Positions 1 to 64,000 of a stretch of DNA of 64,000 nucleotides are shown piece after piece. The DNA comes from a virus. A program made the position numbers and the translations under genes. The stretch lies in IMG/VR virus record IMGVR_UViG_3300037231_000119, positions 32,001 through 96,000 of that record. The stretch is one strand, 5' to 3'. Every line of letters starts with the position of its first letter. Position 1 is the first letter of the stretch. The notes under the pieces were generated by a model. That model was not told the origin of the DNA. It ran no database searches and worked only from the letters and a program-made list of their open reading frames with translations.

Positions 1-431
1 CCCTTATAGATACACTCCTTATGGTCCACTTCGGGCCGATAGCCTTTCTCGCATTTCTGCTTAAGTCTTTTCATTAGGGACCAATTAAACTCGGTCCTAA
101 AGTTGGTTGGTTTACCATAGATTCGGCCATTAATTAGGAGCTGTTCGATCAGGGGTACGTAATCATGTTGGCATAAGGCACACCTGAAGTCTTGTCTAAC
201 CAATAGGTAGAATAGGGACTCCTCGTGCTGGGGCCGGAAATGCGCTTTAGCACTAAGGGAGCAATCTCTACCACAGTACTTTTTACCCTTTACTTTCGTG
301 GAGTTGCACCATGCGCACATCTTGATGCCATCAATAACAATGGTCTTAATTTTATCTAGGGCCTCATATCGATTGGTGCAGCTTTTGATTAAATCTATGG
401 CGATGGGGTTGAGGGGAAGCTTGAGGATCAT
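1..431 (-). CDS. HNH endonuclease-like protein (partial, runs off window start)
   Basis: Manually translated open frame from ATG at 431: CAWC...YCGRDC...FRCALC...PEVDHKECIYKG (HNH motif start). Confidence 0.7.
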   Translation of the reverse strand, partial: MILKLPLNPIAIDLIKSCTNRYEALDKIKTIVIDGIKMCAWCNSTKVKGKKYCGRDCSLSAKAHFRPQHEESLFYLLVRQDFRCALCQHDYVPLIEQLLINGRIYGKPTNFRTEFNWSLMKRLKQKCEKGYRPEVDHKECIYK

Positions 432-454
432 ATGATAAGATATATCACAATAAA

Positions 455-490
455 CAAAAAGCGCCCAACTAATTAAAGTTGGACGCCTTT
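455..490 (-). terminator. Rho-independent terminator after 519..2150
   Basis: Minus strand GGCGTCCAAC-loop-GTTGGGCGC followed by TTTTTGTTT. Confidence 0.75.
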
Positions 491-518
491 CAAATTCATC
501 CTACCGTGGGTAAGTAAA

Positions 519-2150
519 TTAAGTGATTACGTAGGCGGCAGAACCAACTTGAGAAGTAGCCTGACCAGCCAGAATAGCGATCGCCTGAACCGTCTCACTA
601 GCACTCACAGTGATGGGTCCAGTATAGAGAGTGCTATGGACAGTAGGAGTCGATCCATTGACGCTGAAGTAAATAGCCGCTCCAACGGTTCCACTACTGA
701 TCGTTACAGTTTGCGACGCAGGATAAGATCCGCCAAGAGGACTGAAGGCTGGACGAGCTACCTGAGAGGAAACAGGAAGCAATACGGTCGTAACTACCGC
801 ACCGTTGGAGCTGGAGAATGCTTCAGCCATAACTGGAGTCTCAGGTCCAGTAGAAGGCGCTACAACGGCCGTCGCCGCACTCAAAGTGACCGCACCCGTA
901 AGAGCAATCAGGGAACCGTTAACCGTTCCACCTTCAGTAACCGTGATACTATCTTCAGCAATGACATTACCGTAAAAAGTAGCGCCAGCGCTTGCCACAC
1001 TCTGATTGATGGTAGCTGAAGAGCCGACGATCCAATAGATACTTGTATTAGAAGCCGTTGCACCACCAGTGAACACCATAGTTGGAACGTCCGTACTACC
1101 AGAAGCCCCCGTTAACAACGTCGATGGTGAGTACAAGATATACGTACCGGCACCATTGAAGGTGAGAGTGCTATGCCCAGATGTCAACGACAATCCGAAA
1201 CTAGTGGCAGATTGATAGTTGCCAGGAGTTAGGGTTTGACCACCAAGTTCAGCGGCAATCGTGGTACCGGCCAACCCTAGGGTCTGTTTAGCTGTGAACG
1301 AAGCTTGAGCTGCAGTTTGAGCGCTGGACGCGACACCATCAGCAATGTGCTCTCCGCCAGAATAGACAGCTGGTGGAAAACCAGTAATGGATGTACCAGG
1401 ATAAATGCCCAGATCTCCAGTCAATACGCTGTTACCCGTATTTGTAACCGCTGAGGCTCCCAAGACAGCGAAGGCGCCCATCCCACCCGAAGTAGCATTC
1501 ATAGCTAATACCGTTTTAGCAGCTACCTGTGCGGCGGTATCTCCAGAAAGGATCGTAACCTCGATCCCCGTAAACCCAGCAGGGGCTGGATCCGTATTAG
1601 AACCACCGGAAACATTGTACCATACGTAGTACGAGTTAGAGTTTCCTCCGGTATAGATTTTAAAGTATTCGCCAGCACCGGTAGAAGCGAAGGCAGAACC
1701 CGCAGGGAACGTCATAACATCGTATTGTTGAAGCGCTGGCCCTACAAAGTTAACCGCAAATGAAAATCCCGCAGGCATCGTGACATTCATCGGACTTGAA
1801 TTTGCGAACCCATTAGGGTAAGCATTTGGAGCAACATTGGGGAGAAAGTTTGGATAGCCAGGAACCTGGACGCCGCCAGCTAGATTGGCCAAGACGGAAG
1901 CCAGAGCCGAATCGGGCATGCTGAAGCCATCTTTCAAAAACTGAGTATCGCGCACCGAAAGGCTATATGTACCCAAAATACAGGCCTGAATATTTGAGGC
2001 CACGTCTGGCTCCGTGGCATCACTCAATCGAGTAAAATCGATGGTGGAAAGGACGGTGCCGTTTTGGATGGCCGAAATCAGATTATTACCGGAAGTTGTA
2101 CTCCCCATACCGCTAATAAGATATGATTGTGCTTCTAAAGAAATTGACAT
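519..2150 (-). CDS. Putative virion protein with DUF3494 (ice-binding-like) domain and C-terminal chitobiase/FN3-associated domain
   Basis: GAFAVLGASAVTNTGNSVLTGDLGIYPGTSITGFPP...LGGQTLTPGNY...IYWIVGSSAT...FYGNVIA..SIT...VNGSLIALTGAVTL matches DUF3494. C-terminal PAFSPLGGSY...IYFSVNGSTPT...YTGPITV. Late-promoter motif at 2193. Confidence 0.85.
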   Translation of the reverse strand: MSISLEAQSYLISGMGSTTSGNNLISAIQNGTVLSTIDFTRLSDATEPDVASNIQACILGTYSLSVRDTQFLKDGFSMPDSALASVLANLAGGVQVPGYPNFLPNVAPNAYPNGFANSSPMNVTMPAGFSFAVNFVGPALQQYDVMTFPAGSAFASTGAGEYFKIYTGGNSNSYYVWYNVSGGSNTDPAPAGFTGIEVTILSGDTAAQVAAKTVLAMNATSGGMGAFAVLGASAVTNTGNSVLTGDLGIYPGTSITGFPPAVYSGGEHIADGVASSAQTAAQASFTAKQTLGLAGTTIAAELGGQTLTPGNYQSATSFGLSLTSGHSTLTFNGAGTYILYSPSTLLTGASGSTDVPTMVFTGGATASNTSIYWIVGSSATINQSVASAGATFYGNVIAEDSITVTEGGTVNGSLIALTGAVTLSAATAVVAPSTGPETPVMAEAFSSSNGAVVTTVLLPVSSQVARPAFSPLGGSYPASQTVTISSGTVGAAIYFSVNGSTPTVHSTLYTGPITVSASETVQAIAILAGQATSQVGSAAYVIT

Positions 2151-2234
2151 TTAAGACTCCTAGTGTTTTTTGACCCTTATGTGGGCTGATTATAAGATTG
2201 GCTGAACTCGGACAGTTATAGTAACTACTTGATT

Positions 2235-2393
2235 TTATTCACTTTCATCTTTTGGCTCTGGCACTATACATACCATGATCCAAAATCCTACGGTGGGACG
2301 ATCGGATAGGCCATAGTAAGCATGGCAGGCTTCTCCGGTAGGATAGCCCGTCTCTGGATTTAATTCTAGCCAATAATGGTCTGGGTAAGTCAT
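2235..2393 (-). CDS. Small hypothetical protein (52 aa)
   Basis: Manually found ATG..TAA frame with upstream AGAGGA. Confidence 0.45.
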   Translation of the reverse strand: MTYPDHYWLELNPETGYPTGEACHAYYGLSDRPTVGFWIMVCIVPEPKDESE

Positions 2394-2433
2394 TTGTCGT
2401 CCTCTAGGTGACATTCTTAGTCACATACTAGTC

Positions 2434-2646
2434 CTATAGCTTCTTAACTATCATTTTGGGGGTAGATTCGGACTCTACCGTGAAACTCTTATTGCAATGT
2501 TCGCAAGTAAAAGAACCCTCAAATTCCATATCATCAATGGGATCTATACCAAAACGATACGTGTTCATATATCCAGGCTTCTTTTGGTCTGAAGTCTCCT
2601 CACCACAATGAGGACAATCAATTAAAAGAGTGTCATAACAGCCCAT
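2434..2646 (-). CDS. Zinc-ribbon small protein
   Basis: CPHC and CEHC pairs; abuts neighbouring genes. Confidence 0.7.
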   Translation of the reverse strand: MGCYDTLLIDCPHCGEETSDQKKPGYMNTYRFGIDPIDDMEFEGSFTCEHCNKSFTVESESTPKMIVKKL

Positions 2647-2844
2647 TTAAGATCCTTCCGATAGAGTGTCTTTACTCATTGGGGTTAGGCCTAGATCTTC
2701 TCTAACGCAATTCAATAGTTCAAATCCGAGATCGACCATATTAACTCCTCCTGGATTATGTATGGCGGCAAGAAGTTCTATCTCGAATGTCTTGATACCA
2801 CCCTCAGTCCAATGCCTAATAGGCACGATCTTCCGTAAGTCCAT
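2647..2844 (-). CDS. Hypothetical protein
   Basis: Tightly packed in minus-strand operon. Confidence 0.6.
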   Translation of the reverse strand: MDLRKIVPIRHWTEGGIKTFEIELLAAIHNPGGVNMVDLGFELLNCVREDLGLTPMSKDTLSEGS

Positions 2845-2846
2845 AA

Positions 2847-3038
2847 TTATTTTTTCTCTGTAAGACCAGCCGCCTTAGCCTCTTCAAGCTTAGCATTAAC
2901 CATAGCAAGTTCCCTACTGAGAAACTGGCGATATGAGGTCTCCCGATTCAAATGCTTTCCAGGAAGATTCTTATCCTGGAGCTTATTCTTGGTATCATTG
3001 GCGTACTTAGTCAAACTGGCGAACTTTTCTTTAGTCAT
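2847..3038 (-). CDS. Hypothetical protein
   Basis: GGAG RBS; operon packing. Confidence 0.65.
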   Translation of the reverse strand: MTKEKFASLTKYANDTKNKLQDKNLPGKHLNRETSYRQFLSRELAMVNAKLEEAKAAGLTEKK

Positions 3039-3083
3039 ATTGGTCTCCTATGGGTTATAAGCTATCCTACATTCCTTCTTATG

Positions 3084-3314
3084 TCAAGATACTTCTTCCT
3101 CTCCTAAACTCTCAATGTCTTTTGTGGGAATTTCCAGCCACGAATAAGCTTCCGGGTCCATAGAAATAATCATTTCTCGAGCTGCTATAAAACCAGCCTT
3201 ATACAAATCCATTGCAAATTCCAACTCAATTTGTACTGGACGATTCCCGAAATCCAAAGTTACTAGGCCTGAATTTAGAGCTGCCTCTCGGGCTAATTGA
3301 TCAATTTTCTTCAT
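3084..3314 (-). CDS. Hypothetical protein
   Basis: Operon packing; GAGG RBS. Confidence 0.6.
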   Translation of the reverse strand: MKKIDQLAREAALNSGLVTLDFGNRPVQIELEFAMDLYKAGFIAAREMIISMDPEAYSWLEIPTKDIESLGEEEVS

Positions 3315-3317
3315 AAT

Positions 3318-3848
3318 TTATTCCTCTACACAGGTAATAGGCCTGTTATTGTATACATGAAATTTCTCAATTGCCAATTCGGCCTGATTTATAGCGCTCT
3401 GCTCGTCCGGAGCATAAACTTTTACCTTAGATTCGTATGAAGATCCTACACAATCCCAAATTGGATTATTGAATGAATCCGAGGGTATAGATGAACATCC
3501 GGTTAGGAAAAGACCTAAGATAAAAACCTTTACCTTAACAAAGACGGACGCCTTCTTTGGAGTTTCCCACTTCTTATGGAATGGATTTGCCAAACAAAAC
3601 TCCTGAGTACATTGGCCTTCATTATTAAGAAGGGTTTCGCACATACAGCAATTACAAATAATGATTTCTGATCTTGGATTTGGACAAACTAGTCTTCCCT
3701 CGTATACTTTACCAAAAAAATCGATGCCTGCTTCTGTAATTACACCATCCCTTAGTACCCATCCATAATCTGGGTGGAACATGTGTTCGGCTGGTCCCAT
3801 GTTGAGAGCGGATTGTATTGCCGCTTGTTCAACTTCTTCTTCGGTCAT
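3318..3848 (-). CDS. Hypothetical mosaic protein (Cys cluster, internal lipobox-like segment)
   Basis: Start MTEEE follows the stop of the upstream gene; contains ILGLFLTGC. Confidence 0.6.
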   Translation of the reverse strand: MTEEEVEQAAIQSALNMGPAEHMFHPDYGWVLRDGVITEAGIDFFGKVYEGRLVCPNPRSEIIICNCCMCETLLNNEGQCTQEFCLANPFHKKWETPKKASVFVKVKVFILGLFLTGCSSIPSDSFNNPIWDCVGSSYESKVKVYAPDEQSAINQAELAIEKFHVYNNRPITCVEE

Positions 3849-3850
3849 AC

Positions 3851-4186
3851 TTAAGCCTTCTTCGTATCGCAATGTGCACAATATTCGTATTTGGTCCAAC
3901 CGGAATCGTAGGTCTTCCAGGAATGGTCGCAACTCTTTGAAACTACTGGAAGTTCCATAAGATCTTCTTCATTGAAAACAGAGGTATGTCTCATGCGATT
4001 ATATTCTGTGGCATTAGAACCATTAGGAGCGATCTGAAAAAGAAAATCGTCGTGATCGTAACTAACATTATACGTTACGGCCTCAATATCCGGATATCTC
4101 ATGACATGCCACCCGGTAACAACGCCTTCCTTGTTGAGGGGTTTAATAAAAACTTTCTCCATCACACTAAATTTAGTCACAATCAT
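3851..4186 (-). CDS. Hypothetical protein with C-terminal Cys/His motif
   Basis: CDHSWK...YCAHC; ATGA overlap with upstream gene. Confidence 0.65.
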   Translation of the reverse strand: MIVTKFSVMEKVFIKPLNKEGVVTGWHVMRYPDIEAVTYNVSYDHDDFLFQIAPNGSNATEYNRMRHTSVFNEEDLMELPVVSKSCDHSWKTYDSGWTKYEYCAHCDTKKA

Positions 4187-4407
4187 ACTTCCTCCTCTGT
4201 CGCTTCTCTAAAATCCTGAGGGTGCGTCAACCAAACAACCTCACCAGAATGCTTGATAACGGCGCAATGCCCTGGAGCATTAGGGATGTCGCCCAAATAT
4301 AAAACGCTTTCGCCGATCTTAATGAGACCATCTTTGTAAGCTTCCGGATGTTCCTTGCCATAAGGGGGTTCAAATATTACTATTGACAACTTCTTAAGTT
4401 TTTTCAT
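4183..4407 (-). CDS. Hypothetical protein
   Basis: GGAG RBS before MKKLKK; LYLGDIPNAPGHCAV motif. Confidence 0.65.
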   Translation of the reverse strand: MKKLKKLSIVIFEPPYGKEHPEAYKDGLIKIGESVLYLGDIPNAPGHCAVIKHSGEVVWLTHPQDFREATEEEV

Positions 4408-4443
4408 TTTACTCCCATAGAATCGCACAAAAGTATACCAATG

Positions 4444-4827
4444 TCAAACCTTTATTACTTCAAAACACTTAATCTCGCAAAGAGGGACGTAATAGCCCGT
4501 ATCTTCATGGACATATCGACCCCTAGAGATGAAATTTTCGATGCACCGTTCAGCCTTATCCCTAGACGAATCCTTATCTAAATAATATTGTCCTAACCAA
4601 TCAATTTCGCAAGTTGGTTCAAATGTGGAGGACATAACAATCTCGCCACCTTTTGTTTTCACTTTAACTCTAAACTTTGGCTTCAGATTTTGTTCGGCCA
4701 ACCAGTCTTTTTGCTTTTTAACGAGAGCTTCCATTTCCTTCTTACTGGTCTTTCTGTCAGAAAGAATTGCCCACATGAAAAAGGCTGGAATTGCCATAAA
4801 TAGAGTAAGCACGTATCCATTAGTCAT
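4444..4827 (-). CDS. Membrane-anchored hypothetical protein
   Basis: N-terminal hydrophobic helix. Confidence 0.65.
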   Translation of the reverse strand: MTNGYVLTLFMAIPAFFMWAILSDRKTSKKEMEALVKKQKDWLAEQNLKPKFRVKVKTKGGEIVMSSTFEPTCEIDWLGQYYLDKDSSRDKAERCIENFISRGRYVHEDTGYYVPLCEIKCFEVIKV

Positions 4828-5158
4828 TAATAAGCTCCTTTGCTCTCTCCATCCAATAGTCCCTATTTAGGGACCTCACTCCGGTTGTAGGCCATTCCAC
4901 AATATCTATAAGTGCCGAGAGAACTTTTACCAACTCGTCTCTTCGTTCTGCAACCAATCCTAAGACTCCAGATTCGTCATCTCTTTGGCCAGTAGCAATG
5001 AAAAGTTGGTATTCGAGGTCTATAACGTGCTTTTCTAGATCCCTAATGCGCTCGAATGGACCTGGCTTATTGGGGTTGTAATTTGTCCGGACTGATTCCA
5101 CAATGCATGAGTGGCAAGAGAAAAATTCTTGATGTGGACACTTCATATTCAGCTCCAA
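4820..5158 (-). CDS. Hypothetical protein
   Basis: Overlapping operon packing. Confidence 0.6.
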   Translation of the reverse strand: MELNMKCPHQEFFSCHSCIVESVRTNYNPNKPGPFERIRDLEKHVIDLEYQLFIATGQRDDESGVLGLVAERRDELVKVLSALIDIVEWPTTGVRSLNRDYWMERAKELIND

Positions 5159-5511
5159 ATACCCTTCCTATATCCACTAACCCTATTTACCTTTAGGAAC
5201 TCTCTGACTTTATTATACTCTGACAGTTTTAATACCATTCCCTTACCGTCGAAACGTATAATAGAAGCGTGAATTTCGGACTTGGTACCACGATCGAAAT
5301 ATGACTGTGGCCATCTAGACGTATGTTCCCATTTCTTCTTATGAAACTCCTTCATAAATTGGTCAAAGGTGCCATATCCCCAAACATCAGAGTGATTGAT
5401 TGTCATCTCCTTATGAACTTTTGATTCAGTGTCGAGATAGGCATTGACGATGACCATTAGGAAAATGGCGACTAGGGAAAGGACGGCGATTGGTAATATG
5501 TAGTGCGTCAT
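5149..5511 (-). CDS. Membrane-anchored hypothetical protein
   Basis: N-terminal TM helix; TTGACA promoter at ~5545 implies start near 5511. Confidence 0.6.
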   Translation of the reverse strand: MTHYILPIAVLSLVAIFLMVIVNAYLDTESKVHKEMTINHSDVWGYGTFDQFMKEFHKKKWEHTSRWPQSYFDRGTKSEIHASIIRFDGKGMVLKLSEYNKVREFLKVNRVSGYRKGIWS

Positions 5512-5790
5512 AGTATGACCATAACTCAAAGTTTTTGGGGTGTCAATAAGTATTTTGTATTGCAAGTTAAGACACAGTTTGTGCTATAAGTTGTGCTTTA
5601 ACTTTATAGCTAGGGATAAAGATGAGTAATTTCGAATACTTGTAAAATACGGTCCGATACTTGTTATTTCATACAAGTATGATCTGGTTCTGGATCATTT
5701 TACGTTTCATGGTCCACAAATCATCGTGGAATGATACCCTTCACGCCATACACATAACCTAAACTCTTGGTTTATCACTATCTAAGTAAT

Positions 5791-6462
5791 TCATTTTAAA
5801 TATACCCCTTCAAGAGCCCTAAGGACTAGTTCTGCGTCTTCCCAAGAGATTTGATACTTACCTTGAATTACGATTCCGTTCCGCATACAATCTAAAGAAA
5901 GCCCCGAAACAGTACATCCAGAAATGGAATCCCTGGTAAGATCCGCCAAGGCATTCATCAAAGGGATGGGATCAAATGACCAATTAGTACCGATGCAAAG
6001 AAAACTGTCCTTCAACTCGACCTTCCATGGCTTATTATCTGGATTATCTCTACAGTCGTAACCTTCCTTTGGGCCAACATAAAAGGGTGCGAAGGTGGGT
6101 TTTGGATTTTGGCGATAAACCGAATAGCCTTTGTAAGGATTGGAGGAAAAATTGTACCATTGGCTGTCATCATCGTTATTATGTTTTCGCTGTACTTTAT
6201 CTGTATATTGTGACAGGAGAAGATGTTCGGCTTTTATGCCCGCATTCGCGGTTGCAATTAGGGATTCAAGATCAGACTCTTCCTTGACCAATTCGAACCG
6301 ACTGACATCTACGCTAATATCTGCCGAAGTCATTTCAACGAAATCCATGTCGTTTTCGTAAACTGCAGAGACTGTAAAGGTCTCTCCGGGATGACCAGTA
6401 AAAGAACCATCGATTGAATCTCCAATACAAACTACCTTATCACCTACCTTGAATTTAGTCAT
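5791..6462 (-). CDS. Hypothetical protein with N-terminal SH3/KOW-like segment
   Basis: 223-aa ORF starting KFKVGDKVVC. Confidence 0.75.
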   Translation of the reverse strand: MTKFKVGDKVVCIGDSIDGSFTGHPGETFTVSAVYENDMDFVEMTSADISVDVSRFELVKEESDLESLIATANAGIKAEHLLLSQYTDKVQRKHNNDDDSQWYNFSSNPYKGYSVYRQNPKPTFAPFYVGPKEGYDCRDNPDNKPWKVELKDSFLCIGTNWSFDPIPLMNALADLTRDSISGCTVSGLSLDCMRNGIVIQGKYQISWEDAELVLRALEGVYLK

Positions 6463-6671
6463 TTTATATTCTCCAACTTATAAATATCACACCAATCAGA
6501 GTGATTGGCGAATCCATGGGTTTCTTTTCCGCACTCGCAGATTGGGACTAAAATGGGAGTTCTGAAGGAAGGTCCGGCCCCCTCTATACTCTTACGAAAC
6601 GCTTCTCGAAACCACTCGATATCGACCAAATCTGGTGTAACGCTAAAGTTGCCAATAATTAAAGTGCCCAT
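6459..6671 (-). CDS. Hypothetical protein (CECG...HSDWC zinc motif)
   Basis: GAGG RBS; ATGA overlap. Confidence 0.65.
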   Translation of the reverse strand: MGTLIIGNFSVTPDLVDIEWFREAFRKSIEGAGPSFRTPILVPICECGKETHGFANHSDWCDIYKLENIK

Positions 6672-6688
6672 AAATTACCTCAAAATTT

Positions 6689-6835
6689 GTAAGTGGGTAG
6701 GGCGCTACTCCTACTATTGGATATTCAGTGGTATTACCCATATCGCCTACGATTGCGTGTCTCTAGAGAAGGTACGTTGACGCGGCGTCCACCGAATCCG
6801 TCTTCCTGTCCTCAGCTTTCCACGCCGCCACTTAC
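6689..6835 (-). ncRNA. Candidate tRNA-like structured RNA
   Basis: Terminal stem GTAAGTGG/CCACTTAC, D-like stem GCGTG/CACGC with a long insert, T-like arm GTAGG-AGTAGCGC-CCTAC; TTGACC promoter just upstream. Confidence 0.5.
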
Positions 6836-6929
6836 TTAAATAAGGTCTCATAGATTAACCAAGGGGTCAAGGGAATTTTTGGACGGATCTGTCCTTGGAA
6901 GGCTTTATTCTTAAATTTAGGCCAAAATC

Positions 6930-7117
6930 GTAAACTAAAACAGTTGAAAACCAAAATCCTCAATGAAATCAACAAACACTTAAAAGAATACTTGGATAAA
7001 CCAAAGAAGAGAAAGATGACTCTTATCTATCATGGCTAAGAGCAATTAATACAAACTATTATTGGTTAATAGTAAAATAAATTATTAGTTTTGGTTAAAA
7101 TACATAAAAAGAAAGAA
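6930..7117. repeat. A-rich non-coding direct repeat, copy 1
   Basis: 6930-7000 is identical to 23552-23622 (71 nt); similarity continues for about 120 nt more. Confidence 0.9.
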
Positions 7118-7153
7118 CTGGACAGAGGAAACGAGGTGTGAGATGGTGAAAGT

Positions 7154-7387
7154 ATGAAAAACAAGCAAATGCGAATTGACGGTCTTATTAAGCGCCTGCA
7201 AACCGTCCGGAAGAAATATGGGAACGTGCCCGTGAACACTTTGGACTATACTGAGTTGGAAAGCAATGGTGAGATTGTCTCCGCTCCCATTTCCTTTTGT
7301 TTTGTAGAAGATGAAGGTGGGAGTCTAAGCGAGCTTCAGATTATCAATATGTCTTTGGCTCAAGATCTAGATCCCTGGAATAATTGA
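7154..7387 (+). CDS. Hypothetical protein
   Basis: First gene of plus-strand operon. Confidence 0.65.
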   Translation: MKNKQMRIDGLIKRLQTVRKKYGNVPVNTLDYTELESNGEIVSAPISFCFVEDEGGSLSELQIINMSLAQDLDPWNN

Positions 7388-7394
7388 GGAATAT

Positions 7395-7640
7395 ATGAAC
7401 TTAGTAGCAATTGCACTATTGTGCCAAGTAACTGGGGTCGCACAGGGCCATAGGCAGAGGGATCCGACCTATGATGAAATTCAAACGACACAACAATCGT
7501 GCCAAAAGTACTATGTGAAGTGCTGGAATAATAAGCGTGAAGAGCAACTTAAGAATGCCGCAAAAGGTGGAAAGTTAACCCAGGATCAGATTTACGATTC
7601 AGACGCCTTCCTAGCCCAATGTGTATTGGAGAGACCGTGA
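7395..7640 (+). CDS. Secreted Cys-containing hypothetical protein
   Basis: GAGG RBS; signal-like N-terminus. Confidence 0.65.
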   Translation: MNLVAIALLCQVTGVAQGHRQRDPTYDEIQTTQQSCQKYYVKCWNNKREEQLKNAAKGGKLTQDQIYDSDAFLAQCVLERP

Positions 7641-7861
7641 CCTACATCTTAAAGACTTTATTGGGGCTATTCGCCGTATCATTACTATTGGCGGCACTTT
7701 ATAAGACTGCTTATTTTATTGGAGGGCTATATGATCCAACAGATATGACCAATCGAATCGAAGGGGGAATATTTACTCTGATCGTTGCACCATTTCTGAT
7801 TCGAGGACTCTATTGTGTAGGAAGTGATATTTGGGGATTGATTCGGGGAGAAGTGTTCTAA
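7637..7861 (+). CDS. Two-TM membrane protein
   Basis: GTGA overlap; two hydrophobic helices. Confidence 0.55.
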   Translation: MTYILKTLLGLFAVSLLLAALYKTAYFIGGLYDPTDMTNRIEGGIFTLIVAPFLIRGLYCVGSDIWGLIRGEVF

Positions 7862-8121
7862 TGGGATGTTCTTGTCATATCGATCCTCCGTGTAACTATT
7901 GCACCGAACTTTACGAATGCATGGGGTGGGAATTAATTCAGACTACAAAAGTTCCCGGATCGTATATGACATGTCTGGTTTGGAATTATTATCAAGCAAA
8001 TCAAGCATTTAACTGTCTATTCGCACCCTCTCCAATTTTGTGCCTTGACGCGAATAAGATGACCATGAGATATTGTAACTCGTTGATGGAAGCTAAAGAA
8101 TTTTACGAGGAGACTATATGA
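7861..8121 (+). CDS. Hypothetical protein (CSCHIxPPCxxC motif)
   Basis: Starts MGCSCHIDPPCNYC. Confidence 0.6.
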   Translation: MGCSCHIDPPCNYCTELYECMGWELIQTTKVPGSYMTCLVWNYYQANQAFNCLFAPSPILCLDANKMTMRYCNSLMEAKEFYEETI

Positions 8122-8684
8122 AAGGCGCTAGACCGCTTACAGACCAAGAAATTCAGGGAGTTCTCAATGATCTCAAGACTTTACGGGACAAAGCTCTACT
8201 GATCCTTGGCTGCAAAACGGGCCTCCGTATCTCAGAAATGCTTTCTCTCACATGGGGAGACGTTATGGAGCACGGATCCATTGGGGATTATGTGACGGTC
8301 CAAAAGAAGAACACAAAGGGTAAGATCGAATCGAAGACTCTACCTCTGGGACCAACGATCAAGGAAGCTCTCAGAACCTATCATGAATCCATTAGACCCA
8401 TTGACCTCACTCAACCCCTTTTCAAGTCCACTCAATCCAATAAGTCGATTACTCGAGCCCAAGCCCATAACGTGCTCAAGGATGCCTTCAGGAGCCAAAA
8501 GTTGACTGGGAACTGTTCGACCCATTCCTGTCGAAAGAGCTATGCCCAAAGGATCCACAAAGCCTTAGGGGAGAAGATCGAGATGACACAGGTAGCTCTC
8601 TGTCACCGGAGCCTCTCAAGCACGCAGTCCTATATTTCCGTTGATAGGGAAGCCGTGGAGAAGGCGATTGTGGGGTTGGGATAA
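8118..8684 (+). CDS. Tyrosine recombinase, catalytic domain only (188 aa)
   Basis: RDKALL..G.KTGLRISE, K, HSCRK, LCHRS, Y: complete R-K-H-R-H-Y set. Confidence 0.9.
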   Translation: MKGARPLTDQEIQGVLNDLKTLRDKALLILGCKTGLRISEMLSLTWGDVMEHGSIGDYVTVQKKNTKGKIESKTLPLGPTIKEALRTYHESIRPIDLTQPLFKSTQSNKSITRAQAHNVLKDAFRSQKLTGNCSTHSCRKSYAQRIHKALGEKIEMTQVALCHRSLSSTQSYISVDREAVEKAIVGLG

Positions 8685-8718
8685 TGAATCCCCGGAGCGC
8701 AGCGACCAGACGGGCAGA

Positions 8719-8994
8719 TCACCGTAATTCACTATCGCAAGAAAGTTCGGAATAATAAACAGTGCCATCTGTTAGGGTGATCTGACATCCCTCGCTCAAC
8801 CGCTTCTTACAGGACTTGAACGTATTAGCTAATTCTAACTTACATGGATGGTAATCAAACTGCTCATACTCCTTCACTAATTTTACGTCTAAGTGCTTGG
8901 AATACTTCTGTATTGGAGCGCATTGTAATGCAAAATCGCTAAAATGACCAACGTTGGAACAAAACATCGTAGCTACGGCGAAGAAAGTGTTCAT
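8719..8994 (-). CDS. Hypothetical Cys-containing protein
   Basis: ATGA overlap with 8991..9173. Confidence 0.6.
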   Translation of the reverse strand: MNTFFAVATMFCSNVGHFSDFALQCAPIQKYSKHLDVKLVKEYEQFDYHPCKLELANTFKSCKKRLSEGCQITLTDGTVYYSELSCDSELR

Positions 8995-9173
8995 GTCTTC
9001 TCCACCAGGCTTTCAACTCTTTCCATAGAAAGCTCCTCTAACTCCTCATCGTTGTATTCACGCCCGTTATCGAAGTTATTTTGGGCATCTTCTAGGTCAA
9101 CACCATCAACCCAGGCCTTCTTACGGACTTTTGCAATGTAGGTGACTTGAAATTTCTTAATAGTTCCGGTCAT
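8991..9173 (-). CDS. Small acidic hypothetical protein
   Basis: GGAG RBS. Confidence 0.65.
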   Translation of the reverse strand: MTGTIKKFQVTYIAKVRKKAWVDGVDLEDAQNNFDNGREYNDEELEELSMERVESLVEKT

Positions 9174-9193
9174 TTAGTTCTCCAAAAGTTTAG

Positions 9194-9293
9194 CGTAGTG
9201 GGCCAGGGATTCGAACCCCGGACCCAACCTGTTCTAGGATGGGAATCGAACCCATCGGGGCAGTGCTAACTGCAGTACCGGACACCCACTACG
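9194..9293 (-). ncRNA. tRNA-like RNA with two T-loop hairpins (possibly a degenerate tRNA-Ser(CGA))
   Basis: Closing stem CGTAGTGGG/CCCACTACG; hairpins GATGGG-TTCGATT-CCCATC and CCGGGG-TTCGAAT-CCCTGG; TTGACT promoter immediately upstream. Confidence 0.65.
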
Positions 9294-9395
9294 TTAAATA
9301 GAAGCTACCATGAAGGGGGAGGCAGAGTCAAATGAAAAATAAGGGCAAAGATTATTTATTGACGCTAGCCATAAGCTGTGATAGGTTAACTATAT

Positions 9396-9640
9396 AGCGG
9401 CGCCGAAAGCCAATGGGAAAGCAAGCTACGAAACCAAAGGCCGATTCCAGCAACCTGCGAACGTGGGTTGGGTAGGTGACCGTAAATGAGTGGGCTGGCA
9501 GATGTGACTGCCAGGGTCTTCCGGAAGCACTATCCAGGGCGGAAGTTAAATAGGTATGAGGCGCGAGCCTAGGGGTAAATCGAGAATCCCTACCCACTAA
9601 AATTTAATGTCCCGGGCCGAAGGCCAAAGGGGCTACGGGA
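9396..9640 (+). ncRNA. Candidate structured ncRNA
   Basis: TTGACG promoter at 9359; no plus-strand ORF; multiple hairpins (CTGGCAG/CTGCCAG, AGGC-GCGA-GCCT, GGGTAGG/CCTACCC, TCCCG/CGGGA). Confidence 0.45.
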
Positions 9641-9654
9641 TTGAATTGGCGAGC

Positions 9655-10653
9655 TTATAGGCGGCCCATTCTTCGGTCAATGAGATTGCATTTATTACAC
9701 CAATTACCTCCCTTAAGGTGATTTCCATCAATTTTTAATTTATGTCCTCGTTTGCAGTCAATGCTGTACTTATGGTATTGCGTTCCCAAATAAACTGTAT
9801 CTTCTAAAACGCCACCTTTGGATTCCACTATATCCTTCAGTTCTTTCAACCTATCGTCATGTTCACTGCGGTACACCTTCTTCAGATCAATTTCAATGGG
9901 TCTTTTAACATCAAGGCTAATTCCAAATTCGCCCAACCTATTGAAGATAAGGGCTTCTAGGTCGCTTTTATCGAGTTTGGGGCCAAAAGTAGGTATTACG
10001 ATTAAATTAATTCCATTTTCGTTACAGAGTTCTACTTTCTTGCAGTCGTTATCTTGAAGAGTTTTTAGTTGTTTCTGGCCGCCCCAACTTTTAATGGCCT
10101 TATAGTGCTGTCTTCCTTGATATTCGAATGCGAGTTTTAATTCCTCATTATAACCATCTAATTCTAATCCTTTCAGCCACTTAGGGTACTTGGTTGGGAA
10201 CGGTTTACCGAAAATGGCTTCTAACATCGCCCTACAATAAGCTTCTCCAAAATAAATCTTGCATTCTGGGCACCAACTACCGCGTATTATATTCCGGGGC
10301 GTTGCGGACCAGACGTGCTTCTGTGGGCACTCGAAATCCATTTTGGTGTGATTACCGATATACTTATCCGACAGCGTAATACCACCACGTTCTTTAGCTA
10401 AGTTACTAATCCTTTCGAACTGTTCTTCTTTATTAAGAATGTGGTCCCTAGCGAGAGGAGCTTCTTTCACAATACGTTCCACAAAACCATGTTGGTGAAT
10501 GGAGGCGTGTAAGGAACCATCTTTTTTACGAAGCTCTTTTAGGCTAGTAAACTTACGCGCTTCTTTTAGACAATTGTCGTAATTTTTCAAATAGCCTGAG
10601 GGTCGAGGCCCCAACTGTATTGTATTTATTGGCATATAAAATATATGTATCAT
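9655..10653 (-). CDS. Free-standing homing-endonuclease-like protein (zinc ribbons plus Vsr/PD-(D/E)XK-like domain)
   Basis: CPQKH..WCPEC, LELDGYNEELKLAFEYQGRQH, CKRGH..WCNKC. Confidence 0.85.
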   Translation of the reverse strand: MIHIFYMPINTIQLGPRPSGYLKNYDNCLKEARKFTSLKELRKKDGSLHASIHQHGFVERIVKEAPLARDHILNKEEQFERISNLAKERGGITLSDKYIGNHTKMDFECPQKHVWSATPRNIIRGSWCPECKIYFGEAYCRAMLEAIFGKPFPTKYPKWLKGLELDGYNEELKLAFEYQGRQHYKAIKSWGGQKQLKTLQDNDCKKVELCNENGINLIVIPTFGPKLDKSDLEALIFNRLGEFGISLDVKRPIEIDLKKVYRSEHDDRLKELKDIVESKGGVLEDTVYLGTQYHKYSIDCKRGHKLKIDGNHLKGGNWCNKCNLIDRRMGRL

Positions 10654-11398
10654 ATGTCTGCATAAATAGGAAGGATTTTTGGCACGATTTCTATATAAAA
10701 ATTTTTAGTGAAATCAGGGGGTTAGGACGGACCAATTTAGGGCTTAAATTTTAGGAAAAATAAAATTTATTTAGTGATATCAGGCACTTAGAATAAATGT
10801 AGTATCATGGGCCTTTACTTTCCCATACCCTAATAGACACTGCCTTGAGGGAATTATGTCAATCATTTCATATAGTTACGTTGAATTTGTGTGATCAAAC
10901 TTTATACATATACACCATATGACACATAGGTATACTGTCATTCTACTAACAGGGGTCGTGACACATGGACGCCCATGCAAGGTTGATGCCTGGAGACAGC
11001 TCGCTATAGGCGCGCCACGCATTGTATGCACTCCTATGACTCCCGATGCCTCAAGTCGTCTCATATGGCATCGTGGCGCGTCTAATGGGTTATAGTTGGA
11101 CGGTCGATTCCTATAGTTGGGCTATAGTTGAGGGGCGCGGGCTTATAGCCATGGCGTCACGCTTATATTGGGTTATACATATCCCCAAAACGTCAAACGA
11201 CTTTTACAGCTAAGTCCATAAAACTATTGAGTTTTGATTTTGAGACGTACCCGGATGCGGGTGGCAGTTGAGATGGTAGACGCAACAAAGCGTCACGCTG
11301 ATATGAGTCAGGCGACGCGGTTTGACTTTTATTTTTGTTACACTAAGGAATAGGGCCACCCAAACCGATCGAAAAATGGGGTGGCCCGTAGTAAAGAT

Positions 11399-11501
11399 TG
11401 TCGATCTTTTATACAAACGTATTGATCTTAGACGCGTTACTAATGACACACTTTAATGATTTCACATAGTTACGGCGCAATAGTTTGGCCTACCCATTGC
11501 A
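11399..11501 (+). promoter_or_regulatory. sigma54 promoter P1 with UAS-like and IHF-like sites
   Basis: TGGCCTACCCATTGCA (GG-N10-GC); TTTCACATAGTTA; tandem GTC-N9-TAC and GTA-N9-GAC. Confidence 0.75.
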
Positions 11502-11512
11502 GTTACCCTCTC

Positions 11513-12013
11513 ATGGGAACACACTTTGAAACTGAAGTCTGCTCTAGATGCCATGGTTCAGGTAAATACTCCTTTTGCGAGCGATACGCCGACCGTTGTT
11601 TTAAATGTGCCGGTCAAACGGTCGTGCTGACTAAACGCGGCGCCGCAGCTAAGACCTATCTCGAAACATTGTGCTCTAAACCCGCTAGCTCCCTCATGGT
11701 TGGAGATCGTATTTCTAGAAATAGTGTGACTTATGGCGGTTCTGTGTATTCCTACATCGCAACCGTGACCAAAGTTGAGGATGCTAACGATTCCCAGTCT
11801 GGCACGGTTATTGATGGTCAAACCGTTTGGACTAATAACAAAAATGTCTGCATAACAACGGAACATCCTAAGTATGGCATTGTGGGCCTGATATGCTCCC
11901 CAGATAGTCTCGTTAGGACATATCCTGTTGATAACGCTGCTAAAATCGCTATGGCATTGGAATATCAGGCAAAATTGACTAAACAAGGCAAACCGCGAAA
12001 GGTCTCTATATGA
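11513..12013 (+). CDS. Early protein with CxxCxGxG zinc finger
   Basis: CSRCHGSG..CFKCAG; ATG lies at the predicted sigma54 start site (leaderless). Confidence 0.75.
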   Translation: MGTHFETEVCSRCHGSGKYSFCERYADRCFKCAGQTVVLTKRGAAAKTYLETLCSKPASSLMVGDRISRNSVTYGGSVYSYIATVTKVEDANDSQSGTVIDGQTVWTNNKNVCITTEHPKYGIVGLICSPDSLVRTYPVDNAAKIAMALEYQAKLTKQGKPRKVSI

Positions 12014-12274
12014 AAACCCGATTTAGTACGATCGAACAAGTTTGGGAAGCGATTGAGAACGGTAAAGAAGTTTTTTGGTGCAATGACTCCTACCATCTCA
12101 CAATAGAGAACCCATCTCACAATAGAGAACCTATCTCCCTTCAGTGACACATTTACCTTGAAAGATGGCAAGTTGCTTAGAGTTACCTATATTGAGAACT
12201 ACTTTGGGTCTCTCCTACTAAAATCAGAGATTCCAAAGCTATACTGCTATGGCCCTATAAAGATGGTTGCCTAA
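12010..12274 (+). pseudogene. 81-aa gene frameshifted by a 19-nt tandem duplication
   Basis: CCATCTCACAATAGAGAAC x2 (12093-12130); removing one copy restores an ORF ending at TAA 12274. Confidence 0.7.
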
Positions 12275-12360
12275 GTCTTTTACACTGTATACTAGTTCTA
12301 CGGTTATTTTACTTCAGATTTCAATAGTTTCGCGTACTTATCTTTGGCACGCTGTTAGCA
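12269..12360 (+). promoter_or_regulatory. sigma54 promoter P2
   Basis: TGGCACGCTGTTAGCA; GTATACTAGTTCTAC UAS-like site; GATTTCAATAGTT. Confidence 0.75.
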
Positions 12361-12406
12361 TTACCTAGTACCGTACAGATTGAAAAACAAACTAGGAGAA
12401 CTCAAT

Positions 12407-12535
12407 ATGACAATTCAAATTGGTGATTTATACCCAGTTGGGATGATTTTTACAACTGACGATGGTCGTATGTATATCGCTGACGGCAGCTATAGACGCG
12501 AAAAAGACGAGACTCCGATGGGAACGAAGGACTAG
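12407..12535 (+). CDS. Small hypothetical protein (42 aa)
   Basis: AGGAG RBS downstream of P2. Confidence 0.55.
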   Translation: MTIQIGDLYPVGMIFTTDDGRMYIADGSYRREKDETPMGTKD

Positions 12536-12649
12536 TATGAAATTATCAAAGTATGACAAGAGGTATTGAATATGAAACCCCAAACACTCATAGTTTATAC
12601 GACTCTCCTAATAACTGCCCTAATCGACCTAATGGCGCGGAGTTAATTT

Positions 12650-12985
12650 ATGACTATCAAGAAATACATACAAGTGTGTGATCCTGGACATGGTTGGCTG
12701 AAAGTACCTAGGGCAGACTATGACGCTAGCGGTTTCAAGGCTAGCTCCTTCAGTTATCAATCGGATAATAGTAAGTACATCTACCTTGAGGAGGATTGTG
12801 ACCTATACGGGTTTTTGAAGGCGGCCGGTCTCCTAATGCCTTTCAATGGCTCATGGGCTATTGATAGATCTAAAGTCGAGATAGCCTATAAGCATGTTAA
12901 TAAAACTTCGATTAGGGATATGCGTCCTATCTCCCTAATGACTAGGGCGGAATATGAAAGTCGATTTAAAACCTTGAATCTCTAA
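12650..12985 (+). CDS. Conserved phage hypothetical protein (DPGHGWL...YLEEDCD family)
   Basis: Recognisable motif pair; GGAG RBS. Confidence 0.75.
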   Translation: MTIKKYIQVCDPGHGWLKVPRADYDASGFKASSFSYQSDNSKYIYLEEDCDLYGFLKAAGLLMPFNGSWAIDRSKVEIAYKHVNKTSIRDMRPISLMTRAEYESRFKTLNL

Positions 12986-13000
12986 ACTGAAAGGATTAAT

Positions 13001-13279
13001 ATGATGAAACAAGACGAATTTATTAATTTCAATAGTTCTAAGGGTTTCCATTGGTTTGATAAAGGAAGCATGGCATTTTTTAGGTCTAGGGTATCTAATT
13101 GGGATTCTATCTCGGGACTATTCATTAGCTCCGAACGCGGTCCTAATGGCGGTCGTGCCTATTCCATTCGAAAGGCTGACTTTGAGACTGGGAATGTTTC
13201 GACTATCGGTAAATTCCAGGCTTATGATTCTATTGGATCGGCCAAGACTGCTTTGAGACGCTTATTGCGAAATGGTTAA
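13001..13279 (+). CDS. Conserved phage hypothetical protein
   Basis: HWFDKGSMAFFRSRV...FISSE; AAGGA RBS. Confidence 0.7.
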   Translation: MMKQDEFINFNSSKGFHWFDKGSMAFFRSRVSNWDSISGLFISSERGPNGGRAYSIRKADFETGNVSTIGKFQAYDSIGSAKTALRRLLRNG

Positions 13280-13290
13280 CTATTAATCAC

Positions 13291-13364
13291 TGTCTACTAG
13301 TTCTACACTTAATTGGCTTCGTATCCCTGATTTTATTAGCTTTTATCTTGGCCCTTCGATTGCA
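13291..13364 (+). promoter_or_regulatory. sigma54 promoter P3
   Basis: TGGCCCTTCGATTGCA; GTCTACTAGTTCTAC; 13329-13372 is identical to 15903-15946. Confidence 0.8.
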
Positions 13365-13397
13365 ATACTATAGAACCATATATAGGAGACTTCGAAA

Positions 13398-13595
13398 ATG
13401 AAACCGCTTAAACTAAATGAATTGATTAAGTTACTCGAGTCTAATGGCTTCACCCTGATTCGCTCTAATGGTCACATGGTGTACGCAAATGGTATCGTGA
13501 GACTTGCCCTTGCCCACCAGCGCGTTGTTTCCCCTGGAATCATGAGGGAAGCAATGAGGGCTATTAAGATGGTTCAGATCGGGAAGGTTGCTTGA
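13398..13595 (+). CDS. hicA: HicA-family toxin-like protein (orphan)
   Basis: ELIKLLESNGFTLIRSNGHMVY...V SPG.MR pattern typical of HicA; 65 aa. Confidence 0.7.
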   Translation: MKPLKLNELIKLLESNGFTLIRSNGHMVYANGIVRLALAHQRVVSPGIMREAMRAIKMVQIGKVA

Positions 13596-13648
13596 TATGC
13601 TCGTATTTATTGTTGAAATCGTACCAACTAAAGAATCGAAAGGATTGT

Positions 13649-13822
13649 ATGGCTAAAAATCAATATGCCATTTTTGACTGGGCCGGCAATAGGCACGATA
13701 CCCTTGGTACTTTCGAATGCTTTGAATCGGCTTGGGACTTCATTTTGGGCGATTTAACCGATAGACTATCTCTAATTGAGGAAGACTATCAGGACTACTA
13801 CGTGGAGAGGGTTTCAATATGA
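13649..13822 (+). CDS. Small acidic hypothetical protein
   Basis: AAGGA RBS before MAKNQY. Confidence 0.6.
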   Translation: MAKNQYAIFDWAGNRHDTLGTFECFESAWDFILGDLTDRLSLIEEDYQDYYVERVSI

Positions 13823-13900
13823 TCACGACTTTGCTAGTTATTACCTATATCTCTTTAACTGTATTGGTTTATGACGTCTCAACTTCTTGAAAGGATTTAT

Positions 13901-14128
13901 ATGACCACAACTACCTATATTGTTAAGTTTACTAAGCATTTCGTTTCTGGCTCTCTTAGAGGATTGACCTATGATACCGAAGTTACCTATCCAAATTTGG
14001 ATGCCGCGTCTCGCCATGTGTCATTCTGTCATGATCACTTAACTAAACCAGTTAAGGCTTTTGGTGGGTCAAACTATACCTGCCATAGTGCTCGAATTGT
14101 GCCTGTAACTCGACGTTGCGAGGAATAA
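13901..14128 (+). CDS. Hypothetical protein
   Basis: AAGGA RBS before MTTTT. Confidence 0.6.
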   Translation: MTTTTYIVKFTKHFVSGSLRGLTYDTEVTYPNLDAASRHVSFCHDHLTKPVKAFGGSNYTCHSARIVPVTRRCEE

Positions 14129-14137
14129 AAGTGATCT

Positions 14138-14602
14138 ATGGGACACATAACCTTGCTAGTATTCATTCTCCTATTCTCATGTGGTCAAAATCCAAACGTG
14201 GCACCTATTCAGGCCGTAACGGTCGATCCTGCTTTACAGCCATACTTTGACGCATTCCAAACGACTATCGGTTATCCCTCAACTGGCATCAATGGTCAAT
14301 TTTCCGATACTGAATCGAATCCAAACCCATTAGGCGAAACTATTGGGGAATGCACTATCTATAGCGATGGCATTCGGACTATCCAAATTGACTCTTCGTT
14401 TTGGGCTTCTGCCGATGAATCTGAAAGGACACAGATCGTTTTTCACGAAATTGGGCACTGCGCCTTGAATTTACAGCATATTGTGAGTGAGTTACCTAGT
14501 GGTTGTCCTACTAGCATTATGTATCCGTATACGTTTGGGGATAACCCATGTTATGCGTCTAACCTGACCTACTATTTTAATGAACTTGCTTCACATAGAT
14601 AA
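14138..14602 (+). CDS. Lipoprotein zincin metallopeptidase
   Basis: Lipobox LFSC; HEIGHCALNLQH; SIMYP Met-turn. Confidence 0.8.
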   Translation: MGHITLLVFILLFSCGQNPNVAPIQAVTVDPALQPYFDAFQTTIGYPSTGINGQFSDTESNPNPLGETIGECTIYSDGIRTIQIDSSFWASADESERTQIVFHEIGHCALNLQHIVSELPSGCPTSIMYPYTFGDNPCYASNLTYYFNELASHR

Positions 14603-14607
14603 GACTC

Positions 14608-14710
14608 GTATAACTTTCATACAATCGTATAGTTCTTAATCAGGCATTCAAGACACACTTCTAATGAATTCGCATACTTGCGCTATCTATTCCTTGGCCC
14701 TTACTTTGCA
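14608..14710 (+). promoter_or_regulatory. sigma54 promoter P4
   Basis: TGGCCCTTACTTTGCA; GTATAACTTTCATAC; AATGAATTCGCATACTTG. Confidence 0.75.
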
Positions 14711-14747
14711 ATACTAATCATAACCGAACTCTAGAAAGGAATTCGAA

Positions 14748-14900
14748 ATGGAACTCTCAACTAAGATGTTTATGGTTTACGAAATTGCCTACCTCATGGG
14801 CAATAAGCATCTTGACCTGCCCAAAGCTCATAGACTGGCTAGCAACTTCTCGGATGCTGAATTGAATCGAATCTATAATGCTCTTATCAAAAGGAACTAA
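14748..14900 (+). CDS. Small hypothetical protein (50 aa)
   Basis: AAGGA RBS downstream of P4. Confidence 0.55.
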   Translation: MELSTKMFMVYEIAYLMGNKHLDLPKAHRLASNFSDAELNRIYNALIKRN

Positions 14901-15565
14901 TATGATTACCAAAATTGACCTATCTATGAGCAGTATTGACCGCAATGAAATTTATGCGTCATTGGATTCTAAAGCTATCCTCGAAAAGTTTGAATTGCAT
15001 GACGTCAATAAGCTTTTAGAGGATAATGAGGATATTTATTGGACCGGCGAAGCTGAAAAGTATCTAAATGAGACTTTAGGCCTTGAAGTTGTTTGGAGCG
15101 GCAATACCTATAACCATGAGTCAGATCTAACCGATATCATGCAATGGGCCATTATGGCACCTAAAGGCTCTGAACTCTATTCAGACGGCATTCTATTGGT
15201 TCAATTACATCATGGTGGCGACGCACGCGGTAACTATGGGAGTGTCAAGGCATACAAATGGGAAGGAGAAGACACATTCTTCTTTCTAGACACGGTCGTG
15301 GGGTGGTATATTACCGATTTGGAAGGTGAAAGACTCGAAACCAATTTAACTCGGCGTTTCGAATCGGGATATTCTCAAAATCCCACATATGAACTCAATA
15401 AGCATATCGTCAAAATTATTGAAATCAGTGAAGAATCGGCCAAAATTGAATTGGATGATGGCACGGTATGCAATATCAGTCCCGAACATTCGGCTAACTG
15501 GGCTTAATCCGAAAAGTGAATTTTAAGGGGAATCTATAGTGCTCTTATCAAAAGGAACTAATATG
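14869..15565 (+). repeat. 36-nt direct repeats (14869-14904 and 15530-15565) flanking one gene
   Basis: GAATCTATA(A/G)TGCTCTTATCAAAAGGAACTAATATG, one mismatch. Confidence 0.9.
14902..15507 (+). CDS. Acidic hypothetical protein
   Basis: NTYNHESDL...LHHGGDARGNY; AAGGA RBS. Confidence 0.75.
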   Translation: MITKIDLSMSSIDRNEIYASLDSKAILEKFELHDVNKLLEDNEDIYWTGEAEKYLNETLGLEVVWSGNTYNHESDLTDIMQWAIMAPKGSELYSDGILLVQLHHGGDARGNYGSVKAYKWEGEDTFFFLDTVVGWYITDLEGERLETNLTRRFESGYSQNPTYELNKHIVKIIEISEESAKIELDDGTVCNISPEHSANWA

Positions 15566-15847
15566 TTTAATAAGAAGCTGTATAAGTTTATGATCAATGG
15601 TAAGAGATACTATACATGCGCCTATTCCGCCGATCAAGCATGGTTCTTCATTCAATGGCGCATTGAAAATGGTAACCCATAATATGCAAGTTAGAATTAG
15701 TTCTAATATATGTGATCTATCGGGAGTAGGGCTTGAGTACCTGCTAGACGACTCAGGATCTATTAGGGCGGTCTTTTGGAATGGCAATATAGATGGTTGC
15801 GAGACGATTCAGGGCAATTCAGAGATAACCAAGGGTGTTGCTTAACT

Positions 15848-15938
15848 GTCTAAGGTTTTCAATCCGTATAAAAGATATACGGCATTCTTTTACTGCATAC
15901 ACGATTTTATTAGCTTTTATCTTGGCCCTTCGATTGCA
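15848..15938 (+). promoter_or_regulatory. sigma54 promoter P5
   Basis: TGGCCCTTCGATTGCA; CGTATAAAAGATATACG UAS-like palindrome. Confidence 0.8.
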
Positions 15939-15951
15939 ATACTATATAACC

Positions 15952-16107
15952 ATGAGAACGATAGAAATAACCTACAAGATCAAGGGAGAATTGAAAGAAT
16001 CGAGTTACAACGTTCGGACTAGTGGGGAAGCGATTAGGCTCCTTCTAAGCGGTCTGTCTAGACGTGATAAACTCAGTTTCAAAATAGTCAAAATATCAAT
16101 GATTTGA
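15952..16107 (+). CDS. Small basic hypothetical protein
   Basis: ATG near the predicted P5 start site. Confidence 0.55.
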   Translation: MRTIEITYKIKGELKESSYNVRTSGEAIRLLLSGLSRRDKLSFKIVKISMI

Positions 16108-16116
16108 AAGGATTAT

Positions 16117-16314
16117 ATGGCCAAGATTATCGATTTAAAGACTCGGGAAGTGTTAGCTGATCTGCCAGTAAAGTTGACTAGTCGCGTAGTGACTCTTTGG
16201 GCATCTCCTAAGAAATTCAACTTGTATGCCATTGCCGTGACTTCCTTCGGTGCATCTACATATCTGGGAAATATAACGGGTCCCATCAAAACGATTACAA
16301 AGAAAGTAGGATAA
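16117..16314 (+). CDS. Hypothetical protein
   Basis: AAGGA RBS. Confidence 0.65.
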   Translation: MAKIIDLKTREVLADLPVKLTSRVVTLWASPKKFNLYAIAVTSFGASTYLGNITGPIKTITKKVG

Positions 16315-16315
16315 T

Positions 16316-16876
16316 GTGTTGAAACTTAAAAAGACTTATGAATTTGAAAAAATTGGCTTGAATGAAGTAATCGGATTGAAAGTTGCAATGGAAGAAGTTT
16401 TGCAACCAATTGTGAACCATCTAGAGCGGTCAATTCATTGGATTGATGATCTTAAGTTTTCCGAGACTGAGTACCGCTCTAGGGATGGTTTTATACCCTA
16501 TGAGTCAAATTGCGGTGGAATGGAATTGTGCGAGATTATCCCAAAGTGTGAGGAATATAACTTTTCATTCCTAGAATTTGGGGAATGTGACGAATGCAAT
16601 GGTGAAACGCAATGCGGTTATGAAGGTATGGAGTGTGCGGGCGATTCGGAGGGCCATAATGATGCTAAGTTGCGCGTATGGCTTAAGTTCGAAGGTATTG
16701 AGAATGGTATCATGAGTTTCTATCTCGTTCTATCTGGCGGCAATGGAGATGCGCCATACTTCAGGGAGAAGTCTTCTACTACATACTTTGAAAGTGAATT
16801 CAAAGCTTGCTCACTTGAGGCATTCAAACGAATCGCAACGGGGCATGTTGCCGAACTATTGAAGGTAATGAAGTAA
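16316..16876 (+). CDS. Acidic Cys-containing hypothetical protein
   Basis: 186-aa ORF with YRSRDGFIP motif. Confidence 0.75.
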   Translation: MLKLKKTYEFEKIGLNEVIGLKVAMEEVLQPIVNHLERSIHWIDDLKFSETEYRSRDGFIPYESNCGGMELCEIIPKCEEYNFSFLEFGECDECNGETQCGYEGMECAGDSEGHNDAKLRVWLKFEGIENGIMSFYLVLSGGNGDAPYFREKSSTTYFESEFKACSLEAFKRIATGHVAELLKVMK

Positions 16877-16904
16877 TTCAAAAGTGAATTTTTGAAAGGA
16901 ATAT

Positions 16905-17435
16905 ATGAATAAAGAAATCAAAGCATTGAACAATAAATTGGCCAACATTTCAGATAACGAATTTGCGATCAAACAAGAATTGCAACTGGCCTGGAATAAA
17001 GTGTTTGACGATATGAGTGTCCTTCGTGATGCAATTACCAAAGTTGAAGCGTCCAATGAGTACACTTGGGAGTCTAGAGGCGAGGATATTTGTTCCTGGA
17101 TTCGATTCGATACTAAGTCTTTTGATGATTGTGCTGAGTATCTGAAAGAATACTTGAGGAATGAACATTACGTCGAAATTGACTTCGAAAACGATGCTTT
17201 GTTGTATTCCATGGGTCCATCTATTATCATCAATGAGGATGGTGACGTCCTAGATCAAGACGGCGATAAATGGTTCATCAATAAGGATGATTATCGAGAC
17301 GAGGATTCTGGCGACTTGAATGAAGGTAAACGAAATGAATTGATTGAAGCTTATATGGAAAAAACGGGTTGCTATCCTGGAGTATTCCGCACCGACCGTC
17401 ATGGCAATGTTTTTGCGGTCAGTACTAAAGCCTGA
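16905..17435 (+). CDS. Highly acidic hypothetical protein
   Basis: About 22% Asp+Glu; AAGGA RBS. Confidence 0.75.
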   Translation: MNKEIKALNNKLANISDNEFAIKQELQLAWNKVFDDMSVLRDAITKVEASNEYTWESRGEDICSWIRFDTKSFDDCAEYLKEYLRNEHYVEIDFENDALLYSMGPSIIINEDGDVLDQDGDKWFINKDDYRDEDSGDLNEGKRNELIEAYMEKTGCYPGVFRTDRHGNVFAVSTKA

Positions 17436-17464
17436 AAAGTGAATTTTAAGGAGAACTAAACTAT

Positions 17465-17695
17465 ATGAACCACTACTTTACATTGTTTTTCACTGAAGAC
17501 TATGAGCCAACTGATCAAGAGATACATTACTTTGAAGCCTTTACAGGTCGGGAGATAGGTGTAGGAGATGGATTCATTAATGTGTATACGATTGACGAGA
17601 CCATCATAAAAGACTTGATCGATATTATCGGCGAATTCTACATCAGTGAAGTTAGTCCTGCTTTGACCGTAGAAGTGAATTTTAAGGAGAATTGA
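17465..17695 (+). CDS. Acidic hypothetical protein
   Basis: GGAG RBS. Confidence 0.65.
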   Translation: MNHYFTLFFTEDYEPTDQEIHYFEAFTGREIGVGDGFINVYTIDETIIKDLIDIIGEFYISEVSPALTVEVNFKEN

Positions 17696-17696
17696 T

Positions 17697-17894
17697 ATGT
17701 ATACATTTATTGTTCTAGTAACCGATGAACCGATGCAGTCCTTCACAAGTGTAGTATCAGCTATTGATTATGCGGCCAGACATGTCTATCTGCCAGTGGA
17801 AAAAGGGCGTGCTTGTTGTAAGGCGCTTAATGAGGGAAGACCATATGCATATAGTTATGGATTTAAAGAAGTAGAAATTAGAGTGGAGAATTGA
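17697..17894 (+). CDS. Hypothetical protein
   Basis: GGAG RBS. Confidence 0.65.
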   Translation: MYTFIVLVTDEPMQSFTSVVSAIDYAARHVYLPVEKGRACCKALNEGRPYAYSYGFKEVEIRVEN

Positions 17895-18050
17895 TATGAC
17901 CGCATTCGTAATCGGCTTAGGTATTGTCTGGCTAGTAACCGCCTTATCGGGAAAGGATTTCAAAGTCACGGGCTTTGGAGGCATCCTCCTCGCTATAGGT
18001 ATCTGTTATGGACTGGGATCTTTAGTTCTACTTCTTTTAAAGAGGTAGGT

Positions 18051-18143
18051 GTATAGCAGATTAACAGCCGACAATAAGTTACCCGAAAAGTGAATTTCAG
18101 CATCCAATAATTTCAAGTACTTAAGCTTGGCACAACAATAGCA
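18051..18143 (+). promoter_or_regulatory. sigma54 promoter P6
   Basis: TGGCACAACAATAGCA; IHF-like TTTCAAGTACTTA. Confidence 0.75.
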
Positions 18144-18171
18144 ATAGATAGTAATAAGAGGTAATTTAAAA

Positions 18172-18582
18172 ATGCGATCACTACGGTCAAATCTAGTTCT
18201 GGTATCGGCCTACGGTTCTAAACTCTCGAATGAGCAAAATCATGCCAACCATGAGAAGGCCATTGAAATGCTTGAGAGAGACAACGTTCGATTCCAGGTA
18301 GTCAATGGAGTCTATAAGGGAGCCAAGGAGCTTGTATTCCTAATGGCTAGCACTGACACTGATACACATGACCAAAATGTGACGACCGCTTATATGTTAG
18401 GGCACTTGTTTAATCAAGAGAGTCTACTTGAAGTTCATAACGACAATACGGCGGTACTTCACTACTTGGGAGGCGAGAGCGTTAGCCTTGGGAAGTTTCA
18501 GGAAGTTAGTGAATTTGAAGCTTTGAGTCACGATTCATATACGCATGAGCCAGTATTGGATCGATATTTTGTGGTTAAGTAA
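18172..18582 (+). CDS. S-adenosylmethionine lyase (T3 SAMase-like), putative anti-restriction/anti-BREX
   Basis: VLVSAY..N..NH, GVY...E, FNQESLL, LGKFQEV parallel T3 gp0.3 motifs (VLVSAF, GCYRE, WEQDCVL, GSFQEV). Confidence 0.75.
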   Translation: MRSLRSNLVLVSAYGSKLSNEQNHANHEKAIEMLERDNVRFQVVNGVYKGAKELVFLMASTDTDTHDQNVTTAYMLGHLFNQESLLEVHNDNTAVLHYLGGESVSLGKFQEVSEFEALSHDSYTHEPVLDRYFVVK

Positions 18583-18603
18583 TTAAAACTTAAGGAGAAT
18601 AGT

Positions 18604-19584
18604 ATGAGTATTAAGGGGTTCAAAGCAATGAGTGCAGATATGACCTGCCGTGAGTTTAAATTCAAAGTAGGTAAAACCTATACTACCGATACGGTTACTA
18701 TGTGTTCTAGCGGGTTTCATTTTTGTGAGAATGCGTTTGATGTATACAATTACTATCCTAAGAGCGTCAATACGGTCGTATGTGAAATAGAAGCGTTAGG
18801 TGAAGTTCTTAAAGAGGGAGATAAAAGCGCAACTAATAAAATTAAGATCATTAGAAAATTAACAGAAACCGATTTACTTAATCTTTGGATTAAACGAACG
18901 AACTCGGGCTATGGGAACTCGGGCAATAGGAACTCGGGCGATTGGAACTCGGGCGATTGGAACTCGGGCTATGGGAACTCGGGCAATAGGAACTCGGGCG
19001 ATGGGAACTCGGGCGATTGGAACTCGGGCAATAGGAACTCGGGCAATAGGAACTCGGGCGATGGGAACTCGGGCGATTGGAACTCGGGCAATAGGAACTC
19101 GGGCTATGGGAACTCGGGCAATAGGAACTCGGGCTATGGGAACTCGGGCAATAGGAACTCGGGCGATTGGAACTCGGGCGATGGGAACTCGGGCTATTTT
19201 AATACAACTATTCCAGTTTATCTCTTCAATAAGCCATCCACTATGGTCTACTCGGAGGAATTTGAAAATCGTATTAGAGGCTTATCTGTCAAGCCTATTC
19301 TTGAATGGGTTGGAATGGACACTATGACTGAGGAAGAAAAAACGATTTACCCATCCCACAAAACTACAGGCGGATTCCTACGTAAAACAGATAGGTTCGA
19401 CTGGCGCTATCTGACCAATGAAGATAAGGAATTCATTAAGGCACTTCCAAATTTCGATGATAGCTTGTTTAAACAAATCAGTAATGGTGTCAGTCTTTCA
19501 GATAATGTGGAAGTTACTATTAATGGTAAAACTAAAACTATCTCCAAGGCTAAGGCTATTGAGATGGGGTTAATCGAAGAATAG
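18604..19584 (+). CDS. Phage protein with NSGxx pentapeptide repeats
   Basis: N-terminal GFK...CSSGFHFC..YY domain followed by 20 NSGxx repeats. Confidence 0.85.
   Translation: MSIKGFKAMSADMTCREFKFKVGKTYTTDTVTMCSSGFHFCENAFDVYNYYPKSVNTVVCEIEALGEVLKEGDKSATNKIKIIRKLTETDLLNLWIKRTNSGYGNSGNRNSGDWNSGDWNSGYGNSGNRNSGDGNSGDWNSGNRNSGNRNSGDGNSGDWNSGNRNSGYGNSGNRNSGYGNSGNRNSGDWNSGDGNSGYFNTTIPVYLFNKPSTMVYSEEFENRIRGLSVKPILEWVGMDTMTEEEKTIYPSHKTTGGFLRKTDRFDWRYLTNEDKEFIKALPNFDDSLFKQISNGVSLSDNVEVTINGKTKTISKAKAIEMGLIEE
18901..19200 (+). repeat. Tandem repeat, 20 x 15 nt
   Basis: AACTCGGGC plus AATAGG/GATTGG/TATGGG/GATGGG. Confidence 0.95.
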
Positions 19585-19629
19585 GGTCAGAAGTGATTTT
19601 TAACAAAAGTGAATTTTAAGGGGAATGGT

Positions 19630-20007
19630 ATGTTGAAGAAGAATGCAATGAGATGGGTTAAGGCTTTGAGATCTGGTAAGTATAAACAGGGAGATCAATT
19701 TTTAATGAGGGGAGATGAAGACTCAGTCCATAGATTTTGTTGCCTCGGGGTATTGGCAGCCATCAATGGAGTTGAGGTTGAACCAGACGATCGTCAGGCT
19801 CTTGATAACGGCTTGCATGTGGACTGTGACCTCGCCACCGAAGCGGGAAGAATCTATAAGCTCGATGAATATAACAACCGTTTTCCAATTAAACTGAAGG
19901 TGGGAGGAAAACTGTGGTCTTACCAATCGTTGGCGGATGCTAATGATAGTGGTGCAAGTTTTAAGGTCATCGCAACTTGGATTGAAAAGAACTATAGGTT
20001 AATTTAG
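19630..20007 (+). CDS. Conserved phage hypothetical protein
   Basis: WVKALRSGKYKQG...FCCLGVL...ND.G.SF..IA.WIE. Confidence 0.75.
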   Translation: MLKKNAMRWVKALRSGKYKQGDQFLMRGDEDSVHRFCCLGVLAAINGVEVEPDDRQALDNGLHVDCDLATEAGRIYKLDEYNNRFPIKLKVGGKLWSYQSLADANDSGASFKVIATWIEKNYRLI

Positions 20008-20053
20008 TTCCAGAAGTGAATTTTCAGCGTCGATAAACAATAAGAAGGAAAAT

Positions 20054-20806
20054 ATGAATAACGGTATTAAGTTGATCTTGATCTTGGTTGGATGTGTTGT
20101 GTTGAATGGCTGCGGTGGGAGTCAAGGTAATACGGGCGCAACGGGAGCACAAGGCAATGACGGAGCGGTCGGCGCAACTGGTGTAACCGGTCCTACGGCA
20201 TCTCCTAGTCCAACGGCAACCGAGTCAGCTGCTCAAGTATTGGTTGATGAAGTTAATGCTTCTAGGGAGTTACAAGGACAAGCTCCATTCACTTCCGGTC
20301 TTGCTTGTACGGTCCAAGCAGTTGGATCTGGCCAATGGTTGTCGGCTTCTAGTCCCGGGTACGTCGCCTTGACTGCGGCACAACAGACAGCGGAGGGTAT
20401 TATTACGGTTCTGGCCGGTTCTAAGTCCTATCCCTATCTGTTCACCGGCTCGTTTGACCAGGTTAATAGCGGTCCAGGGGCCAACAGCCTATTGCCAACG
20501 GCCTTGCAACCACTATTCTTGGCCAATAACTATAAGATCGGCTGTAATGGTCAACTTGTGATTACTCAAGCTGGATACTATACGTTGGATATGAACAGCG
20601 ATGATGGATCGATCCTAACCATTGACGGTGTTCAGGTCATCAATAATGACGGTAACCATGCCATGACTGATGGAACGGGCGTATACTTCTTTACTGAGGC
20701 AGTCCATACGTTTAGCTTGCTCTATGCTCAATCTGGTGGTGGTAACTTTGGATTGGTGCTTCAGTCTAATGGCACGGTTCTCGATGGTTCGTTGTTCTAT
20801 CATTAA
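20054..20806 (+). CDS. Lipoprotein with collagen-like segment and PA14 domain
   Basis: Lipobox LNGC; GxT repeats; SDDGSILTIDG.QVINNDGNH. Confidence 0.85.
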   Translation: MNNGIKLILILVGCVVLNGCGGSQGNTGATGAQGNDGAVGATGVTGPTASPSPTATESAAQVLVDEVNASRELQGQAPFTSGLACTVQAVGSGQWLSASSPGYVALTAAQQTAEGIITVLAGSKSYPYLFTGSFDQVNSGPGANSLLPTALQPLFLANNYKIGCNGQLVITQAGYYTLDMNSDDGSILTIDGVQVINNDGNHAMTDGTGVYFFTEAVHTFSLLYAQSGGGNFGLVLQSNGTVLDGSLFYH

Positions 20807-20885
20807 TAGTTAAGGCGCCCCATATGTGATTTTAGGGTTGCATATGGGATTTTTTATAAAAGTGAATTTTAACAAAGGAGTTTAT

Positions 20886-21203
20886 ATGAATAAGATCTTG
20901 ATCGGCTTGTCTTTCTTGGTAATGTCCTGTGGTTCTGGTTCCTCTAGTCCATTCGCCCCTTCTTGTCAGACGGGTCAGTTACTTGGATATGACAATCAAT
21001 GCTATTCCTGTAATACCGGTACCCCAGAATACGCATCGGGGGAATTTGGATACTGTAGTTCCATAAATTCTGGGGGAGTTACTTGTTGTTCTACGGAATT
21101 CTGGAACTATAATAACATTACTTGTGAGCCAAGAACCCCATGGTTGTGTTCGGATGCACTATGCCACTCTTCAAATATTGGAGTTTGTGTTTATCTTCCA
21201 TGA
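20886..21203 (+). CDS. Cys-rich lipoprotein
   Basis: Lipobox VMSC; many Cys; GGAG RBS. Confidence 0.7.
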   Translation: MNKILIGLSFLVMSCGSGSSSPFAPSCQTGQLLGYDNQCYSCNTGTPEYASGEFGYCSSINSGGVTCCSTEFWNYNNITCEPRTPWLCSDALCHSSNIGVCVYLP

Positions 21204-21229
21204 GAAGTGAATTTTAAGGAGAATTCTAT

Positions 21230-21451
21230 ATGACCAAATATGAAGAAAGTCAACAAGCTAAAAGAATTCTGGCCGGTCAGTTTTATGCCGCTCCACCATA
21301 TGAAGGATGGGCTAAGCTTTATGTGGACGCCGAACGTGGTATTCCAAAGGCTTGGTATAACGATTTCATTGACGAATTGGTTAGTGAAGATGTGCACTAC
21401 AGACATCAGCTTGAGGAGTCGGTGAGATATTTTGGGGTGCATTGGGTATGA
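21230..21451 (+). CDS. Hypothetical protein
   Basis: GGAG RBS. Confidence 0.6.
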   Translation: MTKYEESQQAKRILAGQFYAAPPYEGWAKLYVDAERGIPKAWYNDFIDELVSEDVHYRHQLEESVRYFGVHWV

Positions 21452-21660
21452 CAGACGTAGTTTTTAGGGCAGACTTAGAACCAATGAGCTGTTCAACTTG
21501 TAATGTTCCTCTGAAGAAAGCTTCATATGTTCCAGGAAACCATGGACTTTATTGTAATATATGTGTTGAATTCGTGGAAGAAATTGAAGAAGAGGGGGAG
21601 CAAGAAATTGTGGAAGATAGTGGGGTTGTGCCAGAAGTGAATTTTGAGGAGGCAGTATGA
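21448..21660 (+). CDS. Zinc-ribbon acidic protein
   Basis: CSTC..CNIC. Confidence 0.55.
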   Translation: MTDVVFRADLEPMSCSTCNVPLKKASYVPGNHGLYCNICVEFVEEIEEEGEQEIVEDSGVVPEVNFEEAV

Positions 21661-21866
21661 AAAGTGTTTTTCTGGTAGAGTCAGGAGAGAGATATGAGGG
21701 ATCGGTTGTTATAGGAGTTTATAGATCCCGAGGCGGTGTTGTTCAGGCAGCGATGGATGAACAGGAGGATCACGAAGGAAAATGGGTTAAGAACAATCAC
21801 TCTTCTTATTGAACCAATGGATCCGACTATGTGCGCATAACTGAAATTGACGTTGAGGAGTAAAAT

Positions 21867-22055
21867 ATGGATTTTGTTAATGGAGATACTGTGATCATGA
21901 AGTCTGGTGGACCTACTATGATCGTTATAGATGAAAACACAAAGTATGGTTATGTAACCTGCGCATGGTTTGATAGAAATGGTGAAGTTCATCAAAATAA
22001 CTTTCTTCCCATTACATTGGAAAAATATAGGCGCCCAAGGCCAGGTCCAAGATGA
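21867..22055 (+). CDS. YodC/DUF2158-family protein
   Basis: F..GDTV.MKSGGPTM.V...VTCAWF. Confidence 0.85.
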   Translation: MDFVNGDTVIMKSGGPTMIVIDENTKYGYVTCAWFDRNGEVHQNNFLPITLEKYRRPRPGPR

Positions 22056-22157
22056 GTGCGCCAGGACCAACCAAGTTAGATAGGCAAATGGCCCATGTAT
22101 GTTTTCTATTGTCGATTGTGATTTTTGTGATAGTGTGGAAACTGAAATGAGTAATTT

Positions 22158-22325
22158 ATGAAATATTTGAAAGTGATTTTGCAGCCAATTAAAATTAAGG
22201 GTGACTTGGATGATGAAACCCAACTACAGCAGGATGTGTATGAGAAAGTAATGAATATGATCGAGTCGGAAACATTGTCGTTCCAGGTGGACGACGAGGA
22301 AGAGGAAGACGACTGTGACTTCTAA
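22158..22325 (+). CDS. Small acidic protein (55 aa)
   Basis: Manually found: MKYLKVILQPIKIKGDLDDE...DDEEEEDDCDF. Confidence 0.5.
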   Translation: MKYLKVILQPIKIKGDLDDETQLQQDVYEKVMNMIESETLSFQVDDEEEEDDCDF

Positions 22326-22536
22326 TATTTCAATGTTGGAATTTTACCGAATGCTTGAAGAGCACGACTGGTACTTTACCATGTCGGATGACAGAAGTGT
22401 TTATCTTAGGGGAAGCCGAGAGGAATCGGAACTAAAAGCTATTTCTAGCAGTTCTCCTGAACGTAAGGCTCTTTATGATGAGTACTATTCCTATCAGTGG
22501 AAGGGTACTGAAAAGCCAGCTAAGCCTCTATTCTAA
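22315..22536 (+). CDS. Hypothetical protein (HDWYF.MSDD family)
   Basis: Recognisable motif. Confidence 0.65.
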   Translation: MTSNISMLEFYRMLEEHDWYFTMSDDRSVYLRGSREESELKAISSSSPERKALYDEYYSYQWKGTEKPAKPLF

Positions 22537-23012
22537 AAGCCTTCTTTATTGGCTTCAGCTTTTCCATCAATCTCTTCTAAGTTGCCGAAATCCATCCCAC
22601 CTGACTTAGGTAGTGGCTTAGATTCGGCTTTCTTAATTTCAGCTTGGATGGTTTCCTGCGTAGGCCTTTTCTTTTTAGCCGCTCTGGCAATCTCTCTATT
22701 AAGTACGGCGTCAACCATTTGCTCTTCTTCCTCCTTACTTACGCGACGATAGGTTGGATCTTTGATCAGGTAGAGTTTCTCGAGGAGGTCTTCCCCTTCT
22801 TGCTCAATAATGGATGGATGGTACTTATCTTCATACAGCGCCTGTAAGACCATCATAGGATCTAGCTCGTTCATAACCACATGAAGAGCGGTATGGAATT
22901 GGACGCTATACTGGCGACAGCGAATTCTCCACACAGAATCTGGAGTGGGATCGAGACATGCGTTGATTGCTTTGAGTTCGCAATACTCAAATAGGGAGAA
23001 GAAGTCGATCAT
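22533..23012 (-). CDS. Putative tail assembly chaperone (second part)
   Basis: R.YS..FHT.L..V..L motif; lies downstream of a chaperone-like gene. Confidence 0.55.
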   Translation of the reverse strand: MIDFFSLFEYCELKAINACLDPTPDSVWRIRCRQYSVQFHTALHVVMNELDPMMVLQALYEDKYHPSIIEQEGEDLLEKLYLIKDPTYRRVSKEEEEQMVDAVLNREIARAAKKKRPTQETIQAEIKKAESKPLPKSGGMDFGNLEEIDGKAEANKEGF

Positions 23013-23024
23013 AGTAGGGGCCCA

Positions 23025-23471
23025 TTACTCAGCAGCCTTCTGAAGAAGTGCCTCAGCCTTAGCTATTGATTTAGTTAAGATCTCCTCACGTTCTTTAGAA
23101 ATCTTATCTTTGAACATAGTCTCGGCACGATCGCTTGCGTCAAGAACCAATTTGATGATCTGAAGGTCCCCTATGTTTCCTGCGATGCCCCCCGGTTCTT
23201 GGGATGCGGATGTCCAAAAAGGTGGGGCCTTAATAATAAGCTGGTTGAGACGACTAAGAGCGTAAGCTAAGTTAATTTCCGTCTCACTGGCCAACATCGC
23301 AAACTGTCCGAGATAGCTCCTATACTCCCTACCAGCATGAAGAAGTTCTGTGGGATTGAGATAGGTGCGAAATACGAAGGTCCCAGTGTATGTTCCACCT
23401 ACCTCCGAATCAGTTTTTGGCATAACCCAAGTAGCCGTTGAACCTTCTAAACGAATATCATTGTTGTTCAA
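23025..23471 (-). CDS. Putative tail assembly chaperone
   Basis: G.YTGTF.FR...L...IIKAPPFW pattern. Confidence 0.6.
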   Translation of the reverse strand: MNNNDIRLEGSTATWVMPKTDSEVGGTYTGTFVFRTYLNPTELLHAGREYRSYLGQFAMLASETEINLAYALSRLNQLIIKAPPFWTSASQEPGGIAGNIGDLQIIKLVLDASDRAETMFKDKISKEREEILTKSIAKAEALLQKAAE

Positions 23472-23551
23472 AATAAACCCCTCAATCCTTATTTACAATA
23501 TATCACGGAACTGTGACCTGACGGCAAATCCCCGAATTAAACCTATAAATT

Positions 23552-23739
23552 GTAAACTAAAACAGTTGAAAACCAAAATCCTCAATGAAATCAACAAACA
23601 CTTAAAAGAATACTTGGATAAATCAAGAGAAAGAAAACTTACTCTTCTTCTATCATGAGAAACAACCAAAGCTACAAACTATTTTACATAAACAGTAAAA
23701 TAAATTTCTTTCCTTGGTTAAAATACATAAAAGAAAGAA
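23552..23739. repeat. A-rich non-coding direct repeat, copy 2
   Basis: 71 nt identical to 6930-7000. Confidence 0.9.
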
Positions 23740-23816
23740 GGCAGCTAGAAAATCAAATTTTCGCTTGACCATCTTCTCGAGAGTTGATATGGTACTAATT
23801 AAGGAGTAACTGAATT

Positions 23817-24059
23817 ATGAACAACCTTTACGAGATCGGTCCAGACCTCTTTGAAGTCCACTCAAGCCGCCCTACAGCTGTCTACAAGGGCACGCAGCTT
23901 CAAACCTTAGTCTATTGCGTCCAAGTGCTCAAAGTCGATCCAGAACAACTACAGTTCGCTATGATAGATATGATTCAGAAGGATCACAACAGCGCGGACT
24001 TTGGTATTCTTGGAACATTCCTGTATAGTTTTAATAGATATGAAAAGAAGGCTTCCTAA
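23817..24059 (+). CDS. Hypothetical protein
   Basis: TTGACC promoter and AAGGAG RBS. Confidence 0.7.
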   Translation: MNNLYEIGPDLFEVHSSRPTAVYKGTQLQTLVYCVQVLKVDPEQLQFAMIDMIQKDHNSADFGILGTFLYSFNRYEKKAS

Positions 24060-24060
24060 T

Positions 24061-24270
24061 ATGTTTAGACCAATGGAACTCTGGCGGCATCGTAATTGCT
24101 TAGATATCGATATCTTAGTACTCAAGATACAGTTTCAACATAGTGATTATGTTATGGCCAAGGTTAAATACTGGAATCGACACTATAAGGTATTTTCTTG
24201 GGCTGACCCAGAAACGGTTAAGATCTTGAGAAGTGATTTCAGTAAGTGGACCTTGGTGGAAGAAGCATGA
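24061..24270 (+). CDS. Hypothetical protein
   Basis: Follows the previous stop. Confidence 0.6.
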   Translation: MFRPMELWRHRNCLDIDILVLKIQFQHSDYVMAKVKYWNRHYKVFSWADPETVKILRSDFSKWTLVEEA

Positions 24271-24487
24271 GTGTAGAATTGATCAAAACTGAATCAAAAC
24301 CATGTGTTAGATGTGGCTGCAAGGATTTTAAGGTGATCTTGGGAGCTAAGGCTTGTGTTGAATGCCTTACTTATATTCCTAAAGAATTAGTGCGTGATAT
24401 AAGAAAGTAGGAGTATCTATGGAAAACATGAAGACTTTGACCGTTCATTGCTATGCAGAAGATCCAACTCAAGAACGGAGGGTTACC

Positions 24488-24664
24488 ATGAGGCTTGCCC
24501 TTATTACCGTTATTGCAGCAGCCACGGAAGATACTGTGATTAGTGGAAAGCCTCGTAGGATAGTTACGGTGATGTTTATGGATGGCGCCAGCCTGGATGT
24601 AGTGCTCGATCATTCTGATTTGACCATGTTGGAAGAAGCAATTGGGTCTTACTGTTTTGAATAG
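24488..24664 (+). CDS. Hypothetical protein
   Basis: GGAGG RBS. Confidence 0.55.
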   Translation: MRLALITVIAAATEDTVISGKPRRIVTVMFMDGASLDVVLDHSDLTMLEEAIGSYCFE

Positions 24665-24668
24665 TCGA

Positions 24669-25040
24669 CTATTTTGAATCGACGAGCTTCACCAAAAGCT
24701 CCAGCATGGACTTAGTAGAAGCGGCCAAATCTTCCCTAAGTTCTTGAATTCGTTGACCTAATACTCTAACTTCCGCATTGTACGTATCTTTTACGTGTGT
24801 AAATTCGTTTGTTACGATTTGTTTTTGAGTTTCTAATTCAACTTCTAACTTTTTTATCTTGTCTTCCAATAAGACAGACACCTTAGCCACTTCTTCTTTG
24901 GCCTGATCTAGGATAGACTCTCTGTATTTCTCTCTCTTAATAGCCATCCCAAGCGTAACATGGCGATATGATGTATAAATCATGCCACCTGTGGTGGCTA
25001 TAGCTGCTATAATTCCGGTTGCGGTGCCTATATCGATCAT
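24669..25040 (-). CDS. TM plus coiled-coil protein (lysis-associated candidate)
   Basis: N-terminal TM, coiled coil, late-promoter motif at 25059. Confidence 0.65.
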   Translation of the reverse strand: MIDIGTATGIIAAIATTGGMIYTSYRHVTLGMAIKREKYRESILDQAKEEVAKVSVLLEDKIKKLEVELETQKQIVTNEFTHVKDTYNAEVRVLGQRIQELREDLAASTKSMLELLVKLVDSK

Positions 25041-25108
25041 ATGGTGTATCCCTTCGAGTAAGATTGGCTGAAAATAGGTCATGATATAGTAAGGGATAGG
25101 GGATTTAT

Positions 25109-25381
25109 ATGGAGACTAAAGAAGAAGGTTTTTTCGATTTTTTGCTAGGCTACAGGAAGACTCTGGCTTGGGTTGCCATGTTTGCGATTTCAATAGTTTT
25201 CCGCCTTAAGGGGTATATTGACGGAGGCCAATTTGTGGACCTATCTAAAGCCACTTTTTTGGGATTCATAACTGGTAACTTGGGTGAACATCTCGGGAAC
25301 CTAGGACAGGCCTATTTTAATAGTAAGGCCGGAGCGGCTGTAGAAGCTAAGGCTATCGCTGAGGTTAAAAATGTCATCTAA
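25109..25381 (+). CDS. Putative holin
   Basis: Two TM segments, GYRK motif, precedes spanin-like genes. Confidence 0.6.
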   Translation: METKEEGFFDFLLGYRKTLAWVAMFAISIVFRLKGYIDGGQFVDLSKATFLGFITGNLGEHLGNLGQAYFNSKAGAAVEAKAIAEVKNVI

Positions 25382-25673
25382 ACTGTCCCTCCTCTGGGCA
25401 TACATTAAGGCCGAACTCTCTGACATCTGGGCCAAAAGTAAGATGTGGATTATTGCAGGGGCAAGTCTTATTATCTATTTGAAATGGCGTCAGATTAAGG
25501 AAGCTCTTATTGTAAGAGCCGGAAATAAAGAGATTCAGCAGTCTAATGCACAAGACAAAGATCTTTCGGTAGCTGAGACCACGGCCAATGCTAGCGCTGA
25601 AGCGATCATTAAGTCTGCAGATGCCTTGCCAGCTAGCGAACCGGCCGTCGATGACAATTGGAATACCAAATGA
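25371..25673 (+). CDS. Putative i-spanin-like membrane protein
   Basis: Single TM then helical region. Confidence 0.5.
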   Translation: MSSKLSLLWAYIKAELSDIWAKSKMWIIAGASLIIYLKWRQIKEALIVRAGNKEIQQSNAQDKDLSVAETTANASAEAIIKSADALPASEPAVDDNWNTK

Positions 25674-26062
25674 AAAAACTTATTGTTAGCCTTCTTCTAC
25701 TCTGCACTTTTTCAAATTTAGCTTTCGCCGATTGCGATTGGAAGACCGGCATTGTTCCTGGTCCCAATAAGACCTTTGTGTATTCAGAGGCGTGCCATTT
25801 AGCCGTGGGAAAACTGGTTCAAGATTCGACCGTTAAAGACCAGCAGATTCTGGATTACAAACAGGCTATTTCACTTAAAGATCTTGCTCTAACAAATTCC
25901 GACGCTCGTGTGGCTATGTGGGAAAAAAGTTCTTTAGATCAAATGGATAGGCTTACCAAGATTGATTCAGAGCAGAAACACAATGACTTTCTATATTTTG
26001 GATTGGGAATTCTTAGCGCTGTGGCGGTTGGTTTCGCAACCGCAAAATTGGTGGGTAAATGA
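25670..26062 (+). CDS. Secreted/TM-anchored coiled-coil protein (spanin-like)
   Basis: Signal peptide, coiled coil, C-terminal TM. Confidence 0.5.
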   Translation: MKKLIVSLLLLCTFSNLAFADCDWKTGIVPGPNKTFVYSEACHLAVGKLVQDSTVKDQQILDYKQAISLKDLALTNSDARVAMWEKSSLDQMDRLTKIDSEQKHNDFLYFGLGILSAVAVGFATAKLVGK

Positions 26063-26569
26063 TCAGCCCCTAACGGGTAGGGAAGCCACAATTTTATACA
26101 GATCCGCTGGCGCTAAATTTGCTACTGGTTGAGTGATCTTAACCCCCTCGTAGTTCTCTAGAATATAAGCGACCATTTCCGAACAGAAGTCAGACGACTG
26201 ATCATACTGAAAAGGATTGCTTATTTTAATTCCCACTAATTGTCCCAAACGAACTAGAGCCATACCTAGAATCCCACTAATGCTGTAAGGTTTACCTAAT
26301 TGATTTATGGCAAATTGTAATAGAGCCTTCTTATCCTTAATGGGGAAGGCAAATTCCTTATAAATATTCTCTTTTGTATCGAAAAGAGGTTCGCCTATGA
26401 AGTTAACCACTAATCCACTTGCCTGTATTACTATATTTTCACTTAGCCCGTTCAATTGGACCCGGATATAGGAATGCGAGAACGGCGACCAGTACGCCAA
26501 GCGAATCAGCCATGAAAATGGAGCAAACCAAGCAGCCGGTTTTGAAAATCCTATTACGATTGAGTCCAT
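26063..26569 (-). CDS. Permuted papain-like (YiiX/YebB N1pC/P60) enzyme
   Basis: FSWLIR...FSH...QLGKPY...FCSEMVA...PADL. Confidence 0.85.
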   Translation of the reverse strand: MDSIVIGFSKPAAWFAPFSWLIRLAYWSPFSHSYIRVQLNGLSENIVIQASGLVVNFIGEPLFDTKENIYKEFAFPIKDKKALLQFAINQLGKPYSISGILGMALVRLGQLVGIKISNPFQYDQSSDFCSEMVAYILENYEGVKITQPVANLAPADLYKIVASLPVRG

Positions 26570-26571
26570 GT

Positions 26572-27087
26572 CTAACTCCCCGGATTGGCCGTAGGGACGA
26601 TGCCCAGGTATGCCTGTATTTGATTTAAGTAACTATAAAGAATAGAATTAGTCACAAAAGGAGATAGGGCCGTTTTTATCGAGCTTGTATCTGCAATCAT
26701 AGTATTGATTTCGGTGATAGCGGCATATAGAGATCCAGTTTGAAGATAATAGGCTAAGGTTTGAGCATAGGTCGCCACCGCAATAGTTTTTCCCGACTGT
26801 GTAATTCCAGCTAACATATTTTGTGTCGCGAACTGTAGGGACATATTAGCTCCAAAATATTGCGCTTGCTGTAATATATCTGAAACTATTTCAGTTTCGG
26901 ACATAGATGCGCTAACAGGCGCTGTGAAAACGACATTATCTGTAGTAGTCCAGCCCGTGGTGGGCTGAGGAGATGTATTTGTTATATCGACTAAAATATA
27001 TTGTGAACCAGGATTCCATGCCGATACGCCATCCCAAGTTGCCGTACTGATTACCACACCATTTTGAATAATAGCAATAGTTTTCAT
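26572..27087 (-). CDS. Tail-fibre associated/assembly protein
   Basis: IAIIQNGVV...WDG; directly after the fibre gene. Confidence 0.6.
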   Translation of the reverse strand: MKTIAIIQNGVVISTATWDGVSAWNPGSQYILVDITNTSPQPTTGWTTTDNVVFTAPVSASMSETEIVSDILQQAQYFGANMSLQFATQNMLAGITQSGKTIAVATYAQTLAYYLQTGSLYAAITEINTMIADTSSIKTALSPFVTNSILYSYLNQIQAYLGIVPTANPGS

Positions 27088-27089
27088 AT

Positions 27090-30000
27090 TTACTCCTGCC
27101 AGGTTATGATCATATTTCCAGGATTGCCAGGGGATCCCGCTCCACCATTTCCACCCGCTGAACCCGTACTCGCAAGACTTCCCCCGCCGCCGCCACCGCC
27201 GCCACCAATTCCACCTTCGCCCGCATTGACTACGACGGAGGCCTGGCTTGCAGCGCTTATTCCTGCTGCTCCAGAAGCCCCGCCATTTCCACCCTTTCCA
27301 CCAATGGATAGTGTGACATTGCCAGCAAGATAGTCGGTACCACTGGACGGTGCGCCCGCTCCACCTCCTCCACCTCCCAAAGATCCGCCGCCCGTTGAAG
27401 CGGCTGGGTTTCCACCGCTGATTGCAAAAGGAGAGTTCCTTTGCGTAATGTTATTGGGAAGGATTCCCGCCGCATTTGTTAGGCCGCCAGCTCCACTTAC
27501 CGCCCCATTTCCGCCATATAAACCAGGTCTAGAACCCGCTGCTGCACCTATAGTCGATAGGGAACCTCCTCCTCCACCAAATCCCTCAACTGTACCGACC
27601 CAGGTATACGTATTCCCAGAAATAGCAAAAGTCGTATTGCCTCCCTGTCCACCAATAGTTCCAACGGTACCCGTAGCACCGGCCGCATTAGCCACGGCTC
27701 CAGCGCCACCCGCTCCACTGGTTCCGGCAGCTCCGATGGTAATAGTCGCGGTTGCACCAGGAACAACCGTGAGCGTAACCGGAGTGGATATTGCCGAGGG
27801 CGCGCTCCCCCCGCCGCCGCCCCCAGCAGCACCTGCCGCTGTTGATCCACCACCTCCTCCACCTCCTCCCGATCCTCCACCTGTACCGCCCCGCCCCGTC
27901 GCTGTGATGTTCGTAACTCCAGCAGGTATAATAAAAGAACCACTTGAAGCAAAAGATGCACTTGCTAGGTTGGACGAAGCTGAAACTTTCCACCAGTTCG
28001 TCCCATCGCTTTGGAACGCATAATTCCCGTAATTCGCATAAAGCTTTACTGGGATGGTAGATGCTTGGCCCTCTATTGTTTCCGTTCCAAATGGCGCAAC
28101 GGTCAATTGATTGGTCCCCAATGCCCCACCAACATCCTTAATGCGGAATATTTGTCCAGTTGTGGTCGTAGGATTTGGGAGAGTAACAGTGAATGCTCCA
28201 CCAGACGTATTTACGAAGACCGTTGCATTAGTTGCCGTAATAGCATAAGCGGAAGTTTTTGTAGAAACTAAAGCTGACTGTCCAGTTCCACCATTAGAGA
28301 ATGCAACGACACCAGTTACATTAGATGCGGTCCCGGTTATAGATCCGCTGGGAATAACATAATCGGTACCAGCGATGGCAGCACTAATCGCCGTGCCATT
28401 GCCCTTCAGTATACCTGTGATAGAGGTCGATAAAGTAATCGCAGGCGTGGTTGTAGAAGTGGCAACAGTTCCCGTAAATCCATTTGCGGATACCACTGAA
28501 ACGGAAGTAACTGTTCCGGAAGTAGCGGGAGCGGCCCAAACAGGAACTCCACCAGAAACTGTTAAAACATTACCTGTAGATCCGATAGGAAGTCTAGCAG
28601 CCGTAGGAGTTGAATTCTCATAAACTAAATCACCAACCGTAGTCATCGGGCTTAAGGCATCAAAAGCCGCATTGGGCGTTGTTTGACCAGTTCCTCCGGT
28701 TGCAATTGGTAAAACTCCCGACACTGCTGTCGTAAGAGAAATAGCTGCGGCCACTACATTCTTGCTTGCATCAAGCTGAAGAGGTAGTGACGCGGTAAGA
28801 GTAGGCAATACAATAGTTCCACCAAAAGAACTGGGGGCTGTACCGCTCTGGTTAATGAAATAATTTCCAGAATAGGTGACATTATCAGATATGAAAGCAG
28901 TATTTGTTCCTCCAGAGAGGGCTCCGAACTGGATAAGATTCTTATATCCAGTGATCGCTGTGGAATCGGCTGTAAATAGTAATGCCGCATAATCAAACGC
29001 TAGAGTCCCAGTTCCAGTGAGCGTCACCGGCTGGGCAAGGATACTAGCTATTTGCTGACCCGTATTTGTATTTGTATAAGTTGAACCTGACGGAACATTA
29101 AAAGATAATTGCGTGTGAATACATCCAATGGATCCGGTATCGGACGTAGTAGCTGTAATTGCTCTTACCAATGAAATCTTGCTTCCAATAAAACTCTGGG
29201 TGTTAGTTGTATTGCCCGAAATAGTAAGGCTGCTATTTAGACCAAAATAAGCTCCACCCGTCAAAGGCGACGCAAGCGCGGATTTCAGGGTGATCGTTTC
29301 CGTTCCAGCACCTATTGGCACGTTAGTTCCGATACGAAGTGCGATATTGGTGTTATCCCAGAAGAAGTTCGCATTGTTTTGAGTGAGGGCTGTCCCATTA
29401 GAGAAAATAACAGAACCCGCCGTTAAGGCAGAGCTGTTACCTGTACCACCATTACTTATACCTAGAGTTCCGGTAGTCTGGGTAAGAGGAAGGCTCAAAG
29501 CTGATAAGGTAACCAATGTACTATTTGTTGTGGTAGTTATGTCAGACGCAGTTCCCGTAGTATTCTGATTTAATATTGGTATATCACCAGAAACAAGTAA
29601 TCTAAAGGTGGGTTCTGCGGATCTTCCCCCTACAGGTCCTGCGAATACTGAGTGCTGGTTTTGATCATCAAGGGCAAAATTTAATGTACCGGAATTAGTT
29701 ACCGGACTGCCGGTGATAGTATAGATGGGGAGAGCACTTATATCTGCAAGGGCAACAGAAGTTACCGTTCCACTTCCTGGAGCTGCAGGTGTAACCCATG
29801 CAGGAATACCTCCAGAAACAGTCAATACTTGACCAGTAGAACCAACGACTAATCGGACATTGTGCGTACCGTCATAATAAAGCGTGTCGCCAGCGGTAGT
29901 CAGGGGAGAAAGAGCGTCAAAAGCGGAAGTTTGCGTAGTTTGACCTGTGCCACCATTTGCAATTGCGATCGCTGTTCCATTCCAAACACCAGAAGTAATC

Positions 30001-31211
30001 GTACCAACACCAGTCAGGCTAGAACCTATAACTGTACTATTCAGGGTAGTACCAGAAAGTGTTCCAGCAGGAGCAACTACCACATTGCCACTCGCAGCGG
30101 TAATAAGGCCCTTAGCATTAACCGTGAAAGAAGGGATAGATGTACTAGAACCGAAGGGTCCAACATTGGAGTTGACAGTGGCAAGCGTAAGAGCCGCAGA
30201 TCCAGGACCTGAAGCAGTACCATCACCCGTAAGAGCTGTAATGTAGCTACCTGCTGCTTGTTTTCCATTGAAGGTTGTGAAGTTGGCACTCGTTAAGTAT
30301 CCATTCTGGCTGGCAGATGCTGCGGCTTGAGCAATAGTTACTGGGCTTGCGCCTATAACCGCTCCAGTACCGTTGGTGATAGTGATGCCGTCAGTTCCAG
30401 CATCTGTAAGGTTGGTGATTGATAGGGCTGCTTGCTTGCCGTTAAAGGTGTTCCAGTCAGTTGAAGAAAGATACCCATCTTCAGATGTAGTGGCTTGCTG
30501 GACCGTGATATTTGGAGTAGATCCCCCAGAACTAAACAAGGGGCTTGTGGCAGTTACACTCGTAACACTAGAGCCGCCTATGGTATTGATTTGTCCCTGT
30601 ATTTTTTCAAAAGCTCCCAATACGGAGTCTGTGGCCGCAACCGGCGTATCTGCCCCCACAGCATAACCCGTCAATAACTTACCAGTAACTACAGAAGAAG
30701 TGATCGAAGTAGCTGACTGAGTCCCCGTTACATCACCTGACAGGGATCCAGTAAAAGAAGATGAAGAGCCTGATACATTTCCGGTAATATTCGCAGTAAT
30801 TATTCCCGCTGAAAAATTTCCACTTGAATCTCTTTCTACTAAGCTGCTAGCCGTATCACTTGAAGTAGCGTTACTAACTTTCGTAGCAGCTGTATTGAAA
30901 GTTGACCAATCGGTAGCACTAAGGTATCCATCAACTGAAACAGTTGCCTCTGGGATAGATATATTACTCAAACTTTCTTGAAGAGGTGCTGATACTGTTA
31001 GTCCGCTTCCATCGGCCAATAGTTGCCAATAGGTAGTATTTGTAGGTAAATTTCCGGTAGTGGTTTGTATGGCTATGTAACTATTCCCCAGATAACTTAC
31101 GGAATTTCCCACGGTATATGTTGTGGCTGGATTGTAAGCGCCCATTGGAACTATATTACCAAAATTAATAATTACGGGAGTGTCTAAGAGCTTGACTATA
31201 TTAACGGACAT
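27090..31211 (-). CDS. Long tail fibre/adhesin (1373 aa)
   Basis: N-terminal CBM5/12-like (YNPATTYTVGNSVSY..YW); GYLSSTDWNTFN and IANGGTG repeats; C-terminal glycine-rich domain. Confidence 0.85.
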   Translation of the reverse strand: MSVNIVKLLDTPVIINFGNIVPMGAYNPATTYTVGNSVSYLGNSYIAIQTTTGNLPTNTTYWQLLADGSGLTVSAPLQESLSNISIPEATVSVDGYLSATDWSTFNTAATKVSNATSSDTASSLVERDSSGNFSAGIITANITGNVSGSSSSFTGSLSGDVTGTQSATSITSSVVTGKLLTGYAVGADTPVAATDSVLGAFEKIQGQINTIGGSSVTSVTATSPLFSSGGSTPNITVQQATTSEDGYLSSTDWNTFNGKQAALSITNLTDAGTDGITITNGTGAVIGASPVTIAQAAASASQNGYLTSANFTTFNGKQAAGSYITALTGDGTASGPGSAALTLATVNSNVGPFGSSTSIPSFTVNAKGLITAASGNVVVAPAGTLSGTTLNSTVIGSSLTGVGTITSGVWNGTAIAIANGGTGQTTQTSAFDALSPLTTAGDTLYYDGTHNVRLVVGSTGQVLTVSGGIPAWVTPAAPGSGTVTSVALADISALPIYTITGSPVTNSGTLNFALDDQNQHSVFAGPVGGRSAEPTFRLLVSGDIPILNQNTTGTASDITTTTNSTLVTLSALSLPLTQTTGTLGISNGGTGNSSALTAGSVIFSNGTALTQNNANFFWDNTNIALRIGTNVPIGAGTETITLKSALASPLTGGAYFGLNSSLTISGNTTNTQSFIGSKISLVRAITATTSDTGSIGCIHTQLSFNVPSGSTYTNTNTGQQIASILAQPVTLTGTGTLAFDYAALLFTADSTAITGYKNLIQFGALSGGTNTAFISDNVTYSGNYFINQSGTAPSSFGGTIVLPTLTASLPLQLDASKNVVAAAISLTTAVSGVLPIATGGTGQTTPNAAFDALSPMTTVGDLVYENSTPTAARLPIGSTGNVLTVSGGVPVWAAPATSGTVTSVSVVSANGFTGTVATSTTTPAITLSTSITGILKGNGTAISAAIAGTDYVIPSGSITGTASNVTGVVAFSNGGTGQSALVSTKTSAYAITATNATVFVNTSGGAFTVTLPNPTTTTGQIFRIKDVGGALGTNQLTVAPFGTETIEGQASTIPVKLYANYGNYAFQSDGTNWWKVSASSNLASASFASSGSFIIPAGVTNITATGRGGTGGGSGGGGGGGGSTAAGAAGGGGGGSAPSAISTPVTLTVVPGATATITIGAAGTSGAGGAGAVANAAGATGTVGTIGGQGGNTTFAISGNTYTWVGTVEGFGGGGGSLSTIGAAAGSRPGLYGGNGAVSGAGGLTNAAGILPNNITQRNSPFAISGGNPAASTGGGSLGGGGGGAGAPSSGTDYLAGNVTLSIGGKGGNGGASGAAGISAASQASVVVNAGEGGIGGGGGGGGGSLASTGSAGGNGGAGSPGNPGNMIITWQE

Positions 31212-31921
31212 TATGAATACCCCAATGAAGTTCTATTGTTCCATATATTTGTAAAACTAGCAGATCCATTTGCATACAAAACGCTTGTCATTTCTGAAAT
31301 TTCGACGATTTTAATTATTTGCCATACTGCCGCGCTTGCAACAGATCCAGGGAGTGCTTCCCCCACATAAGTGGTATTGGGAACCGAACTGTCTATTAAA
31401 TAGATGTAATTTGGACCGGGAGCGACGTTGACTGATCCATCTGGATTGACGACCATAGTATTGCCGCCCTCGACGATCGACACGTCTCCTATAGATACAG
31501 TCCCGTCAAAAGTTATGGGGAGGGGGTTCGAATTGCTATAGCCATTACCATACGGATCTACGGGACGAACTCTCCAGGCATCGATAGGATCGGTTTCGTA
31601 GGTAGCCTGAAGTCGGGCCTCCGTTGGGACAGTTGATTTATTTTGCATTTCAGCCGAGATGCGAGAGCCAGAAGTAACAGTGAACGCACTTAGGTCCACA
31701 TTGTGATCTGCACCACCTTTGGTGAGACCAACCCAAAGAGTATTTTTATCCACCACTCTTTTAACATAAACTGTGAGCTGGATAGGCGTATTATTTACGA
31801 GGGTGGCCTGCATACTAAAGAAAAAACCTGCAGTATCAGTAACTTGGAGTACGCCTTCGGTGGTACCATCAGATATGAGTAATACTGGAGGGACTGCATC
31901 CCATTGCCGCTCGTTAGCCAT
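31211..31921 (-). CDS. Virion structural protein (fibre-associated)
   Basis: Coupled to the fibre gene; late motif at 31973. Confidence 0.65.
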   Translation of the reverse strand: MANERQWDAVPPVLLISDGTTEGVLQVTDTAGFFFSMQATLVNNTPIQLTVYVKRVVDKNTLWVGLTKGGADHNVDLSAFTVTSGSRISAEMQNKSTVPTEARLQATYETDPIDAWRVRPVDPYGNGYSNSNPLPITFDGTVSIGDVSIVEGGNTMVVNPDGSVNVAPGPNYIYLIDSSVPNTTYVGEALPGSVASAAVWQIIKIVEISEMTSVLYANGSASFTNIWNNRTSLGYS

Positions 31922-31987
31922 AAAACCATTTCCATGCCCATAAAACGATCAACCATATGATCGAGTTACAGTAAAGATTGGCTAATT

Positions 31988-32377
31988 TTAGGTAACGGGA
32001 GGAGCCCAGGAAATCTGAATACGAGCTGGCCCACAATCACAACCACAGTTACAATTCCATGTCTCATAGCCTGGAGGCAAAGCTTCGGGGAATCCGGCTA
32101 CGAAACACGGCGCGTACGGATAGCCAGGAAAGCCACAATTGAAGGGGAAGATAGGGAAGTTGACTACATAGCCAAGAGGGGTAAAGTAGTTGGTCACATA
32201 GGTAGAGGTCAAGAAAGGGATCATGAAGGGCTCTACCTGAGTAAGGCCATTAGCAATAGCGGCGTTGATTAGGACGGTAGCAGAAGCCACAAAAGTAGCC
32301 TCAGCCGTGACCATAAGAGAGGCAACGGTGGCTTGGGAGGCGGTAAGGGCTGCGGAGGCGGTAGGGAGGGTGGGCAT
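31988..32377 (-). CDS. Late hypothetical protein, Cys/Pro-rich
   Basis: Late motif 5 nt upstream of ATG. Confidence 0.65.
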   Translation of the reverse strand: MPTLPTASAALTASQATVASLMVTAEATFVASATVLINAAIANGLTQVEPFMIPFLTSTYVTNYFTPLGYVVNFPIFPFNCGFPGYPYAPCFVAGFPEALPPGYETWNCNCGCDCGPARIQISWAPPVT

Positions 32378-32391
32378 AAGGGTAAGATTGG

Positions 32392-33486
32392 CTATTGGGA
32401 AAGAAAGTCGAGGCAGCGCTTAATGCAGGATTGCTTGTCTAAATCCCAGTCTTCTTCTTTGATGTGGAGGATTTTGATGCCAATTGAAAGGAAATAGAGG
32501 TCCTTATCTTCGTGGTAGGTTATAATAGCGGAGTCGGACCAAAGATTTTCGTTTTTGGCCTTTCTCATATATTCAAAACTATGATAATAGCTGCCATCGT
32601 ATTCTATGCTTTTACCCAGTTCAGGGACATATATGTCCAGCTCCAAGTACCTCTTTTTATTATTGGGATCATTATAAAATCTCTTTTTTATCGTACCCGG
32701 ATAAATTTCAGAAACTAAAGCAAAAATCTCTCTTTCGGCAATGGATGAACCTTTCAATGTACATTTAGGACACCTTCTTCCATGCCCCTTAAAATTATAG
32801 AAAGTTGTTTCGTACGGATGATTTTTGGGACAAATAAGAAGAATTTTACCTTGGGGATCATATTCTTCCGACTTTAACAAATATCCCTCTTTTTCAACAA
32901 ACTCTTTTATGGATGCCAGAGAATGGGGGCGATTATGAGCGCAGTGTTGACATCTCGCTTTTGCAGACAAAAATCCATTCATCGTAAGAGTTGTTTCGTG
33001 GCCAGCCGAACAAAAAACATTAAGTTTTTGATGGGCGTTTTTGTAATTTGTAGTAATTAGCCTATAACCTTCTTTACGTAAAATGTTAGAGATATCGTCA
33101 ATAGTATATCTTTTAATGCCTCGACATTCGTTACACCCAGAGCCATGGCCGATATAATTATCTAGAGAGGTAGACACTGCGTGCCCGTTTCTACATACCA
33201 TATTAAGTTTTTGTTTCATATTACTGTATGAGATATCAGATAGCGTATACCCATCTCGTTTTAGAATGGCCCTAACACTTTCGACTGTATAGGAAGCCTT
33301 ATCGAGGCAAGTAGGGCATCGACTTTTCTGACTTGTGAAGCAATTAAGTGTAACAAACCAAGGATGTCCCTTTGGACATACGACCTCCAACTTCTTCCCA
33401 CTCCTCACATATATCTTAGATATGAGAGTGTACCCCTCCATCTCAAATATATCTTTTACTGTTTCGTAGCTAAATTTTACCGTCAT
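32392..33486 (-). CDS. Homing-endonuclease-like protein (zinc-ribbon repeats plus Vsr-like nuclease)
   Basis: Four CPKGH..RCPxC-type repeats; ELDIYVPELGKSIEYDGSYYH. Confidence 0.85.
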   Translation of the reverse strand: MTVKFSYETVKDIFEMEGYTLISKIYVRSGKKLEVVCPKGHPWFVTLNCFTSQKSRCPTCLDKASYTVESVRAILKRDGYTLSDISYSNMKQKLNMVCRNGHAVSTSLDNYIGHGSGCNECRGIKRYTIDDISNILRKEGYRLITTNYKNAHQKLNVFCSAGHETTLTMNGFLSAKARCQHCAHNRPHSLASIKEFVEKEGYLLKSEEYDPQGKILLICPKNHPYETTFYNFKGHGRRCPKCTLKGSSIAEREIFALVSEIYPGTIKKRFYNDPNNKKRYLELDIYVPELGKSIEYDGSYYHSFEYMRKAKNENLWSDSAIITYHEDKDLYFLSIGIKILHIKEEDWDLDKQSCIKRCLDFLSQ

Positions 33487-33520
33487 ACAATAAGATTACG
33501 ACACTAATTTTGTTCGGTCA

Positions 33521-33557
33521 ATAAAAAACCCCACATAAACTCAATTATATGGGGTTT
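33521..33557 (-). terminator. Rho-independent terminator after tail tube gene
   Basis: AACCCCATATAA-loop-TTATGTGGGGTT followed by a T run. Confidence 0.75.
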
Positions 33558-33587
33558 GATAGAATAAATTGACTTATTTTTTGATAA

Positions 33588-34103
33588 TTAAGGAAGCGAA
33601 ACCGCCCCTGCTTCCGCATCGTTAGGCGAACTTTCGTCGGTGAGGGCTAATGCTTTGTATGTGATATTTATTTTAGATGTAGCTCGTGACTGGAAATTAT
33701 TGCTATTGGTATCAGGCAATGCACCGATAAGGGTAGCCATTGGAGGACCGGTAGGATTCTCACGATCAGCAACAGTAATCGTAACTGGACCTAGTCCAAG
33801 TAGTTGATTTAATGTAGGAAATTGACCCAAAGCTTTGACGCCAAATCCATATACACGGAATCCGGTGCATTGGACAGTAACCGCATTATAAGCGGTAAGT
33901 GTTATCTCATCAGCGGAATAGCGGCCCAAGAGATGAATATCTTCGCTCGAGATCGATTCACTAATACTGCACGAATCGAAAATACCGATTACGACTGGAG
34001 ATCCACCAGCGCCCTGAATACTTACGACGGATCTACCACCCGTAATAACTTTGGATGCAGCTGGACTAATTCCGCCTCTGCCACTATCATCGATAATTGC
34101 CAT
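33588..34103 (-). CDS. Tail tube protein
   Basis: 171 aa, immediately after sheath; IHLLGRY..EI pattern. Confidence 0.75.
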   Translation of the reverse strand: MAIIDDSGRGGISPAASKVITGGRSVVSIQGAGGSPVVIGIFDSCSISESISSEDIHLLGRYSADEITLTAYNAVTVQCTGFRVYGFGVKALGQFPTLNQLLGLGPVTITVADRENPTGPPMATLIGALPDTNSNNFQSRATSKINITYKALALTDESSPNDAEAGAVSLP

Positions 34104-34126
34104 ATAATTTCTCCCTTAAATCTTTC

Positions 34127-36877
34127 TTAGCTTGCTGACTGTTGAACCGCACTGAGAGCCAAATTAATTGCTACAAAGTATATGCTCGTAGTCAATTTTG
34201 CTTCAACATTCACAGTCATAGTGGGTGCCGAAAGTGTAATGCTGGCATTTTTATATCCAAGAGGTGCATCATTCGACGTAGTCACCATCTTAAGCTTCTT
34301 GTAGAAGTCGAATCTCTGTTGCAAGAAGCTCAGAGCAGAAGCTGCAGTGACATCGGCCACAGATCTTCCAACAATTGCACTCTGAAAACTTTGCGCGAGG
34401 TCAAGAGCTAAAATGTCAGATAGATATACGGCCTGAATCGAATTATAAACGAAGCTCGAATTTAGGCCAAATGAGGTCTGATCGGATACCCACAGGATTC
34501 CACTTGTATTTTGAGTTAGAACCAAAAGGCCCGCAATGATCGCCTCACTCACATCCGCTGGATCACCAGAGTCATATCCAACTGGGTCCTGGAACGAAAC
34601 GATATTGGCCAAGTGGTTACAAATAGATTTGTAGAAACCGCCGCACTGTGTGCCAGCCGCTACTGCCGCCGCATACCAAGGCAAGAACAACTGATTCACA
34701 CCAGCCGAATTTACCTGAGTCACTTGCTGACACGTCAGAGAGCAACGATAGCTTGCCAAGCTCTGAGCTTGTGCCCTAGCATTAGCAAACGTGTCATTGA
34801 TGGACAGAATCGCCATACGATTATGTTTCAGGGTAGGGGTTGAGAACTGAATGCAATGTGACTTAAGAAGCTCATTGATGGCGTCGATCGTATAAGTCGA
34901 ACTTGGATCCGTATTACCGGCCGTAATATCTTTACTCGCATCCTGAGAGAACAAAGGAACAATGATATTGACCTGGATACCGCCCATTTGAGCGATCGCA
35001 TTTACAATGTCATTCGCAGACGTTCCACCCAAAGCGCCACCAGTCAAGAACACCATAGAGCCTGGTACTGGAAGACCGGAAGTAGCCGTAGGAGTAAAAC
35101 CAACCGCCGTAGAAGTATTCAATTGATTCTGGAATGTAAACAGGGAATTCTTCACACGTCCTGGTTGATCTCCGTCCGTAGAAGCAATCCCGATAGCCGT
35201 AACATGATCCAGAGAAGAGGTTGGATTCGAAGTAGCAGAGCTTCCAACCGTTGCCGTATACCCTGGCTGCGTGTTAATGAATGCCGCCAACTGGCCAACC
35301 GTAGTATACTGAGAAAGAACGATTGAGAGATTAGCGCCAGTTCCACCCGTGACGGTCGTTGTCAGCATGGTTGAGTTAATGGTCATCGTTCCGGTCGTTC
35401 CAGCGTACCCAACACTCAAGGCAATAGCTGGAGCAATATTGAACGTCTCATTAATCTGCGCAGTCGTATTGATAATCGAGACTTCAACCGCTGGCTCTTC
35501 GCTAGAAGTAATAAGTCCAGCCGTCATACCAAGAGCGGCCAAATCACCAGGAGTAGAATCGATCAACTCAAAGCTTTGTCCAAATCCACTCGCGTATGGT
35601 GTACCTTCAGCAGCCATCGTGAACACCAGAGTATTCATCGCAGACCCAGCAGATGCCGTAATACCAGCAGGGAGAAGAAGATTCAGCTCCGTAATCAACT
35701 CAGCAATATTGGAATGCGCAGCTCCGACGATAGTTCCAGGTGGAAAGCCAGTGACCGAATTGGTAGGGCTTGATCCCACGTTTCCAGTTACAACCGAAGA
35801 CCCAGTATTGGTAACCCCGGAAGAACCCAAAAGACCGAATGAACCAGCATAGTTAAGAAGAGGGGAATTCTGAGCATTGACAACCGTTGCGGCACTGAGA
35901 GTAACTGCGCCCGTAAGAGCAATCAGGGAACCGTTAACAGTTCCACCCAAAGTATCTGTAATGCTATCTTCCGCAATGACGTTACCAGCGAAGGTTCCGC
36001 TAAAGCCAGAATTGATCGTAGCCGAAGATCCAACTACCCAGTAGATGTTAGCAGCTGTCGCACCACCGGTCAGCGTCATGGTCGGGATACCACCAGAACC
36101 GGTAACCAGAGTGCTAGAGGTCTTGATAACATACACCCCAGCGCCATTGAAGGTTAGGGTTCCAGCTCCAGAAGCTGCCAAGCTAGCTGCGCCCGTGCTA
36201 TAAACACCGGGAGTCAACGTTTGGCCGTCGAGAGTCGCAGAGATCGGAGTAGCGGTCATACCGGTCAGGCTAGTATAGGCAGACATGGCGGCAGATTGAC
36301 CAGCGGCCGATTCAGTAGGAGTAACAGGGCTAGAAGATCCGGAACTGAGTGTAATTACGTGAGATGCTCCACCGTTCACACGAATAGAGAACGTATCGCC
36401 ATCCAGAGCGGTACCAAAAGCAGGGACCGTATTCCCAGTAACTTGTGGAGAAACTTCGTTACTGATGGAGGTAACCGTGTAGTTGAAGAGATTTCCAGCT
36501 ACACCGAAGTTAAGCGCCGTGAGAGTTCCATAACCAGGAACGGAAGCGGTCGCCTGTGTACCCTCGTTGGTTTTGAGGATATAGATGGAAGTAGCCGTTC
36601 CGGAAATGTCTGGATCGTTACTAGGAGCCGAAAGAGCAGCAAAGGCGTCAACGATTGGACCCGAGCCGTAAATAGCTCTTACTTGGTTGTAAGCGCTAGG
36701 CCCGAAGAAGTTGTTAGCCAACGTAACTTCAGAGTAGTTAGGGCCTTGAGCAGCTTCACCCATGATAAGAACAACCCCTGAACTCGCAAGTCCGGAAGCT
36801 GTTGAAATTACAGTGGTATTTACGTAGGCGCCAGGGATTGGGGTAGAAATCCAGGGAGTATTTAAAAATTGTGCCAT
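34127..36877 (-). CDS. Tail sheath protein with inserted circularly permuted DUF3494 domain
   Basis: N-terminal IPGAYV...LIMGEA.QGP...YGSGPIVDA; C-terminal sheath core; insert at about aa 185-388. Confidence 0.9.
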   Translation of the reverse strand: MAQFLNTPWISTPIPGAYVNTTVISTASGLASSGVVLIMGEAAQGPNYSEVTLANNFFGPSAYNQVRAIYGSGPIVDAFAALSAPSNDPDISGTATSIYILKTNEGTQATASVPGYGTLTALNFGVAGNLFNYTVTSISNEVSPQVTGNTVPAFGTALDGDTFSIRVNGGASHVITLSSGSSSPVTPTESAAGQSAAMSAYTSLTGMTATPISATLDGQTLTPGVYSTGAASLAASGAGTLTFNGAGVYVIKTSSTLVTGSGGIPTMTLTGGATAANIYWVVGSSATINSGFSGTFAGNVIAEDSITDTLGGTVNGSLIALTGAVTLSAATVVNAQNSPLLNYAGSFGLLGSSGVTNTGSSVVTGNVGSSPTNSVTGFPPGTIVGAAHSNIAELITELNLLLPAGITASAGSAMNTLVFTMAAEGTPYASGFGQSFELIDSTPGDLAALGMTAGLITSSEEPAVEVSIINTTAQINETFNIAPAIALSVGYAGTTGTMTINSTMLTTTVTGGTGANLSIVLSQYTTVGQLAAFINTQPGYTATVGSSATSNPTSSLDHVTAIGIASTDGDQPGRVKNSLFTFQNQLNTSTAVGFTPTATSGLPVPGSMVFLTGGALGGTSANDIVNAIAQMGGIQVNIIVPLFSQDASKDITAGNTDPSSTYTIDAINELLKSHCIQFSTPTLKHNRMAILSINDTFANARAQAQSLASYRCSLTCQQVTQVNSAGVNQLFLPWYAAAVAAGTQCGGFYKSICNHLANIVSFQDPVGYDSGDPADVSEAIIAGLLVLTQNTSGILWVSDQTSFGLNSSFVYNSIQAVYLSDILALDLAQSFQSAIVGRSVADVTAASALSFLQQRFDFYKKLKMVTTSNDAPLGYKNASITLSAPTMTVNVEAKLTTSIYFVAINLALSAVQQSAS

Positions 36878-36890
36878 ATACTATCTCCTA

Positions 36891-37202
36891 TTACTTAACT
36901 TTTTTGAGTCCAAAATTGAACAAACCGTCGTGAAATTGTTCTGGACTATCCATTCCAATAGCCTTAAGATGCAACCAAAGGGCATGCTCAAGATACTTAG
37001 ATTTTCCGTACTTTGCCCTATTGCCGACCCAGAATTTTCTAAATTCTTCTCTTTTTTGAGCATCGGTGAGAGGCTTAACTTGCGGCTTATGTAGAGAAGC
37101 TCTGTAAGCTTTAGCTTGTTCCAAGGTCATAGCAATAGCTTCAGCCGCCGTTTGGGGCTTAGGTTCCACTTTAACTTGCTTGGTTTTTTGGGGTTTAGCC
37201 AT
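36891..37202 (-). CDS. Conserved late protein upstream of sheath
   Basis: Operon position. Confidence 0.65.
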   Translation of the reverse strand: MAKPQKTKQVKVEPKPQTAAEAIAMTLEQAKAYRASLHKPQVKPLTDAQKREEFRKFWVGNRAKYGKSKYLEHALWLHLKAIGMDSPEQFHDGLFNFGLKKVK

Positions 37203-37207
37203 TTTTG

Positions 37208-37780
37208 TTATCCAGGAAGCTTCGGTTTTGGTTGGGCCTTGATTCCTTCAAGACGTTCTTTATGGGCATCTTTGGAGCCTTCTTTTGCGATCATTTCGCC
37301 AATACCATCGCCAGATTTTCCGTAACCAACAGCGCGTTTTGCACGATCACCGGCAATAGGATTTAGAGGATCCTCGCCTTTATCCATTTCCTTAGCCTTA
37401 GACCCCTTTTTCATTTCCATTTTGCCCATAAATTTAGCCAGCTTATAAGAGCCCTTTTCATGATGCTTAGGATCTTGATTCGTAGCTTCATGCTGCTGAA
37501 CGTCTTGTTCAACCTTTTCACCAAGATCGGCATCGGCTTTAGCATCTGGGTTCTGTTCAGACATTCCCATTTTCTTCATAGGATCTTCAGATTTGCCCAT
37601 CTTAGCTTTAATGGCGCCGTCGATCTTATCAGCAGACTTTTCAGAATAGCCTTCTTTTTTGAGCTTAGAATGAATTTTAGCCCAATCGCCTTTAGCCAAC
37701 GTAGAGTTTTTATACATCTCTTCCGCTTTCTTCAAAACGGCGATGGCGGCTTCGGCTGGTGTAAATTTTTTATCAGACAT
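37208..37780 (-). CDS. Lys-rich putative internal head protein
   Basis: LAKG, MGKSE, MDKGE motifs; late motif at 37801. Confidence 0.65.
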   Translation of the reverse strand: MSDKKFTPAEAAIAVLKKAEEMYKNSTLAKGDWAKIHSKLKKEGYSEKSADKIDGAIKAKMGKSEDPMKKMGMSEQNPDAKADADLGEKVEQDVQQHEATNQDPKHHEKGSYKLAKFMGKMEMKKGSKAKEMDKGEDPLNPIAGDRAKRAVGYGKSGDGIGEMIAKEGSKDAHKERLEGIKAQPKPKLPG

Positions 37781-37816
37781 AGGTAGTCTCCATATAGGTC
37801 TAAGATTGGATTAAAG

Positions 37817-38137
37817 CTATTTCTTAGCCCCTTGTTTCGATAAGAAGCTATGGAGCGCCTGTATACTCGGCTTCTTAAACTCTTGATTTTGTTCACTTTT
37901 ATAGAATTGGCTCGGTTTGTCAGTAGCTTGGCCTGGTTTTTTAGCCTTGGCGGTCTTTACGACTGCTTGAGCGCCAACCCTGGTAGGGCTAGCCGTATTG
38001 GACTGAGTGGGCGATATTACACCAGCTACAGGGGTCAGTTTTGTAGGGGTAAGTCCAGCCATAGCAGCTTTGGCCAGAACTTCAGTCTTTTGAAGGACTA
38101 GGATTGCAACTTGTTGAGGGGTAAAGATTTTGGCCAT
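37817..38137 (-). CDS. Putative internal head protein, paralogous N-terminus to 37208..37780
   Basis: KIFTPQQVAILVLQK vs KKFTPAEAAIAVLKK. Confidence 0.65.
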   Translation of the reverse strand: MAKIFTPQQVAILVLQKTEVLAKAAMAGLTPTKLTPVAGVISPTQSNTASPTRVGAQAVVKTAKAKKPGQATDKPSQFYKSEQNQEFKKPSIQALHSFLSKQGAKK

Positions 38138-38154
38138 ATAGGGTAAAGATTGGA

Positions 38155-39144
38155 CTAATCTTCGTCAGCGTAAGCCAGATCTTGAAGCGTGGACCAATTA
38201 ACGGTCGAGAGGTCTTCTTGGCTATCCGTGATATTGGACAGGATCTTTAGGCCGCCCGTAAACCCATCAGCATTGCCGAGAGATAAGTTCTCAATGTATC
38301 TATGTGGTTGTTCAATCCACCTTGATTCGGTTTGCAAGCTTAGATTTACGTCCCTGCTCCAGATCACTTGACCCGAATCACTATAATCTGGGTTCGGATA
38401 CATTCCTGTAGACTTAAGAACACTTTCAGTGCCTCCTCCCGCCTCCAAAAGTTTCTGTCTATATCTAAGTAGTACGTATACGGTTATGGTATGTAGCCAG
38501 AGTAGAGTCTGTTGGTCCATCGCATGGCAGGATATTTTATAATTCTCTTGCATGAAGGTATGGCCGACTCGAGCTTGATAGGTCTGGAAGTGGGGGATGA
38601 TTCCATAGAGTGCTGGAGTGAAAGTGAGGCCAGGAAGGAGATTAACTTGATTAGCAGTAGTAACTGACTGGATGACGAAACCTGTTCCAGTAGCCGGATC
38701 TACCAATACCATTTCGGGAGCAACAGCATTCAGGTTCACATCCGCATTGAACGAGAAGACACCAGTAACTGAATTATAGGTTCCTCCACTAATAGGTTTT
38801 AAAACAAAAGGGATCGGCTTATTGATGTCATTGGGGTAGAGTGTTACCTTTTCCGTACTTAGGTCGGCCATATGACGCATGTCCATTTTTTCGTCATTTG
38901 ATCCGAGTTCAACAACTATGGCGGGGAATTCAACCTTATCCTCCCTAAGAGACATAAGGATATTTATTCTGTTATTGGTAATCCATTGCTTACATGAGGA
39001 TATTTGACTCCCATAAAGCCTTCTCATGTACTCATTTGACACCGTATCGCCTAAAATATCGTCGATTAACCATAGATTTTTGGTTATATCCTCTAAACCC
39101 AATATTAATGCAGCTTTTACGCGAAGATCGCCAAGGTAGACCAT
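38155..39144 (-). CDS. Putative tail terminator/neck protein
   Basis: Position upstream of sheath; FPAIVVELG pattern. Confidence 0.6.
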   Translation of the reverse strand: MVYLGDLRVKAALILGLEDITKNLWLIDDILGDTVSNEYMRRLYGSQISSCKQWITNNRINILMSLREDKVEFPAIVVELGSNDEKMDMRHMADLSTEKVTLYPNDINKPIPFVLKPISGGTYNSVTGVFSFNADVNLNAVAPEMVLVDPATGTGFVIQSVTTANQVNLLPGLTFTPALYGIIPHFQTYQARVGHTFMQENYKISCHAMDQQTLLWLHTITVYVLLRYRQKLLEAGGGTESVLKSTGMYPNPDYSDSGQVIWSRDVNLSLQTESRWIEQPHRYIENLSLGNADGFTGGLKILSNITDSQEDLSTVNWSTLQDLAYADED

Positions 39145-39148
39145 TTAC

Positions 39149-39964
39149 TTACCCCTTATATTTCTGCAAGATCGCTGGAAGGACACTATTATTCCATTCA
39201 TTTTGGGCCCACTCTGCGGCATCTGGGAAAAATCCCTTAGCGTTTTGAGCCGGATATTGCCACTTCCCATCATCGCCTTCTATGACAGTTCTGAAGGTAG
39301 TCATTACTTTCTTAGCGTTACCATTCTTATTCAAAACCTGATATATGTGGAGCCTTGCGAGTTGCTCGGTATTTCCACGCCCCGGTATCTTACTTGGAAT
39401 GTCAAAAACATGTAAGGGGAGAGGATGTCCATTAGGCCCCATTTTACTTATTCTCGGGCTCCCATTAGAATCCTTTTCAATTCCGCTCCACGAAAGCTTT
39501 TGACCTTTTAGAAAACCTTTGATACTTCCAATAAGCTCCTCATTCTTAGCAAGAGTCTTAATATTCAAACTGTCGGATTCTTTACCTTGTGGCATTGGAA
39601 TAATTTTGTAATGCTTGCCTTTATTAGGGCCATTCTTAACAGTCTCAGAATCTTTCAAGAGACCGTATTCTCCAGGCTTACCCTTCATATCCCACGGCTT
39701 ACCTTCTTCGATAGGAACTGCCGGTTCATTTAACGTGATCTCCCAAAGAAAGTCGCTGATTTGTACGGCTTGGCTTAGACTAGCTAGATATTTTTTTGCA
39801 ATCTGAGTATTTAGCTTTTGTCCCACCTCTTTTACCATGTTGGCGTGGGTAGCTTCCGCAAGCCCCTTAATACCTTTTTGAACATCCTTCGCGATTTCTT
39901 TTGCAAAGTTATTCAGGTATTGGGTTAAAGAGGAGATGTCTAGGTTGACTTTGATATCGCTCAT
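39149..39964 (-). CDS. Putative neck/tail completion protein
   Basis: IEEG..WDMK...LL...IIP...TFRTV...W.YP pattern. Confidence 0.65.
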   Translation of the reverse strand: MSDIKVNLDISSLTQYLNNFAKEIAKDVQKGIKGLAEATHANMVKEVGQKLNTQIAKKYLASLSQAVQISDFLWEITLNEPAVPIEEGKPWDMKGKPGEYGLLKDSETVKNGPNKGKHYKIIPMPQGKESDSLNIKTLAKNEELIGSIKGFLKGQKLSWSGIEKDSNGSPRISKMGPNGHPLPLHVFDIPSKIPGRGNTEQLARLHIYQVLNKNGNAKKVMTTFRTVIEGDDGKWQYPAQNAKGFFPDAAEWAQNEWNNSVLPAILQKYKG

Positions 39965-41151
39965 AGAATACCCATCATCTTCAATTTAGGCTCATTCCAA
40001 AGCTCAGCATTAGGAAATTGTGTAAGAAACCAATCCCATTTAATTTGGGAATGAGGTCTCATATACCCCTTAATTTCGACCCAAGTATTAGGCTCTATAA
40101 GAAATAGATCTGGGCGATATGTCTTAGCTGTCCCAGATTTGGTAAAAAGGGGCGTCGTGAATGTTTGGGGTTGCCACAAAAAATCAATCTTTTTGGAATT
40201 AAGGTAATCCACTACTTTGGGTTCGTAACCGGCCTGACAAATAAGTTCCTCCCCAGTTTTCCAGTGTATTTTTAGGGTAGTATTTTGTAGTTTTTTAGCG
40301 TGCGTTAATGCATATGAGGGATCCTGAGATAGATGTTCTACCCCATACCTCTCCAGATTAGTTTTCCTTATCTTATCTAGTTTTCTTTTGGGATGACCTA
40401 TAAATTCCGCTCTAGGGAGTGACCAGAATTCACCGTGGTCCTTGTCAACGAAACGTGCCGTTTCATTCAGCCCCGTGTAGGTAGTTTCGTCTAAAATAAA
40501 TTCGTCCCCGAACTTCTTTAATTTTAATCTTACCTCCTCAATATTCAATTTCTTACCCTCATTTGCCCTATCGGGATGCCCATGGCCATCCATAACTCTA
40601 GCTGGGGTAGAAATCCATTCTCCGTAATCTACATCCATAAATGAACATTCGCTACGAACTTTCGTATGAGTAGAATCTATTATAGAGACAGTATTGCCAT
40701 GTTTCTCAAAAATGATTTTTTTGATATTTCTCAAGGGGGTTTTTGTTCTGTCATACCCTCTTTGAGGATGACCTCTCCCCCTCAAAACACCAATAACTGT
40801 CGCGGGCCATTCCCCATAGTCGCTATCCACAAAAATAGCCTTCTTGTTTACATTTACATAAGATGTTCGCACAATACGTACCGTATCACCATGTACGCCC
40901 TGAATGCGCTTCTCGATATCATCCACAGAAAGTCTTTTCCCGCTAAACGCATACCTTTTTCTCTTTGGATGGCCCTTGCCGTCCCTATAAAGCGCTGCCG
41001 GAATTGCAGTGAAATTACCAAAAGCCTCATCTATAAAGACAGCGGTAGTTTTTACGTCTACGTAGGAGGATTCTTCCATCCCAATAACGTATGGAAGTCT
41101 TCCCTGGACTCTTTCTAGAACTTCCTTACATGTAAGCTTTTTAATACCCAT
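39961..41151 (-). CDS. Homing-endonuclease-like protein (repeats plus PD-(D/E)XK)
   Basis: Four D..YGEW..P......GHP repeats; TNLERYGV; YRPDLFL...VEIKG. Confidence 0.85.
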   Translation of the reverse strand: MGIKKLTCKEVLERVQGRLPYVIGMEESSYVDVKTTAVFIDEAFGNFTAIPAALYRDGKGHPKRKRYAFSGKRLSVDDIEKRIQGVHGDTVRIVRTSYVNVNKKAIFVDSDYGEWPATVIGVLRGRGHPQRGYDRTKTPLRNIKKIIFEKHGNTVSIIDSTHTKVRSECSFMDVDYGEWISTPARVMDGHGHPDRANEGKKLNIEEVRLKLKKFGDEFILDETTYTGLNETARFVDKDHGEFWSLPRAEFIGHPKRKLDKIRKTNLERYGVEHLSQDPSYALTHAKKLQNTTLKIHWKTGEELICQAGYEPKVVDYLNSKKIDFLWQPQTFTTPLFTKSGTAKTYRPDLFLIEPNTWVEIKGYMRPHSQIKWDWFLTQFPNAELWNEPKLKMMGIL

Positions 41152-41187
41152 ATACTTATAATTTCATATACTTGAATATGTGTCAAG

Positions 41188-41415
41188 TTAATTCTTTGGG
41201 GGTTTTACTGGAGCGCCTGATTGAGGGTCCTTCACTCTGCCTTCCAACATGGAGACGAACCTGATATCTTCTGGATCGTTCGGATTTACCCATTTCATTT
41301 GCGACTTACTTGATAATCCGCCCGGTGGGATAGGGGTTTTTGCAACATGGACAGTAGTATGTTTGGAGGGTAATTTAGCTGCTGAGGGTAGTCCTGCTAC
41401 CCCACCGCTTTTGGG
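41188..41415 (-). other. -1 programmed frameshift extension of the 792-aa protein
   Basis: Slippery C-CCA-AAA (41415-41409); hairpin GGGTAG-CAGGA-CTACCC 6 nt downstream; 75-codon open -1 frame. Confidence 0.7.
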
Positions 41416-43775
41416 TCACTCTGACCCTCCGCTTTCGGTCCATCTGGCGCACCGGATTGTGTAGCTTCCGCGACCGCACCCGGATCCTGAGGTGCATCTG
41501 AACTCATCTTAGGCTCGAGACCTAAGAGTTTGCACAGCTCGATCATGGCCTTAAGCATCTGGATCGTGCTTTGGTAAAGTCCGGGACTTTGATCTTTAGC
41601 CTCTTCTAGGAATGCCTTATTTGCCTTAAATCCCTGTAACGTTTGGGATACTTGATCTATAACCTGCGCCCTCTTTTGTTCCTGCGCGTGGTCATCTAAA
41701 CCACCCTGGAGAACTCCAGCCATATCTGGTTCATCCTGGCCATCTTCAGCCATCGGATCTTGTCCCGATTCTTGTCCCAATTCTCCATTTTGTCCCGATT
41801 CCTGAGCCATCTGATCCGCATCGCCCTGTGTACCTTGATAGTCTGGAGAGGCCATACGATCGATCGGACCTTCTTCTCCGCCTTGACTTCCAGGGCAATC
41901 TGGACAGTTACATTCATGGTCGCTATTCTGCATGTCCTTTTCAGCATCTGAAACGTTATTCTTTTGCTTATCGCCAAAGTTTTCGGGGACAGAGGCCCCC
42001 TCTTCCATCTCGTCGCCTTGAGGAAGTTCAGTATTGTCAATCTTTTTAGCTTCAGCCTCAGGAGTTTGGTCACCCTCTCCTGGCTTCTGATCCAATAGGT
42101 CTAAAACTTCTTCAGCCGTTTCATGTCCTTGTAGATTGGGATCTTCTTGGCCAGTTTGATCTGGCTGCTCTTCGATAGCGTCCCCATACATCTCTTGGCA
42201 CTGCGGACAGTTGTCTGGTTGCTCGGCAGACATATCTTGGACACCCAAAGCGGTCGCATCATGTTTTGGGCAATTCGGGCAGTTACAAATATGGTCTACG
42301 TCTTGTCCTTCGGGAGTCCCAGCTTGAGCTTCTCCAACGGTTTCGGATTCACAATAAGGGCAACCATCTACGCCGCCAGCCTCATCGGGAGTATCTTGGC
42401 AGTATGGGCAGTCATCCTCTTCCGAACTTTCCTGACAATATGGACAATCATCCGTATCTATCCCACCAGTATTTTGCTGGGAAGCATCGTATTCCTTACA
42501 AGCATCACAATCATGCATCCCAGCCGAACCATCCGCATTTTCTTGAGCATCCAAATCTTGGCAATAAGCACAGTCGTCCGTACGGTTATCTTCTTGATCA
42601 GGATTCTGAAAACCCTTGTCTTCTTTGTCGGCAGCTCCGTTATGGAAGCCCTCTTCATGCTTATGAAGATTATGGGTATGTTCAGACTTATACATCTCGG
42701 GCTTAGACATCCCCGCCTTGGAATCAGATCGTAGTTCTGATGCTGGATCGCTGTGTTGGTACGCAGCTCGACTATGTTGGTCAGCTATTTTAGAATGGAT
42801 ATCTCTATGTGCGGGATCCTTAGCTCTTTCTTTGCTACCGAACGCTCCTTGTTTTCCTTGATGAAAACGCCCCAGATCATTGTGAATTTTGGCCGCGTCG
42901 GCATGATCTTGCGGAGTGTATTTTAAAGTATTGGCAAACGCTTCAGATCGAAAATGAACCGGTTTCTTAGATTGGGTATGCCCCACAATATCGGAATCCT
43001 TGGGATGAACTGGTGCCGCATCCGAATCTGATTTATGAAGACCGCATGTATGTTCATACTTTACCATAGGCGCTGTAGTAGGTGCTGGGACTACGGTTAC
43101 CACGTGCCTCATTATGGCGCCATGTTTCTGATCTCTTTTATCCGCAGCACTATGTAAGCCCTTTTTACTTCCCACCGTTCCTTTATAGTGAAGAGTGCCG
43201 GTAGTGGGGCTATGAGAAGCTAAATGATATTTTTCGCCAGGCTTTAGATCTGGGGCGCCATAGAGACCGTGTTCACCTTCAGCTTTATGTAAATCGCACT
43301 TCATATTTTCGCTCTTTTCCAGATAAGCATCCGCAAGCTTCATCTCTTCTTGATTGGCAGTTTTAGCCTTAACTTTTTCGCGCATTTTATCAATGCCCTT
43401 TTCTACTTTAGGTCCATACCAAACCGTCTTATTCTTACCTGTAGCTTTGGCGTAGAGGAGACTTCTACCCGCTTCAGACAAGTCCTTACCAATACCAACT
43501 GAAATATTTAAGTCGGTGGCCTCGTAGTACTTACTTCTTAGCTCTTCCACATCTTTAGCGGCTTCAAACGGGATGCGAAAACTCCCCTCATCTCCACCAC
43601 CAGAAATTCTTTTACCACCACGCTCTGATACCCACTGATTAACGATCTCGTGACCCAAATCGATCTTGGCCGAGATATTGTGGAGAGCCTTCTCATCATT
43701 TGCAATGATGGCCTTACCGCACTGGCGACCAGCACCGTCCGCATCATAAGTAAGTCTGAGCATGGGCTTACTCAT
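41397..43775 (-). CDS. Head-module polyprotein: mCpol-like cyclase, His-rich modules, acidic CxxC repeats
   Basis: YDADGAG...GG.RISGGGDEG...ISVGIG..LSEA...L..AKATGKN; LEKSE/LHKAE/LHKSD/MYKSE motifs. Confidence 0.75.
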   Translation of the reverse strand: MSKPMLRLTYDADGAGRQCGKAIIANDEKALHNISAKIDLGHEIVNQWVSERGGKRISGGGDEGSFRIPFEAAKDVEELRSKYYEATDLNISVGIGKDLSEAGRSLLYAKATGKNKTVWYGPKVEKGIDKMREKVKAKTANQEEMKLADAYLEKSENMKCDLHKAEGEHGLYGAPDLKPGEKYHLASHSPTTGTLHYKGTVGSKKGLHSAADKRDQKHGAIMRHVVTVVPAPTTAPMVKYEHTCGLHKSDSDAAPVHPKDSDIVGHTQSKKPVHFRSEAFANTLKYTPQDHADAAKIHNDLGRFHQGKQGAFGSKERAKDPAHRDIHSKIADQHSRAAYQHSDPASELRSDSKAGMSKPEMYKSEHTHNLHKHEEGFHNGAADKEDKGFQNPDQEDNRTDDCAYCQDLDAQENADGSAGMHDCDACKEYDASQQNTGGIDTDDCPYCQESSEEDDCPYCQDTPDEAGGVDGCPYCESETVGEAQAGTPEGQDVDHICNCPNCPKHDATALGVQDMSAEQPDNCPQCQEMYGDAIEEQPDQTGQEDPNLQGHETAEEVLDLLDQKPGEGDQTPEAEAKKIDNTELPQGDEMEEGASVPENFGDKQKNNVSDAEKDMQNSDHECNCPDCPGSQGGEEGPIDRMASPDYQGTQGDADQMAQESGQNGELGQESGQDPMAEDGQDEPDMAGVLQGGLDDHAQEQKRAQVIDQVSQTLQGFKANKAFLEEAKDQSPGLYQSTIQMLKAMIELCKLLGLEPKMSSDAPQDPGAVAEATQSGAPDGPKAEGQSDPKAVG

Positions 43776-44689
43776 TTACGCCCTCTCAATACTTCTAGCA
43801 ACATTTCGATATTAGATTCATCCCAGCCACGACTAAAACGGAGCTGTACGCCATCCTGAGATTTTTTAAGCCAAATCTTTCTATGCTGATCCTGACCGAA
43901 ACATAGACAGCCGCTGTAGCCCGCAGTCTCACCGAATATGGTTTGTCCGCAGTCATTACAGGAAATCATTTCCGATTTGGCCATTTCAACTTTGAACTCT
44001 CTTGGTTTCTTCTTCCGTTCCAAGAACCCTTTGAGGGGAGATCCCTTTTTAGGGGACTCTTCTTTTTTGGTAATGTCGGAAGGCTTAACTTCGAGTGGCT
44101 TCGTCGTAATAGGGGGAATTGCGACGGAAGGTGTCGCAATACTAGGAGCTTTCATAGCCTCATTCAACTTAGCCATCATTAACTTATGAATAGCTTCTCT
44201 CTGCGCCATCTTATCTTCAACCACCCTGTTAACCAAAGAGTGAAGTTCCATACGTTCATCGATCAGCTTCTGAACCTTACGATCAATATCCTCTTCAACC
44301 TTCTTAGGCTTCGAGAGATCTTCCATGTCATAAAGCTCAAATGTTGAGAGTAGGATTAACCCCAATCCAGGGATAGAACGATTTTTAAAATCATATACCA
44401 ACTTATTATTATCGTAAACAGAGCCAGTGAAGTTGTCTGCGGAGTTTTTGTTAGCACTAACGTAAGCATTGGTACCAAATGGTAAGTGGATATCCTTATG
44501 AGAGTTTAGTTCCATTGGTTCCAGCTCAGAGATCAACATGGACATGACCGCTCTTGGTACGACCTTAAGACCAATCATGATCTCCATCGGATCCAAAACG
44601 GAATTGGACCCAATTTTATAGAGATCTGCCGACTTAGCGAGAGTCTCCAAAAACTGGTCATCTAAGATGTTAAGGAGATCGTTTTTCAT
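43772..44689 (-). CDS. Putative head protein with C-terminal zinc ribbon
   Basis: LAKS, MAKSE motifs; CNDC..CLC. Confidence 0.65.
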   Translation of the reverse strand: MKNDLLNILDDQFLETLAKSADLYKIGSNSVLDPMEIMIGLKVVPRAVMSMLISELEPMELNSHKDIHLPFGTNAYVSANKNSADNFTGSVYDNNKLVYDFKNRSIPGLGLILLSTFELYDMEDLSKPKKVEEDIDRKVQKLIDERMELHSLVNRVVEDKMAQREAIHKLMMAKLNEAMKAPSIATPSVAIPPITTKPLEVKPSDITKKEESPKKGSPLKGFLERKKKPREFKVEMAKSEMISCNDCGQTIFGETAGYSGCLCFGQDQHRKIWLKKSQDGVQLRFSRGWDESNIEMLLEVLRGRK

Positions 44690-44692
44690 AGA

Positions 44693-45172
44693 TTATGAAT
44701 TGACAGGAGGAACAAACGATGGAAGAGGCTTTTGATTAATGAAGGCGCCGGTTTCTTGAATCAAGCGAGTTGGATCTTCCATTGCGTATACGAGTAGGGT
44801 AGCAGCCGAAGTGAATACGTACTGGTTGTTACCTGCCGAGATATATGTCCAGGCATTCGGGGGGCAGGCCACGCCAACATTACCATTCGCATCGGTAGCT
44901 CCAACTGCCAGAGAGGTAGTGGCTGAACCACCGATTGTAATCGATCCAACCGCTCCAGCATTATTGTAAATAGCTAGAATCATTCCCAATTGAGGCAAAA
45001 TCAACCCGGCCGATGCATTCGTTGTATACCCTCCGGAGATCTGAATTGGCAGGTATCTTGGCCCAACTATTAGGGATTTTTGTGCGCCCGAGGCTGGATT
45101 ATATAAAATCGATACAATATCGAGTCCAGAATTCAGGGAGTCATTGTTTACGACACGTTGATTTTTTGGCAT
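44693..45172 (-). CDS. Virion structural protein
   Basis: Late motif at 45202; beta-rich composition. Confidence 0.6.
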   Translation of the reverse strand: MPKNQRVVNNDSLNSGLDIVSILYNPASGAQKSLIVGPRYLPIQISGGYTTNASAGLILPQLGMILAIYNNAGAVGSITIGGSATTSLAVGATDANGNVGVACPPNAWTYISAGNNQYVFTSAATLLVYAMEDPTRLIQETGAFINQKPLPSFVPPVNS

Positions 45173-45215
45173 ATTTTATTCCTTAAGTACCTATATCACT
45201 ATAAGATTGGAGGGG

Positions 45216-46172
45216 TTAATCGCCTGGTAGGCCATCCTCAGCGAATGAGGTCATATCGACTGAGATGGCACCTGGGCCCGGTTTGATGTTATCTAAGGGG
45301 GTTTGGACGGCCCTATTGGGAGTTGTGGACTGAGAGGTATTCTTAGGATCCCCTCTGTTTTGGCTATGCCACACGTACTCACGCTGAATAACGGCATAGT
45401 AGGCCAGTCTCTCTGGAACTCTAGCGCCACCTTCCGTAACATTCGTCATTCTGACCTCCTTCGGCAAAGAGACAACATAGTGAAACGCTTTATATAGGTA
45501 ACGTATTGAATATACTCGACCTTTTCCCGTCTGTGGGTTTATGCCAGGATTTGATCCACCTGGGAGCCAATTGATATTACCAAGCGCGTCAATGCAAAAA
45601 TCTAATCCCTGTACATACGAAATGTTTCGACTATCGATAATCGGCAATTCTAGTTCAACTACCGGAAACATGGTTACATTTGGACCCACTTCGTAGGTCA
45701 TTTTTTGACTCCAGGAGACCTTGACGTTTGCATTTGGATCCGACACGTAGAAACGATCGCCTACATCCAAATAGATACGCTTCCCGTCATTTACTGAATT
45801 GGTATTCAAAGATCCTGCCACCGATTTTGTCGTATTGTAAAAACGAGGCAAAATAAGCCTACTTACAGAGGGGTCTACTTGGCCGCCCTCACTTCTATGC
45901 CTATCCGTAGTATTGTCGGTCTCACAACCAGTAAAAACACCAGCACAAATGTAGAGCATTCCGTTAGCAGTAAGAACGTCCAATCCGTCTCTCCTATAAT
46001 CGCCACGATCGTTTAGGCCAATAGGAGAGGGGATGGACTTCCAATGAGTATAGTCTATACCGGAACTAGTTACAAAGAAGTCATCTTTATTAATGTCAAA
46101 AGAGTGCTGCCCTACTGGGCAATAGGAGGAGATGTCTTGAATTTGTTCCCCGACAGGAGTTCTATTACTCAT
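45216..46172 (-). CDS. Putative head closure/neck protein
   Basis: Position; YSIRY.Y...Y.V..L.KE.R pattern seen in SPO1-like neck genes. Confidence 0.6.
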   Translation of the reverse strand: MSNRTPVGEQIQDISSYCPVGQHSFDINKDDFFVTSSGIDYTHWKSIPSPIGLNDRGDYRRDGLDVLTANGMLYICAGVFTGCETDNTTDRHRSEGGQVDPSVSRLILPRFYNTTKSVAGSLNTNSVNDGKRIYLDVGDRFYVSDPNANVKVSWSQKMTYEVGPNVTMFPVVELELPIIDSRNISYVQGLDFCIDALGNINWLPGGSNPGINPQTGKGRVYSIRYLYKAFHYVVSLPKEVRMTNVTEGGARVPERLAYYAVIQREYVWHSQNRGDPKNTSQSTTPNRAVQTPLDNIKPGPGAISVDMTSFAEDGLPGD

Positions 46173-46521
46173 TTGACCGTCCTAAACATAGTTCGGATAG
46201 CTCCGATAGCCTATTATCAGTGTTGGAATGGAGTCTAGCCAAACCCTTAATCACCTCATTGATATTGAGCGCCTTCTTTATCTTTTCGACTCGTCTTTCG
46301 AATTTGAGACCATCGAGTCTATTATTTGGATTGACGTGAATATCACCACTAAAGCCCTGACCCATTACAGCCATGATCTCTATCTGTTTCAAAAACGAAG
46401 CGATCTTTGGATCAAGAGGGTCATAGTTAACTTGAATCTTAGTAGCCCCCTCGATCTGCCTTACTAATGGCTTATCGATATTAAACTCAATCTCTTCGTT
46501 TCCAATGATCTTAATGCACAT
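46165..46521 (-). CDS. Hypothetical protein
   Basis: Operon coupling. Confidence 0.65.
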   Translation of the reverse strand: MCIKIIGNEEIEFNIDKPLVRQIEGATKIQVNYDPLDPKIASFLKQIEIMAVMGQGFSGDIHVNPNNRLDGLKFERRVEKIKKALNINEVIKGLARLHSNTDNRLSELSELCLGRSNE

Positions 46522-47015
46522 TACGAGATCCTAGCTTTCTTGAGACCTGAAGAGAGGGCTTTCTCGGAAACCGCACCACTCATAGCATGGACGAACTCTT
46601 TAGGGACTTCCAAAGACTGAAGGCAGAGAGAATTACCATGGATAGCGCCATTAGCAGATCCAACTTTGATATTCTGCTTGGTGATATAGAAATCGACATT
46701 TGCACCGTTTTGTACACTATATATGTCGTGACCAGACTTACGAAGATCATCTGAAAGAAAATGGGAATGACTCTCAGCTTGAAGCTTCAGACCTTCCGAT
46801 TTCATGATGGCTGGCTGGAAAGAATTATAGCGCTGTTCAATCGTATAGCATAGTATAGCCTGATGCGAAGCTGCTCCAAGAACCTCTTCCTCACCCTTAG
46901 CCCCAACTTTGGTTGCTAGGCAAAGCCCACCCTTCAATTTTATGAGGCTTACCTGCTTACCGTCCATAACTCCAAAAGGCTCTTTTGATGCAATCTGATC
47001 GTCTTCTATTTTCAT
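46521..47015 (-). CDS. Putative head protein
   Basis: IMKSE, LRKSG motifs; likely start MKIEDD. Confidence 0.6.
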   Translation of the reverse strand: MKIEDDQIASKEPFGVMDGKQVSLIKLKGGLCLATKVGAKGEEEVLGAASHQAILCYTIEQRYNSFQPAIMKSEGLKLQAESHSHFLSDDLRKSGHDIYSVQNGANVDFYITKQNIKVGSANGAIHGNSLCLQSLEVPKEFVHAMSGAVSEKALSSGLKKARIS

Positions 47016-47016
47016 A

Positions 47017-48660
47017 TTATTTCTCTTTTCCGTAGGCTTCTCTGACTTTTGCAACGTGCCAGTGATTTTTGATATCCTGTTTATTTTTTAAAGCGCCTTT
47101 TGTTCCCTGAATTCCATTCAGCCACCCATAGGCTAAATTGTCTGGATTGTTACCCAATACATGCTCCATATGGGATAGGTGCCTATCAGCGATGGTGTTT
47201 TCGAGACCCTTATGGTCGTTCATATAATTATGAAGCTGTTGACCCTTAAGCGCTAAAGCCTTGCCATGTTTTGAGGCCAAATCTTTATGGCCTTTGATAG
47301 TCTCTCTAATAGTTTCTGGCATCAATCCATAGGCGCCATACGCATGCTCAGCCCCATGAATTGGTCCACCACCTGCGGCATGATTCGTGTTTTTTCCACC
47401 ACTCGACTCAACAGAGGCGATAGCCCTAAGCATCTTAGCGTGGTCATAGTTTGATTTAGGTTGGGCGTGTTGAATGCTGGCAGGAGACCGATTTCCAGCA
47501 TCTGTTTGAGGAGCAGATCCAGCTAAGGCGCCAGCCATACCAAGTGCAATACCGGCATTTTTGAGTGCGCCTTTTTCCAAAGACTCGCTTTTATCAAAAT
47601 CTGGATTGTTAAGTCTAGCTCTAGCCTCTGAAAGATAGTTCGGACTTCCAGGCTTAGATTTCATTTTATTCTTTATTGGAGCCATTCTTTCAGCTTCGAG
47701 ATGCTCTAATTGCTGTCCCGACTCTCTCTTTATATCTTTAGCATGGCTGATATTTTTTGATCTGGATTGTTGAGAAGCCATCACGGAATTAAGCTCATCA
47801 CCTGCATTACCGGCCTTCGCTTTATTGGGACTAAGAGCGGCTATGCCCATAAGAGCGCCAGCGGTTTTTTCTTTCCAGCCCTTGTGGAGTTCACATTCTC
47901 CCTTACTCACTTTCTCAGGCAACTTCTTTCCCTTGGTCGCCTCATCCCATTCATGGACACCAGCTTCACCACCTAGAGCTTTTTCTCCATTAGGGGTGTG
48001 CGCCCATCTCTCTTGTGCTAGACTTTCGTAAGGCTTGGCCAATGGCTTCTTACCGAGAACATTTTCAGCTTTAGTAACCGGCACATTCACCTTAGCCGTA
48101 AAATCCGAATGATCCGGAAACTTGGGTTCGGCAGTATCGGCTTCGTGATGGTAAGTTTTGATAGTTTTGGGGCCCTTATTGAGAACTGCATTTCCAAAAG
48201 ACAATCCGGCTTCATGGGCCGTTTTTGCACCGGAAGATTTAATTTTATCCCAAGTACCTTTATCAACACTCACATGCGGAGACCATTCAAATTTTGAAGG
48301 GTGGCCCATATGAGCAAACTTTCCATTGTGCTCCTTCATCTTATCGGCCGAGTTCCCCTTTAATTTGACGACAAATACGTCGTTCCCATTACGATCTTTA
48401 AACTGGGCAGGCTCTATTTGCGTATTTTTAGCATCAGGGGGATTTAGTGGGAGATGTTGGGCCAAATCATGAATGGAGTGAAGATGGTCCTTTTCTTTAT
48501 TGAATTCTTTCAGACTAGCGTGATATCCAATGTTATTATCGGGCCTGTGAGTTTGGCCGTTGATCTTTACGGGATAGCCAAGAAGGATTCCCTCTGAGGC
48601 TAGTTTCGCATAACCGGCAGGATCTTCTTTTTTGTGGAGGTTAGGCGCATTTTTTGACAT
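47017..48660 (-). CDS. Head-module polyprotein: 2H phosphoesterase (Acb1-like) and lytic transglycosylase
   Basis: YHASL (H47) and PHVSV (H129); MLRAIASVESSGG...AYGAYGLMPET...LAYGW. Confidence 0.75.
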   Translation of the reverse strand: MSKNAPNLHKKEDPAGYAKLASEGILLGYPVKINGQTHRPDNNIGYHASLKEFNKEKDHLHSIHDLAQHLPLNPPDAKNTQIEPAQFKDRNGNDVFVVKLKGNSADKMKEHNGKFAHMGHPSKFEWSPHVSVDKGTWDKIKSSGAKTAHEAGLSFGNAVLNKGPKTIKTYHHEADTAEPKFPDHSDFTAKVNVPVTKAENVLGKKPLAKPYESLAQERWAHTPNGEKALGGEAGVHEWDEATKGKKLPEKVSKGECELHKGWKEKTAGALMGIAALSPNKAKAGNAGDELNSVMASQQSRSKNISHAKDIKRESGQQLEHLEAERMAPIKNKMKSKPGSPNYLSEARARLNNPDFDKSESLEKGALKNAGIALGMAGALAGSAPQTDAGNRSPASIQHAQPKSNYDHAKMLRAIASVESSGGKNTNHAAGGGPIHGAEHAYGAYGLMPETIRETIKGHKDLASKHGKALALKGQQLHNYMNDHKGLENTIADRHLSHMEHVLGNNPDNLAYGWLNGIQGTKGALKNKQDIKNHWHVAKVREAYGKEK

Positions 48661-49648
48661 CTGCCCCTCCTAAGAAATCTAGGCAACGTTGAATGCAGGA
48701 TTGTTTATCTAAATCCCAGTCCACCTCTTTGATATGGAGGATTTTAATGTCCTTAGTCGCAAAATGAGCATCCTTAAGGTCGTGGTAATTATAGACGTCT
48801 TCGTCTGGCCAATGTTTACGCGACCTTTTTAGGCCCTTAAAGGAATGATGATAGGTGCCATCAAATTCTATGCCAAGTTTTAGCTCTGGAACGTAGATAT
48901 CTATATCAAAACGTTTAATATGAGGTTTCCCCTCTATGCTAACTTTAGAACGTAACGTATTAGCGGTAGGAAAAAACGCTTTGACGTTATCCGAAAGCTC
49001 TTTCTCTTTAAGGGAAATGCTTCTTGATTTTTTCATATGTGAACATACAATATCCAGTATACCCAAATTTCTCGCTGCATCCCAGGCACCCGCCCCATAT
49101 TTTTTAAATTCCCCACGACTATTGTATTTTAGAGCCTCTTGATGGATCTTTTCTACCGTATCCCATTTGACTTCCCACAGGGGGGTCATATGAACACAAA
49201 AATCTTCTATTATTCCCTGCCTGTGCATCGCGCTATAAACACCCGGATGTAAATCTCTAAGTTGCTCTTTACTATTGCAAGTAAGTGCTATGCGCTTAAG
49301 ATCTTCTAGGGAATAAGCCTCATTGCACTTTTCGCCCATAAAGGCGCAAATATCGTCAAGCCACCCCATTCTTTGAGCTTTGTCGTAAGCTCCTGCACTG
49401 CCCCTAGCAAAAGAAGTTCTATCGGCATAATTATATGCTTCTTTTTGTACTTCCTCAAAAGTCTCCCATTTAGGTTCCCATAAGACTTCCATATGGGAGC
49501 AAATCCTGTCTAAAAATTCGGGACCTTTTCGCCAAGCTGCCTTATAAGCCGCATTACTATATTTTTGAAAATCAATACGGCTAAGATATTTGAGAGCTTC
49601 CGCCCTCAATTCTTCTGGTGTCCATCTGTGCCGTTTTTTAACGCTCAT
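48641..49648 (-). CDS. Homing-endonuclease-like protein (helical repeats plus Vsr-like nuclease)
   Basis: EALKY.SR.DF repeats; DIDIYVPELKLGIEFDGTYHH. Confidence 0.85.
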   Translation of the reverse strand: MSVKKRHRWTPEELRAEALKYLSRIDFQKYSNAAYKAAWRKGPEFLDRICSHMEVLWEPKWETFEEVQKEAYNYADRTSFARGSAGAYDKAQRMGWLDDICAFMGEKCNEAYSLEDLKRIALTCNSKEQLRDLHPGVYSAMHRQGIIEDFCVHMTPLWEVKWDTVEKIHQEALKYNSRGEFKKYGAGAWDAARNLGILDIVCSHMKKSRSISLKEKELSDNVKAFFPTANTLRSKVSIEGKPHIKRFDIDIYVPELKLGIEFDGTYHHSFKGLKRSRKHWPDEDVYNYHDLKDAHFATKDIKILHIKEVDWDLDKQSCIQRCLDFLGGADVKKCA

Positions 49649-49667
49649 ATAGCAAATACTACCATAG

Positions 49668-50606
49668 TTATACGTTAGTTACAAGCATTCGTGTAGAAAA
49701 CGCAGTTTTTATTTTGCCAACCAAAACGTCCCTTTTCTTTTCTAGGAGTTCAATATATGGCAAATAAATCCTCGTGCCTGGACCGCTGCTGCTCTGACTT
49801 ATACCGTCTCTGCTTTGTGATTGGCTAGTATTAATGAACAAGTTCATAATAGCAGAAAGCATATTTATTGCTGCTATGGTACCGATCAAATCGTTAATAA
49901 TTACGGGGTATTGGCCCTCTATCTTAGAGGTGCCCGTCTGATAAGAAATTTGCCAGAATCCGGGTAAAAAATTAATTTGGGAAAACGATAACAGATACGG
50001 AACTCCACCATAGTTACTAAATGCCGCCGATCCAGATGCGACCGAAAAGGCTCCCAAAATCGGTATAATGTTCACGATGCCTTTAGCGAAGTTGCTCGAT
50101 TCTATCCATTCATGAGGTATGGTGAACACTTTATAGCCGTCATTGCTCACAATAGATACGTCTTGAACGGCTAACACCGGATTCTGCTCCGTTTTTAAAT
50201 GAATATAGGTTTTATATAGGTTTGAATCCCATGGAACCCTATCTGTAAACTGCTCTCTATTTATGGTAATTCTGCAAAGTAGTTCTGCCTCATTGGTAGC
50301 CAAAACAATTTGATCTTTGAGATCTTCCGAACTGAAACTATCCCCGTTAGGGAATGCTAGCGGAATTCCCTTTAGATATCGCGATACTAGCAGTGATGGA
50401 GTGAGAATTGGCTCACAGCGCTTCAATAACCCAGAAGACTGGGTCATGTGTACGGGGTAGCCCGCACTGAAAAATTCCGTATTTTTCTCAAAATTTGCCG
50501 GTCTAGGAGTCCCGTTCAGATCACCAACAGGAGCACCGTCGCGAAAATTCGGCTCATAGGGCGCCCCCTGCTCTGTAAACGGAGGTCCTGGCTTACGATT
50601 ACTCAT
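49668..50606 (-). CDS. Head-tail adaptor/neck protein
   Basis: YL.GIP...P.F WQISYQTG...SQSQSRDGISQS. Confidence 0.75.
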   Translation of the reverse strand: MSNRKPGPPFTEQGAPYEPNFRDGAPVGDLNGTPRPANFEKNTEFFSAGYPVHMTQSSGLLKRCEPILTPSLLVSRYLKGIPLAFPNGDSFSSEDLKDQIVLATNEAELLCRITINREQFTDRVPWDSNLYKTYIHLKTEQNPVLAVQDVSIVSNDGYKVFTIPHEWIESSNFAKGIVNIIPILGAFSVASGSAAFSNYGGVPYLLSFSQINFLPGFWQISYQTGTSKIEGQYPVIINDLIGTIAAINMLSAIMNLFINTSQSQSRDGISQSSSGPGTRIYLPYIELLEKKRDVLVGKIKTAFSTRMLVTNV

Positions 50607-51083
50607 TTAGCAACTCCCGCAATTCGTCATTTCGACCGCCAACATGTTAATTACGGTCCAGGTCCAAGTATTGATCCCTTGAGTTAGCGTAAATACGACA
50701 TTACCGCTAGAAGGAGCAACTCCAACATTCGCATATCCAGGTATACTAAATGACCAAACCGAAGAGTCATTGGGATTAGGGGTAGCTACAAAAGTCAAGG
50801 TATTTCCAACATTTAGGCTAGGGAAGGTCACGGTCATGGTAAACGGTTGATTCGAACTCCCAACCCCCGCCAAATACCTTTGAGGCGCAGTTTGTATGGC
50901 AGCATTGAAAAAACCCCCATTAAGAGGGAAAAATGATGCGGGAGATGCCGTATTTTGATTGTCCAAGTCAAATAGTTGATAATACAGGGTATTTGGATCG
51001 CTAGCGCGTATGGTCCATTGACTTGCGGTTTGGAAGTCATTGATATTACTAAAGTTTATGATTGCTTGGGAGGTCAGTCTCAT
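50607..51083 (-). CDS. Virion structural protein
   Basis: Late motif at 51111. Confidence 0.6.
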   Translation of the reverse strand: MRLTSQAIINFSNINDFQTASQWTIRASDPNTLYYQLFDLDNQNTASPASFFPLNGGFFNAAIQTAPQRYLAGVGSSNQPFTMTVTFPSLNVGNTLTFVATPNPNDSSVWSFSIPGYANVGVAPSSGNVVFTLTQGINTWTWTVINMLAVEMTNCGSC

Positions 51084-51166
51084 TTTATACCCCTAAAATA
51101 GTTCTCTAAGTAAGATTGGCTTAAATTTTACTTGAAATGGTGCCAGATAGGCCCTATAGTCAGGTA

Positions 51167-51622
51167 ATGAAGCTTAAGATGACCAAAAGGGAAGTTATTC
51201 AAAAAGCAAAGAGGGTCCTGGAGCAAGAAGGGGTCACCTATGAGATTAAAGCCGAAGAGGCCTGTGGGTGGGCTTATCCCAAAGATAGCCATGTTATAGT
51301 CGGCACTCTAGGATACGACACTGATCAGTTGGCCTCAGTTTTTTGTCACGAACTAGCGCACGTATTGAATTTTAGGAATAGGAAGTACTTCAGATACCAT
51401 AATGGCGGTTTCGATTTTGATCTTTCTCCCGAATTGTGTAAAATGCGTATTCAAATCGGACTTAAAGCTGAAATATACACCGATATGGTAGCCAAAAAGC
51501 TTATGAGGAAGTATTACCCTGGCATGAAATTTATTCCCAGCTATTCAAAGAAATGGCAGCGCGATTGGTATCATAAAAATATCTTGGGTCAATGTAGAGA
51601 GTTTTTGGAGGGCGTGAAATGA
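51167..51622 (+). CDS. HExxH metallopeptidase-like protein (ImmA/IrrE-like)
   Basis: FCHELAH...AEIYTD..A. Confidence 0.7.
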   Translation: MKLKMTKREVIQKAKRVLEQEGVTYEIKAEEACGWAYPKDSHVIVGTLGYDTDQLASVFCHELAHVLNFRNRKYFRYHNGGFDFDLSPELCKMRIQIGLKAEIYTDMVAKKLMRKYYPGMKFIPSYSKKWQRDWYHKNILGQCREFLEGVK

Positions 51623-52470
51623 GTAAGTCTGTTGAATGTAATATTCCCTGTAAGCTATGTGGAAGTTTAGACATAGCGGTCGTATATAGGGAATGTAGCC
51701 ATATTAAGCCCTCCTATCATTGCAATAAGTGTGGCCATAGTAAAACCGTAGATGAGTGGATTAGTGCCCAATCCCATGAGGATTTAGGTAAGTGGGCGAA
51801 ACCACATATCTCCGCTATGGAAGAGATAATAAAAGAGCTAGCTACGGAAAAGTCAAATAAGGAACCCCGTATTAGTCCAGAAGACGTTGCATTTTTAAGA
51901 TCTTTTAATAAGAAAATTGAAGATCTAAATAAGGAAGAGAACGATAGGATAATCGGTTCAGTATCTCACGAGGCAATGATGGAGTGTTTAGCTACGGACG
52001 ACCCAAATAGGGTTACCCCAGAAACCGTTCTCGGGGCAATGAAAGAGGAGTCTGAAGCGATTAAAGAATATTATGAGGGGGTTAAAGGTGACCGAAATGC
52101 CTTCTACGACTCCACTCGGGCCATCCGCCACGATCAAAATAAGCCCCATATGGACCTTTTGAGTCCGATCGCCATGTTTGGAACTGCTCAAGTGTTGACT
52201 AAGGGATTGGAGAAATATCCTGGGAGTCAGTGGAAAAAGGGAATGGCGTGGTCCAAAGTTATTGCTTCTCTGTTAAGACACGCCTTTAAATTTATGGCAG
52301 GGGAAGACTTGGATTACGATCCAAAGTGCGTAGGGTGCCAAAATAAGAGCTGTAAGGAGCACACAGGGCTGCCTCATATAGACTGTATGGCCGTAAATGT
52401 GATGTTTTTACAGGAATATTACAGGAAGCACAAGAATTTGGATGATCGGATTAAGACGGGGTTGGAATGA
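51619..52470 (+). CDS. dATP/dGTP diphosphohydrolase (DUF5664) with N-terminal zinc ribbon
   Basis: HDQNKP.MDLL...VLT.G..KY....WKKG..WS...SL.RH...GED.D...TGLPH. Confidence 0.85.
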   Translation: MSKSVECNIPCKLCGSLDIAVVYRECSHIKPSYHCNKCGHSKTVDEWISAQSHEDLGKWAKPHISAMEEIIKELATEKSNKEPRISPEDVAFLRSFNKKIEDLNKEENDRIIGSVSHEAMMECLATDDPNRVTPETVLGAMKEESEAIKEYYEGVKGDRNAFYDSTRAIRHDQNKPHMDLLSPIAMFGTAQVLTKGLEKYPGSQWKKGMAWSKVIASLLRHAFKFMAGEDLDYDPKCVGCQNKSCKEHTGLPHIDCMAVNVMFLQEYYRKHKNLDDRIKTGLE

Positions 52471-52499
52471 GTTCTGAAGCCTTTGTACTGACGGTAACA

Positions 52500-53006
52500 C
52501 TATCTGTTGCTTTTTCTCATCTCAATTAGAAGATTCGTTATAGCTATCATTTCAATATAAGATATGGAATTATTTTTAATTAGATTGCATGTGGAACAAC
52601 AAGGAACCACATTGTCAGCATAGTAGTCTTTACTGTTATCTTTTCTGTCTAGGCCGTGCCCTGTTTCTGGGAGTCTTCCCTTGCAGTAATGGCAGGAGTC
52701 ATCTTCCACTATGGAAATCCATTCATCCAAAGTAATGTGCCAGCTATAGCCCCTATCTTTGGCAGCTATTATACCTCTTTTGAATCTACTTTTGTTCTTT
52801 CTAGCATGCCCATACGATTTTGCTCGTCTTTCATCTCTATTCGCTAAGTAGTATTTTTTAGATTGAGCGTTCAATTCTTCCCTATTAGAGTTGTTGCGCT
52901 CTATCGTACATTTTTGACAATAAGTCTGAACACCGTCTTTTCGGGCCTTATTTTTTTGGAAATCCCCGATATCTTTTTCTAAATTGCATCCTTTACAGAT
53001 TTTCAT
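52500..53006 (-). CDS. HNH endonuclease
   Basis: CHYC...GLDRKDNSKDY..DNVVPCC.TCN..K. Confidence 0.9.
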   Translation of the reverse strand: MKICKGCNLEKDIGDFQKNKARKDGVQTYCQKCTIERNNSNREELNAQSKKYYLANRDERRAKSYGHARKNKSRFKRGIIAAKDRGYSWHITLDEWISIVEDDSCHYCKGRLPETGHGLDRKDNSKDYYADNVVPCCSTCNLIKNNSISYIEMIAITNLLIEMRKSNR

Positions 53007-53055
53007 ATATACTCCTGACTATAAGATTACCTCATGTATTCTGGCAGTCAAGATA

Positions 53056-53094
53056 AAAATAAAAATCCCCCGGTAAGCATTGCCTACCGAGGGA
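53056..53094 (-). terminator. Rho-independent terminator after capsid gene
   Basis: TCCCTCGGTAGGC-AAT-GCTTACCGGGGGA followed by TTTTTATTTT. Confidence 0.8.
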
Positions 53095-53121
53095 CTTGAA
53101 TTATCTAACTATTGCTAACTA

Positions 53122-54525
53122 TTAGGTAAACAATTGTCCTTGCAAATTCTCGACGATTGCATTTTTCCGTGGCGCCTCTACTGCGAGCGTAGTCCACCTG
53201 TAAAAAGCATTGTTAATGCTCAATTGAGAGATACCGAGCTGAAGCTTTTTAAAGCCACTCAGTTCGCCCATGTGTCCCGTATCCTTCTGAATCAGGAAAC
53301 CCGTGAGAGCGCCAGGAGCCATGTTGCCAAGGTCCGTGAACGTCGCACCACTTGGGGCCGCCGCGATATTCCCGATGAAGAGAACACCCGGAGAAACCGT
53401 AGCTGCCACACCGGCCGCCGTACGATACACACGGTAGTAGAGAGCGCCAGCAGCCGCACCGATCGTCAGAGTGACCTTGTTACCAGCGAGAGCAGGCGTA
53501 ACGGTCGAAACGGCCGAGAGAGGCCCTTCACCGTAGGCGTTAACCGCAGCAACAGCGTACGTATACGCAGCAGCCTGAAGGAGAGACCCAGCGGCCCCGC
53601 CGTCAGCAGAAGCCAACGTAGGCTGAGCAGGAGCGCCCTGAATCTGGACGTTGATCGGATTGATCTGTTTACGCAAATATTGCGACATTTCCATACTGAC
53701 GGCACCTGAGCTAGTCCACTGCGTGCGAAGATGCGCGCCAGTAGCTTCCTGAGGTGAACCAGCGAGAACGATACGTTCCTTAGCCTGGCTGATCTTGTTA
53801 TAAGCAGAGAGGCTGGAAGGATCCAACATCAGCTTGTCCGCGCGACCCATGTTAAGGGCAGAACGAACCGAGATATCTTCGATCAGGGACTGCGTAAGAG
53901 CAGCGCCACCAGCCGAGAACACAACCGTTGCGCTCGAACCGTACGAAGCGAACATCAGATCCTGTCCATTGCGCTCGAAATCCGAGGCGCGAACCTGGAG
54001 ATCCCAACCACGCATATTGGCGAGAGCAGGAACTAGGGCAGGATTGCCATCGAAGACTCCGTTGTTTGAGAAATCAGAGTTACCAGAGAACAGGTCGAAC
54101 TCGATGTCCTGAGCAAGGTTAAGGGCCGCATCCTGAGCTTGGCGCTCTTCAGCAGTCACCTTGTCAAACGTTTCAACAGCGTTCGCAACGAGCGAATGTT
54201 CGCGTGTATCGACGTAGTACGCCATTGGGACCACGAGACGAGCAGCTTGGCCAGTCTTTTTCGCGCCCAGCATACCTTCGTAAGCCGCTGATCCGCCGAA
54301 ACGGCCGACAGACAATTTACGATTGTACTGATAGAGATTCGACTTCGTATTACGAACATCGAGCATCTTCTGCAGTTTGATGGTCTCTTCGGCAGCCGTG
54401 ACATTGATCATCACTGGAGCCAGATCTTCGATTTGATAAGCAGCGCCCTGTACGAGGGTAGAAGGGGCGGCATTATATGAACCCGCTTCGAGTGCCTTCA
54501 TCAGAGTTTGGAGTTGGTCTAACAT
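53122..54525 (-). CDS. Major capsid protein (SPO1/Herelleviridae-like)
   Basis: MKALEAG...GAAYQIEDL...IEFDLFSG; strong codon bias; follows scaffold. Confidence 0.9.
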   Translation of the reverse strand: MLDQLQTLMKALEAGSYNAAPSTLVQGAAYQIEDLAPVMINVTAAEETIKLQKMLDVRNTKSNLYQYNRKLSVGRFGGSAAYEGMLGAKKTGQAARLVVPMAYYVDTREHSLVANAVETFDKVTAEERQAQDAALNLAQDIEFDLFSGNSDFSNNGVFDGNPALVPALANMRGWDLQVRASDFERNGQDLMFASYGSSATVVFSAGGAALTQSLIEDISVRSALNMGRADKLMLDPSSLSAYNKISQAKERIVLAGSPQEATGAHLRTQWTSSGAVSMEMSQYLRKQINPINVQIQGAPAQPTLASADGGAAGSLLQAAAYTYAVAAVNAYGEGPLSAVSTVTPALAGNKVTLTIGAAAGALYYRVYRTAAGVAATVSPGVLFIGNIAAAPSGATFTDLGNMAPGALTGFLIQKDTGHMGELSGFKKLQLGISQLSINNAFYRWTTLAVEAPRKNAIVENLQGQLFT

Positions 54526-54556
54526 ATTGATTTTCCTTTTCTAAAAATTGCCAGTA

Positions 54557-55462
54557 CTACTTAAGTAGATGGCGGACAGATTCGACATTTTTACTAAAAT
54601 AGTAACTGTTAATGGCATCACGATCGGACTTAGTCAGAGAAACATCTTTTGCTTTAGCCAGAAGCTTCGCATCGATTTCACTCTTAGTAAGAGGTTTTTC
54701 GTTTTGGCCGCTTTCGGTCTTAGCGATGATATCCAGGGATGTAATCGCTTTACCGGCAGGAGCAGTTTTCTCAACGAATTTTTTCAGGAAGGCAGCAACA
54801 GCGGCAGTCTCAGCCTTAGCAGCTTCGAGTTCCGACTTAAGCATGCTAATTTCCATAGAAGGTTCTGATTTTTCGAGAGCTTGAGCACCGGTAGAAGCGG
54901 GACCTTTGCCTTCTTTTTCAGATTGACCGTCTTTAGGGCCACCGTTAGGACGGTAACCTTCAGCATCTTTAGCGCAATCTTCCATCTCAGCTTTAGCCAT
55001 GCCATCTTCGCATTTAGCCATGCCCATGCCTTCTAGGCACTTTCTCACAGCGTCATGATGAGCCTTCAGTTCAGGCTTAGACATCGAAGAGTACATCGAG
55101 TGCATGTGACCCATATCTTCGTCGTCGTAACCATGATCTTCATCGGCAGGCGCAGCACCATCTTTGGCCGCCATACCTGGCTGTTCTTGATCGTTTTCGC
55201 CTGGCTTATCTTCAGATTGCTGATCTTGATCCTTGACGCCCTTATCTTCGGGCTTTTCGGTTTCCATCGGCTTCTTTTCTTCGCCACTTGATTCGCTAGA
55301 AGCCTTCTTCTCGTCCTCTTTCTTAGATTCATCCTTTTTGGGAGGAAACTCGGATTTGGCGAGACCAAAACTTTTTTCAGCTTTGGCAAGATGCTTCGAA
55401 AATTCTTTTTCCACATCGGCCATCAGGCTTGAAAGTTGTTGTTCGTCGTACATGATTTTCAT
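54557..55462 (-). CDS. Scaffold protein
   Basis: Charged low-complexity protein with many LxKS/MAKxE motifs, directly upstream of MCP. Confidence 0.75.
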   Translation of the reverse strand: MKIMYDEQQLSSLMADVEKEFSKHLAKAEKSFGLAKSEFPPKKDESKKEDEKKASSESSGEEKKPMETEKPEDKGVKDQDQQSEDKPGENDQEQPGMAAKDGAAPADEDHGYDDEDMGHMHSMYSSMSKPELKAHHDAVRKCLEGMGMAKCEDGMAKAEMEDCAKDAEGYRPNGGPKDGQSEKEGKGPASTGAQALEKSEPSMEISMLKSELEAAKAETAAVAAFLKKFVEKTAPAGKAITSLDIIAKTESGQNEKPLTKSEIDAKLLAKAKDVSLTKSDRDAINSYYFSKNVESVRHLLK

Positions 55463-55497
55463 AATCAGATCCTCTATGTTTGATAGCTATCCGATTC

Positions 55498-56220
55498 TTA
55501 GGTGTTGCCTTTGAAGCCCCAGTCAATATCTTTGAGCTGTTGAACAGGACCCGTGCCAGCCGTAACTTGAGCGTTAACAGCAGCTTCATTAGCCGCCGAA
55601 CCGTTCGCGATACCGAACTGCTGAACAACCATGCCCGTGCGAGCAATTTCGAACAAGCAAGTCGAATAATCCGAACTGCCAGGAATCAGGTTAGCGCCAG
55701 AGAAAGCGGAGTACGTGATCGTCGCATCGCCCGTTCCACTTACCTTGGTAAGCGTTCCGGAAGCAGCCGAAACATACGTGGTGTTGCTGGTCGCCAGCGT
55801 GGTACCAGAAGCAATCGTGCTCTGCACCGTGAAGCTCTGACCGGCAGCGCTAGTATAAACTGCACCCGCCGTGGCAGAAGCAGAACTGACCGTAAACGAA
55901 CCAGCCGTCAACTCGTAAGCGATCTGACAAACGGTTGGCGTGAAAGGAAGCGTGGCATTGCCAAACACGTCCACTGGACTTCCGGCAGGGCTAACACCAG
56001 CGATTTGCTCGAAGAGGTTTGTAATTCTCATCCAAATTACCGGATTGCCTTCGGTAGCGGTGCCACCGTGCGAAACGATAATCAGAGGATAGCCAAATTC
56101 GTCTTGCGACTGAGTGACGGTGTTGAGAGCCGTGGGAAACGTTTGCTGGCTCAAACGCAGATTGAGACGGTCGGTGAGGTCGCGTGCGATCCCTACACTA
56201 TGGTCATTCGAGTAAAGCAT
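55498..56220 (-). CDS. Head decoration/structural protein
   Basis: First gene of capsid operon; MCP-like codon bias. Confidence 0.6.
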   Translation of the reverse strand: MLYSNDHSVGIARDLTDRLNLRLSQQTFPTALNTVTQSQDEFGYPLIIVSHGGTATEGNPVIWMRITNLFEQIAGVSPAGSPVDVFGNATLPFTPTVCQIAYELTAGSFTVSSASATAGAVYTSAAGQSFTVQSTIASGTTLATSNTTYVSAASGTLTKVSGTGDATITYSAFSGANLIPGSSDYSTCLFEIARTGMVVQQFGIANGSAANEAAVNAQVTAGTGPVQQLKDIDWGFKGNT

Positions 56221-56402
56221 TGAAATTCTCCTTGGAAATTTGTCTTTTTACGTAAAAACCATTTCAAACATTGAATATGGCGAACCCTTGGGTTTCAGCT
56301 ATTTAGATTGCCGTGTTAAGAAAAAACTCAATAAATTCAAATAGTTAACCATAAGCATTATTGGAATAAGCATGATCTATACCCTTTGCCAATCTTATTA
56401 GT

Positions 56403-56903
56403 ATGAAAACATGCACAAATCCGATATGCGATCAAATAAACCCCCAACCCTTAACGCAATTTTATAAAAAGAAGAGTGGGAGAGATGGACTAAATGGTAG
56501 GTGTGTAAAGTGTACCAATAAGCAAACAGATGCTTGGTGTGCCCGTAATACCGAAAAGGTGAAGGTTACCAAAAACAAATGGACGACCAACAATACAGAA
56601 AAAGTTAGGGAAAATGGCCAAAAATGGGATAAATTAAATCCAGGTAAAAAAGCCGCTCAAGTTCGTAAGTATCAGGCTTCTAAGCTTAATGCGACTCCCA
56701 AATGGCTTACTAAAGAACAACTTAAGGAAATGCAGGCCCTATATGTTGAAGCGGCCCTAAAAACCAGAGAAACTGGAATCCCCCATGAAGTCGATCATGA
56801 GGAGCCCCTACAGGGTAAGAATATCTGCGGATTGCACGTACCATGGAATCTGAAGGTGGTTACGAGGACCGAAAACCGTAAAAAGAGCAATACGGGTAAA
56901 TAG
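56403..56903 (+). CDS. HNH endonuclease
   Basis: ATPKWL...HEVDH..PLQGKNICGLHVPWNL...N..KSN. Confidence 0.9.
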   Translation: MKTCTNPICDQINPQPLTQFYKKKSGRDGLNGRCVKCTNKQTDAWCARNTEKVKVTKNKWTTNNTEKVRENGQKWDKLNPGKKAAQVRKYQASKLNATPKWLTKEQLKEMQALYVEAALKTRETGIPHEVDHEEPLQGKNICGLHVPWNLKVVTRTENRKKSNTGK

Positions 56904-56931
56904 TCCAATCTTATCCCTTAGGAGTGCTTAA

Positions 56932-58791
56932 ATGTCAACTTATATTTCGGGCGTAGCTAGTTGTTCCGCAATTGATACCGCTGGGGAAATTGTAGATATT
57001 AGCGGTCTCGACATAACCTCCTTAGCTCGTAGCGGTACTTGTAACTGGGAACACAAAGCCGACACCCCGGCACAAACAGTTGGCAAAATACTAAAGGCAA
57101 AAAAGATCTTTAGTGAAAAAGACTGTGAAGATTCCAATCAAAAACACTTTTGGGATAAAACCAAACTACCGTTCGTATATATAGTTGCGGAGCTTTTGGA
57201 TGATTATACGGCTAGTGCAAAAGAATGTGCTGGTCAGATGAGGTACAGTAAGGACCATCCCGAACTATCGGCAATTTTAGGATTTTCCGTTGAAGGAAGT
57301 GAAATACCCGGAACCAGGAAAAATTCCATGCTGATCACACGATCGATTGCAAGAAAGGTTACGCTTACCGTATCTCCAGCAAATAAGTTATGTATTGCTC
57401 AAATTTTCGAGAACCCAGAACAAAAATCCCAAGTCAAAGATGATTTTGAAGAATTGTTTCGTTCTGACCAAGAAGCTATCACTCTCTTCAAGTCAGGTGA
57501 AGGCGAAAAGATTTACGAATCCTATTTGGCCAAAAAAGAGCATGAGCCTAAGAAGCCGTGTAAACATAAGAAAATGAAAAAAGATGAATTTGGTTATCCA
57601 GATTCCCCTAAAACTTCAGCGCCCCCTCCAGAACCAAATAAAGCAAACGCCCAAGCTATGCAAAATGGCGCTGAATCAGGCGGTCCAAGTTTCTCTCAGG
57701 GCCTATCTAACCTGGCCAATGGCTTAATGGGTAAAAGTGAAAACTTCGGATGGTCTAAGGGTAAAGTGGATAAGGATAAAAAGGCAGTTCACTACGAACA
57801 CCCAACTCATGGCACGGTTTCCGTAATCAGACACGATAATGGCGATTTCCACGTAAAGCATCGTGGGGCTTTGGCTGGTGTTGGTGGAGTTAAGGGCTCT
57901 TTCCCTACTTCTGGAGAAGCCGGTACTCACGCTAAGAAATATATGTCTTCCTTAAGCCAGGGTAAAACTTTGGCACCACAAATGCATAATATTTCATCAA
58001 CGGACGTTGCGAGCAAAAAACATCTTAAAAAAGCCATCGATGCCGGTTCCTACAATGCCGCCCCCTCTACCCTAGCTTCCGGTGCCGCTTATCAACGCGA
58101 AAGTCTTGGTTCAAAGCCTGCAACTACTGGGGCTGAAGACCATAACTTTCAGGGGACTAAGAAGAAGGACTGGAATAAGAGATCGAAAGAAGATTACGAG
58201 AATTGGCCCCAAAAAGAGAAGTTTGAGAAGTTTATGTCTGCTAGAATGCCTCATTTGGCATTAGGCGAGATAAAAGCTCTGGGCCGGGCGATATGCTTGA
58301 AAAAGAACATCGAGGCGGAGAAAGCTCTTGGTAATTTGGTTTTGGGTAAGTCTGAAGAGGACCCCAAACTCGGCAATCATTTTCTTTTCAGTGCTGAAAA
58401 TCCAATGCATCCCCATAAAAATGAAAGCAGGATGGACCATAAACAGACCCTGGTACACTTAAAAAGTAAGGGTTTTGATGCCAATGAAGTTAAGGGGCAT
58501 TATGGCGCTCCGGAGACCTCGATCATGGTCCACAATGTTAATCCCAAACAGGCAGAGCATCTTCACGGAATAGCCTCCAAACTTGGTCAGGATAGTTCGA
58601 TCTATAGTAATAATGGCAAGCATGAGATGCGCTACCATCACGGTGAAAAGGCAGGAAAGTCCCATTTAGGTTCTGGTACCGAATTCCATAAAGAAAAGCC
58701 TAAGGATTTCTATACTACTCTACCTAATGGAAAACACTTCACTCACAATTTTGATTTTGATCAATTACATAATAGTAAAAAGAAAAAATAG
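56932..58791 (+). CDS. Prohead protease with C-terminal cargo modules including a SAM-lyase-like domain
   Basis: ISGVAS..AID..GEIVD..GLDI...NWEH...LGFSVEG...VTLT..PAN; C-terminal FSAENP..GHYG..E..LGQDS. Confidence 0.85.
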   Translation: MSTYISGVASCSAIDTAGEIVDISGLDITSLARSGTCNWEHKADTPAQTVGKILKAKKIFSEKDCEDSNQKHFWDKTKLPFVYIVAELLDDYTASAKECAGQMRYSKDHPELSAILGFSVEGSEIPGTRKNSMLITRSIARKVTLTVSPANKLCIAQIFENPEQKSQVKDDFEELFRSDQEAITLFKSGEGEKIYESYLAKKEHEPKKPCKHKKMKKDEFGYPDSPKTSAPPPEPNKANAQAMQNGAESGGPSFSQGLSNLANGLMGKSENFGWSKGKVDKDKKAVHYEHPTHGTVSVIRHDNGDFHVKHRGALAGVGGVKGSFPTSGEAGTHAKKYMSSLSQGKTLAPQMHNISSTDVASKKHLKKAIDAGSYNAAPSTLASGAAYQRESLGSKPATTGAEDHNFQGTKKKDWNKRSKEDYENWPQKEKFEKFMSARMPHLALGEIKALGRAICLKKNIEAEKALGNLVLGKSEEDPKLGNHFLFSAENPMHPHKNESRMDHKQTLVHLKSKGFDANEVKGHYGAPETSIMVHNVNPKQAEHLHGIASKLGQDSSIYSNNGKHEMRYHHGEKAGKSHLGSGTEFHKEKPKDFYTTLPNGKHFTHNFDFDQLHNSKKKK

Positions 58792-59007
58792 TTTGACCGT
58801 ACAAATTCTCATGATATAGTAGGTATGAGAGTTTCTGCAAATGCGCAACCGGGCTAAACAACGTTCTTTCAGTAACGTGCGCGATGTCGAAAGGGCTGCT
58901 TTGAAAGAAGTAGAGGACTGTCGATTTACGACAGCGTGAGCTTTGCCGTTATGCCTGCAAAATCATGGGCCTTAGTAGGACTTAGTGGAAACTCTCATTT
59001 CAAATTT

Positions 59008-59253
59008 ATGAATAGTCCAAAACCATATAGAGTAGCCGAAATAGCTTACGACCCATCCAATCCAGATTTCCCCTGGTATGTGCGTCGAAGCGGAACTATC
59101 GCCGAACAGGGCGGATTGGGATGGGGCTACGAATCCCTATCTTTTGAGACCATCGAAGCCGCATGCGAAGATTTGGCCCAAATGATCACCGAAGATTTAG
59201 ATGCGATTAAGGCCAATATTGAGAAAAGGGAACTGTCTGGAGAGACCGGATAG
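59008..59253 (+). CDS. Hypothetical protein
   Basis: ORF from MNSPKPY. Confidence 0.5.
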   Translation: MNSPKPYRVAEIAYDPSNPDFPWYVRRSGTIAEQGGLGWGYESLSFETIEAACEDLAQMITEDLDAIKANIEKRELSGETG

Positions 59254-59254
59254 T

Positions 59255-59851
59255 TCAGGGATTGAAATATCTATATGCTATTACTGGAGCGCAGTCGTTG
59301 TGAACCCAGTTTCCACCTGGCATTTTCTCCATCCTGATCTGCCACTCCTCCAACTTTGACTCCAACCGACTTCTTACATCGTCACAATTAAGCCCACTCG
59401 CGTCGTAATCTGTAGCTAACCCTATCTTATGGGCTGAATTTTTAGCCCCTTTAACCAAGGCATTGTAGTCTTGGCCATTATGCTCAGATTCCGGATTATT
59501 CAAAATTGGCCTGATCCAACAATGGATATTTATGGGGACATTCAAAAAATCCCTAATAAGGTCCATCTTAGAGGCCTGCCTTAAAATATTCTGTTTTTCT
59601 TCTTCAGATGGTATATGCATTACTTTCCAAGATGGAAGCCAGCAGGTCTCTTTTACACTAAAGTGTTTACTCACCATGGAATCCCCATTAGTCCAATCAA
59701 TGTACGGTGGAACTCCAACATCCGGCACGGATTCCACCTTTGGAGCCTCAACTGTCGCCCCATCAAAAGGAATCTGGGCCTTAATCTCCGCCACTGGTTT
59801 TTTGCCCAAAAGACCAATAACAAATTCTGCCAAAGTGCTTAAAAAATCCAT
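59255..59851 (-). CDS. Peptidase M15-family endolysin
   Basis: HFS..E...IRDFLNVPI.I..WIR...N..VKGA.NSAH..G.ATD...WVH.D. Confidence 0.85.
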   Translation of the reverse strand: MDFLSTLAEFVIGLLGKKPVAEIKAQIPFDGATVEAPKVESVPDVGVPPYIDWTNGDSMVSKHFSVKETCWLPSWKVMHIPSEEEKQNILRQASKMDLIRDFLNVPINIHCWIRPILNNPESEHNGQDYNALVKGAKNSAHKIGLATDYDASGLNCDDVRSRLESKLEEWQIRMEKMPGGNWVHNDCAPVIAYRYFNP

Positions 59852-59895
59852 AAAGACCTCTTGATATTTTGCCCTGTCTAATATAAGATTCTCGC

Positions 59896-60219
59896 ATGAG
59901 ACTTAAGATCAATATCGGGTCTACGGACACCAAGACTATCACCTGGAATAGTCGGATGGATGATTTCCCTAAAATTTTTAAGTACTTCGGTAAGCCCTAT
60001 GAATGGTTTTATTATGATAAGGATCTCACGGGCCAAGTGGATATGATCCTTCATTTTGCTGAACTTGCTAGCTATGACCCTAATTTTTACGCCGATTCGC
60101 CACATTGGCACGAAATTTTCCTAGTAAACAGTGAAATTGACTTGTGCGAATGTGGTGCAAAATTCTCTAGCTTTTCTTGGGATCATATGAGATATTGTCC
60201 TTACTGGAGTAAATGGTAG
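59896..60219 (+). CDS. Hypothetical protein (CECG..H...C)
   Basis: Operon start. Confidence 0.65.
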   Translation: MRLKINIGSTDTKTITWNSRMDDFPKIFKYFGKPYEWFYYDKDLTGQVDMILHFAELASYDPNFYADSPHWHEIFLVNSEIDLCECGAKFSSFSWDHMRYCPYWSKW

Positions 60220-60223
60220 AAAT

Positions 60224-60442
60224 ATGATTGATTCAGAAGAAGATAAATATCTATTCGTCACAATAGCAACGGCCGCTTTCGTTGGGACTTGTTTGAGATG
60301 TAAACAGCCTACTACTGGAAGTTACGATTCGGATTACGACGCTTATTTAAGAATGGAATGCGTGAATTGTGGCTTTAAGCAGCACTTGCTTATGGACGAT
60401 GGCGACAATGGATTAGAGCTGTTGTTGACATCTTCAGGATAA
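60224..60442 (+). CDS. Zinc-ribbon protein
   Basis: CLRC, CVNC. Confidence 0.65.
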   Translation: MIDSEEDKYLFVTIATAAFVGTCLRCKQPTTGSYDSDYDAYLRMECVNCGFKQHLLMDDGDNGLELLLTSSG

Positions 60443-60446
60443 AAAT

Positions 60447-60776
60447 ATGGCCAAAAAGAAACCCCAACTACTATCTGATGAGGCCTATGCCGCCCTAATA
60501 CTAGAGGCTACGAGGCCTAAGGCCGATAAAGAGAAGAAATTCATTAATCTAGGTTGGAAACTTATGGAAGCTAAGTTCCAGTATTACAAGTTGGATGCAC
60601 CTCTTCTCGAGGACTACCAATACGACCTACTCGAGAGAGAATACGACTCCCTAGCTAAAGAACTTGGGGTAGTGCCTACCGCGACCGATATGGTTGGATT
60701 TGACCAAGTTAGATCTAGTGGAGTCCTAGTGGCCGATAAGATTCAGCAAAGAGATCCCCCAAAGGAGCCCGTATGA
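60447..60776 (+). CDS. Stand-alone NAD-dependent DNA ligase domain Ia-like protein
   Basis: YYKLDAPLLEDYQYDLLERE matches LigA YYxxDxPxxxDxEYDxL. Confidence 0.7.
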   Translation: MAKKKPQLLSDEAYAALILEATRPKADKEKKFINLGWKLMEAKFQYYKLDAPLLEDYQYDLLEREYDSLAKELGVVPTATDMVGFDQVRSSGVLVADKIQQRDPPKEPV

Positions 60777-61057
60777 CCAATAAGATTCCTACGTATACCT
60801 TTAAGTTCGATGGGACAGTTTATTTCTTCCATTCTCTTTCAGGAGTTCGCTATTACTCGAGGAGAGTTTGGTGGAAGCCATGGAGAAAGCTGTGGTTCGT
60901 TGAGATGAGCCTATTCAATATCTTCAATTTTCCTAGCGCTCTTTGTGACGGCAGTTACAAATTTATATCTCACGGTCTAAAGACAGAAGGGGAGGCTAAA
61001 GTAGCCTCAGATAGCACTCGCGATACAATTTTGGAATTAATGAGGAGACAAAAATGA
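60773..61057 (+). CDS. Hypothetical protein
   Basis: ATGA overlap. Confidence 0.6.
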   Translation: MTNKIPTYTFKFDGTVYFFHSLSGVRYYSRRVWWKPWRKLWFVEMSLFNIFNFPSALCDGSYKFISHGLKTEGEAKVASDSTRDTILELMRRQK

Positions 61058-61232
61058 ACGACTCCTTCCCCAAATACGTCCTCACCTTCTTAGCCCTAAT
61101 TTACTTGCTTTCTGGAGTAGCCGAAGTTATTATGGTTAAGGGTGGAACTGAAGCGGTATTTGAATCAGTCAAAACCTTAGTTCCACATATCTCGATGTTT
61201 TTATTGGGATTTTATTTCTCTAAGAAGTGAGT

Positions 61233-61430
61233 ATGAATAATCTCAACCCTCCAACCAAATCAATAGACATCTCTACTCAGGAAGGCCTAGATCTACTTAG
61301 GATAAAGGCTAAGTATTATGGACACTACGCGGAATTCTTAAAGGTAGTTGAATTAATAGATGAAATTGAATCCCTAAGAGCGGATCCAGAATTAGCTTTA
61401 CACGAAGCAAACAAATTGTTAGGATGGTAA
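61233..61430 (+). CDS. Hypothetical protein
   Basis: Operon packing. Confidence 0.55.
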   Translation: MNNLNPPTKSIDISTQEGLDLLRIKAKYYGHYAEFLKVVELIDEIESLRADPELALHEANKLLGW

Positions 61431-61432
61431 AT

Positions 61433-61891
61433 ATGGGTGACTATACCGGTTTTCAAATTAAAGTTCTTCTTAAGCCAGATACTCCAATGGAGGTTATCAA
61501 TGTGCTCCGCTGTTGGACAATGCAAGCCGACAATCTGCCCTCAGAAATATCTATTTGCGCAGATCTCGTAAACATAATTGACAGGGCTTCCGTATTGTCT
61601 ATGCAAAGTGCGTACCAAGAAGAGTACAGAAAAGATCAACCCGATGTTGAGGAACGTTTTGCAAAATTCGGAGATTATTGGCTCTTAAATACCAGCAGCG
61701 GTCCTAAATGGGGCACAGGAATACCAGAATTTCTGGAGTATATTTGGCCTTTTGTAGACCAATCGGAATACGGCAAAGAAGTGGCGAACTATAAGTCTGA
61801 ATATACGAACAATAAAACGTGGGTTCGTTTTACGGCCTCCGGACATAATGAAAGACAGGATACTTGTAATGAAGAGGATGATTGGTACTAA
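61433..61891 (+). CDS. Conserved phage hypothetical protein
   Basis: MGDYT...LKPDTP.EVI..L...I..FL..I.P pattern. Confidence 0.7.
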   Translation: MGDYTGFQIKVLLKPDTPMEVINVLRCWTMQADNLPSEISICADLVNIIDRASVLSMQSAYQEEYRKDQPDVEERFAKFGDYWLLNTSSGPKWGTGIPEFLEYIWPFVDQSEYGKEVANYKSEYTNNKTWVRFTASGHNERQDTCNEEDDWY

Positions 61892-61893
61892 TT

Positions 61894-62367
61894 ATGAAAA
61901 AAACTAAAAAAGAAGAACTTACTCTAACCAAAACTCAGCTCTCCCACCTAATAGATTCCACTGTTAGGAATCTGAACTCCCTCCAAAGCTATGAGACCAA
62001 GAAGGGCAACTACAAATTCCTTCTAATGCCAGACCCAATGTGGGAAGATGGCTGTGTTCCTGCAAATCAACCTCCTGAGACCGATGAGGAGACTTGGGAT
62101 ATCGGATTGGTCCATGGAGTTTTTGAGCTTTACGATTTCTTTGCAAATATAGGGTCTATGAGAGCGGAAACTCCTGGAGGAGACACCTTTTTCAGATTTT
62201 TCGAAACCGTAGAAATCAATAGTAAGAACGTTGGGGCTTTCGTGAAGGCCCTATCTGAAATCGATGAAGTCTGGGCTCAAAGCGATATGGAGATGGAACA
62301 GGAAGAGGATTTGAAGAGTAAGACTGAGGGTAAGAACTTGGTCGATGGGAACGATACGGTGAATTAG
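61894..62367 (+). CDS. Acidic hypothetical protein
   Basis: ORF following the previous stop. Confidence 0.65.
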   Translation: MKKTKKEELTLTKTQLSHLIDSTVRNLNSLQSYETKKGNYKFLLMPDPMWEDGCVPANQPPETDEETWDIGLVHGVFELYDFFANIGSMRAETPGGDTFFRFFETVEINSKNVGAFVKALSEIDEVWAQSDMEMEQEEDLKSKTEGKNLVDGNDTVN

Positions 62368-62405
62368 ATATTGACTCCAATCTTATTATCTGATACAACT
62401 TATAT

Positions 62406-62588
62406 ATGGGTCTTTTAAGTAAAAGATTTGCCTCCTGGCTACACGAAGTATCGGTATTGACTTGTGTTTTCGGTATCTTAGAGGGACATCTAAATCCACA
62501 ATACAGTGTGAAATGGTATTGGCCAGTAGTATTTTTGGTAACAATAATGTCTTTTCTAGGAAGCATTATCATGGACAATCGGGAGTAA
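62406..62588 (+). CDS. Two-TM membrane protein
   Basis: Late motif at 62377. Confidence 0.55.
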   Translation: MGLLSKRFASWLHEVSVLTCVFGILEGHLNPQYSVKWYWPVVFLVTIMSFLGSIIMDNRE

Positions 62589-62683
62589 AATATGGAATTA
62601 GCTTATTTTGTTGGAACTGTAGCCGTAATGATCGTGTCTGGGATAGTCGTCACCAGTCCTAAGAAAAAGGTAAATAACGGGCC

Positions 62684-63451
62684 CTAATCCAATCCGCGCT
62701 GAGCCCTATATTCATCGTGTCCAAGCTTGACGAACGATACGTAGCCAGCCTTAAAGCCCCAATCGGAACTTAACATTGTTAAGGAACATCTACAGAATGG
62801 GTGATTTCCGCAAGCGGAGGGTCTATCTTCCCCACGTTTGTGCCAACCCATTGAAAGCTCCGACATCTTAAATACTCGTGGTGTAATTCCGTCTTCCAAT
62901 AGATGAAGCCTCTTACATTCCGAACATAGGCTACCATCCCTAACCACAATAAAGAATACGGTCGGATCTTCAATTCCAGCATTCCCAGACTTATTCGAGA
63001 TATCCATCACGTGACCAAAATTCCGAGTTTTGGTAGTTTCAGCTTCAGCTATTAGCTTCATGTGGCCGCGAGCTTTTTCCATTTCGTTAGAAATCAACTC
63101 GTTTACCTGTGATGATGAGACTTGTTCACCCTTAAGCTTGGACTCCTTAACTAGGGCATCGATAGATTCAACCACATTGGAAGAGGTCTTGTGTTTCAGG
63201 CTTTCAATATACCCAAAGGATGAGGTTAAGATACTTAAAAGAACATCGCGCTCAAAATGATTAGGCTCCCTGTTTGATAGGGCTTGGATGAAGATGTGGG
63301 CCAAACTAAACTTAGGCTGCGAACCAAAAAACTCCATCTTCTTATTACGGAGCTTCGGGATATTGCCCAATAGATGGTATGCGAGTCTATCGAACATGGT
63401 CGAGACTGCTATAGAGATCGATTCTTTTCCGCTGGAGCTTATGCCGTACAT
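62684..63451 (-). CDS. MuF-like head morphogenesis protein
   Basis: IAEAET...D..LC.EC..LH...HPFCRCSL. Confidence 0.8.
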   Translation of the reverse strand: MYGISSSGKESISIAVSTMFDRLAYHLLGNIPKLRNKKMEFFGSQPKFSLAHIFIQALSNREPNHFERDVLLSILTSSFGYIESLKHKTSSNVVESIDALVKESKLKGEQVSSSQVNELISNEMEKARGHMKLIAEAETTKTRNFGHVMDISNKSGNAGIEDPTVFFIVVRDGSLCSECKRLHLLEDGITPRVFKMSELSMGWHKRGEDRPSACGNHPFCRCSLTMLSSDWGFKAGYVSFVKLGHDEYRAQRGLD

Positions 63452-64000
63452 CTTTTCTCCAGATCTTTAATGGTTTTAGCTACATGATCATGATGCCAAA
63501 GCGGTTGCAGATTCGTGTAATGGCACGCAATAAGAAGTTGGTCCCTATTCGTTAAATCAAATAGGCATAGAGCTTCTTTATGATCTATTTCCCATTTTCC
63601 AGGCCCATTACCGTAATTATCCCAAGACATAATTTCTCCCGTTAGGCTATTTGGGTAAAACATCGATTCCAAATATGTAATCAGCCCTTCCACACTGCAA
63701 CCCAAATCCCTCACATGTGATCCGACTTTACGAGAAGGGTCTTTCAATATCCCCCACAACCTATGTCTCAAATTGTTGGCCACCCTAAAACTGGGATCTT
63801 TCCTGCTTCTATTTTTATAATATTCTCTAGAAGTTTTCTTTATTTGTTCCTTATTTTCTAGCCGATATTTTTCTATATATATGGAGTACTTATCCTTGTT
63901 TGCTATCCTACCCCTCTTTTGAGTTTCTCGGGCCTTAGGAGTACTACTATTCTTGCGTAGATTTTCTTTCCCTTTAGGGGTCTGATGGTACGCCTTTTTA
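63439..64000 (-). CDS. HNH-type endonuclease (partial, runs off window end)
   Basis: Frame open to 64000; LGCS..L..YLE...MSWDNYG..WEIDH...HYTNLQPLW. Confidence 0.85.
   Translation of the reverse strand, partial: KKAYHQTPKGKENLRKNSSTPKARETQKRGRIANKDKYSIYIEKYRLENKEQIKKTSREYYKNRSRKDPSFRVANNLRHRLWGILKDPSRKVGSHVRDLGCSVEGLITYLESMFYPNSLTGEIMSWDNYGNGPGKWEIDHKEALCLFDLTNRDQLLIACHYTNLQPLWHHDHVAKTIKDLEKRCTA

Follow-up and report, generated by a model that had tools for sequence, protein, structure and literature searches.

Which polymerase reads the small-gene block of this phage, and who decides when? The window analyzed here, a 64,000-nt stretch of DNA, belongs to the 162,446-bp genome of an uncultured phage related to Myxococcus phage Mx1. 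The block has six long intergenic gaps, and these are occupied by six co-oriented TTGGC-N9-GCA boxes (P1-P6) with exact GG-N10-GC spacing, which the original prediction took for sigma-54 promoters. A promoter of this kind stays off unless an activator powered by ATP opens it. Accessory and anti-defence genes placed behind such promoters would either have their timing ceded to a host signalling protein or escape the phage's own sigma-70 shut-off. Here, the design heads every block operon and persists across related phages despite gene turnover, candidate enhancer included, which makes the idea directly testable. Based on consensus scoring and on the comparison of four phages, the six boxes are real and probably constitute a sigma-54-type promoter set.

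Six boxes in the gaps of a hypervariable block

The products of the block include a zinc-ribbon protein, DUF7447, HicA-like and SprT-like proteins, a SAM lyase, a DUF7666-pentapeptide protein, and PA14/collagen proteins. The block had been proposed to carry host-takeover genes, SAM lyase and HicA among them. The SAM lyase is confirmed (PF23780, E 2.5e-18), whereas the HicA-like gene gave only a weak match of 22 bits, under the Pfam cut-off. The syntenic blocks of the relatives have a different gene content. Moreover, a blastn search of cultured phages with the block returned nothing, a protein search of IMG/VR and JGI metagenomes with three block or flanking genes found no relatives, and an Rfam search of 10.5-24.5 kb found no family. 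The junction motif AAGTGAATTT(T) has zero further copies anywhere in the phage genome beyond the ten in Table 1 and is kept in the relatives; as an RNA hairpin it was rejected, its folding energies being no better than those of shuffles.

Table 1. Coordinates of the boxes, their upstream elements, and neighboring features in the window
Feature	Position	Strand	Description	Basis
Hairpin	11353..11387	.	G+C-rich, GGGCCACCC...GGGTGGCCC; ends preceding minus-strand genes, just before P1 region	read from sequence
P1 upstream	11400..11433	+	two GT(A/C)-N9-(T/G)AC elements, 87 and 68 nt before GG	
P1 box	11485..11501	+	TTGGCCTACCCATTGCA; GG 11487; ATG 11513, 13 nt past C of GC; no Shine-Dalgarno, leaderless-like	
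Small-gene block	11513..22530	+	about 35 genes, served by P1-P6	gene calls, family searches
P2 upstream	12285..12301	+	CTGTATACTAGTTCTAC; GTA-N9-TAC begins 59 nt before GG	
P2 box	12344..12360	+	TTGGCACGCTGTTAGCA; GG 12346; 11/12 consensus positions; Shine-Dalgarno and ATG 12408	
P3 upstream	13290..13306	+	CTGTCTACTAGTTCTAC; about same distance to GG as in P2	
P3 box	13348..13364	+	TTGGCCCTTCGATTGCA; GG 13350; ATG 13398 of HicA-like gene	
P4 upstream	14608..14622	+	GTATAACTTTCATAC, 88 nt before GG; TAGTTCTTA next, at 14630	
P4 box	14694..14710	+	TTGGCCCTTACTTTGCA; GG 14696; ATG 14748	
Junction motif	15514..21644	all +	ten copies of AAGTGAATTT(T), gene junctions within operons	motif scan
P5 upstream	15864..15882	+	perfect palindrome CCGTATA-N5-TATACGG; about same distance to GG as in P2 and P3	
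P5 box	15922..15938	+	same as P3; GG 15924; ATG 15952, 15 nt past C of GC; no Shine-Dalgarno	
P6 box	18127..18143	+	TTGGCACAACAATAGCA; GG 18129; predicted to drive SAM lyase gene 18172-18582	

All six boxes were located on the plus strand where they had been predicted, each within an intergenic gap and with an ATG 13-50 nt downstream. P3 and P5 have exactly the 44 identical nt claimed for them (13329-13372 = 15903-15946), and the leaderless look of P1 and P5 was likewise borne out, with in-frame ATGs close behind the GC and no Shine-Dalgarno sequence.

The sigma-54 promoter consensus is TGGCAC-N5-TTGCW (PMC12316311). Against YTGGCACG-N4-TTGCW, the six boxes score 9-11 of 12 specified positions, a match by consensus scoring and not by a published matrix. 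TTGGC-N9-GCA occurs 10 times in the whole window versus 1.7 expected, a number reached in 0 of 100 shuffles, and the stricter pattern TGGC(A/C)C-N5-T(T/A)GC(A/T) has five matches in the entire genome, all of them among the six boxes. Generic GG-N10-GC consensus scoring alone yields many background matches in coding DNA, and gene context is therefore required. Within the 1,051 nt of block intergenic DNA, six boxes are found where 0.03 are expected (P ~1e-12, or ~2e-10 when P3 and P5 are counted once). An exact promoter-pattern scan of IMG/VR gave one match, a coincidental one inside a coding sequence.

A sigma-70 reading was rejected. In this region, -35/-10 pairs are not over-represented (18 versus 23 expected), and the block spacing of TGGCNN-N5-TTGCA, with GG-N10-GC, is unsuited to such a pair. 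With TTGGCC taken as a -35 element, the -10 hexamers are inconsistent, and the P5 start would fall past its ATG.

Conservation and upstream elements

Three uncultured relatives (G002, L077, and C54) carry unrelated genes in the syntenic block, with the intergenic gaps of that block holding the same boxes, a placement with P values of 0.004 and 1e-4. In L077, a near-identical copy of the P6 promoter heads the entire block. When 13 sites from the four phages are aligned, only T-TGGC(A/C) and (T)TGCA(A)TA are conserved, while the N5 spacer is free. Such a combination of two fixed blocks and a free spacer is expected from two-block recognition by a protein, not from a copied repeat. GG and GC are exactly 10 nt apart at all 13 sites, including the six of the window. 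Furthermore, every site is co-oriented with the genes and lies either 18-37 nt before an ATG or at the block start; three of the 13 lie only ~9-15 nt before the ATG and are leaderless-like.

Upstream of the boxes, all four phages have TGT(A/C)(T/A)A-N4-5-TTC(T/G), a relaxed form defined post hoc, centered ~76-99 nt ahead of the presumed transcription start. The narrower TGT[ACT]TA.?CTAGTT occurs only twice in the present phage, both times 5' of boxes, and a single time in G002, again 5' of a box; relaxed forms of it precede boxes in C54 and L077. The imperfect palindromes GT(A/C)-N9-(T/G)AC that had been claimed upstream were recovered in excess, with 7 found versus 0.6 expected for a pattern picked after the sequences had been seen, and three of them begin at -59, -58, and -58 relative to the GG. 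The P5 palindrome scores, in addition, as a terminator-like hairpin with a run of T behind it.

The IHF-like sites of the original prediction did not hold up. No exact WATCAA-N4-TTR is present, and the best partial matches, 7-8 of 9 positions, equal those of random AT-rich windows. The DNA at these sites is simply AT-rich (63-70% AT).

Reading of the boxes

Six-frame domain searches turned up no Sigma54_DBD, Sigma54_activat, Sigma70_r2, or T7-type RNA polymerase in the phage, and none of 20 large phage ORFs compared with Pfam is an RNA polymerase. With no RNA polymerase found in the phage, the host polymerase is needed. The absence of an encoded activator, claimed for the window, extends to the rest of the genome: neither rpoN nor a gene for an AAA+ enhancer-binding protein (bEBP) was found in the window, the whole phage genome, or the relatives searched, and Sigma54_activat is missing from the phage, G001, G002, G003, and Mx1. 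If the sigma-54 reading is true, it is also a host clue, as the host must carry rpoN. Relative C54 was binned in a ~4-Mb MAG, "Deltaproteobacteria bacterium bog_1112", with rpoN and ~8 bEBPs; the host link comes from this binning only, which is weak evidence for who the host is. The rpoN gene is present in 11 of 13 genomes searched, namely this MAG and its 12 nearest relatives.

Comparing the upstream element with host bEBP regulons had been suggested; no matching regulon turned up in the candidate host MAG or in genomes related to it. GTATA-N5-TATAC occurs twice in the MAG versus three times in the control, and neither copy is beside a box. A composite of enhancer and box is confined to the phage contig within the MAG itself, and 41 genomes around the MAG gave scattered matches, many visibly in coding DNA, and no regulon.

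Taking the evidence together, we consider it likely that the boxes are promoters read by host sigma-54, one per block operon, and opened by a host bEBP. Each box would start off a separate transcription unit in this hypervariable block, whose small genes are of accessory and counter-defence type. Sigma-54 polymerase is predicted to dock on TGGC (-24) and TTGCA (-12) as a closed complex, which a host AAA+ enhancer-binding protein would open, and only then would transcription start, ~12 nt past the GC. The activator probably binds the TGT(A/C)(T/A)A-N4-5-TTC(T/G) element ~76-99 nt upstream, acting across AT-rich and probably bent DNA. The P1 and P5 units would give leaderless or near-leaderless mRNAs. 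As three relatives have the same boxes, the block genes probably fire only under a working host activator. As the original prediction proposed, the block may be early and gated by a specific host bEBP, which could let the phage sense the host state.

Several observations sit uneasily with host sigma-54 control. An activator-dependent promoter is odd for genes of immediate action such as that of the SAM lyase, the upstream element matched no regulon, and in Mx1, the cultured relative, the small-gene block is served by ordinary sigma-70-type promoters. In addition, there is another phage-specific promoter-like class, (C)CAATCTTATA, with ~20 non-coding sites mostly just 5' of genes, many of them structural, and this class implies that unknown phage specificity factors exist. 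The boxes might accordingly be promoters read via a phage-specified factor, sigma-like or polymerase-modifying and possibly virion-delivered, that prefers a -24/-12-like site and makes host sigma-54 and bEBP dispensable. The lineage-specific (C)CAATCTTATA motif and the many phage ORFs without a family match leave room for such a factor, and immediate genes would then need no active host bEBP. However, the six-frame searches yielded no domain of a sigma factor, sigma-54, or RNA polymerase, and the conserved positions are exactly those of canonical sigma-54 sites, with N5 spacing in 13 of 13. Moreover, an early block would have to be read before any phage-made factor is available. We therefore regard this explanation as unlikely.

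It is quite improbable that the boxes are not promoters at all but pseudo-palindromic operators (TTGGC...TGCAA) of a regulator, or recombination or boundary sequences of cassettes, with the true promoters elsewhere. All 13 sites are gene-oriented and near an ATG or at the block start, the gaps hold no alternative promoter, and fixed blocks around a variable spacer are unlike a recombination scar. These points stand against the partial symmetry of TTGGC and TGCAA, the cassette-like hypervariable block with other conserved junction motifs (AAGTGAATTT), and the 44-nt duplication shared by P3 and P5. Chance matches inflated by one local duplication can be set aside almost completely: P3 and P5 are copies and generic scoring is noisy in coding DNA, but the excess survives counting the duplicate once and was replicated independently in three other phages.

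Beyond host sigma-54 control as such, a bolder scenario can be put forward tentatively, although we doubt it. The Mx1-related lineage may have given up ordinary early promoters in favor of sigma-54 control that depends on an enhancer, a conserved one of its own. The whole fast-evolving counter-defence block would then fire only with one host AAA+ activator, responding for example to envelope or RNA damage at infection, or with a new kind of activator delivered by the virion.

Comparison with known systems

The promoters glnAp2/NtrC, nifH/NifA (with TGT-N10-ACA), and pspA/PspF are classical enhancer-dependent sigma-54 promoters; in this class the enhancer lies ~70-150 nt before the start, and an IHF site between enhancer and promoter is frequent, not obligatory. 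The boxes resemble these promoters in having GG and GC one helical turn apart within T-TGGC-A/C and TTGCA blocks. They also have an inverted-repeat-like site 70-100 nt upstream, with AT-rich DNA between. In contrast, the boxes are viral, have no adjacent cognate activator gene and no IHF consensus, and carry an upstream element (GTA-N9-TAC or TGTATA-N4-TTCTAC) that we could not assign to a known bEBP; two of the phage units look leaderless.

Mx1 (OR576727.2) is the only cultured relative, with a major capsid protein 47% identical. Similarly, many intergenic gaps in its long run of small, functionally uncharacterized genes carry a short promoter that is highly repeated. However, its repeats are of the sigma-70 type, TTGAC-N17-18-TA.AGT with GATC in the spacer, so the promoter class differs between the relatives. 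The Mx1 genome shows no excess of sigma-54 boxes. One intergenic match at 91116 (minus) in its small-gene block was rejected, being in fact a sigma-70-type TTGACT promoter, and a near-consensus box, TTGGCACGAATCCTGCT, lies at 146909 (minus) in the gap preceding the gene for the primase-helicase.

In the literature searched, sigma-54 use by phages is called "rare", and one phage, YuA, is cited. According to papers that cite Ceyssens et al. 2008, the development of this Pseudomonas aeruginosa phage depends strictly on host sigma-54, and one sigma-54-like start was confirmed by ONT-cappable-seq (PMC5053324, PMC10914365). In its record AM749441, three fragments from a promoter trap are labelled as having a "-24/-12 consensus sequence". 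Like the present phage, YuA is tailed and has no RNA polymerase, rpoN, or bEBP of its own; it uses host sigma-54. The three fragments of YuA map to its structural (late) region and are partly intragenic, whereas the present boxes head every block operon and fit the consensus better under the same scoring. No enhancer element is annotated in YuA, while a shared upstream element is kept here across a lineage of ~160-kb Mx1-like phages. Judged from sequence, the -24/-12 promoters of YuA are the known precedent, and what appears to be new is the block-wide array of putative sigma-54 promoters with a conserved upstream element.

Sigma-54-type boxes in the accessory block

The phage record (162,446 bp, G+C 43.6%) is rated complete by CheckV. 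Six TTGGC-N9-GCA boxes (P1–P6) had been predicted in it, and all were found at the predicted positions on the plus strand, where they fill the six long gaps of a block of about 35 small plus-strand genes (11513..22530). In the window, this pattern occurs 10 times versus 1.7 expected, a count reached in 0 of 100 shuffles. Moreover, the stricter pattern TGGC[AC]C-N5-T[TA]GC[AT] occurs five times in the whole genome, each time at one of P1–P6. With a position matrix made from these same sites, the boxes score 22–28 bits, against 14.8 for the best of all other sites in the genome. The gap DNA totals 1,051 nt, for which the rate in the rest of the genome predicts 0.03 boxes (P ~1e-12, or 2e-10 when P3 and P5, which have an identical stretch of 44 nt in common, are taken as one). 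Chance matches are excluded for practical purposes.

Each box has the invariant GG and GC and agrees with the sigma-54 consensus TGGCACG-N4-TTGCW at 9–11 of 12 positions, and the spacing of the two blocks (TGGCNN-N5-TTGCA; GG-N10-GC) is that of sigma-54 promoters. Sigma-70 readings were rejected: the region contains fewer −35/−10 pairs than shuffles do (18 vs 23), the two blocks lie much nearer each other than the 16–18 nt of sigma-70, and with TTGGCC as the −35 the −10 hexamers are inconsistent and the RNA at P5 would start past the ATG. Elsewhere, the gene at 23818 is preceded by a long AT-rich gap with a sigma-70-like promoter, so ordinary promoters also occur in the phage.

P1 and P5 are leaderless-like, as anticipated, with an in-frame ATG 13 and 15 nt past the C of GC and no Shine-Dalgarno sequence; the leaders at P2, P3, P4, and P6 measure 18–37 nt, each with a Shine-Dalgarno sequence. 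Near P2, the gene starting at 12010 is frameshifted by a perfect 19-bp tandem duplication, which could be a genuine mutation or an artifact of assembly. Without one copy, the frame stays open to a stop at ~12274; therefore, the true gap ahead of P2 would be ~131 nt, with the upstream element close behind the stop codon, as at P3.

Features in the phage and its relatives
Feature	Genome	Position (strand)	Remark
P1–P6 (GG)	window	11487, 12346, 13350, 14696, 15924, 18129 (+)	
Boxes in block gaps	G002	161560, 165740, 1780, 2790 (gene strand)	n=4
Box	L077	(gene strand)	n=1; heads whole block; closely resembles P6
Boxes	C54	(gene strand)	n=2, in two largest gaps; one has ATG 13 nt past GC, like P1
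Sigma-54-like box TTGGCACCACAAATGCA	window	57970-57986 (+)	10/12; chance or internal promoter
Sigma-70-like promoter	window	23766-23794 (+)	TTGACC-N17-TATGGT
(C)CAATCTTATA	window	2199(-), 45208(-), 53028(-), 56391(+), 56907(+), 59890(-), 62379(+)	others elsewhere in genome
AAGTGAATTT(T)	window	15514, 16882, 17437, 17673, 18088, 19607, 20014, 20860, 21205, 21635 (+)	
Tandem duplication	window	12094-12131	CATCTCACAATAGAGAACC x2
tRNA-like gene	G002	3258-3340	in one block gap

Upstream element and transcription machinery

Palindromes of the form GT(A/C)-N9-(T/G)AC were enriched in the six upstream regions (7 vs 0.6 expected), although the pattern had been picked after the sequences were seen; three begin −59, −58, and −58 from GG. 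In a stricter and more independent test, TGT[ACT]TA.?CTAGTT was found twice in the phage genome, both times upstream of a box (P2 and P3), and once in the related phage G002, where the box at 2790 follows 74 nt downstream. A relaxed form, TGT[AC][AT]A-N4-5-TTC[TG], set after instances had been seen, precedes boxes in the relatives C54 and L077 as well (0.004–0.09 per genome by chance). The element is centered ~76–99 nt ahead of the predicted start, within the classical enhancer range. The palindrome ahead of P5 scores as a terminator-like hairpin as well, and the two roles are compatible. The proposed IHF sites were not borne out: none matched the consensus, and in partial scores they equaled random AT-rich DNA.

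In six-frame searches, the phage yielded no Sigma54_DBD, Sigma70_r2, or T7-type RNA polymerase. No Sigma54_activat domain was found in the window, as expected, or in a six-frame search of the whole phage. The matches of 20 large ORFs scanned against Pfam included a portal, a GroEL-like chaperonin, DNA polymerase III alpha, ribonucleotide reductase, and helicases, with no RNA polymerase among them. Host polymerase is therefore needed for at least the first phage genes.

Related phages and a candidate host

The only cultured relative, Myxococcus phage Mx1 (OR576727.2; major capsid protein 47% identical), has no excess of sigma-54 boxes. Within its long small-gene block at 81–120 kb, one sigma-70-type promoter is repeated many times, TTGAC-N17-18-TA.AGT, whose spacer contains GGATC; the promoter class of accessory blocks therefore differs among related phages. 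Nearer, uncultured relatives have capsid proteins 87–94% identical, and the syntenic block is present in three: G002 (166 kb, complete; recovered also as L080), L077 (QGNH01001129.1), and C54 (PLEQ01000059.1; also G006:C54 and L083), a 69-kb contig with 39.7% G+C and a capsid protein 93% identical. Between our phage and G002, the flanking genes are syntenic and the block genes essentially unrelated, which marks the block, as judged from gene content, as a hypervariable accessory region. The same kind of box recurs in the block gaps of all three, always on the gene strand, with significant excess in G002 (P 0.004) and C54 (P 1e-4). In an alignment of 13 sites from the four phages, conservation is limited to T-TGGC(A/C) and (T)TGCA(A)TA and the five intervening bases vary freely, which agrees with two-block protein recognition and disagrees with a copied repeat. 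A tRNA-like gene occupies one block gap of G002; no tRNA was found in our window.

Another motif, AAGTGAATTT(T), has 10 copies genome-wide. Each sits at a gene junction in the block's downstream half, in the plus orientation, and usually directly ahead of a Shine-Dalgarno sequence. G002, C54, and L077 carry the motif in their blocks too, where it often adjoins the start codon (AGTGAATTTTATG). It folds no better than shuffles and may mark cassette boundaries or act, like T4 RegA sites, as a translational operator.

C54 is binned in the MAG 'Deltaproteobacteria bacterium isolate bog_1112' (~4 Mb; one non-phage contig 44.7% G+C), which may hint at the host or reflect a binning error, binning being weak evidence for a host. 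This MAG encodes rpoN and ~8 bEBPs (AAA+ enhancer-binding proteins) with strong matches, and rpoN is present in 11 of the 13 genomes searched (the MAG and its 12 nearest relatives). At most, this shows that a plausible host has sigma-54 machinery. Comparison of the upstream element with regulons in the MAG and its relatives found no link.

Proposed mechanism and precedents

We consider it likely that host sigma-54 polymerase and a host AAA+ activator start each accessory operon from P1–P6. The polymerase would dock on the boxes, and the activator, which probably binds the conserved upstream element on the far side of an AT-rich stretch, would open the complex; each box would then initiate one operon. 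The SAM lyase gene sits behind P6. A second SAM-lyase domain is encoded elsewhere in the window, in a protease–SAM lyase fusion gene (56932-58791); a sigma-54-like box inside this gene, in the same direction, could be an internal promoter or a chance match. An activator-dependent promoter is odd for genes expected to act immediately. However, sigma-54 promoters would escape if the phage shut off sigma-70, which may soften this objection.

That the boxes are read through an unrecognised phage specificity factor seems unlikely, although the phage does have a further promoter-like class of its own: (C)CAATCTTATA has ~20 non-coding sites in the genome, most of which precede a gene, in many cases a structural one, by 20–60 nt, and it looks like a second, phage-specific, perhaps late promoter class with a single −10-like element. 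Still less probable is a role as operator or cassette-boundary sites, since every box is directed with the genes and the gaps hold no other promoter.

In papers citing work on Pseudomonas aeruginosa phage YuA (PMC5053324, PMC10914365), sigma-54 use by phages is called 'rare, not unprecedented' and illustrated by YuA, in which one sigma-54-like start was verified by cappable-seq. Phage accessory blocks headed by arrays of sigma-54 promoters were not described in the literature searched. In the YuA record (AM749441), three promoter-trap fragments are annotated with the −24/−12 consensus, all in the structural region; by the same consensus scoring, they fit sigma-54 less well than P1–P6.

What the first reader, a model, noticed from the sequence alone, without database searches (positions are those of the whole stretch)
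35714..36325. Circularly permuted ice-binding (DUF3494) domain inserted inside the tail sheath
Seen: sheath aa ~185-388 run helix (SAAGQSAAMSAY), LDGQTLTPGVY, IYWVVGSSAT, VNGSLIALTGAVTL, and only then AGSFGLLGSSGVTNTGSSVVTGNVGSSPTNSVTGFPPG. That last segment is N-terminal in canonical DUF3494, as in 519..2150 of this same window. Known: in DUF3494 the N-terminal coil packs beside the C-terminal coil of a discontinuous solenoid, so this permutation would make the solenoid sequential. Inference: every sheath subunit displays the domain, giving a helical multivalent ice- or surface-binding array on a contractile tail. I know of no description of this.
Basis: partly seen in the sequence, partly recalled or inferred. 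Interest (0 to 1): 0.85.

Follow-up and report, generated by a model that had tools for sequence, protein, structure and literature searches.

The report
Re-ordered ice-binding fold on phage sheath
The tail sheath protein of a large uncultured phage carries, spliced into an outer loop, a complete but re-ordered copy of the "ice-binding protein" fold; I found no description of this re-ordering in the papers searched, it probably studs the tail with sticky domains, and what they bind (ice or something else) is untested.

Summary
Observation confirmed. Window 34127..36877 (-) encodes a 916-aa contractile tail sheath of a 162-kb phage distantly related to Myxococcus phage Mx1. Residues ~181-388 are a complete DUF3494 (PF11999) domain in circularly permuted order: long helix, coils b2-b6, a new short linker, then coil b1, which is N-terminal in canonical proteins such as the window's own 543-aa protein.

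- **A clean insertion.** Close relatives of ~715 aa lack exactly this segment. The flanks are sheath sequence, not DUF3494 (hhalign probability 0.1%).
- **Predicted fold.** AlphaFold gives pLDDT 96. It matches solved ice-binding proteins at Z 16-18 over model residues 1-157. Ordinary continuous beta-helices align over residues 23-209, so b1 follows b6.
- **A shared cassette.** The same module, with the same linker length and a conserved or related motif, sits in other proteins: two capsid-adjacent podovirus proteins, a bacterial (Saccharimonadia) protein, and the orthologue of the window's canonical 543-aa protein, where it is nested in a loop.
- **Accessory but conserved.** Presence on the sheath tree needs at least 8 changes, yet the insert is as conserved as the sheath core.

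Binding to ice or any other ligand is untested. No paper describing the permutation was found. This scan has already noted the same feature in sheaths of at least three other genomes, one confirmed by a follow-up. New variant of a known kind.

The parts
34127..36877 (-). Tail sheath gene, 916 aa (P0001)
   Evidence: PHROG 279 'tail sheath' over aa 489-912, E 3.6e-22. 40% identity to the annotated Mx1 tail sheath. The AF2 model matches solved sheaths: phage 812 at Z 24.9 with 405 residues aligned, T4 gp18 at Z 19.7.
36885..36889 (-). Shine-Dalgarno AGGAG, 7 nt before the ATG at 36877
   Evidence: Read directly from the sequence.
36338..36529 (-). Host-domain flank before the insert (aa 117-180). 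Sheath sequence, ending in a beta-strand.
   Evidence: Present and conserved in insert-less sheaths. No similarity to DUF3494 by hhalign, probability 0.1%.
35714..36337 (-). The whole inserted, circularly permuted DUF3494 domain (aa 181-388)
   Evidence: Absent from ~715-aa relatives that are 70-80% identical elsewhere. AF2 of this part alone gives pLDDT 96 and pTM 0.92.
36263..36319 (-). Long alpha-helix of DUF3494 (aa 187-205), now at the start of the module
   Evidence: Helix in both AF2 models. Aligns with the helix of solved ice-binding proteins.
35876..36262 (-). Coils b2-b6 of the solenoid (aa 206-334)
   Evidence: 63% identity to canonical P0002 292-431. With the helix, Z 16-18 and rmsd 1.6 A over 146-148 residues to the C-terminal two thirds of solved DUF3494 chains.
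35840..35875 (-). New b6-to-b1 junction (aa 335-346, motif NAQNSPLL), the join that exists only in the permuted form
   Evidence: Same normalised length (4) in all permuted modules, in sheaths and in other host proteins, with a conserved or related motif. Tandem canonical repeats have gaps of 3-650 residues, mostly 8 or more.
35714..35839 (-). Coil b1 segment (aa 347-388), N-terminal in canonical DUF3494 and last here
   Evidence: 55% identity, E 1e-14, to P0002 225-268. pLDDT 95-98. Continuous beta-helices align through it, up to model residue 209.
35438..35713 (-). Host-domain flank after the insert (aa 389-480). Starts with the sheath's own helix 391-401.
   Evidence: Conserved in insert-less sheaths, directly following the strand of aa 172-176 across a loop of a few residues.
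34142..35413 (-). Conserved sheath core (aa 489-912)
   Evidence: PHROG 279 match. 40% identity to the Mx1 sheath over aa 455-916.
33588..34103 (-). 171-aa gene directly downstream, probably the tail tube
   Evidence: Position only. The equivalent 149-aa gene of a relative hits PF26461 Phi812_tail_tube. There was no PHROG or Pfam hit for the window's own copy.
519..2150 (-). 543-aa protein (P0002) with DUF3494 in canonical order, the internal comparator
   Evidence: PF11999 over aa 229-427 to profile 1-206, plus CHB_HEX_C_1 and Fn3_assoc. Coil b1 at 225-268 lies before helix plus coils at 274-432.

Best explanation
The sheath protein of this Mx1-related myovirus carries one complete DUF3494 (IBP-1 fold) beta-solenoid. 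It is nested in a tight strand-to-helix loop of a non-core domain of the sheath. The domain is a circular permutant. The canonical chain was opened between coil b1 and the long helix, and the old C-terminus (end of b6) was joined to the old N-terminus (start of b1) by a short new linker. The sequence order is therefore helix, b2-b6, b1, and the solenoid is predicted to be continuous. The two new termini were neighbours in the canonical chain, so the module can enter and leave a host loop at one point. It behaves as a portable cassette. The same module, with the same linker length and a conserved or related motif, is nested in other proteins, most of them on phage contigs. It is an accessory part of the sheath: close relatives lack it and its distribution on the sheath tree is patchy. 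Yet it is kept under purifying selection. Inferred, not shown: the host domain faces outwards, so each subunit displays one module and the tail carries a helical array of order 10^2 copies. I also infer that the array acts as a low-affinity, high-avidity adhesin for a surface (ice, extracellular polysaccharide or a cell surface) and plays no part in contraction.
For: - **Permuted order.** Two significant matches in swapped order to the window's canonical paralogue, two Pfam hits in swapped order, and each segment found exactly once.
- **Clean insertion.** Relatives of ~715 aa lack aa ~181-388 (217 against 10-13 residues between shared anchors). The flanks are unrelated to DUF3494.
- **Fold.** pLDDT 96 and pTM 0.92. 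Z 16-18 and rmsd 1.6 A over 146-148 residues, with model 1..157 aligned to the C-terminal part of solved ice-binding proteins right up to their last residue. Continuous beta-helices (tapirin 6n2b, pectate lyase 1ee6) align over model 23..209. Two ESM Atlas clusters match the whole model at TM 0.85 and 0.84 with 201 and 195 residues aligned, whereas canonical clusters stop at residue ~158 with TM 0.66.
- **The protein is a sheath**.
- **Cassette.** The b6-to-b1 linker has the same length in sheaths, P0122 (two copies), P0127, P0129, P0130 and P0157, with a conserved or related motif. A single clade of all permuted modules is not rejected (AU p = 0.35).
- **Natural comparison.** P0127 is the orthologue of the window's P0002. 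It has the permuted module nested between residues that are adjacent in P0002, while P0002 has the canonical domain appended after that intact small domain.
- **Other hosts.** P0130 lies between the major capsid and adaptor genes of a podovirus. P0122 lies directly after a major head protein gene.
- **Accessory but selected.** At least 8 changes of presence on the sheath tree, 7 of them forced by supported branches. Mean pairwise identity is 0.67-0.69 in the coils and 0.53 in the helix of the insert, against 0.66-0.71 in the sheath core.
- **Not an artefact.** Insert-bearing sheaths form over 20 protein clusters. One of them is identical in four independent assemblies, and there are 22 IMG/VR loci.
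Against: - All three-dimensional evidence is prediction. I could not read model coordinates, so the stacking of b1 on b6 and the closeness of the termini are inferred from alignment ranges and from the canonical structure.
- AlphaFold2 can be over-confident on beta-solenoids (title and abstract of PMC11795689, listed).
- The orientation of the insert relative to the sheath lattice is uncertain (pTM of the full model is 0.55). Outward exposure rests on general knowledge of sheath architecture.
- No ligand is known. [quoted passage not shown]
- The canonical domain's own termini should also lie close together, since b1 and b6 are adjacent coils and the new link is short. The permutation may therefore be a historical accident and not an adaptation for insertion.
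- The domain tree scatters the permuted modules among canonical ones (at least 4 changes forced). A single origin is merely not rejected.
Confidence: 0.7

Rival explanations
1. The array really binds ice. The module is a true ice-binding protein, and the coated tail anchors virions to ice or to brine-vein walls, or protects them during freeze-thaw. This is a special case of the adhesin reading.
For: All top structural matches are proven ice-binding proteins. A recombinant non-canonical DUF3494 protein binds ice, and most such proteins come from icy habitats (PMC11645318). From memory only, and not checked: several of the IMG sample numbers carrying relatives may be from subarctic peat or glacier forefields.
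Against: DUF3494 ice-binding sites have no consensus motif (PMC7966756), so sequence cannot decide. Bacterial DUF3494 proteins occur in ice-free habitats too. The habitat of this phage is unknown to me.
Confidence: 0.25
2. The insert is structural. It makes contacts between sheath subunits that stabilise the extended or contracted lattice, and it binds nothing outside the virion.
For: It is as conserved as the sheath core. From general knowledge, extra outer domains of some sheaths contact their neighbours.
Against: Very close relatives do without it: P0016 sits beside P0007 and P0013 on the tree at branch lengths of 0.03-0.13. The same cassette sits in unrelated proteins with different lattices or none, such as capsid-adjacent proteins, a fibre-like protein and a secreted bacterial protein.
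Confidence: 0.12
3. It is a neutral or selfish passenger. The cassette spreads by recombination into tolerant loops and does nothing useful.
For: Patchy distribution. The same loop holds a different ~70-aa module in P0031. Homing-endonuclease-like genes lie on both sides of the sheath and tube region.
Against: There is no decay. More than 20 diverged copies are all intact, with near-constant length (198-211 aa) and with conservation equal to the core. The module is also kept in sheaths only 38% identical to this one.
Confidence: 0.1
4. It is not a permutation. Instead it is the remnant of a tandem pair: a canonical domain whose degenerate b1 is aa 137-180, followed by a partial second copy (b1 plus helix, aa 347-405).
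For: Pfam's alignments run into these flanks: aa 137-332 to profile 6-207, and aa 350-424 to profile 2-68.
Against: Both flanks are present and contiguous in insert-less sheaths that have no PF11999 hit. hhalign of that host domain against canonical DUF3494 gives probability 0.1%. BLASTP of aa 130-215 against the canonical N-terminal part gives E 3.8. My b1 HMM finds only aa 344-389.
Confidence: 0.02
5. It is an assembly chimera that joins a sheath gene to a DUF3494 gene.
For: None found. Reads could not be inspected.
Against: Both junctions are in frame. The same architecture occurs in over 20 diverged protein clusters from JGI, ENA, NCBI and Logan. An identical 917-aa protein occurs in four independent assemblies. 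There are 22 IMG/VR loci.
Confidence: 0.01

Closest known systems
Single-domain DUF3494 / type-1 ice-binding proteins with solved structures: AnpIBP (7BWX, 7BWY), EfcIBP (6EIO), TisAFP (3VN3, 7DC5), ColAFP (3WP9), FfIBP (4NU2)
   Same: Same family by sequence (PF11999 at 99.9 bits). Same predicted triangular right-handed solenoid with a long helix alongside (Z 16-18, rmsd 1.6 A, 24-38% identity).
   Different: The coil order along the chain differs. The known proteins run b1, helix, b2-b6, an order called 'unique for DUF3494' (PMC7966756). Even the non-canonical variants described in 2024 keep it (PMC11645318). Here the order is helix, b2-b6, b1. The known proteins are free or end-on domains, whereas this one is nested inside another protein's loop. 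Ice binding is shown for them and untested here.
IBPv, the two-domain tandem DUF3494 antifreeze protein (PDB 5UYT; PMC5673226)
   Same: Read across the domain boundary, a tandem pair contains the same sequence order: helix and coils of copy 1, then b1 of copy 2. Such a pair is the textbook precursor of a circular permutant. Many tandem proteins match the insert end to end in sequence.
   Different: In the tandem protein, b1 of copy 2 does not pack on copy 1. Foldseek aligns 228 columns at rmsd 17.8 A. Tandem linkers are mostly 8 or more residues and vary in length, against a fixed short linker here.
Contractile tail sheaths with extra outer domains: phage 812 (8Q1I, 5LI2), T4 gp18 (3J2M), Mx1 sheath (OR576727)
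   Same: Same core fold and same gene position next to the tube. From general knowledge, the extra domains emerge from the N-terminal half of the protein.
   Different: None of the solved sheaths returned by the search, nor Mx1's sheath or genome, contains a DUF3494 domain.
Ig-like and other decoration domains displayed on phage capsids and tails, for example T4 Hoc (from my own knowledge, not tested here)
   Same: These are accessory, dispensable and exchangeable surface domains on major virion proteins. They are thought to give weak multivalent adherence.
   Different: The fold differs: a beta-solenoid and not an Ig sandwich. This module is nested by way of a circular permutation and not appended.

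Membership tests
DUF3494 / Ice_binding (PF11999), IBP-1 fold | Sequence match to the family profile above the curated cut-off | tested here: met
   99.9 bits against a cut-off of 28.7, E 2e-28. 63% and 55% identity to the two parts of the window's canonical member.
DUF3494 / Ice_binding (PF11999), IBP-1 fold | Right-handed triangular beta-solenoid of about six coils with a long alpha-helix packed along one face | tested here: met
   Prediction only. pLDDT 96. Z 16-18 and rmsd 1.6 A over 146-148 residues to more than 20 solved members.
DUF3494 / Ice_binding (PF11999), IBP-1 fold | Discontinuous chain order: b1, then the helix, then b2-b6 stacking back towards b1 | tested here: not met
   The order here is helix, b2-b6, b1. 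The spatial order is predicted to be kept, but the chain order is permuted. I therefore file it as a permuted variant of the family, not a canonical member.
DUF3494 / Ice_binding (PF11999), IBP-1 fold | Ice-binding activity (thermal hysteresis, recrystallisation inhibition, ice shaping) | not testable with these tools
   There is no sequence motif for the ice-binding site (PMC7966756). Members occur in ice-free habitats too (PMC11645318).
Contractile tail sheath protein | Homology to the conserved sheath core | tested here: met
   PHROG 279, E 3.6e-22. Mx1 tail sheath at 40% identity over 475 residues. Structural Z 20-25 to sheaths of phages, pyocins and injection systems.
Contractile tail sheath protein | Gene next to the tail tube gene in a virion module | tested here: inconclusive
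   A 171-aa gene follows directly but has no family hit of its own. The equivalent gene of a relative hits Phi812_tail_tube. The major head protein gene is in the window at 53122..54525.
Natural circular permutant (by definition) | Every segment of the parent domain present once, in cyclically shifted order, with no leftover duplicate | tested here: met
   The segment HMMs each hit once, B at 189-338 and then A at 343-388. The flanks are unrelated to DUF3494.
Intein or other self-removing insert | Hint-domain fold and splice-junction residues | tested here: not met
   The whole insert is accounted for by the DUF3494 fold, and Pfam finds nothing else. Read directly from the sequence, the C-terminal junction reads His-Ser and lacks the usual Asn. 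The N-terminal junction residue was not examined.

The most novel reading that the evidence does not exclude
The sheath is a virion-borne ice adhesin. A helical lattice of order 10^2 ice-binding solenoids would let the phage bind ice or brine-vein walls with very high avidity, or survive freeze-thaw. The permuted cassette would then be the general way in which phages of cold soils and waters graft ice binding onto capsids, sheaths and fibres. An ordered array of this kind might also organise water differently from a free ice-binding protein.
Probability: 0.2. Interest if true: 0.85.

Novelty: new variant of a known kind. Interest (0 to 1): 0.62.

Why it matters
- **For ice-binding protein research.** The odd discontinuous coil order has been treated as a hallmark of DUF3494, kept even in the non-canonical variants described in 2024. 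A natural permutant with a continuous solenoid shows that the fold does not depend on that chain order. It also offers a compact form whose two ends meet, which can be grafted into loops of other proteins.
- **For phage biology.** It adds a non-Ig, beta-solenoid decoration module that moves between sheath, capsid-adjacent and fibre-like proteins. It also gives a natural set of near-isogenic sheaths with and without the module in which to test what such decorations do.
- **For the question of what DUF3494 binds.** Its original substrate is still unclear, and phage particles that display it in hundreds of copies are a convenient high-avidity probe.
- **For annotation.** Pfam's alignment over-extends into host sequence and hides the permutation.

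Tried and rejected
- **Tandem-remnant reading:** rejected.
- **Mis-assembly:** rejected on independent assemblies.
- **Profile of the sheath family against PDB sequences:** no hit at E 0.01 or better. The sheath identity rests on PHROG, Mx1 and fold comparison instead.
- **BFVD viral structures:** only giant-virus (Hyperionvirus) DUF3494 proteins turned up, and no phage match.
- **Habitat:** six sample and run identifiers were found in no paper, so the habitat stays unknown.
- **DUF3494 in the genomes of insert-less relatives:** their records (L013, L014) are not held. Only Mx1 could be searched, and it has none.
- **PF26696:** this family, named for an Atlas cluster, is not in the local Pfam copy.
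- **Separate origins of the sheath inserts:** the helix-plus-coils tree scatters the permuted modules among canonical ones. The AU test does not reject one clade for the sheath inserts (p = 0.34) or for all permuted modules (p = 0.35), so neither polyphyly nor a single origin is shown.
- **Intein reading:** rejected. There is no Hint fold and the C-terminal junction residues are wrong.
- **No complex prediction was run,** because no specific protein-protein binding is claimed.
Full report
**What is there**

The window is bases 32001-96000 of a 162,446-bp IMG/VR virus record with 43.6% G+C. The ORF at 34127..36877 (-) is intact and codes for 916 aa, with AGGAG seven bases before its ATG.

It is a contractile tail sheath. 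PHROG 279 'tail sheath' matches aa 489-912. The only cultured relative found is Myxococcus phage Mx1, whose annotated tail sheath is 40% identical over the C-terminal 475 residues. An AlphaFold2 model of the whole protein (mean pLDDT 80) matches solved sheaths of phage 812 (Z 24.9, 405 residues aligned), phiCD508, T4 gp18 and R-type pyocins. Its residues 178-338 separately match ice-binding proteins at Z about 18.

The comparator is the window's own canonical DUF3494 protein (519..2150 -, 543 aa). Sheath 206-335 matches its residues 292-431 (63% identity, E 2e-37). Sheath 345-388 matches its residues 225-268 (55% identity, E 1e-14). The order is therefore swapped.

I built two HMMs from the sheath family: A for coil b1, and B for the helix plus coils b2-b6. 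In the sheath each occurs once, B at 189-338 and then A at 343-388. The genome's three other DUF3494 domains are all A then B. One is in the 543-aa protein and two are in a 2621-aa protein outside the window.

**It is an insertion, not a remnant of a tandem pair**

A word-indexed search found 364 relatives. More than 20 clusters of about 915-990 aa carry PF11999, and many clusters of about 715 aa do not, although they are 70-80% identical elsewhere. In the alignments, insert-less proteins pass from a beta-strand to the sheath's own helix across a loop of a few residues. Insert-bearing proteins have about 205 extra residues at that point: 217 against 10-13 residues between shared anchors.

The ends of the Pfam hits (aa 137-180 and 389-424) lie in sequence that insert-less sheaths also have. 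hhalign of that host domain against a canonical DUF3494 profile gives a probability of 0.1%. The insert is therefore aa ~181-388, window 35714..36337.

**Fold**

The insert alone, modelled with 60 aligned sequences, gives pLDDT 96 and pTM 0.92.

- All top Foldseek hits in the PDB are DUF3494 ice-binding proteins, but only about 145 columns align.
- VIA-align gives Z 16-18 and rmsd 1.6 A over 146-148 residues. Model residues 1..157 align with the C-terminal part of each chain up to its last residue, for example 7BWY 47..203 of 203. What is left over in the model (b1) and in the chains (their N-terminal b1) is complementary, as a permutation requires.
- Ordinary continuous beta-helices (tapirin 6N2B, pectate lyase 1EE6) align over model 23..209. 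The b1 coil therefore continues the solenoid after b6.
- In the tandem protein IBPv, the sequence-equivalent stretch superposes at rmsd 17.8 A.
- Two ESM Atlas clusters match the whole model (TM 0.85 and 0.84, with 201 and 195 residues aligned). They are mostly from Bacteroidota, and one also carries a 'PTL_trimer' family. Canonical clusters stop at residue ~158 with TM 0.66.

The canonical coil order b1-b6-b5-b4-b3-b2, with the helix linking b1 to b2, is documented for TisAFP7 and called unique to DUF3494 (PMC7966756). All of the structural evidence here is prediction. I could not read model coordinates, and AlphaFold2 is known to be over-confident on some solenoids (PMC11795689).

**A portable cassette**

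An exhaustive HMMER search with the insert found 7,366 proteins. Among the best 150, most are A-B or tandem A-B-A-B. Several non-sheath proteins are B-A:

- **P0122** (602 aa, two permuted copies) lies directly after a major head protein gene.
- **P0130** (349 aa) lies between the SU10-type capsid and adaptor genes of a podovirus.
- **P0157** is an 'ice-binding family protein' from a Saccharimonadia MAG.
- **P0127** (523 aa) is described below.

Every permuted module, in sheaths and elsewhere, has the same normalised b6-to-b1 gap of 4 residues. The motif NAQ-x-x-PLL is conserved in the sheaths, P0127 and P0130, and is recognisable but diverged in P0122, P0129 and P0157. Tandem canonical repeats have gaps of 3-650 residues, mostly 8 or more. 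A tree of the helix-plus-coils part scatters the permuted modules among canonical ones. AU tests do not reject one clade for the sheath inserts (p = 0.34) or for all permuted modules (p = 0.35). One origin is therefore possible but not shown.

**A natural comparison**

P0127 comes from the same contig as an insert-bearing sheath. It is the orthologue of the window's canonical 543-aa protein: it has the same N-terminal 180 residues and the same C-terminal CHB_HEX_C_1 and Fn3_assoc domains. In the window's protein, a small domain is intact and the canonical DUF3494 follows it end-on. In P0127, the permuted module is nested inside that small domain, between residues that are adjacent in the window's protein. 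The second half of the split domain realigns at 55% identity, E 1e-12.

In this lineage, then, the canonical order goes with end-on fusion and the permuted order with nesting in a loop. The new termini were peptide-bonded neighbours in the canonical chain, so they meet at one point. Whether that is the reason for the permutation is inference. The canonical termini should also lie close together, since b1 and b6 are adjacent coils.

**Accessory but selected**

On a sheath tree built without the insert columns, presence of the insert needs at least 8 changes, 7 of them forced by supported branches. An insert-less protein (P0016) is nested beside insert-bearing ones at branch lengths of 0.03-0.13. 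Sheaths only 38% identical to this one carry the module at the same place. In one relative the same loop holds an unrelated ~70-aa module.

Among 22 insert-bearing sheaths, mean pairwise identity is 0.67-0.69 in the insert's coils and 0.53 in its helix, against 0.66-0.71 in the core. Insert length is nearly constant at 198-211 aa. This fits an exchangeable, dispensable part that is nevertheless functional.

**Not an artefact**

The architecture recurs in many diverged clusters from four data sources. It recurs as an identical 917-aa protein in four independent assemblies and in 22 IMG/VR loci. Base composition shows no sharp break at the junctions.

**Function**

Nothing tested here shows what the module binds. 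My best reading is a multivalent adhesin displayed on the outer sheath surface. The reasons are that the module is nested in a non-core domain, that the same cassette sits on capsid-adjacent and fibre-like proteins, and that the genome has three further DUF3494 domains in other large proteins.

Ice is one candidate ligand. [quoted passage not shown] Mx1 itself has no PF11999 match. The habitat of this phage is unknown to me.

**Literature and earlier notes**

No paper in the held library combines DUF3494 with circular permutation, or ice binding with tail sheath. The only paper that holds both DUF3494 and phage is unrelated by its title and abstract, and a broader search found nothing on a permuted form. 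The 2024 survey of non-canonical DUF3494 proteins states that all of them keep the discontinuous order.

This scan has itself noted the same permuted insert in sheaths of at least three other genomes, one of which a follow-up confirmed, and permuted modules on phage fibre tips. Those are unchecked AI notes. My results agree with them, and the Atlas clusters fit the fibre-tip reports.

**Verdict**

This is a real, well-supported, circularly permuted DUF3494 cassette nested in a phage tail sheath. It is a new variant of a known fold and a new kind of sheath decoration. Its ligand and its benefit to the phage are unknown.

Noticed in passing
window 519..2150 (-) and protein P0127 (locus L053 6001-7572): Orthologous ~530-aa proteins in related phages differ in how they carry DUF3494. 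The window's copy has the canonical domain appended after an intact small domain. P0127 has the permuted module nested inside that small domain.
   Followed up: yes
alignment A1: relatives P0014, P0064, P0019 and P0031 (sheath positions equivalent to window aa ~115, ~181 and ~420): An unrelated ~70-aa beta-rich module with no Pfam hit is inserted at three different sites of related sheaths. In P0031 it sits in the same loop that holds DUF3494 here, so these outer loops are hot spots for domain insertion.
   Followed up: partly
L010 8001-9050 and L012 8001-9809: Permuted DUF3494 modules occur in proteins encoded directly after the major capsid gene of two unrelated podovirus-like contigs. One protein has a single copy and the other has two. 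Their position suggests head decoration or head-fibre proteins.
   Followed up: partly
window 32392..33486 (-) and 39961..41151 (-): Two HNH or homing-endonuclease-like genes (phrog_559, phrog_681) lie on either side of the sheath and tube region. The first sits downstream of the tube gene, where the one relative checked (P0009's contig) has a 120-aa gene. They might promote the local recombination that shuffles sheath alleles.
   Followed up: no
window 41397..43775 (-): A 792-aa protein in the virion module starts with a minimal CRISPR polymerase (mCpol, PF18182) domain, E 7.7e-11.
   Followed up: no
G000:C1:3710-11572 (-), outside the window: A 2621-aa protein carries two canonical-order DUF3494 domains about 870 residues apart. 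Together with the 543-aa protein and the sheath, this gives the genome four DUF3494 domains.
   Followed up: partly
window 35606..36469 (sheath aa 137-424): Annotation pitfall. Pfam's PF11999 alignments run about 45 residues into sheath sequence on one side of the insert and about 35 on the other. A routine domain table then suggests a nearly full-length canonical domain plus a fragment, and hides the permutation.
   Followed up: yes
proteins P0131 and P0132 (2288 and 1782 aa): These giant proteins have one canonical DUF3494 domain followed by a second in B-then-A order with a different, longer linker (9 residues). This may be an independent permutation.
   Followed up: no
OR576727.2 (Myxococcus phage Mx1): The only cultured relative has a 953-aa sheath whose N-terminal half is unrelated to this one. 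It has no PF11999 match anywhere in its genome.
   Followed up: partly

Follow-up and report, generated by a model that had tools for sequence, protein, structure and literature searches.

We propose that an uncultured myophage packs a set of enzymes into its head, where the prohead protease would cut them apart at a short motif, and injects them at the next infection. The set, which might weaken bacterial immunity, comprises a predicted nucleotide cyclase, a 2H phosphodiesterase, a SAM-lyase-like domain and a lytic transglycosylase. Judged from the sequence, and with a probability that we put at about 0.6, this is the reading that we favour: the enzymes are probably packed, cut and injected because they are linked by the same motif that is found in the capsid protein, the scaffold and the head protease. 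On the sequence evidence, this shared motif is real and under selection.

The phage, its relatives and its head genes

The window, that is, the whole stretch of 64,000 nucleotides analysed here (positions 32,001 to 96,000 of the IMG/VR record IMGVR_UViG_3300037231_000119), is the late structural gene block of a complete, uncultured myophage of 162 kb. It is distantly related to Myxococcus phage Mx1, the sole cultured member of the clade found in our searches, which shares with it the gene neighbourhood of protease, scaffold and major capsid protein (MCP). A scan of viral contigs with the MCP yielded close relatives only, and distant relatives were reached by protein searches instead, which matched hundreds of protein clusters from this clade of environmental myophages of roughly 150-177 kb. 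The head genes and their parts are as follows.

53122-54525, minus strand: major capsid protein, 467 aa (phrog_752, E 1.9e-38)
54557-55462, minus strand: scaffolding protein (301 aa) between protease and MCP, with seven sites of the strict motif
56932-58791, plus strand: prohead protease, 619 aa (PHROG 1028, head maturation protease)
57484-57498, plus strand: LFKSG (protease residues 185-189), candidate self-cleavage site after the protease core
58024-58233, plus strand: site LKKAI and, after it, a copy of MCP residues 7-76 (at protease residues 365-434)
58342-58356, plus strand: LGKSE (residues 471-475), where the conserved body of the protease meets the cargo
58369-58776, plus strand: SAM-lyase-like domain (residues 480-615; Pfam PF23780)

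Form and conservation of the motif

The original prediction held that the MCP, the scaffold, the prohead protease and six other late proteins share a motif phi-x-K-[S/A/G]. All the listed instances are present in the genes named: LMKA in the MCP (residue 8), LFKSG, MGKSE, LKKAI and LGKSE in the protease, LAKAE, LAKSE, LEKSE, MLKSE and LTKSE in the scaffold, which additionally has MAKAE and LTKSD, and those of the six other ORFs. As written, the pattern is mostly noise and modestly enriched (55 observed vs 31.3 ± 5.4 expected from composition-preserving shuffles), but the motif holds once tightened, the specific signal being phi-x-K-[S>A]-[E>D]. In this regard, phi-x-K-S-E occurs 14 times in the region vs 0.8 ± 0.9 expected, a count that none of 2000 shuffles reached and that falls to 13 after one gene-start correction. 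Relative to the remaining 43,763 aa of the genome, with four instances, the 14 instances in the 6,925 aa of the region amount to a 22-fold excess (binomial p = 1.4e-9). Four phi-x-KSE outside the region were set aside as background, among them the LLKSE of a zinc-finger, homing-endonuclease-like protein (ORF at 32392-33486). The form of the motif is that of the known HK97 capsid cut, F-N-K103↓S104.

The motif is kept in cargo orthologues merely 42-66% identical, from relatives whose MCPs are 87-94% identical, and also in Mx1, where it is carried by the scaffold, a 1479-aa NUDIX polyprotein, a kinase and other late proteins. In the scaffold, KSE 198-200, KSE 209-211 and KSD 278-280 are invariant out to Mx1, at an overall identity of 31%. 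The MCP, 46.7% identical to that of Mx1, reads LMK↓ALEAG at residues 8-14 (window 54484-54504), with LRKAMEAG at the same place in Mx1, and the predicted cut would release a propeptide of 10 residues.

The prohead protease and its cargo domain

The product of the protease gene starts with a core (residues 1-180) and a variable linker, continues with its copy of the N-terminal MCP segment and ends in a cargo domain. It is a putative HK97-like serine prohead protease, an assignment made from a short PHROG 1028 match, which spans residues 2-43 only, from synteny, since its gene adjoins those of the scaffold and MCP, and from a conserved His and Ser (H41, S119 and E121 do not vary among 61 relatives). 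The 'putative prohead protease' of Mx1 matches it with 34% identity, and comparison of family profiles with HK97 gp4 by hhalign gave a weak match (E 0.073) that aligned GFSVEG with (M)SVGFSV; searches of Pfam and of PDB sequences gave no match for the protease. The 187 family matches range from 358 to 967 aa, with variable C-terminal additions, and throughout the family the equivalent of LFKSG is [ILM]FKS[EDG] at about positions 173-195. When the genome is queried with the MCP, the protease is matched with 47% identity over MCP residues 7-57 (E 8.5e-8), or 38% over 70 aa by tblastn, and this MCP-like segment is kept in the relatives and in Mx1. The proteases of relatives either stop at the LGKSE equivalent or a few residues past it, or bear a different domain there.

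The domain that follows LGKSE in the window had been predicted to be SAM-lyase-like, which is borne out by a structural match with the T3 SAM lyase and by key residues. The domain scores 28.6 bits against PF23780 (cut-off 28), and its model (pLDDT 95.2) has the T3 enzyme as top match both in Foldseek (E 4.4e-4, TM 0.61) and in VIA (Z 10.6, rmsd 3.1, 118 aligned), with Svi3-3 at Z 6.1 and the next unrelated match at Z 5.3; a PDB sequence search with the domain gave no usable match. Across 52 sequences, G-x-Y, E-x-S and Q-[ED]-S hardly vary, and they match, by motif and not by residue-level superposition, the conserved Gly/Tyr, Glu and Gln ligand-binding residues named for SAM lyases (PMC7877911). 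Some relatives of this family cleave SAM-AMP instead of SAM (PMC12255297) and the T3 SAMase additionally inhibits MetK (PMC8406200); SAM-AMP cleavage or MetK inhibition could equally be the activity of the domain described here. In Mx1, a SAM-lyase-like domain sits on another carrier, a 559-aa protein at the position syntenic to p190 and p106 (see below), and one 2570-aa protein elsewhere combines SAM-lyase-like and mCpol domains.

The modular protein p547 and its neighbour p177

A PHROGs search found a family for no cargo protein, and the modules of p547 were assigned from its AlphaFold model and fold matches.

47017-48660, minus strand: p547, modular cargo protein
48136-48630, minus strand: 2H phosphoesterase (p547 residues 11-175)
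48064-48078, minus strand: site VTKAE195 of p547, which also has VSKGE251
47584-47598, minus strand: site FDKSE355 of p547
47020-47460, minus strand: lytic transglycosylase (p547 residues 401-547)
46521-47015, minus strand: p177, really of 164 aa (ATG at 47013-47015), with IMKSE between its two halves

The order of modules in p547 is 2H phosphoesterase, small helical module, hydrophobic segment and lytic transglycosylase, and the two enzyme folds turned out as predicted. Residues 23-174 match CPDase, LigT, the rotavirus VP3 PDE and Usb1 at Z 8.2-9.7, with both H-x-[S/T] motifs present: H129 (PHVSV) does not vary and H47 (YHASL) hardly does. The best Foldseek matches of this module are viral cGAMP PDEs and phage PDEs, and it has no Pfam sequence match. 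Residues 404-547 match Cj0843 and Slt70 at Z 12.4 (rmsd 2.9, 119-122 aligned), as well as phiKZ gp144, and include SVESSGG, with the catalytic Glu in an E-S motif; by sequence, the module reaches 13.4 bits against Pfam PF01464, below the cut-off of 21.3. No usable match came from a PDB sequence search with p547.

Directly after the p547 stop lies the true start of p177, an ATG (MKIEDD...) 13 codons downstream of a TTG. The 'MQKSE' listed at the start of the longer ORF (46521-47054) therefore drops out; it arose from choosing the longest TTG start, and relatives lack it. The internal IMKSE of p177 is real: orthologues keep LMKSE (e.g., L004) and a 103-aa Mx1 homologue keeps LSKSE. A programmed frameshift joining p547 to p177 via an overlapping 'LQKSE' frame was rejected, because this frame is not conserved in the relatives L004 and L008 and because of the ATG that directly follows the p547 stop.

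The mCpol protein p792 and the smaller cargo candidates

The remaining motif carriers are encoded on the minus strand.

41397-43775, minus strand: p792, with an N-terminal mCpol domain (residues 9-119, window 43419-43751)
43772-44689, minus strand: p305, with MAKSE236 ahead of a C-terminal Cys-rich (zinc-ribbon-like) domain
37208-38137, minus strand: p190 and p106, both small, basic and of low complexity (pI 9.2 and 10.3)

The mCpol assignment, also put forward beforehand, is confirmed by Pfam PF18182 (E 7.7e-11, 42.8 bits, cut-off 26.4), and the D-x-D (YD[AG]DG) and GGGDE (SGGGDEG) motifs are kept in 30 p792 homologues. Beyond the domain come LEKSE152 and LHKAE162 (43293-43322), then a basic stretch and an acidic one that contains eight CxxC motifs, and the C-terminal part is conserved; L-[EDK]-K-[SA]-E occurs at the same place in 20 of these 30 homologues; no targeting signal or N-terminal leader was identified in p792. 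The Mx1 homologue has lost the GGDE motif, so the mCpol domain is not always an enzyme and the protein must have a role independent of catalysis. A Panoptes system pairs mCpol with a gene for a 2TM-beta effector (S-2TMbeta), and no such gene accompanies p792, which is surrounded by structural genes and one homing-endonuclease-like gene. Membership in Panoptes was thus rejected: this mCpol forms the N-terminus of a phage late protein of 792 aa and has no OptE-type partner.

The site of p305 reads IAKSE or IKKSE in orthologues and VVKSE, before the same Cys motif, in a 312-aa Mx1 homologue; a protein atlas search with p305 gave no match. In p190 and p106 the sites are LKKAE, MGKSE and FYKSE.

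Placement of the motif between modules

That the motif often falls at domain boundaries could be quantified from the pLDDT of the p547 model, from alignment positions and from the flanks of SAM-lyase-like domains. The segments around VTKAE195 and FDKSE355 have pLDDT <50 and the domains on either side >90, and in 78 members of the p547 family the motif lysines concentrate at four alignment positions. In 40 of these 78 a strict motif has its Lys at position 10, where the p547 of the window reads NLHKKED (LHKKE), not a canonical site. Among 150 representative proteins carrying a SAM-lyase-like domain, a strict motif occurs within 25 aa after the domain in 56/115 (49%) and within 25 aa before it in 18/51 (35%), vs about 7% expected in each case. 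Moreover, the p547 family (131 matches, 300-946 aa) holds VTC, NUDIX, GNAT and SLT modules between motifs, those of VTC, NUDIX and GNAT type in swappable order among the relatives, which exchange modules at the motif junctions.

A proposed route for the cargo and its alternatives

In the reading that we favour, the prohead protease would cut after Lys in phi-x-K↓[S/A]-[E/D], trimming the MCP by 10 residues, fragmenting the scaffold and cleaving the protease itself. The identical site in the linkers of other late proteins would make these into chains of independent modules, co-assembled into the prohead and there cut into separate domains. The protease may enter the prohead through its copy of the MCP N-terminal segment; the HK97 protease reaches the prohead through its C-terminal part. 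Other cargo may enter by a short N-terminal leader ending in the motif, like the T4 capsid-targeting sequence. Folded domains would be too large to exit the shell and would therefore stay with the DNA until ejected at the next infection. The set so delivered would consist of the mCpol cyclase, the 2H phosphodiesterase, the transglycosylase with its hydrophobic leader, the SAM-lyase-like domain and the small basic proteins. Because cargo genes and the genes of neck and tail are intermixed, some cargo, such as the transglycosylase, may instead belong to the tail.

By pure inference, the delivered enzymes would act before any transcription, and they might counter CBASS, Panoptes, BREX or type I restriction-modification. 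A more specific proposal, which we consider improbable, is a 'write and erase' pair in which, before the first phage transcript, the 2H enzyme would destroy CBASS or type III CRISPR signals and the SAM-lyase-like domain would remove SAM or SAM-AMP, while the mCpol would keep up the Panoptes decoy nucleotide and so prevent signal erasure from springing the guard.

Cargo genes are late genes, and the enzymes might instead act late in the producing cell, against immune signals triggered by head assembly, with cleavage and packaging incidental or a means of disposal. A phosphodiesterase would be useful when head assembly activates CBASS, and two reports describe such activation by phage capsid-assembly proteins and prohead proteases (10.1101/2023.05.21.541620, 10.64898/2026.03.04.709575). 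Late action nevertheless fails to explain why modules are separated by the motif of scaffold, MCP and protease, and it leaves unexplained the common 10-residue leader ending in that motif, the presence of a transglycosylase with a hydrophobic leader in the same chain and the fusion of cargo to a protein built into the prohead, the protease, so that we regard it as unlikely. The position of the cargo genes between head and sheath genes suggests yet another origin for some motif proteins, above all p547, as tail or baseplate components, and a cell-wall enzyme is part of the tail tip in many myophages. Alternatively, another protease could do the cutting, e.g., a SprT-like zincin: the ORF at 51137-51622 has HExxH and weak SprT-like and M48 matches (E 0.006-0.06), and zincin-type self-processing was proposed for polyvalent proteins by Iyer et al. 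(PMC5512222). These zincin matches all lie below the Pfam cut-offs, however, while a p547 family that spans 300-946 aa through module swapping is unlike a length-determining or baseplate protein, and neither the sheath nor the 1373-aa tail protein has a strict motif; a tail role or a second protease thus appears quite unlikely. Finally, the motif is commonest in the scaffold, where the invariant KSE columns could be structural, and it might be a short linear binding or assembly motif (e.g., a contact with the capsid interior or scaffold) that tethers uncut proteins in the prohead. We hold this to be very unlikely: the motif has the form of an experimentally known cut site, that of HK97, it occupies disordered linkers and the very N-terminus instead of folded surfaces, and it marks where relatives end or exchange domains.

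Implications

If head packaging and cleavage of these chains are confirmed, the clade would use a readable code, one pentapeptide per seam, for loading and releasing interchangeable head enzymes, and virion cargo would be predictable from sequence alone. A limited literature search found no earlier report of a phage-borne mCpol cyclase or of a virion-borne SAM-lyase-like enzyme, and this phage would possibly provide the first of each. Such chains would also be a natural system for packing foreign proteins into capsids and would bear on how phages handle guard systems, e.g., Panoptes, that punish signal erasure. The cultured member Mx1 is available for experiments.

Comparison with known systems

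The general idea of head-packaged, protease-cut cargo is already known from the T4 internal proteins and Alt, the phiKZ ejection proteins and the polyvalent proteins. As for the single enzymes, Panoptes OptS (mCpol), T3 SAMase and Svi3-3, and Acb1-type 2H phosphodiesterases share fold and key residues with the modules described here, which, unlike those enzymes, belong to proteins of a phage structural block; the mCpol lacks a 2TM-beta effector partner and the SAM-lyase-like clade stands far from characterised enzymes, with 11-17% identity when structures are aligned.

HK97 has a cut site of the form discussed here, F-N-K103↓S104, and its delta domain and gp4 contain further phi-x-K-[S/A] sites; gp4 and the protease of the window have His and Ser in similar local motifs, at marginal sequence similarity. 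In HK97 the removed part is the 103-residue scaffolding domain of gp5 (PMC10275583); there is neither a separate scaffold nor an enzyme cargo, and Glu/Asp at P2' is not a feature of its sites. In phiKZ and SPN3US (PMC9026906, PMC7411985, PMC10052503), also large myophages in which many head-internal proteins share a protease motif, the ejection (inner-body) proteins are cut by gp175 and gp245 and ejected into the host. Their motif, however, is S/A/G-x-E, cut after Glu, and the known cargo consists mostly of virion RNA polymerase subunits and inner-body proteins, not of chains of small-molecule enzymes.

The polyvalent proteins (Iyer, Burroughs, Anand, de Souza, Aravind 2017; PMC5512222) are likewise multi-domain chains encoded among late or virion genes, for which packaging and injection were predicted, and their repertoire already has 2H phosphoesterase, GGDEF-type cyclase, NUDIX, GNAT and lysozyme-type domains; mCpol is absent from the text of that work. 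At least two unrelated effector domains per chain, in a virion-gene context, define such proteins, and p547 combines 2H and SLT, to which relatives add VTC, NUDIX and GNAT, while the protease additionally bears the SAM-lyase-like domain. The processing proposed there was by embedded zincin-like (MPTase) and other peptidase domains, and prohead-protease sites between modules were not described.

The T4 prohead protease gp21 recognises one short motif in the scaffold, the capsid protein, its own chain, Alt and the internal proteins, all of which it cuts there, and cargo is directed to the head by a leader of 10 residues (PMC9026906). The likeness of IPI-III and Alt to the system proposed here extends to a single head-protease motif on scaffold, capsid protein, protease and cargo and, for part of the p547 family, to a candidate N-terminal leader of roughly 10 residues ending in that motif; among the ejected T4 cargo are IPI, which acts against restriction, and Alt, an enzyme that modifies the host. 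T4, however, cuts after Glu (L/I-x-E), whereas the cut here is most likely after Lys (phi-x-K↓S/A-E), and T4 cargo is single-domain and loses propeptides only, whereas here one chain holds several unrelated enzymes separated by sites, and the protease, too, bears a cargo domain.

The phage and its relatives

The record holding the window (bases 32001-96000) is 162,446 bp long and rated complete by CheckV, and its sole relative in the phage collection searched is the cultured Myxococcus phage Mx1, with an MCP 46.7% identical over its full length, a protease core at 34% identity and a syntenic gene order from the protease to the tail sheath. Close relatives occur on seven metagenomic contigs with MCP identities of 87-94%; despite these near-identical MCPs, their scaffold, protease and cargo proteins (late proteins proposed to be packaged in the head, cut and ejected) are only 42-66% identical to those of the window. 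The proteins discussed below are:

41397-43775, minus strand: p792, with an N-terminal mCpol domain
47017-48660, minus strand: p547, 2H phosphoesterase plus SLT lytic transglycosylase
53122-54525, minus strand: major capsid protein (MCP)
54557-55462, minus strand: scaffold
56932-58791, plus strand: 619-aa prohead protease with a C-terminal SAM-lyase-like domain

Neck and tail genes are interleaved with the cargo genes in the window. Four ORFs resembling homing or HNH endonucleases (39961-41151, 48641-49648, 52500-53006 and 56403-56903) also break up this late block, as judged from PHROG endonuclease families, DUF7487 and a weak REase_MTES_1575 match; two of them, 39961-41151 and 48641-49648, adjoin cargo genes and are missing from the Mx1 gene order.

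A strict motif in the late genes

The original prediction had proposed protease sites of the form phi-x-K-[S/A/G] (phi, hydrophobic residue), and all the instances it named were found at their genes. In that form, the motif reached just a 1.8-fold excess (55 versus 31.3 in composition-preserving shuffles), and the specific signal lies in the stricter phi-x-K-[S/A]-[E/D], with S preferred over A and E over D. The 6,925 residues encoded at 37208-58791 hold 14 copies of phi-x-K-S-E, versus 0.8 +/- 0.9 in shuffles (0/2000 reach 14), and the rest of the genome (43,763 residues) only 4 (p = 1.4e-9). One of the 14, MQKSE, was rejected as the non-conserved product of an over-long TTG start, the true start being the ATG at 47013-47015. 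A scan of the sheath and of the 1373-aa tail protein found no strict motif in either.

In the loci of the relatives, only the orthologues of the window's motif carriers keep the motif. In scaffold alignments reaching as far as Mx1 (31% overall identity), K198-S-E, K209-S-E and K278-S-D never vary. Motif carriers in Mx1 are the scaffold, a 1479-aa 'NUDIX' polyprotein, a 619-aa 'kinase' and five more late proteins; its 1239-aa 'prohead protease' has the motif. The cultured phage thus carries a putative cargo set of its own, distinct from that of the window. The Mx1 protease lies at 13002-17904 together with a separate GGDEF-type 'nucleotide cyclase' two genes downstream, before the MCP; the NUDIX polyprotein, which has an SLT-like segment, and the kinase lie at 24404-30710.

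In placement, the motif often coincides with domain boundaries. The AlphaFold model of p547 has a mean pLDDT of 77, with two domains above 90, and VTKAE195 and FDKSE355 sit in segments below 50. An alignment of 78 members of the p547 family contains 139 strict motifs clustered at four places.

Places of the strict motif in the p547 family
Lys10: 40 of 78 sequences
Directly after the first domain: about 56 of 78 sequences
Position 253: 26 sequences (VSKGE in the p547 of the window)
Position 357

Longer members have Pfam domains bracketed by motifs: the metagenomic protein P0003 reads 2H, motif 190, VTC 214-462, motifs 487 and 543, NUDIX 626-735, and in a second one, P0106, NUDIX and VTC come in reverse order, each still bracketed. 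A profile of the SAM-lyase-like domain was run over 150 representative proteins that share no more than 50% identity with one another. Of 115 proteins, 56 had a strict motif in the 25 residues following the domain, and of 51 proteins, 18 had one in the 25 residues preceding it; the motif density of the same proteins would predict about 7%.

Proposed cargo modules

The four folds originally predicted (mCpol, 2H, transglycosylase and SAM-lyase-like) were supported by profile and structure comparisons. The mCpol domain of p792 scores 42.8 bits with Pfam, and its acidic and GGGDE motifs are retained in 30 homologues, 20 of which carry L-[EDK]-K-[SA]-E next, at the same place. The Mx1 homologue is without the GGDE motif, which argues for some role of p792-type proteins that would not need catalysis. 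Residues 364-792 of p792 (41397-42686) are strongly acidic (pI 4.05, 26% Asp+Glu) with eight CxxC, mostly D-C-P-Y-C-Q/E; similar repeats occur in relatives, and no family match was found for this part, which could be a metal-binding or redox-sensitive portion of a head protein.

The 2H phosphoesterase of p547 has both H-x-S/T motifs, with H129 invariant, and structure matches at Z 8.2-9.7 across the whole domain, the top Foldseek matches being viral and phage cyclic-nucleotide phosphodiesterases. Its transglycosylase, preceded by a hydrophobic stretch, keeps the E-S motif and matches the Cj0843 and Slt70 catalytic domains at Z 12.4. Just past the protease, a 198-aa ORF (59255-59851) with a weak Peptidase_M15 match (E 0.02) may encode an endolysin-type cell-wall peptidase separate from this module. 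On the plus strand within the otherwise minus-strand head block, 51137-52470 encodes a small HExxH protein (SprT-like, weak) and then one with a PF18909 dATP/dGTP diphosphohydrolase N-terminal domain (E 3.8e-21), a domain that might reflect editing of the nucleotide pool or modification of DNA bases by this phage.

The SAM-lyase-like domain was modelled with a pLDDT of 95. When the model was compared exhaustively with 48,161 chains, T3 SAMase stood apart at Z 10.6, followed by Svi3-3 at 6.1 and unrelated folds from 5.3. As judged by motif, this clade keeps almost without variation the residues with which Svi3-3 binds SAM (PMC7877911): Gly/Tyr, Glu-x-Ser and Gln-[Glu/Asp]-Ser. The clade is remote from characterised enzymes and could act on SAM-AMP (PMC12255297) or MetK (PMC8406200). 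The domain is widespread: 580 representative proteins, 136-2570 aa in length, carry it, frequently at the N-terminus of very long chains; in Mx1 it is found not on the protease, as it is in the window, but in a 559-aa protein adjoining the sheath gene. Once among the 580 it shares a chain with mCpol: metagenomic P0405 (2570 aa) has it N-terminally and mCpol at residues 1974-2085, so outside the window the two modules can also be joined in one chain.

Probable cleavage and a possible route into the head

The motif is most likely a cleavage site of the HK97 type. In HK97 gp5, the cut (slash) lies in A-K-T-F-N-K103/S104-L-G, and more phi-x-K-[S/A] sites are found in the HK97 delta domain and in gp4. 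The MCP site is LMK/ALEAG in the window and LRK/AMEAG in Mx1, and a cut after Lys is the only register fitting both MCP and K-S-E sites. In the candidate protease, H41 and S119 are invariant and local motifs resemble HK97 gp4, to which the profile match is weak; possibly, the cutting enzyme is instead the weak SprT-like zincin at 51137-51622. The enzymes could also act late in the producing cell rather than being injected, because two reports describe head-assembly proteins as CBASS triggers (10.1101/2023.05.21.541620, 10.64898/2026.03.04.709575).

The architecture of the prohead protease suggests a possible route for packaging. Residues 365-434 (58024-58233) copy MCP residues 7-76 (54298-54507), that is, the first ~70 residues of mature MCP and the preceding putative site, a copy kept in relatives and Mx1 that opens with the same site (LKK/AIDAGSYNAAPSTL). 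A cut there would yield a protease fragment starting like mature MCP, which suggests binding where an MCP N-arm binds; the copy may bring the protease and any fused cargo into the prohead. The conserved protease body ends in LV-x-x-K-S-E (LGKSE471 in the window): in two relatives the chain ends here or a few residues earlier, and in one it ends 13 residues later; another continues with an unrelated tail of 85 residues, and the protease of the window with the SAM-lyase-like domain (146 residues). Among the 187 family members (358-967 aa), additions include GNAT, VTC and FlgM-like domains.

Comparison with known systems

A limited literature search found no earlier report of a phage-encoded mCpol or of a virion-borne SAM lyase. 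The same logic as proposed here is found in T4, where gp21 acts on the internal proteins and Alt (PMC9026906), and in the ejection proteins of phiKZ and SPN3US. Iyer et al. predicted that 'polyvalent proteins' are packaged (PMC5512222), and their domain repertoire overlaps that of the window, although mCpol was not found in the text of that paper. In contrast with all these systems, the site described here is HK97-like, with a putative cut after Lys, and stands between modules of multi-enzyme chains and not just at propeptides; moreover, putative cargo is fused to the protease, and the modules themselves differ.
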